From contig JAUNDF010000011.1 of assembly GCA_030526225.1 (NCBI GenBank), positions 3,146 to 32,000 of the forward strand: 28,855 nucleotides of DNA, given 5' to 3'. The stretch's first letter is position 1. Each line of letters opens with the position of its first letter. The notes below the pieces were generated by a model that searched no databases, was not told the origin of the DNA, and saw nothing but the letters and a program-made list of their open reading frames with translations. Positions 1 through 28,855 of the stretch are shown here, in pieces. This stretch comes from Clostridia bacterium (lineage in GTDB: Bacteria > Bacillota > Clostridia > Christensenellales > Aristaeellaceae). The translations under genes and the position numbers were made by a program.

Positions 1-2
1 CG

Positions 3-1526
3 GATGTATCCTTCCGGTACATTTCCCAGGGCAAAACGCTGTATCATTCTGCCGGAGACGGCAAGCTGGAATCGGCGGTATACAGCATCTACGGCAAGGA
101 AATGATTCGCTCCATGCGGCGCGTTCACGGCCATCTGAACGGTGTGCTGATGGACGGCTTTGTGGGCATCGGGGAAGGGGCACGGAGCAATCATGCGCAT
201 CAGTCCTTCTTTATCAACGGCCGATACATGAAGAGCAATCTGCTTTCCATATCGGTGGATGCCGCCTGCCGTGAGCGGGTGATGATTGGCAAATATCCGT
301 CCTGTGTCCTGCATCTGACCATGCCTTATGATGTGGTGGATGTCAATGTGCACCCGAATAAACTGTAGGTGCGCTTTCAGGATGAGCAGGGCATTGCCGA
401 GGCAGTGGAAACCATCGTCCGGGAAGCTCTGCAGGATCGGGATGCATTGGAGCGCCCAACCCAGATGGTACTCTGTAAGGAACCGGAAACAAAGCCTGTT
501 GCTGCAACAGTGACCAAACAGCCGGTGATTGCGGCTGCTTCTGTGAAACCGACTGTTCCAACGATTACTCCCACAGCGTCTGTCCCTGTTGCATCAAAGC
601 CGACAGAACAGCAGAATGCTGTTGCTCCTGCTGTAAAAATGACAGTGCAGCCAGCTGTGACAGTGACTGCAGCGAAAACGGCCATTCCTTCAGCTGCTGT
701 ACCTGAAACGGAACCGCTCAAGCCTGCGGCGGTTACGGATAATCCTGCTGCAGCAGCGAAACAGGAGACGGAAACCGAACAGGTTCGTCCCTTTGCACCC
801 ATTGCCTACGCATCATCTGTTGTGAAAAATACTTCCGATGCTGTAGCGCAGTATATGGCAAGCACGGTATTACCGGAAACAAGCGGCTGGGCCAAAAAAG
901 AAATGCCCGCCGTGCAGACGGAGCAGCTTTCTTCTCTGACAGAAGAGCAGAAAAAGCCCCTCCGGCTGATTGGCACAGTATTCAACACCTTCATTCTGGT
1001 GGAATATGAAGAGCATCTGCTGATGATTGACCAGCATGCCGTTCACGAGCGCTTGCTGTTTGACCGCTTCAGCAAGGAAATCGACCAGAATCAGGCCGGG
1101 CAGCAGCTGCTGATTCCCATCATTATGCAGGTCAGCAGAAGAGAGCAGCAGCTGTTGGAGGCCAACAAGGACATGCTGTCCAAGGTTGGGCTGAACATCG
1201 AACCCTTTGGCGAAAACGAGGTATCCGTGCGCAGCATCCCCATGATTCTCGGTCAGCCGCAAACTGAAGCCTTTGTGCGGGAAATGATAGACCAGCTTCA
1301 AAGTGAACGCGGCACCGTCACCATGGAAAAGCGCCGGGCGTCCATTCTTCAGCTTGCCTGCAAAAAGGCTGTCAAGGGCGGCGATCGTTTGACGGAGGAT
1401 GAAATCCGCGACCTTGTGACACGCATGATAGATGAAAAGGTCACACCCACCTGTCCTCACGGCAGACCTCTGGTGATTTCTCTCAGCCACAGTGAAATTG
1501 ACAAGCGCTTCCGGAGAATTCAATGA
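3..1526 (+). CDS. mutL: DNA mismatch repair protein MutL (5' end outside the window), interrupted by an in-frame TAG at 366-368
   Basis: Frame 3 is open from base 3. It reads ...VDVNVHPNKL-TAG-VRFQDEQ, the MutL HPxKxEVRF motif with TAG at the Glu position. A P/A/T/V-rich linker follows, then the C-terminal endonuclease motif DQHAVHERLLFDR and CPHGRP. The gene ends in TGA at 1524-1526. Confidence 0.9.
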
Positions 1527-2452
1527 TGGATAAAAAAACATGCTGGGTTCTTACGGGCCCCACCGCCAGCGGAAAGACTGCGCTGTCAGTCCGGATTGCC
1601 AAGGCATATGACTGCGAAATCATCTGTATGGATTCCATGCAGATTTATCGAAGCATGGACATCGGTACAGCCAAGGTTACGCCGGAGGAAATGGATGGTG
1701 TGCCGCACCATCTGGTGGACATCATTGAACCCGAAGATAATTTTACGGTGGCGGACTACTGCCGACTGGCAGAACAGACGGCAGAGGAAATCTTCAGCCG
1801 CGGAAAACGACCGCTGTTTGTGGGCGGCACTGGGTTTTATCTTCGGGCGCTTCGTCATCCCATGCCCATGGGTGAAGTGCCCGGCAACGATGAGCTCCGC
1901 GCACGGCTGGAAAAGCAGGCAGAGACAGAGGAAGGAAAGCTGCAGCTTTGGCATCAGCTGAACGAGACAGACCCTGTGACAGCACAAAAGCTGCATGTCA
2001 ACGATGTGCGCCGCGTGGTTCGTGCCCTTGAGGTCAATCTGCTGACAGGAAAATCGTTTTCCAATCAGGCCAATGAATCACCGGAGCCGAAGTATCATTA
2101 CCGGGTGGTCAACCTCAGCATGGACAGAGCTGTGCTTTACGACCGCATCAACCGCCGTGTTGACCAGATGATGGACATGGGCCTTGAACAAGAAGTGCGG
2201 ATGCTGCTTGAGCGGGGCCTGACGGTGCAGAATCAGGCCATGAAGGCCATCGGATACAAGGAAATGGCGGCATATCTCGGCGGAGAATATGATTTGGACA
2301 AGGCGGTGTACGAAATTAAAATGGGTACACGGCATTATGCCAAACGGCAGCTGACATGGATGCGCCGGGAAGAGGATGTGCTTTGGGTAGACCCCACCTG
2401 TTCCGATGCATTTGAGCAGACTGCCGCGTGGTTTCAAAAAGGAGAAGAATAA
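1523..2452 (+). CDS. miaA: tRNA dimethylallyltransferase MiaA
   Basis: P-loop GPTASGKT and DSMQIYRSMDIGTAK are typical of MiaA. The start overlaps the mutL stop (ATGA), a GGAG RBS is present, and the stop is TAA. Confidence 0.95.
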   Translation: MMDKKTCWVLTGPTASGKTALSVRIAKAYDCEIICMDSMQIYRSMDIGTAKVTPEEMDGVPHHLVDIIEPEDNFTVADYCRLAEQTAEEIFSRGKRPLFVGGTGFYLRALRHPMPMGEVPGNDELRARLEKQAETEEGKLQLWHQLNETDPVTAQKLHVNDVRRVVRALEVNLLTGKSFSNQANESPEPKYHYRVVNLSMDRAVLYDRINRRVDQMMDMGLEQEVRMLLERGLTVQNQAMKAIGYKEMAAYLGGEYDLDKAVYEIKMGTRHYAKRQLTWMRREEDVLWVDPTCSDAFEQTAAWFQKGEE

Positions 2453-3703
2453 ATGAATTCCAATGAAAGAATCGACCAGGCAGAGCAGGCGCTTCAGCCG
2501 GTATTCAAGCGGATTGAACAAATTGAGGAGATTGGTCTGCGCCGCGTGCTGGATGTATTCCAGAAGCATCAGGTGGCATATCGCCATTTTGCTCCCACCA
2601 CCGGCTATGGCTATGACGATGTGGGTCGTGACACGCTGGAAAAAATCTTTGCGGATTTGTTTGATACCGAGGCAGCCATTGTCCGCCCGCATATTGCCAG
2701 CGGTACCCACGCACTGGCGCTGGCACTGTTCGGCCTGACCCGCCCCGGTGAGCATATTCTGTCTGTAACCGGTAAGCCCTATGATACGCTGGAGGAAATC
2801 ATCGGCATTTCCGAGCATAACACGCCCGTGGGTTCCCTGAAGGAAATGCAGGTATCCTACAGCCAGACCGAGTTGAATGAGCAGGGTGAAATCGATTTGG
2901 ATGCCGTGCGCGCCGCCATCCGTGAAAACACCACGCTGGTCATTGCCCAGCGCAGCCGCGGTTATGCATGGCGTCCGTCCCTGATGCCCGAGCAGTTTGC
3001 ACCCTTGGCGGATATGCTCCACAAGGAATATCCCCACATCACCCTGATGGTTGATAACTGCTACGGTGAATTTGTCTGTGAGAAGGAACCCAGCCATTAT
3101 GGCGTGGATGTTTGCGTTGGCAGCCTGATTAAGAATCCCGGCGGCGGACTTGCGCCTACCGGCGGATATCTGGTGGGCAAAAAGGATGCCATCGAGCGCA
3201 TCGCCTACCGTTTGACTGCTCCCGGCATCGGTCTTGAGGTCGGCTCCTATGCAGCCAGCTATCAGCCCTTCTATCAGGGCTTGTTTATGGCTCCTCACAC
3301 GGTGGCACAGGCTGTGAAAACGGCTTGTCTGGCAGCAAAGGTGTTTGAGGATCTTGGCATGGTGACCACTCCTGCATCCACCGATGTGCGCGCTGACATT
3401 ATTCAGGCGATTCAGATGAAAACCCCTGAAAGACTTGTAGCCTTCTGTCAGGGCATTCAGATGGCATCTCCCGTGGACAGCATGGCACTGCCCGAGCCCT
3501 GGGATATGCCGGGCTATCAGGATCAGGTGGTCATGGCGGCCGGTACCTTTGTATCCGGTGCTTCCATCGAACTGAGTGCCGATGCCCCCATGCGTGAACC
3601 CTTTACCGCCTACATGCAGGGCGGCCTGACCTATTCCCACGGCCGTATTGCCATGGCCATGGCACTGGACCGCATGGTGGAGCAGGGAACACTCACCATT
3701 TAA
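2453..3703 (+). CDS. ynbB: Aluminium-resistance / methionine gamma-lyase-like PLP-dependent protein (YnbB family)
   Basis: 416 aa. N-terminal ...TTGYGYDDVGRDTLEKIFADLF...ASGTHAL resembles the YnbB/Met_gamma_lyase family. AGGAG RBS, TAA stop. Confidence 0.8.
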   Translation: MNSNERIDQAEQALQPVFKRIEQIEEIGLRRVLDVFQKHQVAYRHFAPTTGYGYDDVGRDTLEKIFADLFDTEAAIVRPHIASGTHALALALFGLTRPGEHILSVTGKPYDTLEEIIGISEHNTPVGSLKEMQVSYSQTELNEQGEIDLDAVRAAIRENTTLVIAQRSRGYAWRPSLMPEQFAPLADMLHKEYPHITLMVDNCYGEFVCEKEPSHYGVDVCVGSLIKNPGGGLAPTGGYLVGKKDAIERIAYRLTAPGIGLEVGSYAASYQPFYQGLFMAPHTVAQAVKTACLAAKVFEDLGMVTTPASTDVRADIIQAIQMKTPERLVAFCQGIQMASPVDSMALPEPWDMPGYQDQVVMAAGTFVSGASIELSADAPMREPFTAYMQGGLTYSHGRIAMAMALDRMVEQGTLTI

Positions 3704-3715
3704 TTTCATCAATGT

Positions 3716-3745
3716 AAGCAATGTCGAAACGGCATTGCTTTTTTT
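3716..3745 (+). terminator. Rho-independent terminator after the ynbB-like gene
   Basis: Stem AAGCAATG / CATTGCTT with a 9-nt loop, followed by a run of T. Confidence 0.7.
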
Positions 3746-3767
3746 ATGCACTGGATTTCTGCTGAAA

Positions 3768-3796
3768 TTGACTTACCATTTTTCTGTTTGTATAAT
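3768..3796 (+). promoter_or_regulatory. Sigma-70-type promoter for azlCD
   Basis: TTGACT, 17 nt spacer, TATAAT, about 40 nt upstream of the azlC ATG. Confidence 0.5.
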
Positions 3797-3833
3797 GACT
3801 TTTATGCAGAAAACAACAAGGGAGCGTTGAGCG

Positions 3834-4580
3834 ATGAAACAGTCAATCAGCAAACGATTCGCTTTTTTGCCCGGTGCCATCAAAGCCACCATTCCGGTGA
3901 TGGCCGGTTATATTTTTCTTGGCACCGCATACGGAATAACCATGCGGGAAAGTGGATTTGGTACCATGTGGACGCTGCTGGTCAGCCTGCTGGTGTATGC
4001 GGGATCCATGCAGTTTGCGCTGGTGGGGCTGCTTTGTGCGGCTTTTTCGCCTGTTACAACGGTGTTAATGACGCTGATGGTCAATGCGCGTCATTTGTTC
4101 TATGGACTCAGTATGCTGCAGCCCTACCGGCATACGGGGAAGGCGAAGCCGTACCTGATTTTCTCTCTGACAGACGAAACATATTCCCTTGTGGCAAACG
4201 GTGCACCGACCAATGCTGACAGCACCTGTTGGTTTTTGACTGTATCCGCACTCAACCAGTTCTACTGGGTGCTGGGTTCTGTACTGGGTGCAGTGCTTGG
4301 TCAGGTGATTCCCTTTGATATGACGGGCATTGATTTTGCCATGACCGCCCTGTTTACTGTGATTGTCACCGAGCAGGCAGTCAATGCCTATCAAGCATGG
4401 AAAGCGGGCAAGCAGCCGTTTGTGGAAGCCTTTGGGCCTGCTCTGCTGGGAGCGGGTGCGACCATGGTTTGTCTTGTAACGGTGGGCAAACAGGCATTCC
4501 TGATTGCCGCCATGGTGATGATGCTTATTTGCTTCTATGTGATGTTCCGCAGGGAGGAGAGGAAGGGTGCCAATGAGTAA
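3834..4580 (+). CDS. azlC: AzlC-family branched-chain amino acid exporter subunit
   Basis: Polytopic membrane protein with AzlC-like IPVMAGYIFLG...YAGSMQF. It is followed by an overlapping azlD-like ORF. TAA stop. Confidence 0.85.
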   Translation: MKQSISKRFAFLPGAIKATIPVMAGYIFLGTAYGITMRESGFGTMWTLLVSLLVYAGSMQFALVGLLCAAFSPVTTVLMTLMVNARHLFYGLSMLQPYRHTGKAKPYLIFSLTDETYSLVANGAPTNADSTCWFLTVSALNQFYWVLGSVLGAVLGQVIPFDMTGIDFAMTALFTVIVTEQAVNAYQAWKAGKQPFVEAFGPALLGAGATMVCLVTVGKQAFLIAAMVMMLICFYVMFRREERKGANE

Positions 4581-4896
4581 TCTGCAAATTCTGCTGACCA
4601 TTCTGATTGCTGCGGCAGTGACGGTTTTCCTGCGCTTTGCGCCCTTTGTCATCTTCCGGGATGAAACAAAGGTGCCCGCCTTTATCCGCTGGCTCGGCAA
4701 CCGGCTGCCCATGGCGGTTATGGCCATGCTGCTGGTCTATTGCCTGAAGGATGTATCCTTTTCTTCTGCATCTTCCAGCATCCCGGCACTTGTGGGTGTG
4801 GCGGCGACGGTCCTGCTGCACCTGTGGAAAAAACAGATGATTCTTTCCATTGCAGGCGGTACTGCTGTATATATGCTGCTGATTCGCTTGTTGTAA
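4567..4896 (+). CDS. azlD: AzlD-family branched-chain amino acid transport protein
   Basis: 109-aa hydrophobic protein that overlaps the azlC end by 14 nt, the classic azlCD arrangement. TAA stop. Confidence 0.8.
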   Translation: MPMSNLQILLTILIAAAVTVFLRFAPFVIFRDETKVPAFIRWLGNRLPMAVMAMLLVYCLKDVSFSSASSSIPALVGVAATVLLHLWKKQMILSIAGGTAVYMLLIRLL

Positions 4897-4907
4897 AGCT
4901 GCAAACA

Positions 4908-4936
4908 TGGACAAACACTGAATTTTGTCGTATAAT
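4908..4936 (+). promoter_or_regulatory. Sigma-70-type promoter for the phoH-pgpH-ybeY/cdd-era operon
   Basis: TGGACA, 17 nt spacer, TATAAT, with TG at the extended -10 position. Confidence 0.5.
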
Positions 4937-5032
4937 ATGTAAGAAAACAAATTCTTATGCCCTGCATACAGCGGGACAAACCCGGAAATTGGCCATCCCG
5001 GTTTACGATGGCGAGCAAGGAGGTTCCCTTAT

Positions 5033-6007
5033 TTGAGTGATAAAAGAAAAATTTTGCTGGATATAGATTCCATGGATGCGTACAGAGCCCTTTTCGGGCT
5101 CAATGACAGAAACATCGCGCTGATTGAACAGGAATGCGGCGTGACTGTTTCACTGCGCGGAAATGAAATCTTTTTTTCTGGTGAAGCCGATGATATGGAC
5201 ATCGCCCAGGCTGTGATTGAAAAGCTTGTCCGCATGATTCAAAAGGGCGAGCAGGTGGACCGCAGCGGCATCCGGTACATGATTGCACTGGCCCGGGAAG
5301 ATAAGCTGGATGAAGCAGACGAAATCATGAAGTCCGTTGTTGCCATTACACACCGCGGAAAGCAGATTCGCTGCAAAACCTTTGGCCAACAGCAATATGT
5401 CAAATGCATCAAGGATCATGATTTGACCTTTGCCGTGGGTCCTGCCGGTACAGGCAAAACATATCTGGCCATGGCTCTGGCTGTTGTGGCACTGAAAAAT
5501 AAATAGGTGGAGCGTATTGTGCTGACCCGTCCCGCGGTGGAAGCCGGTGAAAAGCTGGGTTTCCTGCCCGGTGATCTGACTCAGAAGGTCGACCCGTATC
5601 TTCGCCCGCTGTATGATGCTTTGTTTGATTTTATGGGCGTTGATTCCTATCAGAAGCTGCTGGAGCGGGGGACAGTGGAGGTTGCGCCGCTGGCATACAT
5701 GCGCGGCCGGACACTTTCCGATTCGTTCATCATTCTGGACGAAGCACAGAACACCACCACCGAACAGATGAAAATGTTCCTGACCCGTATCGGCTTCCAT
5801 TCAAAGGTAGTCGTGACCGGTGACGTAACCCAGACCGACCTGCCCTTTGGCAAAAAATCCGGTCTTGTGGAAGCACTGGATGTTTTGAAGGATATTCCCG
5901 AAATCGGCATGGTGCATTTGACCGCCAATGACGTGGTCCGGCATGAACTGGTACAGCGGATTGTCCGCGCTTATGATCAGTATTATCATAAGGAGGGGGA
6001 AAAGTGA
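5033..6007 (+). CDS. phoH: PhoH-family ATPase, interrupted by an in-frame TAG at 5504-5506
   Basis: TTG start 9 nt after GGAGG. Walker A GPAGTGKT, then [32 protein letters not shown] in the same frame. The joined length of 324 aa is typical for PhoH. TGA stop. Confidence 0.9.
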
Positions 6008-8253
6008 AAGCCAAAAACGGAGTCCGCAGAAAGAATAACAGCTTTAAAAAGAAGCTGCGCCAGTGGGCGAATAGCGTAGATGCGAAATGTACGCTGATTG
6101 TTGTCATCTCCATGGTGATTATCGGCGCTCTGTTCTATGCGGTCAGTTCTCCTGAAAAATACGACCTGAAAATCGGTGCAATTTCCCATTACACCATTAC
6201 TGCCACCAAGGATGTTATTGACGAGGTGACCACCGAGGAAAGAAGGCAGGCGGCTGCCAACGCGGTGGAACCCACCTATCATCTGGAAGAGGGCGTAAAT
6301 GCATAGGTCATGCGCAGCCTTGCCGGTGTACTGAAGGAAATCGGCACCGTGCAGCAATACGGTCTGTCTCTTTTTGATGGCACGGAAACGCCCAAGGAGA
6401 AGCAGGCAAGGCAGTTTACTGCCGATGAACTGGCTTATGCGCGAAAGCTGACCACACAAATCAATCTGACGGATTACCAGCTGGCTACGGTCATGCGCAT
6501 GGAAAAAGCGCAGATTGAGGACATGACCTCTGTCTTGACCACCGTGGTTGAAAACTCACTGAACACCACCATCCGCGAGGGACAGGTTAACCAGTCCATT
6601 GATACCATGCTGCAGATTGCAGGCTACAAGATTGATACATCCCTGTTCCAAACGGTGGTTCCCACCATTCTGCGGACTTGCGTAAAGCCCAACATGGTCA
6701 TCGAAACGGAATCCACCGAACTGGCCAAAACAAAAGCACGGGAATCCGTGGAGCCTGTGATTTACCTGCAGGGCCAGAACATCATCAGGCAAGGCGAACG
6801 GGTCAGTGCAAATCAGATGCAGATGCTCCGCGCACTGGGCTTGATTGATGAAAACCAGATTGACTGGTGGCTCTACGTGGGTGCAATGGGCATGATTGTG
6901 GCCGCCATTGCCGTACTGTTGATTCTGCTGAGTGTATTTTCCTCTGAATCACTGCACGATATCCGGAAGATGGCAGTTATCATGATGGTGATTTGCATCA
7001 CCATGCTGCTCTGCTGCATCAGCATCCGGAGCATCAGCGTTTTCCTGGCACCTATTGCCATTTCCGCGCTGCTGATTACTGCGCTCATCGGTGTACCTGA
7101 AGGCATTGCCGGCGGTCTTTGCACTTCCATTCTGGCGGCAGCGTTTGTGCTGGGTGCACCTAATCCCTCTACCTCTGAGGTAACGCAGCTGCTGGTCATC
7201 GGCGTTGTGGATACCATGGCTGCAGCCCTGTTCCTGAAAACAAAGCCCTACCGTATCAAGGTTGTGCTTTGCGGACTCCTGATTTCCGTCATCGGCTTCT
7301 GTGCCATGCTCTGCGTGGGCATTATGACCAGCAGCAATTCCTCCAACGTGAAGGATAATGCGCTGATGTGCATTGAGTCCGGTATCCTCAGCGGCATTGT
7401 TGCGGTTGGTCTGCAGCCGATTCTGGAGGCGGTGTTTAATCTGGCAACGCCTGCCAAACTGATGGAACTGAGCAACCCCAATCACCCCTTGCTGCGCAGA
7501 CTTCTGCTGGAAGCCTCCGGCACCTATCATCATTCTATCATCGTGGCAAATCTGGCTGAGGCAGCGGCTGAGAAGATACATGCCAATCCGCTTCTGGCAA
7601 GAACCGGCGCGTATTTCCACGATGTGGGCAAAATGAAGCGCCCTCTATATTTCAAGGAAAATCAGATTGGCGATAACCCCCACGACAGAACAGACCCCTA
7701 CGTGTCCGCCGCCATTGTGACTTCTCACACGAAGGATGGTCTGAGCCTTGCGCTGAAGCATCGTCTGCCCAGAGAGATTCAGAAGATTATCGTGGAGCAT
7801 CATGGCAATACGCCGGTGATGTACTTCTACCACAAAGCAAGTCAGCTGGCCAACGGCAAGCCGGTGGATGTCAATGACTTCCGCTATGATGGACCTCGTC
7901 CCAGCTCTAAAGAAAGCGCCATTGTCATGCTGGCTGATACGGTGGAGGCGGCTGTGCGTTCCATGCCTGACCCCACGCCTCAGGCCATCGATGAAAAGAT
8001 ACGTAAGCTCGTTCAGGGCAAGGTGGATGACGGTCAGCTGAACGATGCACCGCTGACATTGCGCGACATTGACCGCATCTGTGTTGCCTTTGCTTCGGTG
8101 CTGAACGGTGCCTTCCATGAACGCATTGAATACCCGAATGTGGAGATTCCCAAGCAGCAGACTGTTTTGCCCGAAGAAGTCAGCATCGACCAGCTGACCG
8201 TAAAGCCCGGAAAAGAAAAGCAGGAGAGGACGGAGAAAAAGCATGAAGCTTGA
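6004..8253 (+). CDS. pgpH: 7TM-receptor HD-domain phosphohydrolase (PgpH/YqfF family), interrupted by an in-frame TAG at 6304-6306
   Basis: GTG start overlaps the phoH TGA. An N-terminal TM and extracellular region is followed by a multi-TM block and an HD domain ([14 protein letters not shown]...YFHDVGK...HHG). The two ORFs 6004-6306 and 6310-8253 share a frame. The joined length of 749 aa is typical. Confidence 0.85.
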
Positions 8254-9133
8254 CTGGTACTTTCATGTGGATGTGGACCCGTCTACCATCTCCCTGCTTC
8301 AAACTGCCGCTGATGCAGCGGTGCTGACAGAAGGCATAGCAAGGCCCTGCATGGTTTCGGTAACCATCTGCGATGATGAGGAGATTCAGGAAATCAACCG
8401 GGAATACAGGAATATCGACCGCGCCACCGATGTGCTGTCTTTCCCTTCTGTGAATTACCCCAAGGGCTTGACCGCAGGGCAGTGCGACAAGCAAATCAAA
8501 ATGGAATGGGATGCCGAAGCCGGTGCCTGTTTCCTTGGCGATTTGATTATTTCTCTGCCGCATGTAAAGGCACAGGCTGAGGAATACGGCCATTCCTTCC
8601 AGCGGGAGGCAGCGTATCTGCTGGTGCATGGTATGTGCCATTTGATGGGCTACGACCATATCGAAGAGGATGAAAGAAAGGTGATGCGTGCCATGGAGGA
8701 AAAGATTTTATCATCCATCGGGCAGACAAGAGATGACAATACTGTCACCGATGAACAGCTGCTTGCGCTTGCTCGTGAAGCCATGCAGCGCAGTTATTCG
8801 CCTTACTCGCACTATCCGGTGGGTGCGGCGCTTCTGTGCAATGATGGCCGTGTGTTTCAGGGCTGCAACATCGAAAACGCATCCTTTGGTCTGACAAACT
8901 GTGCCGAACGGACAGCTGTGTTCAAGGCTGTCAGCGAAGGCGCAACAGAATTCACCGCCATCGCCATTGCCTCAAAGGTATCTGCGCCGTGGCCCTGCGG
9001 TGCCTGCCGGCAGGTGCTGAATGAATTCGCCCCTCAAATTCGTGTGCTTGTTACCTGGGATGGCGGTCAGGGTGAAATGCTGCTCACCGATTTGCTGCCC
9101 CATGGTTTTGGTCCCAAAGACCTGCAATCATAA
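8243..9133 (+). CDS. ybeY: Fusion protein: rRNA maturation RNase YbeY (N-terminal) plus cytidine deaminase (C-terminal)
   Basis: YbeY zinc motif HGMCHLMGYDH is at about aa 130-140. Cdd motifs SPYSHYPVGAAL, NCAERTAV and PCGACRQ are in the C-terminal half. It is a single uninterrupted ORF with a TAA stop. Confidence 0.85.
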   Translation: MKLDWYFHVDVDPSTISLLQTAADAAVLTEGIARPCMVSVTICDDEEIQEINREYRNIDRATDVLSFPSVNYPKGLTAGQCDKQIKMEWDAEAGACFLGDLIISLPHVKAQAEEYGHSFQREAAYLLVHGMCHLMGYDHIEEDERKVMRAMEEKILSSIGQTRDDNTVTDEQLLALAREAMQRSYSPYSHYPVGAALLCNDGRVFQGCNIENASFGLTNCAERTAVFKAVSEGATEFTAIAIASKVSAPWPCGACRQVLNEFAPQIRVLVTWDGGQGEMLLTDLLPHGFGPKDLQS

Positions 9134-9144
9134 AAGGAGATACT

Positions 9145-10047
9145 ATGTCTGAAGTAAAGAATAACGGATTCCGTTCCGGTTTTGTAACCATCGTCGGCAG
9201 ACCCAATGTCGGCAAATCCACCCTGATGAATGCGCTGGTGGGCGAAAAGGTGGCCATCGTGTCCAACCGTCCCCAGACAACCCGCAACAGAATCATGGGT
9301 GTTGTAACCAAGGATGACTGCCAGATGGTGTTTGTGGATACACCCGGTATTCATAACCCCAGAACAAAGCTGGGCGAATACATGATGCAGTCCGTCAAGG
9401 ACGGCATGGACGGCATGGATTTGCTGCTGGTGATGGTGGACAGCACCTTTGTCGGCGAGCATGACCGGAAAATCGTGGCTGACATGGCAGAAAAGAAGGT
9501 GCCCAAGTTCCTGGCACTGAACAAAATCGACCAGCTGCAGCCCGATCAGCTGCTGGGTCTGATTGCATCCTTTGCCGACTGCGGATTTGATGCCATCGTT
9601 CCCATCAGCGCAAGAACCGGTGATGGCCTTGAACAGCTGATTGATGCCATGCGCACCAGATTGCCTCAGGGTCCCAAATATTTCCCTGATGACATGATGA
9701 CCGACCAACCCGAGCGCCTGATTTGCGCCGAACTGATTCGCGAAAAGGCACTGCGCCATCTGCGTGATGAGGTTCCCCACGGCATCGGTGTTGAAATGAT
9801 GGCAATGACCAAGGAAAGCGATGACTTTATGGAGATTCATGCCACCATCTACTGCGAGCGCGATGCACACAAGGGCATCATCATCGGCAAGAAGGGTGCC
9901 ATGCTGCAGACAATCGGCTCCGAAGCCCGGCGCGATATCGAGCAGCTTCTGGGCATGCATGTCAACCTGAAGCTTTGGGTCAAGGTTCGTCCTGACTGGC
10001 GCAACAGAATGGATGATCTCCGCAACCTCGGTTACGATAACAGATAA
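9145..10047 (+). CDS. era: GTPase Era
   Basis: G1 GRPNVGKST, DTPG and NKID motifs plus a C-terminal KH domain. AGGAG RBS, TAA stop. Confidence 0.95.
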   Translation: MSEVKNNGFRSGFVTIVGRPNVGKSTLMNALVGEKVAIVSNRPQTTRNRIMGVVTKDDCQMVFVDTPGIHNPRTKLGEYMMQSVKDGMDGMDLLLVMVDSTFVGEHDRKIVADMAEKKVPKFLALNKIDQLQPDQLLGLIASFADCGFDAIVPISARTGDGLEQLIDAMRTRLPQGPKYFPDDMMTDQPERLICAELIREKALRHLRDEVPHGIGVEMMAMTKESDDFMEIHATIYCERDAHKGIIIGKKGAMLQTIGSEARRDIEQLLGMHVNLKLWVKVRPDWRNRMDDLRNLGYDNR

Positions 10048-10054
10048 ATCGACA

Positions 10055-10091
10055 AAGCCCCGCACAGTGAGCAATGCACCGTGCGGGGCTT
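10055..10091. terminator. Bidirectional hairpin terminator between the convergent era and hemW genes
   Basis: Stem AAAGCCCCGCAC / GTGCGGGGCTT followed by TATTTTA. It lies 8 nt after the era TAA and 4 nt after the extended hemW TAA. Confidence 0.7.
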
Positions 10092-10094
10092 ATT

Positions 10095-11255
10095 TTAATC
10101 CATGGTTTCCATCAATTCAACCAATAGCATATTTTGCAAATCCATGCCTTTGCGCGTAAGATGCCAACGCCCATCCTAACAGGCCATAAGCTGGCGCTGC
10201 TCCAAACTGAGCAATTGAGGATAGAAGCAGGTATCCTTCAGGGAAATCTGATGCATGGCAAAAAACTGCTCCTGCGATATCCCTTGATTGGTTCGCAGTC
10301 CAAGCATCAGCGTTTCAAACTGAGCATCCTTTCGGCTGATTGCTTCGCGGGGCAGCTGTGAAAAGCTTTTATTATCCACCATGCTGATATATCCGGCGAT
10401 ATCTGCCGGATTGGTCTGACGATAATACAGGTTCTGTTCATCAGAGCAATACAGCATGGAAGTGGACGAAGCGCCGATGCCAAGGTAGGGAATCTGCTGC
10501 CAATAGCCGAGGTTATGACGGCATTCGTAGCCTTCCAAAGCAAAATTGCTGATTTCGTATTGGTGGTAACCATTCTCCGAAAGCAGCTGCAGACAATGGT
10601 CATACATCAGCCGTTCCTCTTCATCCTCAGGCAGACGAAGCTTGCCGCAATCAAGGTCATTTTTCAGTGGCGTATTTTCTTCAGGGATTAAGCCGTAACA
10701 GCTTAAATGCGTGGGGGACAGGGCAATTGCCTTTTTTAATGTTTCGTCCCATTGTTCAAGGGTTTGTGTGGGCAGGCCAAACATCAAATCAAGATTGATG
10801 TTTCTGATTCCATGCCGTCTGATATCTGTTACTGCCTGCTGCACTTCATCAAAGGAATGAATCCTGCCGAGGATGCGTAAAAGCTCCGGCTGGGCGGCCT
10901 GCATACCAAGAGAGATTCGGTTGATGCCATTTTCAGCCGCAGCATCAAGCCAAGCATCCTTTAATGTACCGGGATTTGCCTCACTGGTGATTTCAGCATC
11001 TTCCGCAATGTGAAAGCATCTCTGCATATCCGTCAGCAGTTTTTTCAGCTGTGGCCCTGTCAACACGGAAGGGGTGCCGCCGCCAATGAATACAGAGGTG
11101 ACAGTCTCACCGGAAAAATGGTTGGAGTAATAGGCCATTTCCTTTTCCACAGCCTCAAGGTAACGATCTGCCATGGACAAAAAACCTGCGTAGGAAGGGA
11201 AATCGCAGTAGCGGCATTTCTGTTTACAAAACGGGATATGAATGTATAATTCCAT
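10095..11255 (-). CDS. hemW: Radical SAM heme chaperone HemW (HemN-like), with an in-frame TAG at 10176-10178
   Basis: CKQKCRYCDF radical-SAM motif near the N-terminus. Past the TAG the frame continues as DGRWHLTRKGMDLQNMLLVELMETMD to a TAA at 10095-10097. That tail matches the usual HemN_C end (...dG..v.LT.kG..l.N.v). The joined length is 386 aa. Confidence 0.85.
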
Positions 11256-11267
11256 GCTTTCACCTGA

Positions 11268-11864
11268 TTATGATGCAGTGTCGCAAAATCCAAGACACTC
11301 GCTGTCAATGGCGATATTCAGTACCTTTTTGTCATTCTTCAAGGCGTAGGTGACCGTGGAAAAAGTGCCGCCGCTGAAGCTGTTGAGATAGCAAACGACA
11401 AAGGAAGCGTGATTGACCATAAATCTGTTGCGGACATGCATGCATCCTGTATAGTACTTGCGGGACAGCAGAATGGTTTCGTCTGCCTGCTCCAGAATGG
11501 CATCGTATCGGGCTTTTTCCTCGGGATTCCATTTGGATGCCTGAGATTTGCAAGGGACGGCCACAATCAGCCGTACATCGTTGTTGTATTCGCGCAAGCG
11601 AATGACAGCCTCAGCAGCCAGTGTATCAAAGCCCAGTGCGCCGCCGGCAATGAAAAACCGATATCCTTGCTGGTACAGCTTTGCCAGTACATGGTCTAAT
11701 CGCAGGCCTACAGAAGCTTCTTCAGCCGCTGTAAGCCTGCGATGTCCGGTAAAGCACACACACTTATCGATATCCGATTTTAAATAATCAGGATCCAGAG
11801 CAGTAAACAGAATCTGCTTTTTTTCAAGCGTTAGTCTGTCTGGATGTTGTGTACGATATCGCAT
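11268..11864 (-). CDS. SLOG-fold DUF1273 (YpsA-like) protein
   Basis: CFTGHRRL and GGALGFD motifs are typical of DUF1273/YpsA. GAGG RBS, TAA stop. It sits between lepA and hemW on the same strand. Confidence 0.75.
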   Translation of the reverse strand: MRYRTQHPDRLTLEKKQILFTALDPDYLKSDIDKCVCFTGHRRLTAAEEASVGLRLDHVLAKLYQQGYRFFIAGGALGFDTLAAEAVIRLREYNNDVRLIVAVPCKSQASKWNPEEKARYDAILEQADETILLSRKYYTGCMHVRNRFMVNHASFVVCYLNSFSGGTFSTVTYALKNDKKVLNIAIDSECLGFCDTAS

Positions 11865-11878
11865 GAAATAGCCTCGAA

Positions 11879-13702
<1,824 letters not shown>

Positions 13703-13717
13703 AAAAGGATGATTGAA

Positions 13718-14464
13718 TTACATACCGGACATGAGCAAATCAAGAATGCCATATTGTTCCAGAAAACCGTAAAGGCTCTGATAGGTGGAAACGGGCAGTT
13801 CCTCCAGCACAGGCAGAGCCGTTTTGATAAATGGCTTCATGATGCGGTTGATGAATGTAAACAGCGATCTGTCATTGACTGACAGAATGTTGAACCCTGT
13901 GGCAGAAGCGGGACCGAAAACAGGGCATTGCGCTTCTTTGACGGTCATGGCGCCGTATGCGGTCAGCATGGGCGTTCCATCCTCTGCCCGAATCTGTGAA
14001 ATGGAGAAATTGTAGCCATCGCTCTTGCCGCTGAAGGCCACATCGAGACCAAGCCCGGATTCTTCCAATGCGGTGCCGCCGATGCGGATATGGCCGCTTA
14101 AATCAAATGTTGTGGGCAATGTTTCAGGCAGACCGTCAGCCAGAATATCAACGTAAAGAACAAGCTCGCCGGATTCGTTGGTAACCTTGGCATCGCATTT
14201 GTACAGGGTAGGGGAGTTGATGTAGTCGATGGTCACCGTGTTGCCGTTCAAATCGGGCGGCAAACGCAGCTGCCAGCTTTCGCTCTTGCCTTCTCTGACA
14301 CGGTCAAAGAGCACCATATCACCCATGGTATAGGTATCGCGGTTGCCGTCAAAGGTGACCAGAATGCCATCTTCGGGGACAACCTGTTCAAACCACACAG
14401 CGGTATTGGAGAGGGCATTCAGGATATACTCGTCAATGCCGGTTTGACTGCCCAACGCTTCCAC
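13718..14464 (-). CDS. Hypothetical protein, probably the C-terminal part of a frameshifted secreted protein
   Basis: 248-aa ORF with only a GTG start and no SD. It overlaps the upstream ORF by 46 nt in the -1 frame. TAA stop. Confidence 0.55.
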   Translation of the reverse strand: MEALGSQTGIDEYILNALSNTAVWFEQVVPEDGILVTFDGNRDTYTMGDMVLFDRVREGKSESWQLRLPPDLNGNTVTIDYINSPTLYKCDAKVTNESGELVLYVDILADGLPETLPTTFDLSGHIRIGGTALEESGLGLDVAFSGKSDGYNFSISQIRAEDGTPMLTAYGAMTVKEAQCPVFGPASATGFNILSVNDRSLFTFINRIMKPFIKTALPVLEELPVSTYQSLYGFLEQYGILDLLMSGM

Positions 14465-15075
14465 ATAATTGAGGAAAGGAATTCAGCAAGATCAAGCAGA
14501 TACCATTTGGGGATGACATGTGTGGTCTTGTCGCGTTCCATGACGTAGTACCAGGCGGCTCTTGTCCAGTCGACCGCCTGCCGCAGGTTGTCATTGGGCA
14601 GGGCCAGGGCAATATACTGCAGGGGCAAATCAAGCCGGGAGTAGGTTTTGATGGCAAATTCAACCAGCCCCTTGTAGTCAATCAACAGAGGCATATCTTC
14701 CCCGAACAGATTGCTCTTGATGGTCCAGTGGGAATCCTCGCCGAAAACCTTCAGGGTGACATCGGCCCGGTCATTAAACCTGAACACCAGATTGGTCATA
14801 AAGGAAGGACCGTAGCTGTCCCAAAGGCCTTCCACAGAGACAATATCCAGTGCATCGGCAACGCCGGTCAAAAGCTCCCGATCAGCTTCAGGATACGCCT
14901 GTGCGTTCATCTTAATCTTGCTGTTAAAGAAGAATGCAAATTTCGGGGTATTTTCATCGTAGATATATTCGTAATAATGCTCAGGCATTTGCTCTTCTTC
15001 TGCCAGAGAAAACAGTGGCAGAAGGCATATGACCAGGATAAAAGCGAGAATTCTCTTAAGCTTGTGAGCCATCAT
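14419..15075 (-). CDS. Hypothetical secreted protein, probably the N-terminal part of a frameshifted gene
   Basis: AAAGGAG RBS and signal peptide MMAHKLKRILAFILVICLLPLFSLA. I recognise no family. It ends in TGA inside the overlap with the next ORF. Confidence 0.6.
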   Translation of the reverse strand: MMAHKLKRILAFILVICLLPLFSLAEEEQMPEHYYEYIYDENTPKFAFFFNSKIKMNAQAYPEADRELLTGVADALDIVSVEGLWDSYGPSFMTNLVFRFNDRADVTLKVFGEDSHWTIKSNLFGEDMPLLIDYKGLVEFAIKTYSRLDLPLQYIALALPNDNLRQAVDWTRAAWYYVMERDKTTHVIPKWYLLDLAEFLSSIMWKRWAVKPALTSIS

Positions 15076-15106
15076 TAATTTGCTCCTTTAACTGCAGAAG
15101 TTGTAA

Positions 15107-16000
15107 TTATTCCTCGTCGACAACAGTCCAGTATGCGGGATCGCGGTCAATCAAATCATTGTAAAGGGTATCAACCAGCTGCTGCGTAGCGATATTGGCG
15201 ATGCCATTTACCTTCAAACCGTGTTTCTGCTGAAAAGTCTTTACAGCAGCTACGGTGGATGAACCATACACACCGTTGGCCTTTCCGTCATAGGCGCCAA
15301 TATAAATCAGCTTGTTTTGAAACTGCCGTACTTTTTCGCCCTCGCAGGGATACCGCATCGTGACATCCGCAACATCGTGTACCGTGCCATAGCCAAGGAT
15401 GGACTTGTCATACAGAGAATAAGCTGCCCGCTGAACACTGGTTGGGTTGTTGCCCTCGATGACATGAATCAGAATGTCATCGCCCTTGCGGGTGCAGTAT
15501 TCCACCATGGCCACATGGTCGGTGTCGGTACCGCTTGTCCAGGTGAAAAACATCCAGTCGCCGGGCTGGGGAATGTAATCACCTGTCTTGAGGAACTTGT
15601 CTTCACCTTTCAGCCATTGATATCCCCAGCCATCAATGTTGCCCCAACGGGTGATGTACCGCCCCTCTTTGATAAACCAGTTCTTGCCAACATTCTGGGC
15701 AGAGTACATGGGATATACATGATTGAGCAGCTGTGTGCCGTGCTGCCTGTCAACCTGATCGACACACCAGCACACAAATTCTGCACACCATTGGGCGTAT
15801 GGGTCGCCAGACCATTCGCCGTACTTGGAGTATCCGTGCGGCCCCTCTTTGTACCCGACTTCTTCGTCGGCGATGTCCAGCAGCCACGTGACATATTCCG
15901 GCACTTCCCATTGCGGCGGGATGTATTCCTCCTGCGCAAGGGCCAACGGACAGATAAGAAGCAGAACGACAAGCAGCGGCAATAAGCGGATGATTTTCAA
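15107..16000 (-). CDS. Secreted CHAP-domain peptidoglycan hydrolase with a C-terminal peptidoglycan-binding domain
   Basis: TTG start 9 nt after GGAAAGGAG gives the signal peptide (M)KIIRLLPLLVVLLLICPLALA. CHAP Cys context QWCAEFVCW and His context DHVAMV are present, plus a C-terminal PG_binding_1-like segment (GVYGSSTVAAVKTFQQKHGLKVNG). TAA stop. Confidence 0.8.
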   Translation of the reverse strand: MKIIRLLPLLVVLLLICPLALAQEEYIPPQWEVPEYVTWLLDIADEEVGYKEGPHGYSKYGEWSGDPYAQWCAEFVCWCVDQVDRQHGTQLLNHVYPMYSAQNVGKNWFIKEGRYITRWGNIDGWGYQWLKGEDKFLKTGDYIPQPGDWMFFTWTSGTDTDHVAMVEYCTRKGDDILIHVIEGNNPTSVQRAAYSLYDKSILGYGTVHDVADVTMRYPCEGEKVRQFQNKLIYIGAYDGKANGVYGSSTVAAVKTFQQKHGLKVNGIANIATQQLVDTLYNDLIDRDPAYWTVVDEE

Positions 16001-16032
16001 TGCCGGTTCAGCTCCTTTCCTTGAATCAGTCT

Positions 16033-16719
16033 TTATAAGATGACCGGTACCGTGTGGGTGATGGTCAATGTATCCGGTGTTGTGTGACATACGGCGCCAA
16101 TGATGTTTACGCCGCGGCTGTGGGCCAGACGAAGTGTATCGCCAAAGGCAGGGTGGGTGATATCATTGGGGGAAACGCTTATGATGTTGTCGCGCTGGAG
16201 GACGAAGCAAATGGCGGATTCATAGTCTGCTTCCTTCGCGGCAATCAGTTCGCGGATGTGTTTCACGCCTCGCTCTGTGGGCGCATCGGGGAAGAACGCT
16301 CTGTTTTCATCATCAAACAAGGTCACGCCCTTCACTTCTGCAAAACCGGCTTTGCCATCATGCTGCAGCGAAAAATCAAAGCGGGATTGTCCGAAGGTAA
16401 CCTCGCGCTTGAGCGTGTCGGGCACAAAACCAAGACCGCCCGCTGCAGCCCATTCCTCAAACACACGGTTGGGCGCCTGACTATCCATATTGACCACATA
16501 ACCCCGGGAAGAAACGCATACAAGGTCAAAGCGCGTCTTTCGTTTCGGGTCATTGCTTTCTTCAAGCCATACGGTGCAGCCGGGAATAAGCAGTTCGCGG
16601 CACCGACCGGTGTTTTTCACATGGCATACCACTTCTTCGCCGTTCAGCAAACAATGGGCAATAAAGCGATTGGAGCGGTAAAGAAATGCTGCTTCGTGAA
16701 TATGATGATACAGCTTCAT
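16033..16719 (-). CDS. sfsA: Sugar fermentation stimulation protein SfsA
   Basis: N-terminal FLYRSNRFIAHCLLNGEEVVCHVKNTGRCRELL is typical of SfsA. 228 aa, TAA stop. The start overlaps the VanW gene stop. Confidence 0.9.
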   Translation of the reverse strand: MKLYHHIHEAAFLYRSNRFIAHCLLNGEEVVCHVKNTGRCRELLIPGCTVWLEESNDPKRKTRFDLVCVSSRGYVVNMDSQAPNRVFEEWAAAGGLGFVPDTLKREVTFGQSRFDFSLQHDGKAGFAEVKGVTLFDDENRAFFPDAPTERGVKHIRELIAAKEADYESAICFVLQRDNIISVSPNDITHPAFGDTLRLAHSRGVNIIGAVCHTTPDTLTITHTVPVIL

Positions 16720-17864
16720 CAGTCAGCCCTGTAAATCAGCATCAGCAGTGCACCGTCATCGCTGGTGTGACCTTCCACGCGAATGGGGAAATCGTAATTG
16801 TTGCGGAAGCGCAGGTTCAGCTTGTCATTGCCGACTGCGGCATCCACGCCATGGGGCAGATACTTTGCGCCGTCTGCGCCATGGGGTCTGCGCTGCAGAA
16901 TGCCAATGCCGGGCAGCTGCAGCAAGGCGTTGTACAGCGTGGAGGAAACCTGACAGGTGCCACCGCCATAGCCAGGGACAGAGGTGCCATTAATCAGTAC
17001 CCATGCAGGCTGATAGCCGAGGGCTTTGCGATAGGGGCCCACGTGAGCGTTGAAATCAAGAATTTCACCGGGCTGCATCACGCGGGTCAGCCGGTCGCAT
17101 GCAACGCGGATGTTGATAATTCTGCCCTTGTTGATGTCTGTCTGCACCATGGTGTAGTAGGATGTATACGCGGCGATGGGAGAATCCTTTCTGGCGGGAT
17201 TGTCCGTTTCGGAAACGGGAATCAAGTCCGTCAGCTCATTCATGTTGATATAGCCATAGGTGCGCCAGTAGGGAACGATGGCCCAGCCGTTCTGCAGCTG
17301 CCAGATGCTCAGCATGGTACCGGGATTGAGAACCACCCAGCTGTCAGCGCTGTTGTCCATGGACTTGCGCACATGACACTCTGTTGCAGTGGTGGCAATG
17401 TAAGTGGATTTCTGTGCACCGTAGGGCGGTGTGTTCACGGGATCCACAGGCGTTACATTCAGCAGGCGCTTGCGCTTGACATAGCCGATGGCACCGTCAT
17501 AGCGACAGATGGTCCAGTTGGCACCAACATAGAGCACCTCTACCGTCACATTTTTGCTGCCGCAATATACCAAAGCCTTGCTCTTTACATTGCGCTCTGC
17601 ATACAGGATGGTATTGGAGGTCACCTTGCAGGTGTAAAGAGCGGGGGAAGACATGGTAAAATCAGAAAGGTTCTTTTCGTGATATACCTTGTCGGAGCTT
17701 TCGTCAGCGGCCGCGGCATCCTCGTCACTTTCGCTGACGGCATCCTCTGCCAGCAGCTCCTCCATCTGAGAATCGGAGAGTTCCTCCTCTTCGGTCTCTT
17801 CAGCGCAGGCAACGGAGAAAATCATCATAAAGGCCAAGGCAAAAGCAAGCAAACGTCTCAGCAT
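16719..17864 (-). CDS. VanW-family secreted protein with an acidic low-complexity region and SH3-like repeats
   Basis: Signal peptide, an E/D-rich stretch, then a VanW-like core (GYGGGTCQVSSTLYNALL). AGAGG RBS, TGA stop. Confidence 0.8.
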   Translation of the reverse strand: MLRRLLAFALAFMMIFSVACAEETEEEELSDSQMEELLAEDAVSESDEDAAAADESSDKVYHEKNLSDFTMSSPALYTCKVTSNTILYAERNVKSKALVYCGSKNVTVEVLYVGANWTICRYDGAIGYVKRKRLLNVTPVDPVNTPPYGAQKSTYIATTATECHVRKSMDNSADSWVVLNPGTMLSIWQLQNGWAIVPYWRTYGYINMNELTDLIPVSETDNPARKDSPIAAYTSYYTMVQTDINKGRIINIRVACDRLTRVMQPGEILDFNAHVGPYRKALGYQPAWVLINGTSVPGYGGGTCQVSSTLYNALLQLPGIGILQRRPHGADGAKYLPHGVDAAVGNDKLNLRFRNNYDFPIRVEGHTSDDGALLMLIYRAD

Positions 17865-17895
17865 AAAGCAACCTCTTTCAAAAACATTTCATATT

Positions 17896-17924
17896 ATTAT
17901 ACCATTTTAGACCTGTGCGTGCAA
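17896..17924 (-). promoter_or_regulatory. Sigma-70-type promoter for the VanW-sfsA transcription unit
   Basis: On the minus strand: TTGCAC, 17 nt spacer, TGgTATAAT (extended -10). Confidence 0.45.
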
Positions 17925-17999
17925 GCAAAACAAAGCGCACAATGGCTGAGTGAATGTAAAAAATGTGTTTCTCCGGCAGAAAACCAATCAGTCATTTGA

Positions 18000-18027
18000 T
18001 TGAAAAAAACGGAAGCTGTGCTATAAT
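18000..18027 (+). promoter_or_regulatory. Sigma-70-type promoter for the aminopeptidase gene
   Basis: TTGAAA, 16 nt spacer, TGcTATAAT (extended -10). Confidence 0.5.
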
Positions 18028-18086
18028 ACCATCAGGCTCCGATAATCTGAATATTCATTCAACTTTGAAAGGAATTGAAGCAACCT

Positions 18087-19478
18087 ATGTACAGAGAAAA
18101 TGCATGGAAAAAATATGATGCGGAAGAGCTTGCAAAGCTCAATGCCTTTGCAGAAAAATACAAAGACTACATTTCCACGGCCAAGACAGAGCGTGAATGT
18201 GTTGACGAATCTGTCAAGCTGGCAGAAGCAGCCGGTTTCCGTAATCTTGATGACTGCATCAGAAGCGGTGAAGCCCTGAAGGCCGGTGAACGCGTGTATC
18301 GCAACTGGATGGGCAAGGACTTTATGCTGTTTATTGTCGGCGAAAAGGGCCTTGAAGCGGGCATGAACATTCTGGGTGCACACATCGACTCTCCCAGAAT
18401 CGATGTCAAGCAGAATCCTGTCTATGAGGAAGCCGATATGGCATACCTTGATACCCACTACTATGGCGGCATCAAGAAGTACCAGTGGGTTTCCATTCCT
18501 CTGGCCATTCATGGTGTTGTGGTCAAGAAGGACGGCACAAAGGTGCAAATCAATATCGGCGAAAAGGACGATGACCCTGTATTCTACATCAGCGACCTGC
18601 TCATTCATCTGGCACAGGAACAGATGGGCAAAACTGCCGCAAAGGTCATTGAGGGCGAGGAACTGAATCTGCTGGTTGGTTCCATTCCGCTGGCTGATGA
18701 AGAAAAGGAGCCAGTGAAAGCCAATCTGCTGAAGATTCTCAGCGAGGAGTACGGCCTTGAGGAGCAGGATTTTGTCTCTGCCGAGCTGGAAATCGTGCCT
18801 GCCGGCAAGGCGCGTGATTTGGGCTTTGACCGCAGCATGATCATGGGCTATGGCCACGATGACCGCGTTTGCGCATATCCCTCCATGGCCGCTGTTCTTG
18901 ATTATGAGGGTACCCCCGAATACACGCTTTGCGCGGTGCTGACAGACAAGGAAGAAATCGGCAGTGTAGGTGCTACCGGCATGCAGTCCCGCTATTTTGA
19001 AAACACCGTTGCGGAACTGATGGCGCTCACCGGCACCATGACCGAGCTTGCGCTGCGCCGGGCAATGCAGAACAGCAGAATGCTCTCCTCCGATGTCAGC
19101 GCCGGCTTTGACCCTGCCTTTGCGGGCGTATTTGAAAAGAAAAATGCCGCTATTCTGGGCAATGGTGTGTGTTTTAACAAGTTCACCGGCCGCGGCGGAA
19201 AGTCCGGCAGCAACGATGCCAATGCAGAGTTTGTCGGTCAGGTCCGTGCCATTATGGATGAAGCCGGTGTATCCTTCCAGACAGCTGAACTGGGCAAGGT
19301 GGATGTTGGCGGCGGCGGAACAATCGCCTATATCTGTGCAAACTACGGCATGAACGTGATTGATGCCGGCGTGCCTGTGCTGAGCATGCATGCGCCCTGC
19401 GAAGTCATCAGCAAGGCTGATTTGTGGGAAGAGTACAAGTGCTACTGCGCATTCCTGAAGGGTGCAAAGGCGCTGTAA
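18087..19478 (+). CDS. M18-family aminopeptidase
   Basis: MYRENAWKKY...KTERECV...LGAHIDSPR is typical of clostridial M18 aminopeptidases. The ATG at 18087 is preferred over the TTG at 18075 because of spacing from the GAAAGGA RBS. TAA stop. Confidence 0.85.
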   Translation: MYRENAWKKYDAEELAKLNAFAEKYKDYISTAKTERECVDESVKLAEAAGFRNLDDCIRSGEALKAGERVYRNWMGKDFMLFIVGEKGLEAGMNILGAHIDSPRIDVKQNPVYEEADMAYLDTHYYGGIKKYQWVSIPLAIHGVVVKKDGTKVQINIGEKDDDPVFYISDLLIHLAQEQMGKTAAKVIEGEELNLLVGSIPLADEEKEPVKANLLKILSEEYGLEEQDFVSAELEIVPAGKARDLGFDRSMIMGYGHDDRVCAYPSMAAVLDYEGTPEYTLCAVLTDKEEIGSVGATGMQSRYFENTVAELMALTGTMTELALRRAMQNSRMLSSDVSAGFDPAFAGVFEKKNAAILGNGVCFNKFTGRGGKSGSNDANAEFVGQVRAIMDEAGVSFQTAELGKVDVGGGGTIAYICANYGMNVIDAGVPVLSMHAPCEVISKADLWEEYKCYCAFLKGAKAL

Positions 19479-19485
19479 TATAACG

Positions 19486-19521
19486 AAAAAAGCAAGACTG
19501 CCGGATGCAGTCTTGCTTTTT
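19486..19521. terminator. Bidirectional rho-independent terminator
   Basis: Stem AAGCAAGACTG / CAGTCTTGCTT, flanked by an A-run upstream and a T-run downstream. It lies between convergent genes. Confidence 0.75.
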
Positions 19522-19528
19522 GATTGCA

Positions 19529-20419
19529 TTATTTCTGTTCGCTGACCTTGGGGACGTGATACTCCAGCTTTCCGTCGAACTTTACGGACTCCGGAGGCGT
19601 TTCCAGCAGCTCGGGATGATCCATGTATTTCACCATGGAGGCAAAGAAGCCTGCATAATGTGCGCCGGAGCAAACGCGTTCGTCAGCAGTGATGCCGATG
19701 GGGAGATAGCGCTTCATGCGGGTTGCACCGTTTTCAACCACAGCCACCTTTTCCAGCAGACCCATGCCGAAGAACAGACTGGTAGAACCGAAGTTGTAGA
19801 TGTGATGATTTACATGGTGCAGACCGATGGATGCATTGTTGGTGATGTACATGCTGGTGTGGAAGGGAATCTCATCCAACAGGGCACCGGGGACCAGACC
19901 ATAGCGGTCCAGCAAACGCACGATGCCCACAATGCAGGTGGGCAGACCGGGGATGGAGAACAGCAGGTTCAGCAGCTTGTCCAGAAAGTTCTGCGTTTCA
20001 ACGCCGCGGTTGTTCTGAATGGCCAGGTTGATGCGGTCGCGCACATCATAGATGGTATCGGTCAGGTCAAACTTGATTTTCGTAGCAGTTTCGCCGCTTT
20101 CAGCATCCTGCGGGTCCTTCAGCAGGGTAAAGGATACGGTGCAGTTGTTGCGGGCGTAGAACTGCTTGTTCATGATGAAACGGTTGATTTCGGGGTTTTC
20201 GCTGATGGAACGCACAAATGCGGCAATGATGATTTGCATGAAGGTGATTTTTTCACCCTTGGCGCTTTGCTGGGCAATGTAACGGGCCATCTTTTCGTAA
20301 TCGGCACGGTGCTGCAGGAATACCTGAGCATCGCAGCGCATGGGCATCAGGTAAGGGGTGATGCGGACGGTGGGGTCGATGTTGGAAATCCGACGACCGT
20401 CGGCTCTTCTGCCAAACAT
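19529..20419 (-). CDS. Stand-alone 2-oxoacid dehydrogenase E2-like acyltransferase catalytic-domain protein
   Basis: 296 aa with no lipoyl or subunit-binding domain. The C-terminal ITADERVCSGAHYAGF aligns with the E2 DHRxxDGA motif. GGAGGAAA RBS, TAA stop. Confidence 0.7.
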   Translation of the reverse strand: MFGRRADGRRISNIDPTVRITPYLMPMRCDAQVFLQHRADYEKMARYIAQQSAKGEKITFMQIIIAAFVRSISENPEINRFIMNKQFYARNNCTVSFTLLKDPQDAESGETATKIKFDLTDTIYDVRDRINLAIQNNRGVETQNFLDKLLNLLFSIPGLPTCIVGIVRLLDRYGLVPGALLDEIPFHTSMYITNNASIGLHHVNHHIYNFGSTSLFFGMGLLEKVAVVENGATRMKRYLPIGITADERVCSGAHYAGFFASMVKYMDHPELLETPPESVKFDGKLEYHVPKVSEQK

Positions 20420-20471
20420 ACTGTTTCCTCCAAAATTGAATCAATTGCGAGCTTAAAAAATCGAATAAAAC

Positions 20472-20509
20472 AAAAAACCGCAATCCATATTTTAACATGA
20501 CGATTGCGG
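20472..20509 (-). terminator. Rho-independent terminator after scpB
   Basis: On the minus strand: CCGCAATC, 16-nt loop, GATTGCGG, then TTTTTT. Confidence 0.6.
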
Positions 20510-20521
20510 CGGGTCAAGTCA

Positions 20522-21085
20522 TTACGCGATGATTTCGGGGTGTTCGCCCTCATCCTTTTCCTGTGCTGGATTTTCGGGCATGGGCGGGAGCTCGTCCAAA
20601 TCGGAAATGCCGAAATGGCTCAGGAATTCGTCGGTGGTTCCATACAGAATCGGGCGGCCCAGGGTATCCTTACGGCCAACCTCTGCAATCAGATTCTTGT
20701 TAACCAATGCCTGTACAGAGTAGTCGCACTTTACACCGCGGATTTGCTCGATTTCGGCCTTGGTCACCGGCTGCTTGTAGGCAATCACCGCCAGCGTTTC
20801 CATGATGGTTTGGGACAGGGATTGCTTTTGTACGGGCTGCAGCATATGCACCACATCCTCGGCATACAGGGCGCGGGTGGTCAGCTGCACATGCTTGCCG
20901 AACTGCTTGATGGCAAAGCCACGCTGATTGTAATCATAATCGCTTTTTAAGGCTTCAATCGCCTTGTTCAGCTCGCCTATGGTGCAGCCGATGGCCTTTG
21001 CCAGGTCATCCAGCCGAACGGCTTCTCCGGCAACAAACAGAATCGCCTCAATCTTGCCCTCAATGGTGCCGTTTTCGTTATTCAT
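20522..21085 (-). CDS. scpB: Segregation and condensation protein B
   Basis: IEAILFVAGEAV...LSQTIMETLAVIAYKQPVTKAEIEQIRGV...GRPILYGTT is typical of ScpB. It overlaps the scpA end by 8 nt. TAA stop. Confidence 0.95.
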   Translation of the reverse strand: MNNENGTIEGKIEAILFVAGEAVRLDDLAKAIGCTIGELNKAIEALKSDYDYNQRGFAIKQFGKHVQLTTRALYAEDVVHMLQPVQKQSLSQTIMETLAVIAYKQPVTKAEIEQIRGVKCDYSVQALVNKNLIAEVGRKDTLGRPILYGTTDEFLSHFGISDLDELPPMPENPAQEKDEGEHPEIIA

Positions 21086-21845
21086 AATCGGTCAGATCTC
21101 CTTCAATGGTTGCCTCTGCCTGACCCGGCAGAAGGATGATATCGCCATAGGTTTCAGACTGGTCGATGTGCATTTGTCCCAGCTTCAGCAGCTCCAGCAT
21201 GGCAAGGAAAAGTGTGACAACTTCTTCCTTGGTGGGTGCTTCGCTGAAGGTTTCGGTAAATGACAGGCGCTCGTTTGTTTTCAGCTTCTTCAGCAGATGC
21301 AGCATGCAATCCTCCACCGTGTGTGAATCGCGATGGATATCACGGGGCGCGTAGTGGTTGACCTGCAGTTCTTCGTCTGCATCGGGCTTGCGCATCCAGA
21401 TGCGCAGGAAGGCCTATGTCAGCCCTTCCATGGTCAGGCCCACCAGCTCAACCTCCTGCGGCGGCAGGGGATACTCTGCCGGCAGCTTGGAGAATGCTTC
21501 CTTGGCGGCAGCTTCAAAATTCTGCATGGCAGAGGCCGTTTCGCGAAAACGCTTGTATTCCTCCAAACGGCGAATCAATGCCTGCTCGGGGTCCTCTTCA
21601 TCCTCAATGACGGGCGGTCTGGGCAGCATGGCGCGGCTCTTGATTTCAAGCAGGGTAGCAGCCATGACCAGAAAATCGGTGGCATCCTCCATGTTCAGGT
21701 CAGATGCGTTCTTTACAGATTCAATGTACTGATCTGTGATTTCGCTGATGAAAATATCCTTGATGTCGATCTTCGCCTTGCCAATCAGGTGCAGAAGCAA
21801 ATCAAGGGGGCCGTCAAAGTCTTTTAACTGGAAGGTCATCGGCAT
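21078..21845 (-). CDS. scpA: Segregation and condensation protein A, interrupted by an in-frame TAG at 21414-21416
   Basis: N-terminal FDGPLDLLLHLIGKAKIDIKDI is typical of ScpA. ORFs 21414-21845 and 21078-21395 share a frame. The junction reads LTMEGLT-TAG-AFLRIWMRKPD. The joined length of 255 aa is typical. TAA stop. Confidence 0.9.
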
Positions 21846-21848
21846 GGA

Positions 21849-22658
21849 TTACGCACCACCTGTAATCAGTAAGAAGAAACGGACAACTCCGGAGTAGATA
21901 TTTCTGTTCAGGAAGGAAAGAATACCGGAGAGCGCGCCGGACAGGCAAAGGACAATCAGCACAATCTGGCAGATGCTGAAGGCTCTGCGGTCAAGCTGCA
22001 GCTTTCCCTTCAGCAGGGTGTCGTTGATCAGATGGTAACCATCCAACGGGGGGATGGGCAGCAGATTGAAAATGGCAAGGGACAGATTCACCTGAGCCAT
22101 CATCAGCAGAAAACGCTGCACATATACCAGCCAGGGCTGTGCCAGAGAAGAAGCAAACACAGGCTCCACACTGCCGGACATGATGTTGTAGGCGAACTGA
22201 TAGCCGGGGTTCAGCATCGGCTCAAGACTGCCGGCAACACCGTGAAAATAGCTGATGAATTCAGCGTCCCACATGAAGTGATTGACTACAACGCTGAGCA
22301 GGGAGCAGACAAGAAAAAGGGCCAGATTGGTGCAGATGCCCGCAATGGAAACAAAGAAATCATCCCGGCGATAATTCCTGAAGTTGTAGGGATTGACGGG
22401 AACGGGCTTTGCCCAGCCAAATCCAAGGAAAAACATGCAGACAGTACCGAGAGGATCAAGGTGGTGGCTGGGCTTCAGGGATAATCTGCCCATCATCTTT
22501 GCGGTGGGGTCACCGCATTTGTAGGCAACATAGCCATGGGCGCACTCGTGCAGAATCAGACTGGACAGCACCACCACACAGAAATAAAGTGCATATACCA
22601 CAAACCCCATTGGGTCATTTTTCAAAAAGGTAAAATACCATTCAAGCCGTGAACTCAT
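21849..22658 (-). CDS. M50-family site-2 metalloprotease (membrane)
   Basis: HECAHG zinc motif and NLLPIPPLDG motif in a polytopic protein. TAA stop. Confidence 0.85.
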   Translation of the reverse strand: MSSRLEWYFTFLKNDPMGFVVYALYFCVVVLSSLILHECAHGYVAYKCGDPTAKMMGRLSLKPSHHLDPLGTVCMFFLGFGWAKPVPVNPYNFRNYRRDDFFVSIAGICTNLALFLVCSLLSVVVNHFMWDAEFISYFHGVAGSLEPMLNPGYQFAYNIMSGSVEPVFASSLAQPWLVYVQRFLLMMAQVNLSLAIFNLLPIPPLDGYHLINDTLLKGKLQLDRRAFSICQIVLIVLCLSGALSGILSFLNRNIYSGVVRFFLLITGGA

Positions 22659-22672
22659 TCAAGACCTCCTGA

Positions 22673-22700
22673 TTGCAATTGTCTGACTTCTAATTATAAT
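22673..22700 (+). promoter_or_regulatory. Sigma-70-type promoter for the TrmH-family methyltransferase gene
   Basis: TTGCAA, 16 nt spacer, TATAAT. It leaves a leader of about 120 nt. Confidence 0.45.
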
Positions 22701-22824
22701 GCATTCCACTGCCAACTGCAACTTTTTTGTTGAAGTTGGGGATAAAACAGGAAACAGAAAAGGAAAACAGGAAAAGATATCGAATAATGAAATATGCATT
22801 ACTATGGAACGGCGGAGGAACACC

Positions 22825-23568
22825 ATGCAGGAGATTACAAGCCTGAAAAACCCGAAAGTCGCATTGTGGAAAACCCTGAAGGACAGAAAGGGCAGAAAAG
22901 CCACGGGTACCTTCCTTGTGGAGGGCAGAAAGATGGTGGAGGAAGCCATTGCCTCCGGGTTTGAAATCGATGCGCTGCTTGTGCAGGATGATTATGGTTA
23001 CGATTGTCCTCCGGTTCATTGCGCTGTTTATCGCATGCCAGCGCACGTGATTGCCGCTGTGTGTGACACAAAAACGCCCCAGGGAATTGCGGCTGTTGTT
23101 AAAATGAAGCAGATTGAGCTGCGTTCCGGCAAGCTGATTGCACTGGATGGTGTGCAGGATCCCGGCAATGTGGGTACCATTATCAGAACGGCAGACTGCG
23201 CCGGGATTGACGGTATTGTTTTGACAGAGCAATGTGCCGATGTGTACAGCCCCAAGGTACTTCGGGCCACCATGGGCAGCATTTTCCGGATGCCCATGAC
23301 GGTAACGGCTGATCTTCCTGCTTTCCTGAAGGCATTTGTTCAAGAGGGCGGCAGTGTCATCTCTTCCCAGCTGGACGGTACACCTTTCTACGAACGGACT
23401 GATGTGGCGGAGGCCTTCTGCCTTGTCATCGGCAACGAGGGCAACGGCGTGTCGGATGAAGTGCAGGCAACTGCCACCCACCGGCTGAAGCTTCCTATGC
23501 GCGGCGGAGCGGAATCGCTCAACGCGGCGGTGGCAGCGGGCATTATGATGTACGATTTGACAAGATAA
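22825..23568 (+). CDS. TrmH/SpoU-family RNA 2'-O-methyltransferase
   Basis: ATG at 22825 follows GGAGGAA. SpoU motifs LDGVQDPGNVGTIIRTA, VIGNEGNGVS and ESLNAAVAAGIMMY are present. TAA stop. Confidence 0.85.
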   Translation: MQEITSLKNPKVALWKTLKDRKGRKATGTFLVEGRKMVEEAIASGFEIDALLVQDDYGYDCPPVHCAVYRMPAHVIAAVCDTKTPQGIAAVVKMKQIELRSGKLIALDGVQDPGNVGTIIRTADCAGIDGIVLTEQCADVYSPKVLRATMGSIFRMPMTVTADLPAFLKAFVQEGGSVISSQLDGTPFYERTDVAEAFCLVIGNEGNGVSDEVQATATHRLKLPMRGGAESLNAAVAAGIMMYDLTR

Positions 23569-23576
23569 ACGATTTA

Positions 23577-23602
23577 GATCGGGTTGCTGCCCGGTCTTTT
23601 TT
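23577..23602 (+). terminator. Rho-independent terminator after the methyltransferase gene
   Basis: Stem GATCGGG / CCCGGTC (one G-U pair), 6-nt loop, TTTTTT. Confidence 0.6.
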
Positions 23603-25001
23603 ATTGCAATGCCTGATAGAGGATATCAAACAGCTGGGGCAGTGCGTTTTCATCAACAGATGAATAGTCTATCACAAATTGACCGTTCGGCGCTTCAGCG
23701 GGATTTGCATAATAGGATGAAAGGGGGATGATTTTGATTTTTGCCTTTTCTGCACGCTGTACAACCTAAGCGTCGGTCAGGCGGGTGTTGAGCCGGAGAA
23801 TAAAATGGAAACCGGCATCCTTCTCTTCAATAGATGAAATGCTTTTTAGGGAAGAGGCGTTGAACAGATTGAGGATTCGTTCCCGTCTGGAACGGTATTG
23901 CTTTCTGACACGATGAATATGCCGGTCAAAATGTCCGCGCTTGATAAACATGGCCAGCGTGTATTGCTCCAGATTGGAAACGCTGCAGCTGTAGAAAGAC
24001 AGCTTCTTTCTGTAAGCCTCCATGAGTGATTCGGGAAGCACCATATAGCTGATGCGGATGGTGGAGGACAGCGTTTTGGAAAAGGTGTTCATATAAATAA
24101 CGCGATTGCTCTGGTCAATGCTTTTCAACGCTGGGATGGGGCGGCCGGTCAATCGCAGCTCGCTGTCGTAATCATCCTCGATGATGAACCGGTTGTTTGC
24201 CTGACTGGCCCACTGAAGAAGGGCAAGTCTGCGGCTGTACGGTGTAACAAGCCCGGTGGGGAAGTGATGGGCAGGGGAAATGTGGACAACAGCCGCTTCA
24301 GAGCTGGCTAATTGACTGATGCTGATGCCCTGCTCATCCAGATTGATTGGAATACACTTTGCCCGGTGACTTTCATAGACCTTCCTGATTTTTGAATAAC
24401 CAGGGTTTTCCACGGCGTACAGCAAGTCATTGCCCAAAAGCTGTACCAGAATGCTGTACAGATAATCTGTACCGGCACCGACGATAATCTGCTCGGGAGA
24501 AGCGTGGATGCCGCGGTATGATTCAAGGTGCTCGGCAATGGCCTGCCGAAGTTCAAAGATGCCTTGTCCGGGTGAAACGGAAAGAAGCTCCTTCTGGCAG
24601 GTGGACAGAACTTCCCGCGTAAGCTTTGACCACAGCGAAAAGGGAAAAACGCTGGCACTGATTTTGTTGCTGGTCAAGTCTGCAAGATAAGTTGTTTCAA
24701 CAGTGGCAGTCTCAGAGACAGCGGCAGTGGAGGGAATTCCGGCTGTGCCATGTTCGCAGGAAATGTCGGCAACAAAATAGCCTTTCTTCTCAATGGCATA
24801 TATATATCCTTCCGACAGCAGCTGGGCATACGCGTTGGCGATTGTAATCACGCTGACACTGTTAGCCTCTGCCATGGCACGCTTGGAGGGCAGCTTTTCC
24901 GAGGCCTTCAGCTTGCCGGAAAGAATATCCTGCCTGATGCAAAGATAGATGTATTCAAACAGCGGCTTTGAACCGCGCAGCTCCATGTTGTAGGTAAGCA
25001 T
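23601..25001 (-). CDS. MocR/PdxR-family regulator (GntR HTH fused to an aminotransferase-like domain), with an in-frame TAG at 23766-23768
   Basis: ATG at 25001 lies 8 nt after GAGG. The HTH region reads LPSKRAMAEANSVSVITIANAY, and the aminotransferase fold carries FSKTL. After the TAG the frame continues as VVQRAEKAKIKIIPLSSYYANPAEAPNGQFVIDYSSVDENALPQLFDILYQALQ to a TAA at 23601. That is a typical C-terminus for this family. The joined length is 466 aa. Confidence 0.85.
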
Positions 25002-25041
25002 GGTCAACCTCACAAAGCAGAAGTGGGGGAGTATTGATATG

Positions 25042-25073
25042 AAAAAAGAACTCTTCGCGAATGAAGAGTTCTT
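25042..25073 (-). terminator. Rho-independent terminator after the distal tRNA-Met
   Basis: On the minus strand: AAGAACTCTTC, 6-nt loop, GAAGAGTTCTT, then TTTTTT. Confidence 0.7.
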
Positions 25074-25077
25074 TTCG

Positions 25078-25151
25078 TGGCTCCGATTGGACTCGAACCA
25101 ATGACACTCCGGGTATGAACCGAATGCTCTAGCCAACTGAGCTACGGAGCC
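25078..25151 (-). tRNA. tRNA-Met (CAT), elongator type, CCA not encoded
   Basis: The reverse complement GGCTCCGTAGCTCAGTTGGCTAGAGCATTCGGTTCATACCCGGAGTGTCATTGGTTCGAGTCCAATCGGAGCCA folds as a cloverleaf with anticodon loop TTCATAC. A lysidine-modified tRNA-Ile2 cannot be fully excluded from sequence alone. Confidence 0.8.
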
Positions 25152-25161
25152 ATATTTGATT

Positions 25162-25193
25162 AAAAAAGAAAGAACTCTTTGAAAAGAGTTCTT
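25162..25193 (-). terminator. Terminator-like hairpin between the two tRNA-Met copies
   Basis: On the minus strand: AAGAACTCTT, 4-nt loop, AAGAGTTCTT, then TCTTTTTT. Confidence 0.6.
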
Positions 25194-25197
25194 AAAG

Positions 25198-25271
25198 TGG
25201 CTCCGATTGGACTCGAACCAATGACACTCCGGGTATGAACCGAATGCTCTAGCCAACTGAGCTACGGAGCC
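25198..25271 (-). tRNA. tRNA-Met (CAT), second identical copy
   Basis: The 74 nt are identical to 25078-25151. Confidence 0.8.
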
Positions 25272-25277
25272 ACAAAA

Positions 25278-25353
<76 letters not shown>

Positions 25354-25390
25354 ATATCTTGTCGACCTTGTTTGTCAGGCGACATCAATA

Positions 25391-25419
25391 ACTATACACG
25401 AAGATGAATGGATTGTCAA
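25391..25419 (-). promoter_or_regulatory. Strong sigma-70-type promoter for the tRNA operon, with an AT-rich UP-like region upstream (25420-25470)
   Basis: On the minus strand: TTGACA, 17 nt spacer, TATAGT, about 35 nt upstream of tRNA-fMet. The flanking upstream DNA is very A/T-rich. Confidence 0.6.
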
Positions 25420-25602
25420 CACCTAAATTAAAACTTTTTTATAAAATTCTGTAACTTTTATTCAAAAACAGGCTGTTTAGATGTTTGTGATTGACAAATA
25501 CATTGAAAATGCACGGTTTTGCTTGCTTTTTGCCTGTTCTGTATGATAGTATAATTTCGTTCTTTTCAAAAAAGGTTAAGAAAACGTGATGGTGAGCAAT
25601 AC

Positions 25603-26382
25603 ATGATTGAGAAGATAACCACAGCCATTCCGCAATTATCCGGGAAAAGATACAAGAGAAGAATCTATATTTATGTTCCTGACAGCTTTCAGGAGGATGA
25701 TACCCTGCGGTATCCCGTGCTGTATATGTTCGATGGCCATAATGTATTCTTCGATGAGGATGCGACCTATGGCAAGTCCTGGGGAATGAAGGACTATCTG
25801 GATTACACGCAGGCTCAGGTCATGGTGGTGGGCGTGGAGTGCAATCATCGCCCTCCGCACAAACGGCTGGATGAGTACGCACCTTTCTCGTTTGCCGACA
25901 GCAAGTTTGGCAAAGTAACAGGGAAGGGCAAGGTTACCATGGACTGGATGACTGGTTCATTGAAGGAATTCATAGATGAGAATTATCCTAGTCTGCCGGA
26001 TCGCGACAACACATTCCTTTGCGGCAGTTCCATGGGCGGCTTGATGACGGTCTATGGTGTGATTGCTTACAACTACATTTTCAGCAGAGGTGCGGCGCTT
26101 TCGCCATCTTTGTGGACAGCACCGGAAAAAATCAGCCAAATGATTCGCAAAAGCGAACTGGATGAAAACACTGTGCTGTACATGGATTACGGCGAAAACG
26201 AATTCCGCAACCATCCGCAGATGAAGCAAACCTTCCTCAGCATCAATCAGGTGCTGCTGGAAAAAGATGTTCTGATGACAACACGCATTGTTCCCGGAGG
26301 AGAACACTGTGAGGCTTGCTGGGAAAAACAGCTTCCTATCGTGATGAATACATTGCTGTATGACGGGAACATCGAACAATAA
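25603..26382 (+). CDS. Alpha/beta hydrolase of the putative-esterase family
   Basis: YPVLYMFDGHNVF and the nucleophile elbow GSSMGG. 259 aa, TAA stop. Confidence 0.75.
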   Translation: MIEKITTAIPQLSGKRYKRRIYIYVPDSFQEDDTLRYPVLYMFDGHNVFFDEDATYGKSWGMKDYLDYTQAQVMVVGVECNHRPPHKRLDEYAPFSFADSKFGKVTGKGKVTMDWMTGSLKEFIDENYPSLPDRDNTFLCGSSMGGLMTVYGVIAYNYIFSRGAALSPSLWTAPEKISQMIRKSELDENTVLYMDYGENEFRNHPQMKQTFLSINQVLLEKDVLMTTRIVPGGEHCEACWEKQLPIVMNTLLYDGNIEQ

Positions 26383-26403
26383 AGAATAACGGAGGAAAAT
26401 CAA

Positions 26404-27156
26404 TTGGAAACGCAGTACTTTAAATTTTGGAGTCATAATCTGGGCCGCGACATGGAAATGAAGGTATACGGTCATGCCGGCCGTCCCGTGCTGTTCATTC
26501 CCTGCCAGGATGGACATTTCTACGATTTCGAAAACTTCAAGATGGCCGATGTATGGTCTCCCTGGATTGATGCCGGTCAGGTAATGGTGTTTGCCATTGA
26601 TACCATCGACACCGAAACCTGGAGCAACAAGGGCGGCGATGCCGGATGGCGTGCATGGCGCCATGAGCAGTGGATGCGCTACATTGCCGACGAGGTCGCT
26701 CCCTTCATCCAGCGCTACACCAATGAAAAGAATGGCTGGGATGGCGTTCCGGGCATCATCAGCTTCGGCTGCAGCCTTGGCGCTACCCATGCGGCCAATC
26801 TGTTCTTCCGCTATCCCGATACCTTCCGCGGTATGCTGGCACTCAGCGGCATCTATACCGCATCCTACGGCTTCGATGGCTATATGGATCAGAATGTTTA
26901 CAACAACTCTCTGGTAGACTATCTGGCCAACATGAGCTACGGTCATCCCTACATTGAAAAGTACAACACCGGCAAGGGCATCATCTGCGTTGGTCAGGGT
27001 CCCTGGGAAATGCCTGAAAGCACCCGCCGTGTTGCTGAAATCTGCGGTGACAAGGGCATCAATGTGTGGGTTGATTTCTGGGGCAGTGATTGTGCACATG
27101 ACTGGGATTGGTGGTACAAGCAGGTAAAGTACTACGTTCCCAAGCTGCTGGGCTGA
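26404..27156 (+). CDS. Second esterase-family alpha/beta hydrolase
   Basis: TTG start 8 nt after GGAGG. RPVLFIPCQDG and the nucleophile elbow GCSLGA. 250 aa, TGA stop. Confidence 0.7.
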   Translation: METQYFKFWSHNLGRDMEMKVYGHAGRPVLFIPCQDGHFYDFENFKMADVWSPWIDAGQVMVFAIDTIDTETWSNKGGDAGWRAWRHEQWMRYIADEVAPFIQRYTNEKNGWDGVPGIISFGCSLGATHAANLFFRYPDTFRGMLALSGIYTASYGFDGYMDQNVYNNSLVDYLANMSYGHPYIEKYNTGKGIICVGQGPWEMPESTRRVAEICGDKGINVWVDFWGSDCAHDWDWWYKQVKYYVPKLLG

Positions 27157-27197
27157 GATTCACCACTTAAAATCAAAAAGAAAGGAAAGAATAGAAT

Positions 27198-28391
27198 ATG
27201 AAGAATTTTGTTTTCATTTCTCCGAATTTCCCCACCAACTACTGGCAGTTCTGCCGTGAACTGAAGAAGAACGGCCTGCGCGTGCTGGGCGTTGGCGATC
27301 AGCCCTATCATGAGCTGCTGCCTGAACTGCGTGAAAGCCTGACCGAGTACTACAAGGTCGGCAGCATGGAAAACTACGATGAAGTTTACCGTGCAGTCGC
27401 TTTCTTCATCAGCAAGTACGGCCGTATCGATTGGCTGGAGAGCAACAACGAATACTGGCTGGAACGCGACGCCATGCTGCGTACTGACTTCCACATCACC
27501 TCTGGCTTCCAGGTGGAGGATATGCCCCGTATCAAGTACAAGAGCAAGATGAAGGAATACTACCAGAAGGTCGGCATTCCCACTGCCCGTTACTACATCG
27601 TGGAAGATTGGCAGGGCGCTGTCGATTTCATCGGCAAGGTTGGCTATCCTGTTATCGTCAAGCCTGATAACGGCGTAGGCGCTTCTCATACCTACAAGAT
27701 TAACAACGAAGATGACCTGAAGTGGTTCTTTGGCGAGAAGGAAGCCAATGTCAGCTACATCATGGAAGAGTTCATCCATGCCGAGGTCAACTCCTATGAT
27801 GCCGTCATCGATTCCAACGGCGAGCCCGTGTTTGAAACCGGCAATGTGACCCCCGGCTCCATCATGGACGTTGTAAACACCAACGACAACTCCATCTATT
27901 ACATCGTCAAGGATCTGGCTGAGGATACCCGCAAGGCCGGTCGTGCCACGGTGAAGAGCTTCGGCGTAAAGAGCCGCTTTGTGCACTTCGAGTTCTTCCG
28001 CCTCACGCAGGATCAGGAAGGCATGGGCAAGAAGGGCGATGTGGTTGCGCTGGAAGTCAACATGCGTCCCTGCGGCGGTTTCTCTCCTGACATGATGAAC
28101 TACGCCAATTCCACTGACGTGTACAAGATTTGGGCAGACATGATTGCCTTCGACCGCTCTACCAAGGAAAGCGGCAAGCATATGTTCTGCGCCTTCTGCG
28201 GCAGAAGAGACGGCAAGGACTTTGTGCTGTCTGATGAAGAACTGGTTAACAAGTATGCTTCCAAAATGAAGATGGTTCAGCGCATCCCCGATGCACTGTC
28301 CGGCGCCATGGGCAACAGAATGTTTGTGGCTGTCTTTGATACCGAAGACGAAATGAACGCATTCTACAAGGAAGCCGTCCTGTGCAAATAA
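27198..28391 (+). CDS. ATP-grasp domain protein of unknown substrate
   Basis: 397 aa. The pre-ATP-grasp N-terminus is followed by the ATP-grasp core (KSKMKEYYQKVGIPTARY...GYPVIVKPDNGVGASHTYKI...IMEEFI...ALEVNMRPCGG). AAAGGAAAG RBS, TAA stop. Confidence 0.75.
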   Translation: MKNFVFISPNFPTNYWQFCRELKKNGLRVLGVGDQPYHELLPELRESLTEYYKVGSMENYDEVYRAVAFFISKYGRIDWLESNNEYWLERDAMLRTDFHITSGFQVEDMPRIKYKSKMKEYYQKVGIPTARYYIVEDWQGAVDFIGKVGYPVIVKPDNGVGASHTYKINNEDDLKWFFGEKEANVSYIMEEFIHAEVNSYDAVIDSNGEPVFETGNVTPGSIMDVVNTNDNSIYYIVKDLAEDTRKAGRATVKSFGVKSRFVHFEFFRLTQDQEGMGKKGDVVALEVNMRPCGGFSPDMMNYANSTDVYKIWADMIAFDRSTKESGKHMFCAFCGRRDGKDFVLSDEELVNKYASKMKMVQRIPDALSGAMGNRMFVAVFDTEDEMNAFYKEAVLCK

Positions 28392-28410
28392 GGAATATTT
28401 TCGTTTGATG

Positions 28411-28453
28411 AAACAGGCTGTGGTGCCGTATGGTGCCGCAGCCTGTTTTGTTG
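28411..28453 (+). terminator. Long hairpin terminator after the ATP-grasp gene
   Basis: AAACAGGCTGTGGTGCC pairs with GGTGCCGCAGCCTGTTT, with several G-U pairs, followed by TTTTGTTG. Confidence 0.55.
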
Positions 28454-28524
28454 CCTTGACACCACCCATCGGTCATGATATGATAATAATCAATAGTAAT
28501 GCAGGAAAGAAGGAAAAGGATTCA

Positions 28525-28855
28525 ATGAGAAAGATGATCCGGCGTATTTATCGCCACCGTACCACAATCATCATCTCATTAATCAGAATGATTCTCTATA
28601 TCGGGCTGGCACTCGTTTTTTTCGGACTGATGTCCATTGAAAACTGGCCGCTCCGGCATGCGTCCCGTACGCTGGGTACTACACTGTTTACCTATGTGAT
28701 GCTCTCCGGTGTGATGCATTCAGTATACGGCGGCTTTGCCATCGGTAAAAAGAAGAACAAGCCTGTTATTTCATCCATGGCCATGAGCACGCTTGTTACG
28801 GATTTGGCCACCTATCTGCAGCTTCAGATTATGAACGTTAACACCAACAACAACG
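28525..28855 (+). CDS. Hypothetical membrane protein (3' end outside the window)
   Basis: The ATG follows AAGGAAAAGGA. The frame stays open to the window end. A basic N-terminus is followed by predicted TM helices (IIISLIRMILYIGLALVFFGLM...). No family is assigned. Confidence 0.5.
   Translation, partial: MRKMIRRIYRHRTTIIISLIRMILYIGLALVFFGLMSIENWPLRHASRTLGTTLFTYVMLSGVMHSVYGGFAIGKKKNKPVISSMAMSTLVTDLATYLQLQIMNVNTNNN

Follow-up and report, generated by a model that had tools for sequence, protein, structure and literature searches.

All stop-codon reassignments accepted in bacteria concern UGA, and sense UAG is known only from phages, where it encodes Gln, from archaea and bacteria that use pyrrolysine (Pyl), and from eukaryotes and organelles (PMC8629427; bioRxiv 10.64898/2026.05.24.727570). 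The bacterial UGA codes are table 4 (Trp; Mycoplasmatales, insect endosymbionts and some Eggerthellaceae) and table 25 (Gly; Gracilibacteria and Absconditabacteria), and the signature expected of such a code is loss of the cognate release factor together with a tRNA bearing the matching anticodon (PMC13462651, PMC8629427). Phage code 15 converts TAG to Gln through a suppressor tRNA in crAss-like, Lak and other gut phages (10.1101/2021.08.26.457843, PMC9523058), the archaeal 'Pyl code' reads every TAG as pyrrolysine (Kivenson et al., bioRxiv 10.1101/2024.09.30.615893), and UAR-to-Glu codes occur among eukaryotes in peritrich ciliates (table 30) and Blastocrithidia (table 31) (PMC12153298, PMC11687900). 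Engineered E. coli strains without RF1 or without TAG stops are viable on RF2, leaving UAG free (PMC4434889, PMC11903333). Genome-wide recoding of UAG is hard to spot because the coding density obtained with table 11 barely shifts (bioRxiv 10.64898/2026.05.24.727570).

Here we examined a 28,855-nt stretch from the metagenome-assembled genome (MAG) of an uncultured, gut-type Clostridia bacterium, hereafter the window, for its use of TAG. Our reading, to which we assign a probability of roughly 0.8, is that UAG is not a stop in this organism but a rare sense codon, most likely for glutamate, reassigned genome-wide; the genome-wide scope is extrapolated from six sites in 29 kb of a single MAG. 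In the literature we came across no natural bacterium described as having given UAG the meaning of a standard amino acid.

Terminal codons in the window and in standard-code relatives

The gene map was built from stop-to-stop open reading frames, Pfam matches and NCBI protein names (Table 1). Its 27 credible coding-sequence ends comprise 20 TAA, 7 TGA and no TAG codons, which bears out the statement in the first-pass annotation that no gene in the window terminates with TAG and reproduces its list of seven TGA-ending genes exactly, while its total of 29 ends is corrected to 27. The zero-TAG tally holds only if six in-frame TAG codons are read through; under table 11 several genes 'end' at TAG. 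Scanning all intergenic gaps revealed no further credible small genes. The sole stray TAG-ending ORF encountered in that scan encodes 33 aa (28364-28465, minus strand). Long ORFs antisense to real genes (up to 672 codons) were considered as TAG-terminated genes and rejected, as these frames arise from the rarity of TTA, CTA and TCA codons and are not genes.

Table 1. Gene ends, in-frame TAG codons and RNA genes of the window. For gene ends the position is the lowest coordinate of the stop codon.
Feature	Codon	Position	Strand	Details
mutL, in-frame	TAG	366..368	+	codon 122 of partial ORF 3-1526; motif HPNKL-TAG-VRF
mutL, end	TGA	1524	+	
miaA, end	TAA	2450	+	
Met-gamma-lyase-family gene, end	TAA	3701	+	
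azlC, end	TAA	4578	+	
azlD, end	TAA	4894	+	
phoH, in-frame	TAG	5504..5506	+	codon 158 of phoH 5033-6007
phoH, end	TGA	6005	+	
pgpH, in-frame	TAG	6304..6306	+	codon 101 of pgpH 6004-8253
pgpH, end	TGA	8251	+	
ybeY-cdd, end	TAA	9131	+	
era, end	TAA	10045	+	
hemW, end	TAA	10095	-	
hemW, in-frame	TAG	10176..10178	-	codon 360 of hemW 10095-11255; TAA stop 26 codons on
YpsA-like gene, end	TAA	11268	-	
lepA, end	TGA	11879	-	
split secreted-protein gene, downstream half, end	TAA	13718	-	
split secreted-protein gene, upstream half, end	TGA	14419	-	
CHAP/PG-binding gene, end	TAA	15107	-	
sfsA, end	TAA	16033	-	
VanW gene, end	TGA	16719	-	
M18 aminopeptidase, end	TAA	19476	+	
acyltransferase-like gene, end	TAA	19529	-	
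scpB, end	TAA	20522	-	
scpA, end	TAA	21078	-	
scpA, in-frame	TAG	21414..21416	-	codon 144 of scpA 21078-21845; GLT-TAG-AFLRIW
site-2 protease, end	TAA	21849	-	
SpoU methylase, end	TAA	23566	+	
MocR regulator, end	TAA	23601	-	
MocR/GntR-aminotransferase regulator, in-frame	TAG	23766..23768	-	codon 412 of 23601-25001; TAA stop 54 codons on
three tandem tRNA genes		25077..25353	-	anticodon CAT; ARAGORN, Rfam and the sequence itself
esterase-1, end	TAA	26380	+	
esterase-2, end	TGA	27154	+	
ATP-grasp gene, end	TAA	28389	+	

Five standard-code relatives end 2 of 88 called genes in TAG (2.3%, 95% CI 0.3-8.0%). At this rate the chance of finding 0/27 is P = 0.54, and Fisher's test of TAG-stop use in the window versus the relatives gives p = 1.0, whereas a comparison with generic bacterial TAG use of 10-20% would give p = 0.06-0.002. 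Because the standard-code relatives themselves stop at TAG only ~2% of the time, the zero is not discriminating, and missing TAG terminators alone carry almost no statistical weight for a code change. The earlier proposal that UAG termination has been lost or weakened reached the right conclusion, given six sense TAGs in conserved genes, from a stop count that is insufficient to support it; amber capture, which had been worded as a step that such a state precedes or accompanies, appears from the same six codons to have already happened.

Six in-frame TAG codons in conserved genes

Across 8,986 codons TAG occurs in frame six times and TAA or TGA not once, with one TAG each in mutL, phoH, pgpH, hemW, scpA and a MocR-type regulator. 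These sites span 23.4 kb of bacterial, non-phage housekeeping genes in synteny shared with relatives. They put the density of sense TAG at ~0.7 per 1000 codons, or about 1% of the codons for Glu. Every TAG lies within a single continuous Pfam domain match: DNA_mis_repair in MutL (residues 27-143, unbroken across the TAG), PhoH in PhoH (111-315), 7TMR-HDED in PgpH (56-282), HemN_C in HemW (306-373, whole only with read-through), SMC_ScpA in ScpA (20-236) and Aminotran_1_2 in the MocR regulator (136-431). Conservation downstream of the TAGs equals or exceeds that upstream, identity to a relative rising from 72.0% before to 88.6% after the TAG in PhoH and from 42.4% to 54.8% (over 648 aa) in PgpH, and the C-termini of homologues agree with the read-through ends. 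All 135 HemW homologues (135/135) run 12-36 residues beyond the TAG column, and their LTxxGxxxxN motif is encoded in the window 3' of the hemW TAG. Read through, the MocR gene yields 466 aa, where the median for its homologues is 467 aa, and 115 of 120 homologues terminate at alignment columns -1 to +5 relative to this end; the NCBI table-11 MocR protein (P0129) has 411 aa and ends at the TAG. Gene calls on a Logan assembly contig render scpA as halves of 143 and 105 aa, and the NCBI standard-code annotation of the MAG probably splits scpA too.

A standard code in a clade that rarely uses TAG stops would leave 0/27 unremarkable beside the 2/88 of the relatives, and the six in-frame TAGs would then be genuine nonsense mutations in pseudogenes, or else errors of the consensus or the assembly. 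The source is a MAG, which NCBI annotated with table 11, and mutL itself carries a TAG, as might be found in, for example, a mutL-deficient mutator. We nevertheless consider this account highly improbable, as it implies that 6 of 27 genes are broken, all of them by TAG and none by TAA, TGA or a frameshift (P = 0.014 for six of six TAG under a random-nonsense model), while the parts after the TAG have stayed as conserved as those before it. Under the same model the probability that a given TAG derives from GAG is 0.15 per site, and GAG is the relatives' codon at the two sites checked, every TAG falling on a column topped by Glu. The change from GAG to TAG is a transversion, unlike the transitions that loss of mismatch repair typically yields. 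As for errors, the scpA TAG recurs with 0 mismatches in a contig (L168) of a separate Logan assembly of run SRR24915835; that assembly is identical to the window over two stretches. A literature search on the run accession gave no hits. Base-calling error specific to the motif, turning GAGG into TAGG, is unlikely given this agreement and the 168 GAGG tetramers that remain in the window beside 66 TAGG, arguing against wholesale conversion.

The collection searched contains no other genomes within 90% protein identity. A genome-collection scan with PgpH recovered no close relatives and only distant homologues (≤37% identity), since the matching was confined to the universal YFHDVGKM motif. In a metagenome scan with LepA the nearest match had 85% identity, and none of the relatives recovered was syntenic or recoded. 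Apparent in-frame 'X' characters in two sequences from that scan were rejected as recoded stops, one lying upstream of the true start (L093) and the others being N runs (L114). A scan of relatives for long ORFs broken only by TAG was not discriminating at 53-64% GC, and the matches inspected were all shadow frames or 5' open stretches.

Glutamate as the probable meaning of UAG

Glu is the commonest homologue residue in all six TAG columns, and the combined log-odds over these columns amount to +11.0 nats for Glu, compared with -1.0 for Ala, -1.6 for Gln, -1.6 for Asp and at most -1.0 for all others. The assignment rests mainly on mutL, phoH and scpA, because the remaining three columns are variable. 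The mutL column holds Glu in 3/3 MutL sequences examined, including the best-scoring PDB MutL chain, 9n2k (HPSKLEVR), and E. coli MutL structures; the scpA column holds Glu in 106 of 120 relatives (70-79% identity); and the phoH column holds Glu in 5/5 relatives at 81% identity that were read (of 120 listed) and in 23/61 diverse bacteria. Both orthologous codons checked are GAG, in relative L081 for phoH and in relative L169 for scpA. At the variable sites Glu leads with 7 of 20 homologues in pgpH, 27 in hemW (D 23, T 20) and 41 in the MocR regulator (D 20, Q 13). Taken together, the alignments suggest that TAG is most likely an ordinary sense codon for glutamate.

In phages and prokaryotes, sense UAG is known in nature to specify either glutamine, its meaning in phage code 15 and also in most eukaryotic UAR codes, or pyrrolysine, its meaning in the archaeal 'Pyl code' (PMC9523058; bioRxiv 10.1101/2024.09.30.615893). 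We hold it very doubtful that either applies here. Gln ranks second in the diverse PhoH column (11/61), and column statistics offer no score for Pyl, which is a non-standard residue. The log-odds place Gln far below Glu, however, and the genes are bacterial and chromosomal and so do not match a phage-type code 15; the columns of MutL, of PhoH in close relatives and of ScpA are essentially Glu only, and the relatives' GAG is one step from TAG. A bulky Lys-derived residue at conserved Glu positions of three proteins would be implausible, so that these columns speak indirectly against pyrrolysine. The window contains neither pylTSBCD nor TAG-bearing methylamine methyltransferase genes.

Decoding of UAG and comparison with known codes

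The base following the sense TAG is G in 6/6 cases; in the window, G comes after 29% of all TAG trinucleotides and 44% of GAG codons. After true stops the next base is T or A in 23/27 cases, and after the two TAG stops of the relatives it is C. This TAG-G context could reflect context-dependent, incomplete decoding instead of clean reassignment: RF1 would be kept and UAG would continue to stop translation in certain contexts, with a suppressor tRNA inserting Glu in favourable ones such as UAG-G, as an intermediate stage, with which the rarity of TAG as a sense codon also accords. We regard such partial decoding as unlikely, although less so than a standard code or another amino acid. No window gene ends in TAG, weak read-through would be costly in scpA, mutL and similar conserved housekeeping genes, and the context sample comprises six sites, downstream of which we found no shared motif except the single G and no significant local RNA structure (folding z-scores -1.75 to +0.49). 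The sites accordingly lack the features of SECIS- or PYLIS-like programmed local read-through.

A full reassignment of UAG to Glu remains the reading that we favor, and in it genes would end only in UAA and UGA, the two codons that RF2 reads alone; the lack of TAG ends in the window would follow from TAG being, as it appears, an ordinary codon. Decoding would be carried out by a dedicated tRNA with a CUA anticodon on a tRNA-Glu body, which a GluRS tolerant of a change at anticodon position 36 could charge, while RF1 (prfA) would be lost or disabled. We infer both the loss of RF1 and the CUA tRNA, because neither lies in the window: ARAGORN and Rfam searches for RNA genes and inspection of the gene map detected no prfA, prfB or tRNA with a CUA anticodon within the 29 kb, and the three tRNA(CAT) genes are its sole RNA genes. 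The putative route is codon capture, in which the ancestor would hardly have used UAG as a stop, so that few genes needed a new terminator, and GAG-to-TAG changes would afterwards have been neutral. That the window samples the first natural bacterial chromosome-wide UAG-to-Glu code, dependent on RF2 alone and on a CUA suppressor derived from tRNA-Glu, and arisen by codon capture in a clade of Clostridia from which UAG stops had all but disappeared beforehand, is in our judgment likely, if somewhat less so than the sense reading itself.

If correct, this would give bacteria a further code table, from a member of the Clostridia of free-living type with UAG as Glu, and a natural RF1-independent cell as a counterpart to engineered RF1-free E. 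coli. It would also provide a test case for codon capture, in that standard-code relatives already stand at ~2% TAG stops, and would raise questions about phages that recode TAG themselves. Pipelines using table 11 silently truncate or split ~1 in 5 genes here (those for MocR, ScpA, PhoH, PgpH, HemW and MutL), and heuristics based on coding density will miss genomes recoded at UAG.

The proposed code resembles the bacterial UGA codes in the chromosome-wide conversion of a stop to sense, the other two stops being those of the retained release factor, and differs from them in the codon (UAG), in the dispensable factor (RF1 rather than RF2), in the amino acid (Glu) and in GC content, which is 52% in the window and not the low G+C usual there. 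With phage code 15 it shares the codon read as an amino acid and occurrence in gut-associated communities; the phage code is viral, often confined to late genes, specifies Gln and operates in a standard-code host, whereas the TAGs here occupy Glu columns of chromosomal housekeeping genes. The archaeal 'Pyl code' likewise removes UAG from the stops of a prokaryote throughout the genome (extrapolated in our case), but in archaea, through PylRS and tRNA-Pyl and for the 22nd amino acid, where we propose a bacterium and a standard amino acid. The eukaryotic UAR-to-Glu codes match in meaning, and there a tRNA-Glu-derived suppressor reads UAG as we suppose it does here; they are nuclear, depend on a single eRF1 and usually recode UAA along with UAG, in contrast to the window, where UAA is the main stop (20/27). 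Engineered E. coli demonstrates, in keeping with our proposal, that life on RF2 only is possible once UAG terminators are few or gone; those strains are synthetic, whereas we propose a natural origin in a lineage whose relatives stop at TAG in only ~2% of genes.

Six in-frame TAGs and the residue at each

Stop-to-stop ORF analysis placed exactly one in-frame TAG in each of six genes (mutL, phoH, pgpH, hemW, scpA and a gene for a MocR-type regulator; see table) and no in-frame TAA or TGA in any of the 27 window genes (8,986 codons). Every TAG is flanked on both sides by a long open frame and bridged by one Pfam domain match, and conservation does not decay downstream, identity to a relative being 72.0% upstream and 88.6% downstream of the TAG for PhoH, and 42.4% and 54.8%, respectively, for PgpH. 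Read-through of the MocR gene yields a product of 466 aa, against a homologue median of 467 aa, with 115 of 120 homologue C-termini falling within a few alignment columns of its end. All 135 HemW homologues extend 12-36 residues past the TAG column, and the LTxxGxxxxN motif conserved among them is encoded in the window beyond the hemW TAG. Run SRR24915835 as assembled separately in Logan shows the same scpA TAG, with 0 mismatches over 2.6 kb.

Glutamate is the top residue at all six sites, and the summed log-odds against background reach +11.0 nats for Glu, while every other residue scores -1.0 or lower (Gln, -1.6). At both sites where the orthologous codon could be read in relatives, phoH (locus L081) and scpA (locus L169), that codon is GAG, from which TAG is one transversion away. 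Judged from the sequence, UAG serves as sense, though rarely (0.67 per 1000 codons, compared with 24 for GAG and 42 for GAA), and is sited where Glu belongs, and we put the probability that it is a sense codon in this organism, most likely for Glu, at roughly 0.8.

Coordinates of window features, with the residues found at each TAG position
Feature	Strand	Extent	In-frame TAG	Residue at TAG position
mutL	+		366-368	Glu (HPxKxEVRF motif) in E. coli MutL and in 9n2k, the PDB MutL chain with the best score
ORF antisense to Met-gamma-lyase-family gene	-	2078-3772		
phoH	+	5033-6007	5504-5506	Glu in all five relatives read at 81% identity; diverse bacteria, Glu 23/61, Gln 11
pgpH	+	6004-8253	6304-6306	Glu 7/20
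ybeY-cdd fusion	+	8243-9133		
hemW	-		10176-10178	E 27, D 23, T 20 (n=135)
ORF antisense to lepA	+	11867-13882		
Secreted-protein gene	-	13718-15075		
sfsA 3' end/CHAP gene overlap		16033-16090		
ORF antisense to M18 aminopeptidase gene	-	18021-19682		
scpA	-	21078-21845	21414-21416	Glu in 106/120 relatives
MocR-type regulator gene	-	23601-25001	23766-23768	E 41, D 20, Q 13 (n=120)
Three tandem tRNA(CAT) genes	-	25077-25353		
ORF antisense to ATP-grasp gene	-	27132-28472		

Were the six genes simply broken, 6 of 27 genes would be inactivated, scpA and mutL included, a reading that we consider very unlikely. None of the six carries a frameshift; under random single-base nonsense mutation the probability that all six would be TAG is 0.014, and the probability that a given TAG came from GAG is 0.15. 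Loss of mismatch repair is expected to give transitions, from which GAG to TAG differs. Motif-specific base-calling error is unlikely because the window holds 168 GAGG and 66 TAGG, and because two contigs of the separate SRR24915835 assembly are identical to it. Local programmed read-through failed its test at the six sites: no SECIS- or PYLIS-type RNA structure and no shared motif was found 3' of the TAGs, with folding z-scores from -1.75 to +0.49. No genuine in-frame TAG was found in the relatives' loci examined; as far as these data go, the change is confined to this lineage.

The base following the TAG is G at all six sites (TAGG) and the base preceding it is never C; for comparison, the share followed by G is 29% among the window's 229 TAG trinucleotides and 44% among GAG codons (p ~0.0006 to 0.007). 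For 23 of the 27 real stops the next base is T or A, and for the two TAG stops seen in relatives it is C. This bias may be a signal of decoding context or of mutational context, and with n=6 sites the +4 G preference is only a lead. It leaves room for the main rival explanation, in which UAG is incompletely reassigned and read as sense in a context-dependent manner, a reading that we consider unlikely beside general use of UAG as a Glu codon.

Annotation under the standard bacterial code (table 11) truncates or splits these genes. The MocR protein in NCBI is 411 aa, cut at the TAG, and on the Logan contig scpA is called as two pieces, of 143 and 105 aa; judging by accession numbering, NCBI takes scpA, phoH and pgpH for fragments or pseudogenes. 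Mis-annotation affects about one gene in five of the window.

Stop codons in the window and in relatives

Given read-through of the six in-frame TAGs, the 27 CDS ends within the window comprise 20 TAA, 7 TGA and no TAG, whereas under table 11 several window genes "end" at TAG. The first-pass annotation had likewise seen no gene ending in TAG, and the seven genes that it listed as ending in TGA matched exactly; its total of 29 ends was not reproduced, since no intergenic gap of the window holds a further credible gene, and its headline conclusion is unchanged by the difference. Zero of 27 gives p = 0.06 to 0.002 against a generic TAG usage of 10-20%. Among called genes in the loci of five standard-code relatives (L081, L169, L170, L173 and L174), TAG closes only 2 of 88 (2.3%; 95% CI 0.3-8.0%), a rate at which a window with 0/27 has a probability of 0.54 (window versus relatives, Fisher's p = 1.0), and the stop census alone therefore tells little about RF1. 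The same annotation had read the missing TAG stops as fitting weakened or lost RF1, the state expected before or alongside amber capture; in substance that interpretation holds, on the strength of the six in-frame TAGs and not of the stop count from which it was argued. Two TAG stops in 88 is unusually low for loci of 53-64% G+C, and suggests that near-abandonment of UAG by the whole clade preceded reassignment in this lineage.

TAG trinucleotides occur overall at about one quarter of compositional expectation in the window. CTAG is nearly absent (6 over both strands, that is, 3 palindromic sites), and T precedes only 14 of the 229 TAGs. ORFs of 445-672 codons run antisense to lepA and to the Met-gamma-lyase-family, M18 aminopeptidase and ATP-grasp genes; we rejected these as genes and regard them as shadow frames resulting from the rarity of TTA, CTA and TCA codons. 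Some of them "end" in TAG and may mislead gene callers.

The locus and its relatives

The window (~52% G+C) is an ordinary block of bacterial chromosome, with NCBI proteins MDO4483392 to MDO4483416 of the source metagenome-assembled genome. It carries mutL, miaA, a Met-gamma-lyase-family gene, azlCD, phoH, pgpH, a ybeY-cdd fusion, era, hemW, a YpsA-like gene and lepA; then a secreted-protein gene in two halves, a CHAP/peptidoglycan-binding gene, sfsA, VanW, M18 aminopeptidase and acyltransferase-like genes; and finally scpB, scpA, a site-2 protease, a SpoU methylase, the MocR-type regulator, three tRNA(CAT) genes, two esterases and an ATP-grasp gene. An exact-sequence look-up over ~15 billion proteins found eight window proteins, all of them singleton clusters at 90% identity; no close relative has a genome sequence. 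The nearest relatives, from human gut in at least some cases, share ~81% protein identity for PhoH and Era, 85% for LepA and 78-79% for ScpA.

Within the locus, ybeY and the cytidine deaminase gene form a single 296-aa ORF, a fusion conserved in relatives at 81% identity (301 aa, loci L081-L086). The annotated start of the CHAP/peptidoglycan-binding gene, at 16090, overlaps the sfsA 3' end by 58 nt, and the real start probably sits more downstream. The secreted-protein gene, which has no Pfam match, is broken into two overlapping frames: TGA at 14419 closes the upstream half, while from 14482 onward the downstream frame is open, placing a frameshift unrelated to TAG inside ~64 nt, near a CCTTTCC run, whether through gene decay to a pseudogene, an error in sequencing or programmed shifting. 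One tRNA(CAT) looks initiator-like (C1 end, three G-C pairs in the anticodon stem), and the other two copies are identical, being elongator Met or Ile2. The top-scoring PhoH match, on ENA contig P0001 (27,912 bp), encodes 496 aa with the C-terminal two-thirds of PhoH tandemly duplicated; this metagenome is unrelated, and the duplication probably reflects misassembly.

A model for UAG decoding and comparison with known codes

RF1 reads UAA and UAG, and RF2 reads UAA and UGA (PMC13462651). With UAA or UGA as terminator in 27 of 27 cases, RF2 alone can end every gene in the window, which would make RF1 dispensable, and RF1 has probably been lost or disabled. Neither a tRNA(CUA) nor prfA lies within the 28,855-bp window. 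The putative decoder of UAG is a predicted CUA-anticodon tRNA derived from tRNA-Glu, which would differ from a CUC anticodon by a single base, at position 36, and by two bases from UUC, the usual tRNA-Glu anticodon in this phylum. It would plausibly be charged by a GluRS that accepts changes at position 36, of which the non-discriminating enzymes common in Bacillota would be an example. The relatives' ~2% TAG-stop baseline fits a codon capture route, in which few terminators would need replacement before UAG was free. The complete scheme, in which a bacterium naturally reads UAG as Glu and does without RF1, seems to us likely, if a little less so than the sense reading itself.

Prokaryotic code changes in the literature searched comprise UGA to Trp or Gly and a few Arg-codon reassignments; UAG is read genome-wide as pyrrolysine in some archaea and as Gln in phages, and we found no report in the literature of a bacterial chromosome with UAG as a standard amino acid. 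Code 15 was rejected, since the alignment columns hold Glu and not Gln and the genome is non-viral. The peritrich and Blastocrithidia nuclear codes share the amino acid proposed here, Glu, and the bacteria that use tables 4 and 25 are a functional mirror, the affected pair being RF2 and UGA there and RF1 and UAG here.

Follow-up and report, generated by a model that had tools for sequence, protein, structure and literature searches.

The six in-frame TAG codons and their genes

The stretch of DNA analyzed here, hereafter the window, comprises 28,855 nucleotides of a 36,756-bp contig in the MAG of an uncultured gut-type bacterium, which NCBI lists as 'Clostridia bacterium' with locus tags Q4C54_ and proteins MDO4483390-414. 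Its GC content is 52% and its gene content looks ordinary: the conserved bacterial operons phoH-pgpH-ybeY-era, lepA-hemW and scpA-scpB are present, every Pfam-annotated gene of the window is a cellular housekeeping gene, none coding for a phage structural or replication protein, and the three tRNA genes within it are all tRNA(CAT). Codon statistics were collected from 27 gene models, 25 of which have Pfam support. Six of these (22%) are interrupted by TAG, and these six TAGs are present in the deposited sequence. The features on which the analysis rests are as follows:

366-368, plus strand: TAG in mutL (gene fragment 3-1526, stop TGA); residue 122, within the Pfam DNA_mis_repair match at 27-143
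5504-5506, plus strand: TAG in phoH (gene 5033-6007, stop TGA); residue 158, spanned by the Pfam match at 111-315
6304-6306, plus strand: TAG in pgpH (gene 6004-8253, stop TGA); residue 101, within the extracellular 7TMR-HDED domain at 56-282
10176-10178, minus strand: TAG in hemW (gene 10095-11255, stop TAA at 10095-10097); residue 360, within HemN_C at 306-373
21414-21416, minus strand: TAG in scpA (gene 21078-21845, stop TAA overlapping the scpB start); residue 144, spanned by the Pfam match at 20-236
23766-23768, minus strand: TAG in mocR, a MocR/GabR-type regulator (gene 23601-25001, stop TAA at 23601-23603); residue 412, within Aminotran_1_2 at 136-431
10056-10091: hairpin AAGCCCCGCAC...GTGCGGGGCTT between the convergent era and hemW genes, by direct reading of the sequence
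23576-23597: terminator-like hairpin between the convergent trmH and mocR genes
3-28391: the 27 gene models behind the codon statistics, with 8,986 sense codons, including GAA 380, GAG 217 and TAG 6

A first-pass annotation of this DNA had described six genes with exactly one in-frame TAG each, and all six were recovered at the coordinates above; the read-through lengths that it gave for PhoH (324 aa), PgpH (749 aa), HemW (386 aa), ScpA (255 aa) and MocR (466 aa) proved exact. Its statement that each frame runs on into family-typical sequence is borne out by a single uninterrupted Pfam match across every one of the six TAGs, and its finding of no in-frame TAA or TGA in these genes extends to all 27 gene models, in which the interruptions amount to six TAG, zero TAA, zero TGA and zero frameshifts. 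Residue-by-residue alignments, including those of all counted ScpA, PhoH and MocR homologues, place one residue and no gap opposite the TAG, which indicates that the codon corresponds to one amino acid rather than being skipped. Conserved elements lie beyond the TAG, such as the LTxxG motif found 3' of the hemW TAG position in all relatives and the 'GIK..LSxYY' block of MocR. MocR and PgpH are as well conserved past the TAG as would be expected, PhoH and HemW are better conserved past it than ahead of it, and ScpA is somewhat more diverged there than expected (C-terminal to N-terminal identity ratio 0.77 versus 0.885 among relatives). Without decoding of TAG, a viable cell could hardly carry interruptions in more than a fifth of these genes, among them scpA, whose translation is coupled to that of scpB.

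Glutamate at the homologous positions

We then considered which residue occupies the equivalent positions in homologous proteins. In MutL the TAG sits, as the first-pass annotation had noted, at the Glu of the HPxKxEVRF motif; this Glu is invariant, and the PDB MutL chains 9n2k, 1bkn and 1b62 all have E there. The ScpA column is nearly as strict, with E in 106 of the 120 closest homologues (88%) and Q in 3 of the 120, and the relative L165 has GAG at the TAG codon of scpA. Among 150 PhoH representatives the column contains E 54, R 29, Q 27 and K 17, with E in the closest relatives (77-79% identity, and also L001); the 33 aligned PgpH homologues have E 17, Q 6 and S 6, and the 119 MocR homologues E 41, D 20, Q 13 and V 13. 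The HemW column is variable, E being the commonest residue (16 of 87). Glu is thus ahead of every other homologue residue in each of the six columns. The column-likelihood test returned 0.9999 for Glu, 7e-5 for Gln and 2e-5 for Asp, so that the earlier suggestion of Glu or Gln at these sites can be narrowed to Glu, which is favored over Gln by about 1e4. Were the TAGs derived from random single-base changes, only ~15% would be expected to come from GAG, and six of six would arise by chance with a probability of ~1e-5. Taken together, the homologue columns show that the positions under the six TAGs were ancestrally Glu.

Terminators, hairpins and sequence context

The 27 genes terminate with TAA in 20 cases and TGA in seven, and none ends in TAG. 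By itself this is weak evidence, because TAG terminators are likewise missing from 8 of 54 control loci (same gene caller, loci with at least 15 genes). GAA is the commoner Glu codon in the window, so that unselected changes from Glu to stop would mostly give TAA; that all six are TAG has a probability of ~0.002. When hemW and mocR are read through, their frames end, as had been observed at first pass, in TAA beside hairpins, which are GC-rich and lie three bases away in both cases. The one at 10056-10091 was missed by the pattern scan, as its loop exceeds 8 nt, and was read from the sequence.

All six TAGs are followed by G at the +4 position (p ~0.007), which could point to a context-dependent process. 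When 100 nt were folded from each TAG, no common downstream RNA fold of the SECIS- or PYLIS-like kind was found, the z-scores 3' of the six TAGs being -1.84, -0.28, 0.08, 0.45, -0.20 and 0.48; this lack of a shared structure suggests that the decoding is general rather than signal-dependent. The release factor gene prfA is absent within the window, which spans 29 kb of the genome.

Relatives and independent assemblies

Relatives were collected by LepA scans of genome and metagenome collections, with identities of at most 85% among the matches listed. The nearest of these listed matches, L081, L001 and L082 (LepA 81-85% identical), use TAG as a true stop. The relatives (LepA 81-85%, ScpA 77-79% identical) carry the same genes intact, none with an in-frame TAG, and past their TAG stops the sequence looks non-coding; their loci contain no tRNA of relevance. 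The possibility raised at first pass that related genomes might carry decayed copies of these genes with mixed stops is thereby answered, for these relatives, in favor of intact ones. As the relatives among the matches listed terminate at TAG, there is no clade-level support, and the change seems not to extend beyond a narrow lineage: either it is very recent and narrow, or sister lineages are unsampled. A wider TAG-recoded clade, suggested by truncated PgpH homologues, was considered and rejected, the split in L166 being a frameshift with the stop TGA. L166 is a long-read relative with indel errors.

The organism is represented by one MAG and one sequencing run. Of the six TAG-terminated pieces, four recur in a second assembly (Logan) of the run SRR24915835, and the Logan contig recovered, 2.6 kb in length, falls within the window; the two assemblies were probably drawn from the same reads, which leaves some room for a read-level artefact. 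Every exact-match cluster is single-member, or has two members if the Logan copy is counted, and a collection of 15 billion proteins yielded no second genome of the same species. In the NCBI annotation the TAG-split pieces appear as separate or partial proteins, for instance MDO4483409 and MDO4483410 for ScpA and MDO4483390 for MutL.

UAG as a probable glutamate codon and competing explanations

Based on the ancestral residues, the continuity of the domains across each TAG and the make-up of the interruptions, we consider it likely that UAG is translated as Glu rather than terminating translation in this organism, either through a completed stop-to-sense reassignment or through constitutive, efficient amber suppression. 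The first-pass proposal that TAG is read as sense in this segment of a bacterial chromosome is in this respect supported by the comparative evidence, and its extension to a general sense codon is one that we infer from 29 kb of one MAG.

It is rather improbable that the six TAGs are real nonsense mutations in recently inactivated pseudogenes, for instance in a mutator lineage or under a G:C-to-T:A mutator. Such a lineage might be suspected from the interruption of mutL itself, from the fit of all six sites to the single mutation type GAG to TAG, from the slight excess of divergence past the TAG in ScpA and from the listing of the pieces as separate or partial proteins at NCBI. However, the mixed stops and frameshifts typical of pseudogenes are missing from the 27 genes, where TAG is the only interruption; a G-to-T mutator should convert GAA to TAA more often than GAG to TAG, given 380 versus 217 codons; and MocR and PgpH have no excess divergence after the TAG. 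The spectrum of a mismatch-repair (MutL) defect consists of transitions, which would yield TAG from CAG or TGG but not from GAG. Inactivation would also mean that 22% of the genes are broken, and these in conserved core operons. A sequencing, assembly or base-modification artefact, namely a systematic G-to-T miscall at GAGG, is very unlikely, even though the tetranucleotide TAGG is common to all six sites and the data come from one sample, with both assemblies probably sharing their reads. The 94 in-frame GAG-G sites left untouched and the 66 occurrences of TAGG in other frames of the window show no motif-wide artefact signature, indel errors like those of the long-read relative are missing, two different assemblers agree at four sites, and an artefact would not select only the first positions of in-frame Glu codons. 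Systematic miscalls linked to methylation are transitions, whereas the change here is G to T. A Dcm- or motif-linked miscall was rejected as well, with none of the six sites being CTAGG and with both TAGG and GAGG common elsewhere. Least probable of all the readings weighed is programmed readthrough or termination-reinitiation at these sites only, with TAG a normal stop elsewhere. The G at +4 of every site would suit such a process, as would the GTG directly 3' of the TAG in mutL and phoH and the ATG two codons on in pgpH; but the GTG codons of mutL and phoH encode the conserved Val of 'EV' motifs, no restart codon adjoins the TAG in hemW, scpA or mocR, and there is no common structure downstream (z-scores -1.8 to +0.5). 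Moreover, the TAG splits single domains internally, and two separate polypeptides would be unlikely to function.

The remaining alternative accepts that TAG is decoded but as something other than Glu: as Gln through a tRNA-Gln(CUA), as in TAG-recoded gut phages, as pyrrolysine (Pyl) through pylTSBCD, or as a near-cognate mixture following loss of RF1. We give this a small chance of being right. At four of the six columns Gln ranks second or third in frequency, and a single transition turns CAG into TAG. Clostridia make Gln-tRNA via Glu-tRNA-Gln, on account of which a CUA tRNA could carry either Glu or Gln. Yet TAG read as Gln predicts that new TAGs would appear mainly at Gln columns, whereas the MutL column is invariant for Glu, the ScpA column has Q in only 3 of 120 and the column likelihood disfavors Gln by the same ~1e4. 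Pyl-decoding Bacillota exist, but Pyl predicts sites away from conserved acidic positions, while those found here are Glu columns; no methylamine methyltransferase or pyl gene is found among the Pfam-annotated genes of the window. The archaeal code 34, in turn, has no conserved Pyl positions (10.1101/2024.09.30.615893).

A possible route to the proposed reassignment

Translation of UAG as Glu would call for a dedicated CUA-anticodon tRNA that GluRS charges; such a tRNA might most simply have arisen from a duplicated tRNA-Glu(CUC) by a change of C36 to A. The usually non-discriminating GluRS of Clostridia can already cope with changes at anticodon position 36. With such a tRNA in place, TAG would be a synonym of GAG, and neutral G-to-T changes could have brought TAG to ~1% of the Glu codons. 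Genes that once ended in TAG would have switched to another stop, in most cases TAA, and RF1 would have been weakened or lost altogether. More specifically, we tentatively propose as a real possibility that this is the first natural bacterial code to give UAG over completely to a standard amino acid, here Glu. It would do so by way of a tRNA-Glu-type CUA tRNA and with no working RF1, in a gut Clostridia genome of free-living type and ordinary GC. The origin of such a reassignment would be recent, because relatives at ~80-85% LepA identity still terminate at TAG.

Comparison with known deviant codes

The first-pass annotation had held that TAG is undescribed as a general sense codon in the housekeeping genes of a Firmicute; in the literature searchable here this holds, since only UGA changes are described, and we found in it no report of bacterial UAG reassignment. 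All known bacterial code changes reassign UGA (Shulgina & Eddy 2021, PMC8629427), the reassignments listed in a 2026 paper are still those of UGA only (PMC13462651), and a 2026 preprint on a k-mer screen has no bacterial TAG case (10.64898/2026.04.02.715157). Bacteria otherwise read TAG as stop, code 34 being unobserved in them (10.1101/2024.09.30.615893). The bacterial UGA cases (tables 4 and 25: Mycoplasmatales, several insect symbionts, Absconditabacteria/Gracilibacteria and, as reported in 2026, Eggerthellaceae) are likewise chromosomal stop-to-sense changes and were likewise recognized because housekeeping genes carried the stop in frame where the protein is conserved; in them UGA is read as Trp or Gly, RF2 is lost and the genome is usually reduced or of extreme GC (PMC8629427, PMC13462651). 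The window differs in that the codon is UAG, the residue Glu and the factor concerned RF1, in a setting of intermediate GC and ordinary-looking gene content.

Archaeal code 34, in which every TAG encodes Pyl, also entails readthrough in housekeeping genes, there genome-wide, with depletion of TAG terminators; however, it needs pylTSBCD, belongs to methylamine-using archaea and has TAG positions that are unconserved, in contrast to the conserved Glu sites of the window (10.1101/2024.09.30.615893). TAG-recoded gut phages (code 15; Lak, crAss-like and others) similarly read TAG as sense in the gut, through a CUA tRNA, but their recoding is limited to phage genes, with Gln as the residue, and their hosts keep to the standard code (10.1101/2021.08.26.457843, PMC10879173). 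The TAGs of the window, unlike these, lie in chromosomal housekeeping genes, away from any phage gene, at Glu positions. NCBI code tables 30 (peritrich ciliates) and 31 (Blastocrithidia) have UAR as Glu. These eukaryotic codes share the amino-acid assignment proposed here, which Blastocrithidia achieves through tRNA-Glu with altered anticodons (PMC12153298). They differ in that both UAA and UAG are reassigned and eRF1 is changed, whereas UAA is the main terminator in the window (20 of 27). In recoded E. coli (C321.deltaA and later strains) all TAG terminators were removed, making RF1 dispensable and freeing UAG for an amino acid (PMC11903333, PMC6207430); those strains are engineered, and the organism described here would be a natural counterpart.

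Implications

If the proposed reading is true, it would take bacterial stop-codon changes beyond UGA, the sole codon of such cases in the literature searchable here, and the change from UAG to Glu in a mid-GC, non-reduced genome would break their usual tie to genome reduction or extreme GC. The presence of close relatives on the standard code means that the route of reassignment, by capture or through an ambiguous intermediate, could be studied directly. The organism might supply a natural pair of UAG-reading Glu tRNA and GluRS and, more speculatively, its code might hinder phages and horizontal gene transfer. Public databases already carry its proteins in fragments, and if the TAG density of the window held genome-wide, about one-fifth of its genes would be mis-annotated. 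Finally, it would show that a natural bacterium, like engineered E. coli, can do without RF1.

In-frame TAG codons in conserved genes

The window is a dense bacterial chromosome segment (28,855 bp, 52% GC) with 27 gene models, 25 of them supported by Pfam matches, arranged in operons typical of Bacillota: mutL-miaA, phoH-pgpH-ybeY/cdd-era, hemW-(SLOG gene)-lepA, and scpA-scpB downstream of a site-2 protease gene. When trained on the 27 modeled genes, a gene caller based on codon usage found the same set, while translation table 11 split six of them at the following TAG codons, listed with the residues in the aligned column:

366, + strand: mutL; the invariant Glu of HPxKxEVRF
5504, + strand: phoH; E 54, R 29, Q 27, K 17 (150 representatives; closest relatives E)
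6304, + strand: pgpH; E 17, Q 6, S 6 (n=33)
10178-10176, - strand: hemW; E 16, D 9, R 8, Q 8 (n=87)
21416-21414, - strand: scpA; E 106, A 6, D 5, Q 3 (n=120 homologs, 70-79% identical)
23768-23766, - strand: mocR; E 41, D 20, Q 13, V 13 (n=119)

All six sites reported in the first-pass annotation are present, its readthrough lengths are exact (PhoH 324, PgpH 749, HemW 386, ScpA 255 and MocR 466 aa), and the observation as a whole is confirmed in full. As it had claimed, the frame continues past the TAG, with an unbroken Pfam domain match over the codon in every one of the six genes, and the TAG column is one residue, with no gap, both in the alignments inspected residue by residue and across all counted ScpA, PhoH and MocR homologs. 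None of the 27 genes contains an in-frame TAA or TGA, a frameshift, or an in-frame TAG beyond the six. The hemW and mocR readthrough frames stop, as had been noted, at TAA, 3 bases from GC-rich hairpins that are shared with the convergent era and trmH genes, respectively. In each of the six genes TAG takes the place of a single residue at a Glu position; it is the sole interrupting codon and ends no gene in the window. The comparative evidence supports its interpretation as a sense codon.

Glutamate is the most frequent residue in all six columns. Over these columns, a simple likelihood in the style of Codetta gave posteriors of 0.9999 for Glu, 7e-5 for Gln and 2e-5 for Asp, and still 0.999 for Glu with MutL left out, values whose certainty is overstated as the homologs are non-independent; despite this, Glu clearly ranks first. 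The “Glu or Gln” originally suggested is narrowed in favor of Glu. We propose that UAG is likely to encode Glu in this organism and, considerably more tentatively, that its reassignment is complete and RF1-free.

The base following the TAG (369, 5507, 6307, 10175, 21413, 23765) is G in all six cases, as against 43% after GAG codons (p ~0.007). Classical amber suppression in E. coli is more efficient with a purine at +4; by this precedent the shared G may reflect selection for decoding efficiency, perhaps against residual RF1. It may also point to a context requirement for UAG decoding.

Alternative explanations for the TAG codons

TAG-terminated pieces of ScpA, HemW, PhoH and PgpH recur, by exact-sequence look-ups, in the Logan assembly, a second assembly of sequencing run SRR24915835, and the TAGs are therefore not the product of one assembler. 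Both assemblies may be built on the same reads, leaving room for a systematic read error, but a motif-wide miscall has no signature here: TAGG and GAGG are both frequent elsewhere in the window, 94 in-frame GAG-G sites are intact, and CTAGG occurs at none of the six sites. Were the TAGs unselected nonsense mutations, they could have come by single changes from GAG, CAG, AAG, TGG, TAY, TTG or TCG; GAG makes up ~15% of these precursors in the window, so that six of six at Glu columns would have a probability of ~1e-5. A G-to-T mutator should strike GAA (380 codons) more than GAG (217), yielding TAA, and should also convert GGA to TGA, yet neither product is seen, and TAG at all six interruptions has p ~0.002.

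Gene decay would at face value mean that about one-fifth of the genes (6 of 27), within core operons, are disabled. It draws some support from ScpA, whose post-TAG part (21078-21413, - strand) is somewhat more diverged (C-terminal to N-terminal identity ratio 0.77 versus 0.885 among relatives). Such excess divergence is limited to ScpA: conservation past the TAG is as expected in MocR (0.61 versus 0.61 expected) and PgpH (1.05 versus 1.03), and PhoH and HemW are closer to the orthologs of L001, a related locus, after the TAG than before it. Signal-dependent recoding finds no common element, as no unusual or shared RNA fold was detected in the 100 nt from each of the six TAGs (z -1.84 to +0.48). 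Reinitiation after the TAG is conceivable in principle, with a GTG or ATG close by in three of the six genes; however, these codons correspond to the conserved Val of ‘EV’ motifs, and the splits fall within single domains.

Terminators in the window and in relatives

The 27 genes terminate with TAA (20) or TGA (7) and never with TAG. At 52% GC this set is strikingly rich in TAA, as would be expected if former TAG stops had turned into TAA. As a control, the same caller was applied to 54 loci around lepA, each of 15 genes or more, from other Clostridia and Bacillota: TAG accounts for 14% of stops overall and is missing from 8 of the 54 loci, which weakens TAG-free terminators as strong support.

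The nearest relatives among the matches listed are:

L081: LepA 85% identical
L001/RUG199: LepA 83% identical
L082 and L083: LepA 81% identical
L165: ScpA 78% identical

Their orthologs are uninterrupted, so the decayed copies that had been named as potential counter-evidence were not seen in the nearest relatives found. Their TAG-ended ORFs extend into non-coding-looking sequence, and TAG is a true stop in these relatives. Use of TAG stops nonetheless seems uneven, being present in L081, L001 and L082 and absent from the ~87 genes of L162-L164, L166, L084 and L006, and parts of the group may be low in TAG use. A split PgpH in L166, an ENA metagenome contig, was considered as a sign of wider recoding and rejected, as the break is a frameshift; frameshifts split pgpH and a GH127 gene (10958-10985 and 18941-18960), with TGA or TAA stops, and are probably long-read assembly errors unconnected with TAG. 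Exact-sequence look-ups in a 15-billion-protein collection recovered no second genome of the species.

Other features of the locus

The two genes ybeY and cdd (cytidine deaminase) form a single 296-aa gene (8243-9133, + strand; Pfam YbeY 17-158, dCMP_cyt_deam 162-264), and dgkA is absent between ybeY and era. L166 bears the same fusion (12388-13290), which may therefore be a lineage marker. Two neighboring genes with a slight overlap (248 and 218 aa; 13718-15075, - strand) lack Pfam matches; a signal-like hydrophobic segment is present at the N-terminus of at least the second. The only tRNA genes in the window are a tandem tRNA(CAT) trio (25077-25353, - strand), one initiator-like followed by two 100% identical copies, each trailed by the same AAGAACTCTT...AAGAGTTCTT hairpin, suggesting a recent local duplication of tRNA and terminator together.

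In the NCBI annotation of the source metagenome-assembled genome, to which exact-sequence look-ups led (36,756-bp contig, window proteins MDO4483390 to MDO4483414, locus tags Q4C54_), the TAG-bounded pieces are separate proteins: ScpA of 143 and 105 aa, HemW of 359 aa, MocR of 411 aa, and a MutL C-terminal piece labeled hypothetical protein. Fragments are entered as ordinary proteins rather than pseudogenes (MDO4483390.1, MDO4483398.1, MDO4483409.1, MDO4483410.1, MDO4483413.1), and TAG fragmentation has already spread unnoticed into protein databases.

Proposed decoding mechanism and relation to known codes

We posit that UAG would be read by a tRNA with anticodon CUA charged with Glu, whose shortest origin would be a duplicate of tRNA-Glu(CUC) with a C36 to A change. 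Organisms whose GluRS is non-discriminating, and already accommodates varying bases at position 36, would tolerate such a change more easily. With UAG read as Glu, GAG-to-TAG changes would be neutral, former TAG terminators would have become TAA for the most part, and loss or weakening of RF1 is predicted. TAG would at present make up ~1% of Glu codons in the window (6 of 603).

The finding would belong to stop-codon reassignment, with close analogs in gut phages with TAG=Gln, Pyl decoding, nuclear codes with UAR=Glu in peritrich ciliates and in Blastocrithidia, and E. coli engineered to lack RF1. Its claimed novelty agrees with the literature searched: known bacterial code changes all reassign UGA (Shulgina & Eddy, PMC8629427), the list in a 2026 study is still confined to UGA-to-Trp or UGA-to-Gly (PMC13462651), a preprint on code 34 treats bacterial TAG as otherwise a stop and reports no all-TAG-sense code in bacteria (10.1101/2024.09.30.615893), and a k-mer screen from 2026, covering assemblies of bacteria and archaea, found no bacterial TAG reassignment (10.64898/2026.04.02.715157). 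The last cautions on contamination artefacts for stop codons, which do not apply to the window, whose genes are bacterial and end mainly in TAA. If upheld genome-wide, this would, as far as the literature searched shows, be the first natural code in a bacterium to use UAG as a sense codon.

Follow-up and report, generated by a model that had tools for sequence, protein, structure and literature searches.

Does an in-frame TAG in a bacterial mismatch repair (MMR) gene mark the loss of that gene, or has the codon acquired an amino acid meaning? This question is raised by mutL, the first gene in a stretch of 28,855 nucleotides from a MAG of an uncultured, gut-type Clostridia lineage, referred to here as the window. 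The mutL coding sequence occupies positions 3-1526 of the forward strand; its 5' end is cut by the window edge, it terminates in TGA, and both its DNA_mis_repair and its MutL_C domains are intact. In the mutL frame (frame 3), positions 366-368 on the same strand read TAG. The translation runs VDVNVHPNKL up to this codon and VRFQDEQ beyond it, such that the TAG, followed directly by a GTG codon, stands at the conserved Glu of the HPxKxEVRF motif. This TAG is very likely not the sign of a broken gene. On the strength of comparative sequence evidence, we assign a probability of roughly 0.8 to the reading that UAG is a sense codon for glutamate in the source organism, in which case the mutL TAG would be synonymous with GAG and a full-length MutL would be made.

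The case begins with the MutL column itself. Glu occupies this position in 119 of the 119 nearest homologues (54-67% identity), all of which carry the identical string VDVNVHPNKLEVRF, and it is likewise found in solved MutL structures, as exemplified by HPSKLEVRL (9n2k) and the HPAKHEVRF of E. coli. Alignment to homologues therefore bears out the original prediction, made from the DNA letters alone, that the TAG interrupts mutL at a near-invariant Glu. As that prediction had also stated, the gene is open downstream of the TAG, with 385 codons extending from position 369 to the TGA at 1524-1526. On the protein fragment encoded in the window, the Pfam DNA_mis_repair match extends over residues 27-143 and so spans the TAG at residue 122, and the motifs ACKKAVK, CPHGRP, and DKRFRR are present in the C-terminal part of the protein, CPHGRP having been correctly identified at the outset. 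The endonuclease motif had been given as DQHAxxExxxxE; the motif is present, but its last residue is Asp and not Glu (DQHAVHERLLFD), as is the case in 119 of 119 homologues. Constraint downstream of the window's own TAGs was gauged indirectly, via an identity ratio, and for MutL the ratio of -ln(identity) values is 1.41 after the TAG vs 1.47 before it, denoting no excess divergence of the query downstream. The comparison of constraint before and after the TAG, which had been proposed as a check, thus reveals no relaxation in mutL, and together with the intact C-terminal motifs it upholds the earlier view that the gene is no old pseudogene.

Chance does not account for the mutL TAG, as five further genes of the window have a TAG of the same kind. 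The gene set consisted of 27 curated window genes with Pfam support, in which TAG was read through, and six of these carry one in-frame TAG each. Besides mutL, these include two genes on the forward strand, phoH (approximately 5072-6007, stop TGA), whose TAG at 5504-5506 corresponds to Glu in an identical context in the closest loci (VALKNK-E-VERIVL), and a gene for a 7TM-HD membrane protein (6004-8253, stop TGA) with its TAG at 6304-6306. The other three lie on the reverse strand and all end in TAA: hemW (10095-11255) with a TAG at 10176-10178, scpA (21078-21845) with a TAG at 21414-21416, and a gene for a GntR/aminotransferase (MocR-type) regulator (23601 to approximately 25001) with a TAG at 23766-23768. 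Each of the six falls within a Pfam domain match, in-frame in a conserved gene, as in known stop-to-sense reassignments. In the public record of the source MAG (locus-tag prefix Q4C54; contig of 36,756 bp), which follows the standard code, HemW is accordingly a protein of 359 aa that ends at the TAG, and the C-terminal 385 aa of MutL are represented by a 'hypothetical protein', MDO4483390.1. Probably about one gene in five in the source genome is mis-annotated through use of the standard code.

The same truncated and split genes could be taken at face value. The TAGs would then be true nonsense mutations, mutL would be dead, the strain would be an MMR-deficient mutator, and the other TAG-bearing genes would be recent pseudogenes. 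That TAG-creating changes make up about half of the possible nonsense substitutions in these genes lends this reading some further plausibility, and the original prediction had placed it first among the competing explanations. The lesions themselves do not have the character of nonsense mutations in a mutator, however. All six are TAG, an outcome with a probability of 0.014-0.037 under random single-base nonsense mutation, and the 27 window genes contain no in-frame TAA, no in-frame TGA, and no frameshift. Glu codons account for 7.5-15% of TAG-creating substitutions, yet at least four of the sites are Glu sites. The GAG to TAG change is a G-to-T transversion and does not fit the spectrum left by loss of MMR, whose signature consists of transitions and indels. 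Divergence is not raised after the TAGs, nor is constraint relaxed downstream of them, and the reading would require the simultaneous loss of scpA, phoH, and hemW. With one TAG in each of six among 27 genes and the sites specific for Glu, we consider nonsense mutation in a mutator very unlikely, and its ranking as the main competitor is not sustained.

In-frame TAGs are also found beyond the window. Three metagenome contigs from a related lineage, retrieved via the 7TM-HD protein (L083, L084, and L085), carry in-frame TAGs at sites other than those of the window; ten of these in L083 and three in L085 lie within aligned domains of conserved genes. The phoH TAG of L083 occupies a column that is Glu in 83 of 83 other loci. 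The recG gene of L083 has four internal TAGs, three of which correspond to Glu in the RecG structures of both T. maritima and E. coli (two of these three are Glu in the Mfd structure as well) and the fourth with P or D. One of the L083 7TM-HD TAGs falls in a column composed of E 19 and D 6, the other in a variable column. In the lineage formed by these three contigs, a TAG in an rluA-type gene aligns with a Glu of RluA, and in a Ser/Thr kinase of L085 a TAG is positioned at the alphaC-helix Glu. When in-frame TAGs with a coding signal on both sides were counted, four were found in the 29 kb window, seven in the 21 kb of L083, and 12 in the 620 kb of the other loci, where those inspected turned out to be two neighbouring genes in the same frame.

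The second lineage also permits a direct measure of selection. L083 and L084 derive from different co-assemblies and are 94.8% identical at the DNA level, and both 7TM-HD TAGs are common to the two. After these TAGs, 79 synonymous and 3 non-synonymous differences separate the contigs (dN/dS 0.010), and after the phoH TAG there are 7 synonymous and no non-synonymous differences. The sequence 3' of the in-frame TAGs is therefore translated in the L083/L084 lineage and is held under purifying selection, as stop-to-sense reassignment entails. The persistence of this pattern over 5% DNA divergence stands as further evidence against nonsense mutation.

The L083 contig also encodes, on its forward strand at 15112-17145 and 3' of an ApbE flavin transferase gene, a predicted secreted protein of 677 aa with three near-identical repeats of about 100 aa (…ELKASAPGYDNDPVKV…TFTSQAVV…).

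A skeptic might propose that the TAGs are artefacts, arising through assembly or sequencing error or through a modified guanine read as T. The window derives from one MAG, and the second assembly available for comparison rests on the same sequencing run; in that assembly, two short Logan contigs of run SRR24915835 (L086, which covers the hemW TAG, and L087, which covers the scpA TAG) match the window at 100% identity over 2.1 and 2.6 kb. Two assemblers thus agree to the letter, TAGs included. Moreover, TAGs appear at different sites on three contigs from other metagenome co-assemblies, those common to L083 and L084 have been kept despite 104 substitutions between the contigs, and the changes occur only within the reading frame and at Glu codons. 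An artefactual origin accordingly seems exceedingly improbable.

Three more specific explanations were tried and rejected. Dcm-type deamination hotspots, in which CCAGG becomes CTAGG, do not apply because C precedes none of the six window TAGs. Termination followed by re-initiation right after the TAG was dismissed on the grounds that a GTG codon lies immediately 3' in mutL and phoH only. Finally, the 120-nt segments 3' of the six TAGs gave folding z-scores of -0.1 to -2.0 and no common fold, contrary to what a cis-acting RNA read-through element of the SECIS or PYLIS type would require.

If UAG is a sense codon, the identity of the amino acid can be approached through the residues that homologues carry at the TAG columns. 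ScpA is strongly biased toward Glu (E 106, A 6, D 5, and Q 3 among 120 homologues), and in the MocR column E is the top residue (42 of 130). The 7TM-HD column at 6304 is either E or Q among the closest relatives, and the HemW column is variable (Q 33, E 27, A 16, T 15, and others). Summed over the six window columns, Glu scores +4.93 and Gln +0.90 in log10 odds relative to background, and every other residue is negative. The evidence thus converges on a single amino acid, as expected of a stop-to-sense reassignment, with Glu favoured by the odds and invariant in columns of MutL, PhoH, RecG, and the kinase.

Glutamine nonetheless comes second in this ranking; it leads the HemW column and is frequent in that of 7TM-HD. 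Translation of UAG as Gln, for example via a tRNA-Gln(CUA), also has a known precedent associated with prokaryotes, in the amber suppressors and in the phage code designated code 15. Yet over the six columns Gln is about 10^4 times less likely than Glu (approximately 4 log10 units), and TAGs reside at invariant and functionally critical Glu positions, including those of MutL (119/119) and PhoH (83/83), the three RecG sites, and the alphaC helix of the kinase. When the two recoded lineages are compared reciprocally, a TAG in one corresponds to GAG or GAA in the other in five of five cases and never to CAG. All annotated genes of the window, furthermore, are chromosomal housekeeping genes, in contrast to a phage-type code 15. 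Glutamine is for these reasons an improbable assignment.

A second alternative reading of the codon is that UAG encodes pyrrolysine (Pyl) or some other residue genome-wide, a bacterial analogue of the archaeal 'Code 34'. Genome-wide use of TAG for Pyl has been reported in archaea (bioRxiv 10.1101/2024.09.30.615893). The TAGs described here, by contrast, cluster on conserved Glu columns, among them catalytic or structural Glu positions at which a bulky lysine derivative is not expected to be tolerated, and Lys, Tyr, Trp, Leu, and Ser all have negative odds. Pfam annotation of the window revealed neither pyl genes nor methylamine methyltransferase genes. Within the window, then, TAGs are tied to Glu columns in the absence of genes for Pyl synthesis or use, and a Pyl code is very hard to credit.

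Reading UAG as glutamate also brings to light a regularity in the base that follows the codon. The next base is G after all six window TAGs (P 0.0016-0.0066), after the ten clear internal TAGs of L083 it is G (4) or A (6), and after the three of L085 it is A, G, and A. A purine thus follows 19 of 19 clear sense TAGs in the window, L083, and L085 (P ~2e-4, given a purine frequency of 0.64 after Glu codons). In E. coli, according to classical work on context effects, suppression of an amber codon gains over termination when the base 3' of it is a purine. The pattern suggests that placement of UAG is still limited by the efficiency of decoding or by leftover competition with termination. Two L083 TAGs are followed by a pyrimidine. 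The first, at 8752 in recG, precedes T and lies 12 codons before the recG TGA, near the end of the T. maritima RecG structure; it could be a true stop. The second, at 6781, precedes C and directly follows an ATGATG at the possible start of recG. Possibly these two are exceptions to the purine rule, or else they are evidence that TAG has two meanings.

It is tempting to extend the latter idea into a tentative model, which we regard as doubtful. UAG might carry a dual meaning in a family of uncultured Clostridia, being translated as Glu by a tRNA-Glu(CUA) before a purine and serving as a stop, with RF1 retained, before a pyrimidine. Since the window lineage and L083/L085 are not sisters, such a system would have had to arise, or be transferred, on two occasions. 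If this model were true, these bacteria would represent a living 'ambiguous intermediate' of codon reassignment.

Stop codon usage and phylogeny place these observations in context. The 27 window genes end in TAA (20) or TGA (7) and never in TAG, which on its own is weak evidence of recoding because standard-code relatives also seldom end genes in TAG: the TAG share of their stops is 8% and 13%, as determined by orthologue-based and coding-potential-based approaches, and 3 of 69 (about 4%) in the closest clade. The scarcity of TAG stops in the closest standard-code relatives could have been a precondition for reassignment, as codon capture would depend on low usage of this kind. GC content is 51.5% in the window, where 74% of stops are TAA, and 55-64% in its relatives (L001-L005 and L082), whose stops are mostly TGA. 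Among the matches listed, the nearest genomes are those of Candidatus Egerieenecus, the nearest named genus, and allied MAGs, with a best PhoH identity of 78%. Proteins of the source MAG are singletons upon clustering at 90% identity, and a scan of metagenomes found no contig of the window's own species.

A bootstrapped NJ tree built from 1407 columns joins L083 and L085 with 100% support and places the window outside a clade composed of Egerieenecus, L005, and L083/L085, with 87% support. Egerieenecus uses the standard code, at least one of its genes ending in a TAG that is followed by C. The two recoded lineages are therefore not sisters in this tree, and the distribution implies two origins, a reversal, or an error in the tree.

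How might UAG be decoded as glutamate? The decoder would be a tRNA with the anticodon CUA, most simply a copy of tRNA-Glu(CUC) that has undergone a C36 to A change, and GluRS would charge it. In Firmicutes without GlnRS, the GluRS is non-discriminating and already accommodates differences at position 36. We further infer that RF1 has been lost or weakened, leaving RF2 alone to terminate translation at UAA and UGA. No tRNA with a CUA anticodon is present in the 28,855-nt window or in the 87 loci compared, and prfA is not among the window genes.

The Rfam scan of the window identified three tRNAs only. Their genes are arranged in tandem on the reverse strand at 25077-25353, directly upstream of the MocR-type gene and on the same strand, and all three have a CAT anticodon. 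One is initiator-like (CGCGGGG...CAACCA), and the remaining pair are identical to each other, with a terminator-like hairpin after each.

Two other features of the window deserve mention. At 8243-9133 on the forward strand, YbeY endoribonuclease and cytidine deaminase domains share a single ORF of 296 aa. Alignments to several relatives run across a stop codon close to where the two domains join, and the fusion may thus be specific to the window's clade. On the reverse strand at 13718-15075, two adjoining ORFs (248 and 218 aa) share 46 bases and lack Pfam matches, and the second of the pair begins with a segment resembling a signal peptide.

Translation of UAG as glutamate in a free-living bacterium, if true, would be the first known bacterial case of an amber codon reassigned to a standard amino acid, such reassignments having been encountered so far only in phages, organelles, and eukaryotes, and it would thereby add a new genetic code to those known in bacteria. 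The purine rule, coupled with the existence of standard-code relatives that have few TAG stops, would then offer a direct test of codon-capture vs ambiguous-intermediate models of reassignment. On a practical level, annotation of these genomes by the standard code probably cuts short or divides about one gene in five, as has already happened in the public record, and so skews estimates of completeness, counts of pseudogenes, and functional calls, an example being the false inference that the source organism has no mismatch repair. For experimental purposes, the organism would supply a natural counterpart to synthetic E. coli strains free of RF1, together with a natural tRNA(CUA)/GluRS pair for study.

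Comparisons with known systems begin with bacterial codes 4 and 25. In code 4, UGA encodes Trp in the Mycoplasmatales and several endosymbionts, and in code 25 it encodes Gly in the Gracilibacteria/Absconditabacteria. The system proposed here shares with these codes a genome-wide conversion of a stop to a sense codon, the occurrence of that codon in-frame in housekeeping genes, and the fragmentation of genes by standard annotation, as well as an expected mechanism in which an altered tRNA anticodon is combined with loss of the codon-specific release factor. It differs in that codes 4 and 25 concern UGA and RF2, whereas here the codon is UAG, the amino acid Glu, and the release factor at stake RF1. 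Unlike the reduced endosymbionts, moreover, the source organism has a moderate GC content (51.5%) and no sign of a reduced endosymbiont genome. Stop codon reassignments described in bacteria all involve UGA (PMC8629427; PMC13462651, August 2026), and TAG in bacteria otherwise acts as a stop, save for rare Pyl sites (bioRxiv 10.1101/2024.09.30.615893). A literature search found no report of a bacterial sense reassignment of UAG or of UAG encoding Glu.

The gut phages that use code 15 (UAG=Gln; crAss-like phages, Lak phages, and others) recode the same codon in a similar habitat, by means of a suppressor tRNA(CUA) whose equivalent would have to exist in the organism described here. The hosts of code 15 phages, however, are standard-code bacteria, while the TAGs of the present lineages are found in chromosomal mutL, scpA, phoH, and recG and most probably specify Glu. 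A match in the amino acid is provided by eukaryotes, as UAG or UAR encodes Glu in peritrich ciliates, in Blastocrithidia nonstop (UAR=Glu), and in some phyllopharyngean ciliates. In some of these eukaryotes, a stop codon carries two meanings depending on its context (PMC12153298, PMC11687900, PMC4967479). These codes rely on cognate tRNA-Glu species, as would the system proposed here; they are nuclear codes, though, and depend on changes in eRF1, and no bacterial example is known.

Among prokaryotes, the archaeal 'Genetic Code 34' is comparable in that TAG is used as a sense codon throughout the genome, the trait is sporadic among relatives, and low TAG-stop usage appears as a precondition (bioRxiv 10.1101/2024.09.30.615893). 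Code 34, however, demands the Pyl machinery and the 22nd amino acid, and the TAG columns described here are specific for Glu. An analogue of the proposed end state has been built in the laboratory. In E. coli C321.deltaA, all TAG stops were reportedly converted to TAA, RF1 was deleted, and TAG was reassigned. Termination at TAA and TGA, with TAG given over to an amino acid through a CUA tRNA, is likewise the end state proposed for the source organism of the window. Unlike its synthetic counterpart, the latter would have reached that state by natural means and with TAG spread to about one gene in five.

Follow-up and report, generated by a model that had tools for sequence, protein, structure and literature searches.

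TAG is probably translated in this Clostridia bacterium, most likely as glutamate, and the MocR-family regulator gene on the minus strand (23601..25001) would then encode a full-length protein. Within the window, meaning the whole 28,855-nucleotide stretch of DNA that was analysed, exactly one in-frame TAG was found in each of 6 of the 27 genes (MutL, PhoH, a PgpH-like protein, HemW, ScpA and MocR), and each of the six TAGs falls within a Pfam domain match that extends past it. No gene ends in TAG: the stops are TAA in 20 genes and TGA in 7. Because the in-frame TAGs are spread over six unrelated conserved genes and TAG terminates none, they point to decoding throughout the organism rather than to a recoding signal specific to MocR. 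Read-through as a property of MocR only, the gene to which the preliminary description had tied it, was rejected on the same grounds.

The MocR gene and its extension past TAG

The MocR gene starts at an ATG at position 25001 and comprises 411 codons under table 11, or 466 codons plus a TAA stop if TAG is decoded. As previously described, the table-11 call ends in RLNTRLTDA followed by TAG; the 411-residue translation agrees and places the TAG at codon 412 (23766..23768, minus strand), in the context GCT TAG GTT. The frame then remains open for 54 codons (23604..23765, minus strand) up to a TAA at 23601..23603, and the translation of this extension, VVQRAEKAKIKIIPLSSYYANPAEAPNGQFVIDYSSVDENALPQLFDILYQALQ, is identical to the residues first quoted. 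Of 117 MocR homologues, 43 end at exactly the residue that precedes this TAA, the putative functional stop of the extended frame. The observation that the MocR stop abuts a convergent terminator also stands, since a plus-strand hairpin (23576..23597), the terminator of a convergent SpoU-type methyltransferase gene, has this TAA within its T-tract.

The extension is clearly homologous to the C-termini of related proteins, as had been proposed. A profile HMM built from only the C-terminal columns of the 117 homologues scored it at 63.9 bits (E = 3e-22), while the best of 2000 shuffled extensions reached 7.3 bits on the same profile. Homologues 463-470 aa long cover 100% of the extended protein, and every one of the invariant or near-invariant residues L427, S428, Y430, Y431, Y446 and S447 is retained in the extension. 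With the homologues it has an identity of 0.32, and these have 0.37 with one another.

Two domains were recognized in the protein. A GntR-type winged helix-turn-helix (residues 17-77; 24771..24953, minus strand) matches PF00392 with 44 bits over profile positions 4-64 of 64; it is followed by a linker of about 40 residues, with pLDDT below 50 at residues 82-102. The aminotransferase class I/II-like domain (residues 136-431; 23709..24596, minus strand; PF00155, Aminotran_1_2, 56 bits) spans the TAG. When the truncated and extended proteins were compared, this match covered profile positions 32-299 of 361 in the former and 32-337 in the latter, and a full-length domain was obtained only with the TAG decoded. 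Residues N305, T306, F307 and K309 are invariant across the 117 homologues. K309, in the NTFSKT motif (24075..24077, minus strand), is the lysine that we expect, from what is known of GabR and PdxR, to bind pyridoxal phosphate (PLP).

The claim that read-through restores a complete fold-type-I C-terminus is supported by the profile score, by alignment to solved structures and by a confident AlphaFold model. The extended protein aligned with PdxR (7PQ9, 318 bits) and GabR (4N0B, 297 bits) up to residue 455-457. In the model, the extension has a pLDDT of 89-95 and forms helices at 414-419, 427-430 and 451-465 and a strand at 441-445; in the aminotransferase-like fold, these are the final helices of the small domain and one of its strands. 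According to this model, the 411-residue product would be missing three small-domain helices and a strand, and probably would not fold.

The N-terminal GntR winged helix-turn-helix, the linker, the fold-type-I aminotransferase-like domain, the conserved lysine (K309), the total length and the C-terminal end are all shared with the MocR/GabR/PdxR subfamily of GntR regulators, including GabR (4N0B) and PdxR (7PQ9); the in-frame TAG at codon 412 sets it apart. The protein is a MocR-family member, as the preliminary description had it in calling the protein a "MocR/PdxR regulator", but the PdxR part of that name is not established. Neither pdxST nor gabTD was found among the neighbours, which are instead tRNA-Met genes, esterases and the SpoU methyltransferase, and the PdxR structure scored barely above GabR. 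Apart from the protein itself, the closest MocR homologues in the collections searched are only about 50% identical, and none exceeds about 55%. Three top-scoring entries (P0002, P0003 and P0121) were rejected as close relatives, being oversized, internally duplicated assembly products with about 48-55% identity.

In-frame TAGs in five other conserved genes

The MutL TAG (366..368, plus strand) is at residue 122, between VDVNVHPNKL and VRF, and is spanned by a DNA_mis_repair match to residues 27-143. This position is glutamate in every solved MutL shown in the alignment (9N2K and the E. coli MutL entries). In PhoH (TAG at 5504..5506, plus strand), the PhoH profile matches across the TAG over positions 1-205 of 205 with 322 bits, and the position is glutamate, encoded by GAG, in relatives with 81% identity. 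The table-11 open reading frame list splits this gene into pieces of 157 and 166 aa. The ScpA gene (21845..21078, minus strand) has its TAG (21414..21416) at residue 144, between GLT and AFLRIW, within an SMC_ScpA match to residues 20-236. Glutamate occupies this site in the four closest homologues whose sequence extends that far, and the relative L090 reads GAG GCC where the window reads TAG GCC.

The two remaining TAGs fall in aligned columns that carry little information on the residue. The gene for the PgpH-like 7TM-HD protein starts with GTG at 6004 and stops at 8253; its TAG (6304..6306, plus strand) is spanned by a match to positions 1-224 of 224 of the 7TMR-HDED profile and lies in a variable region, with serine in a relative of 53% identity. 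In the HemW/HemN-like radical SAM protein (11255..10095, minus strand), the TAG (10176..10178) is spanned by the HemN_C profile (positions 1-67 of 67), and the column is variable.

The sequence past the TAGs is intact and under purifying selection. Downstream of the TAG, dN is 0.09 against a dS of 1.4 in PhoH, 0.32 against 1.3 in ScpA and 0.39 against 1.6 in PgpH. Across the 8987 codons of the window genes there are six in-frame TAGs (0.7 per 1000 codons), no TAA and no TGA.

The residue at the TAG sites

Close homologues agree on the residue at three sites (MutL, PhoH and ScpA), and it is glutamate each time; the six sites overall are too small a number for formal code inference. At both sites where a relative's codon can be read (PhoH and ScpA), that codon is GAG. 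GAG makes up 217 of the 1407 one-step neighbour codons of TAG in the window, and the calculated probability of glutamate at three of three sites by random origin from such neighbours is about 0.004. Glutamate is likewise the most frequent residue in the HemW column (8 of 49) and in the MocR column, where the 117 homologues have E in 40, D in 20, Q in 13, V in 13 and T in 10.

Relatives, tRNAs and TAG as a terminator

The window is a segment of bacterial chromosome carrying tRNA-fMet, lepA, era, mutL and scpAB. Its best LepA relatives in the collections searched are 87-89% identical (83% for the best among GTDB representatives), and its ScpA relatives 75-77%. No in-frame TAG was found in the genes that relatives L082-L088, L090 and L091 share with the window, so the trait is without phylogenetic replication and is carried by a single contig. 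A relaxed open reading frame scan of the high-GC relatives (stops TAA and TGA only, with a GC3 filter) was dominated by antisense frames. Metagenomes were also scanned for MutL genes with TAG at the conserved glutamate; the one match belongs to an organism of 72% G+C that is unrelated, and is uninformative for this lineage.

Across 80 Bacillota loci, TAG is the stop of 22% of the LepA genes and 14% of the HemW genes; in the close relatives, no more than about 2 in 90 called genes have it. As the whole clade is poor in TAG terminators, their absence from the window is not specific to this organism and is weak when taken alone. One real gene of the relative L087 is still terminated by TAG. The G+C content of the window is 0.515, compared with 0.57-0.62 in close relatives; together with the scarcity of TAG terminators, this would fit a codon-capture route. 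The tRNA scan detected no tRNA with a CUA anticodon in the 28.9-kb window or in 11 related loci, and the Rfam scan of the window returned only three tRNAs. The gene of release factor 1, prfA, does not lie in the window either.

Alternative explanations

The alternative that survives best, though it is unlikely, is that the TAGs are real nonsense mutations in a pseudogene-accumulating lineage, perhaps a mutator. In that case, the MocR protein would be cut off at 411 residues and without function, and its extension a fossil that has yet to decay. Table 11 is the default code of Clostridia, the relatives use the standard code and lack in-frame TAGs, and the scans of the window and related loci found no suppressor tRNA. 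MutL itself is interrupted, and the unrelated high-GC metagenome contig has TAG at the same MutL glutamate, so single events of this kind do occur. Against this stands the uniformity of the lesions: all six are TAG, with no TAA, TGA or frameshift, even though G-to-T change has more GAA targets (380 codons) than GAG targets (217). There is one lesion per gene, including the housekeeping genes PhoH, ScpA, HemW and PgpH, and the next base is G in all six cases. With dN far below dS, selection past the TAGs is not relaxed, and a loss of 22% of the genes, chromosome segregation and mismatch repair among them, with no other decay is implausible.

Somewhat less probable still is a sense TAG that specifies pyrrolysine or another residue than glutamate, either as a bacterial counterpart of archaeal Code 34 or by near-cognate decoding as Gln, Tyr or Lys after loss of release factor 1 (RF1). 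Some Clostridia have pyrrolysine systems, genome-wide use of TAG for pyrrolysine is documented in archaea (bioRxiv 10.1101/2024.09.30.615893), few TAG terminators are typical of pyrrolysine-using lineages as they are of this clade, and in phages the usual reassignment of TAG is to Gln. Under Code 34, however, TAG replaces many codons without consensus, whereas here the informative sites all have glutamate, with GAG where the codon is readable. A TAG read as Gln should derive mainly from CAG (281 codons in the window) and stand opposite Q in the alignments, which is not the case, and pyrrolysine would be a drastic substitution at a MutL glutamate conserved in all solved structures.

A sequencing or assembly artefact is about as improbable, if not slightly more so. 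Systematic G-to-T miscalls, from oxidative damage or motif-specific basecalling, would have changed GAG-G to TAG-G in the assembled consensus, while the true codon is GAG. The relative's GAG at both readable sites and the TAGG context common to all six would fit such errors, and a single contig represents the organism in the protein collection. But in-frame GAG-G is still present 94 times, unaltered, in the window genes, so a blanket conversion of GAGG to TAGG was rejected, and TAGG is not enriched in the window (66 occurrences, against 60 of TAGA and 64 of TAGC). Random G-to-T errors would also yield TAA and TGA, neither of which is present, and damage errors on individual reads are normally eliminated by consensus assembly. 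Glutamate in the nearest relatives is established at only three of the six sites.

Gene-specific programmed read-through, in which a leaky MocR TAG gives 411- and 466-residue isoforms for regulation, is very improbable: the extension is needed for the full MocR fold and the TAG is followed by G, purines 3' of UAG being known to favour suppression in E. coli, but five genes of unrelated function have an in-frame TAG as well, the shorter product is unlikely to fold, and no RNA structure or Rfam element was found at the MocR TAG site.

A possible route to UAG as glutamate

If TAG is translated, most likely as glutamate, the MocR regulator would be made as a complete 466-residue protein in which the GntR domain and linker are followed by the entire aminotransferase-like effector domain. 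The reader of UAG would be a tRNA with a CUA anticodon, probably derived from tRNA-Glu, and RF1 may have been lost or outcompeted. The ancestral clade would already have nearly abandoned TAG as a terminator before the lineage shifted toward A+T. GAG-to-TAG changes could then accumulate as silent substitutions, by codon capture or through an ambiguous intermediate.

Comparison with known genetic codes

No report of a bacterial UAG reassignment was found in the literature searched. To our knowledge, UAG reassignment is confined to phages (Gln), archaea (Pyl) and eukaryotes. The known bacterial stop reassignments all concern UGA (PMC8629427; also a 2026 screen). The UGA codes (code 4 of Mycoplasmatales and others; code 25 of Gracilibacteria/JAEDAM01) resemble the present proposal as stop-to-sense changes in bacteria, with an A+T shift also seen here, but involve UGA and RF2 rather than UAG and RF1. 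In the classical account of these codes, A+T pressure purges the codon, the release factor is lost and a mutated tRNA captures the codon. Amber codons can also persist in functional genes by suppression, as in E. coli K-12, where supE44 tolerates rpoS(Am), a suppressor tRNA reading the amber codons. Their persistence in functional genes is what the present proposal shares with supE44; in the latter, Gln is inserted, one or a few genes are concerned and TAG terminators are still widespread in the genome.

Recoding of TAG to Gln (code 15) is described for crAss-like and Lak gut phages (e.g. PMC9523058). These phages share with the present contig in-frame TAGs in conserved genes, the avoidance of TAG as a terminator and a gut or rumen setting; here, in contrast, the DNA is a bacterial chromosome segment, the proposed residue is Glu and not Gln, and the density of in-frame TAGs is much lower.

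In archaeal Genetic Code 34, all TAG codons specify pyrrolysine and have replaced diverse codons without consensus (bioRxiv 10.1101/2024.09.30.615893). Common to both would be a genome-wide sense TAG in a prokaryote, against a background of few TAG terminators, and a coding density so little reduced that standard annotation overlooks the change. Given this small effect, code-prediction tools based on coding density would miss a TAG reassignment here. The differences are the domain, Archaea as against Bacteria, and the Glu/GAG consensus at the informative sites of the window.

Glutamate is also the reassigned residue in the eukaryotic UAR-to-Glu codes, in which a tRNA-Glu with the cognate anticodon reads the reassigned stops (PMC12153298). 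Peritrich ciliates (code 30) and Blastocrithidia (code 31) have the UAG-to-Glu change proposed here, but in eukaryotic nuclear genomes where UAA is reassigned as well, whereas TAA is the main terminator in the window.

Implications for annotation and code evolution

Standard annotation with table 11 cuts short or splits, without any warning, about one fifth of the genes here, MocR being called at 411 aa. On a broader reading, which we put forward tentatively, the contig could stem from a bacterial lineage that is the first known to have turned UAG from a stop into a codon for a canonical amino acid, glutamate. These Christensenellales-like Clostridia of the gut or rumen would have purged their TAG terminators and then shifted toward A+T, and GAG would now be drifting to TAG in an early stage of codon capture. 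If this is true, a free-living bacterium in which UAG means glutamate would add a new bacterial genetic code and offer a natural early-stage case for testing models of codon capture and of an ambiguous intermediate. Its tRNA and synthetase might also serve as a natural solution for amber decoding.

An open frame beyond the TAG of the MocR-family gene

The MocR-family regulator gene starts at an ATG at position 25001 of the minus strand, downstream of a GAGG ribosome-binding site, and ends under table 11 after 411 residues (…RLNTRLTDA) at an in-frame TAG (23766-23768, -). Exactly 54 codons follow this TAG, uninterrupted in the same frame, before a TAA at 23601-23603 (-), and on translation they give the same peptide that the preliminary description had quoted. 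As also described there, the stop abuts a convergent terminator: the TAA is overlapped by the T-tract of the terminator hairpin (23576-23597, +) of a SpoU-type methyltransferase gene. With a GntR helix-turn-helix N-terminal to an aminotransferase-like domain and the conserved K309, the product is a bona fide member of the MocR family. The family part of the original label, "MocR/PdxR", therefore stands; the name PdxR is not established, since no pdx genes lie nearby and the PdxR and GabR scores are almost equal.

A tRNA cluster (25040-25353, -) lies immediately upstream, consisting of one initiator-like tRNA-Met and two identical CAU-anticodon tRNAs that are either elongator tRNA-Met or lysidine-type tRNA-Ile2. 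Each of the identical tRNAs is followed by a near-identical AAGAACTCTT…AAGAGTTCTT hairpin and a T-run, and the tRNA-hairpin unit is therefore a tandem duplication. These are the only tRNAs of the window; no CUA-anticodon tRNA was found in it or in the related loci.

The 54-codon extension is real coding sequence on five counts. The extended protein is covered over 100% of its length by database homologues of 463-470 aa, and the C-terminal residue occupies the identical position in 43 of 117 aligned homologues. The residues that are invariant or nearly so in this 117-homologue alignment (L427, S428, Y430, Y431, Y446 and S447) are all retained in the extension. Against a profile HMM built from the homologues' C-terminal columns only, the extension scored 63.9 bits (E = 3e-22), compared with 7.3 bits for the best of 2000 shuffled controls; it therefore aligns significantly to homologues, and the lack of alignment that the preliminary description had named as counter-evidence was not what was found. 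Identity to homologues is 32% in the extension, compared with 37% between homologues, and 53% compared with 63% in the upstream part; conservation in the extension is thus as high as this region ever shows. The solved MocR proteins PdxR (7PQ9) and GabR (4N0B) align across it up to residue 455-457. In an AlphaFold model of the extended protein (mean pLDDT 87), the extension (pLDDT 89-95) forms helices H414-419, H427-430 and H451-465 and strand E441-445, adjoining the small-domain strands 389-392 and 399-404. A 411-aa product would, on this model, be without these three helices and the strand. Homologue alignment, profile score, solved structures and model all support the proposal that reading through the TAG restores a complete C-terminus.

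In-frame TAGs in five other genes

Pfam annotation of the whole window identified 27 genes of the kind usual on a Clostridia chromosome, including mutL, miaA, a methionine-gamma-lyase-like gene, azlCD, phoH, a pgpH-like 7TM-HD gene, a ybeY-cdd fusion, era, hemW, lepA, scpAB, an M50 protease gene and three tRNA genes annotated as tRNA-Met, among others. Besides the MocR gene, five of these carry one in-frame TAG apiece, each spanned by a Pfam domain. The MutL TAG (366-368, +; HPNKL*VRF) lies within DNA_mis_repair (residues 27-143) and the ScpA TAG (21414-21416, -; GLT*AFLRIW) within SMC_ScpA (residues 20-236). The PhoH TAG (5504-5506, +) is spanned by the PhoH profile (positions 1-205 of 205, 322 bits), the PgpH-like TAG (6304-6306, +) by 7TMR-HDED (positions 1-224 of 224) and the HemW TAG (10176-10178, -) by HemN_C (positions 1-67 of 67). 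Among the 8987 codons of the 27 genes, the in-frame stops are these six TAGs, with zero TAA and zero TGA. The same genes terminate in TAA (20) or TGA (7) and never in TAG; across 80 Bacillota loci, the share of genes terminated by TAG is 22% for LepA and 14% for HemW.

Judging from these sequences, TAG is probably translated in this organism, most likely as glutamate, which would account for all of the observations. That the six TAGs are instead genuine nonsense mutations in pseudogenes is unlikely: such decay would leave unexplained why every lesion is a TAG, why each gene has a single one, why frameshifts are absent and why selection is unrelaxed. Substitution rates against the nearest relatives show that the regions downstream of the TAG remain under purifying selection in PhoH (dN 0.09, dS 1.4), ScpA (dN 0.32, dS 1.3) and PgpH (dN 0.39, dS 1.6).

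Several other features of the window were recorded. The pgpH-like gene has a GTG start (6004-6007, +) that overlaps the PhoH TGA (GTGA) and is preceded by AGGAGGGGGA; table-11 callers would start it at ATG 6310, directly after the TAG, and the N-terminal membrane anchor would be lost. The YbeY endoribonuclease and the cytidine deaminase form one fused 296-aa protein (8243-9133, +); a 301-aa fusion also occurs in the human-gut relatives L082-84, and the genes are separate in L081. Two adjacent ORFs of 248 and 218 aa (13718-15075, -), with no Pfam match, lie between lepA and a CHAP/PG-binding gene.

Glutamate at the informative TAG sites

The MutL TAG occupies the Glu position of the HPxKxEVRF motif, where every solved MutL displayed in the alignment has E. 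At the PhoH site all relatives have E, with identical flanks and a GAG codon in the 81% identical group. The four closest homologues that extend to the ScpA site have E there, and GAG GCC in the relative L090 corresponds to TAG GCC in the window. Glutamate is thus found at 3/3 informative sites, and the relative's codon is GAG at both readable ones. GAG makes up 217 of the 1407 one-step neighbour codons of TAG in the window; by our own calculation, random origin from such neighbours would give Glu at 3/3 with a probability of ~0.004. The remaining columns are more mixed: E is the plurality at the MocR site (E 40, D 20, Q 13 and V 13 in 117 homologues) and at the variable HemW site (8/49), and the PgpH site falls within a variable stretch.

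Where TAG is reassigned, it usually stands for glutamine. That meaning is unsupported here: CAG codons outnumber GAG codons in the window, but close relatives have Q at none of the informative sites. A sense TAG with any other meaning, whether Pyl or near-cognate Gln, Tyr or Lys, appears quite improbable given the Glu consensus at the TAG sites; in Code 34 of archaea, the codons that TAG replaces show no consensus (bioRxiv 10.1101/2024.09.30.615893).

A shared TAG-G context

All six TAGs are directly followed by G (TAGGTG, TAGGTG, TAGGTC, TAGGAT, TAGGCC and TAGGTT), and four by GT. In the window 35% of codons start with G, and a G follows 43% of GAG codons; taking one or the other as the expectation, the chance of six out of six is ~0.002-0.007. 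TAGG is not enriched among the TAGN tetranucleotides of the window, and a blanket conversion of GAGG is ruled out because 94 in-frame GAG-G still persist. Either a preference for this context in decoding or a mutational context could lie behind it. A G-to-T sequencing artefact would fit both the GAG origin of the TAGs and their common TAGG context, but it is at odds with the 94 unaltered GAG-G codons and with the zero in-frame TAA and TGA, which makes it very unlikely. Programmed read-through specific to the MocR gene is contradicted by the five other TAG-bearing genes and can be given almost no weight.

Relatives and history of the clade

No close kin of the organism were found in the searched collections, and the best MocR homologues are ~50% identical. 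The best LepA relatives are 87-89% identical, in MAGs labelled Clostridia or Christensenellaceae, and the best match among GTDB representatives is the rumen MAG RUG199 (83%); loci L085-L088 come from these relatives. Loci L082-84 represent a widespread human-gut species (PhoH 81% identical) that has the phoH–pgpH–ybeY/cdd–era order in common with the window, and the Logan contigs L090/91 have its M50–scpA–scpB order. No in-frame TAG was found in the genes common to the window and L082-L088, L090 and L091. In these relatives, TAG ends ~2/90 called genes, one of which looks non-coding, compared with about 19% in other Bacillota loci; in L088, all 14 of 14 genes end in TGA. More distant relatives (LepA 73-76% identical) use TAG terminators normally. 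The depletion of TAG terminators is a clade-level trait, older than the sense TAGs. The lineage also shows a marked A+T shift relative to its nearest relatives (G+C 0.515 in the window vs 0.57-0.62 in L082-L091), and TAA is its dominant terminator (20/27). The clade may therefore have nearly given up TAG terminators before the lineage shifted toward A+T, with sense TAGs appearing last; a codon-capture route would be expected to leave such a three-step pattern.

A scan of metagenomes for MutL genes in which TAG takes the place of the conserved Glu returned a single contig, from an unrelated organism with 72% G+C (L089, 1-1154; JGI Ga0075421_100724192). Its TAG lies exactly at that Glu (VDVNVHPAKS*VRF) and the frame is open as far as the C-terminus of MutL; the contig may represent a pseudogene, an error or a second organism that reads TAG. 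The top-scoring database proteins for MocR and PhoH, P0002, P0003 and P0121, are oversized (628, 528 and 496 aa) and internally duplicated, and probably result from misassembly in ENA metagenomes.

Relation to known codes

The proposed decoding of TAG resembles four known systems: the eukaryotic UAR→Glu codes, code-15 phages (TAG→Gln), archaeal Code 34 (TAG→Pyl) and the reassignments of UGA in bacteria. The Codetta paper (PMC8629427) states that every known bacterial stop reassignment is of UGA. The confirmed and supported cases from a 2026 screen of 2.7 million assemblies include no change of TAG in bacteria, and in a 2026 preprint genome-wide reassignment of UAG is described for archaea alone. 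The finding exceeds the single MocR gene: the window bears the signature of a bacterium that decodes TAG as sense throughout, probably as glutamate, which, if confirmed, would be new beside the known systems.
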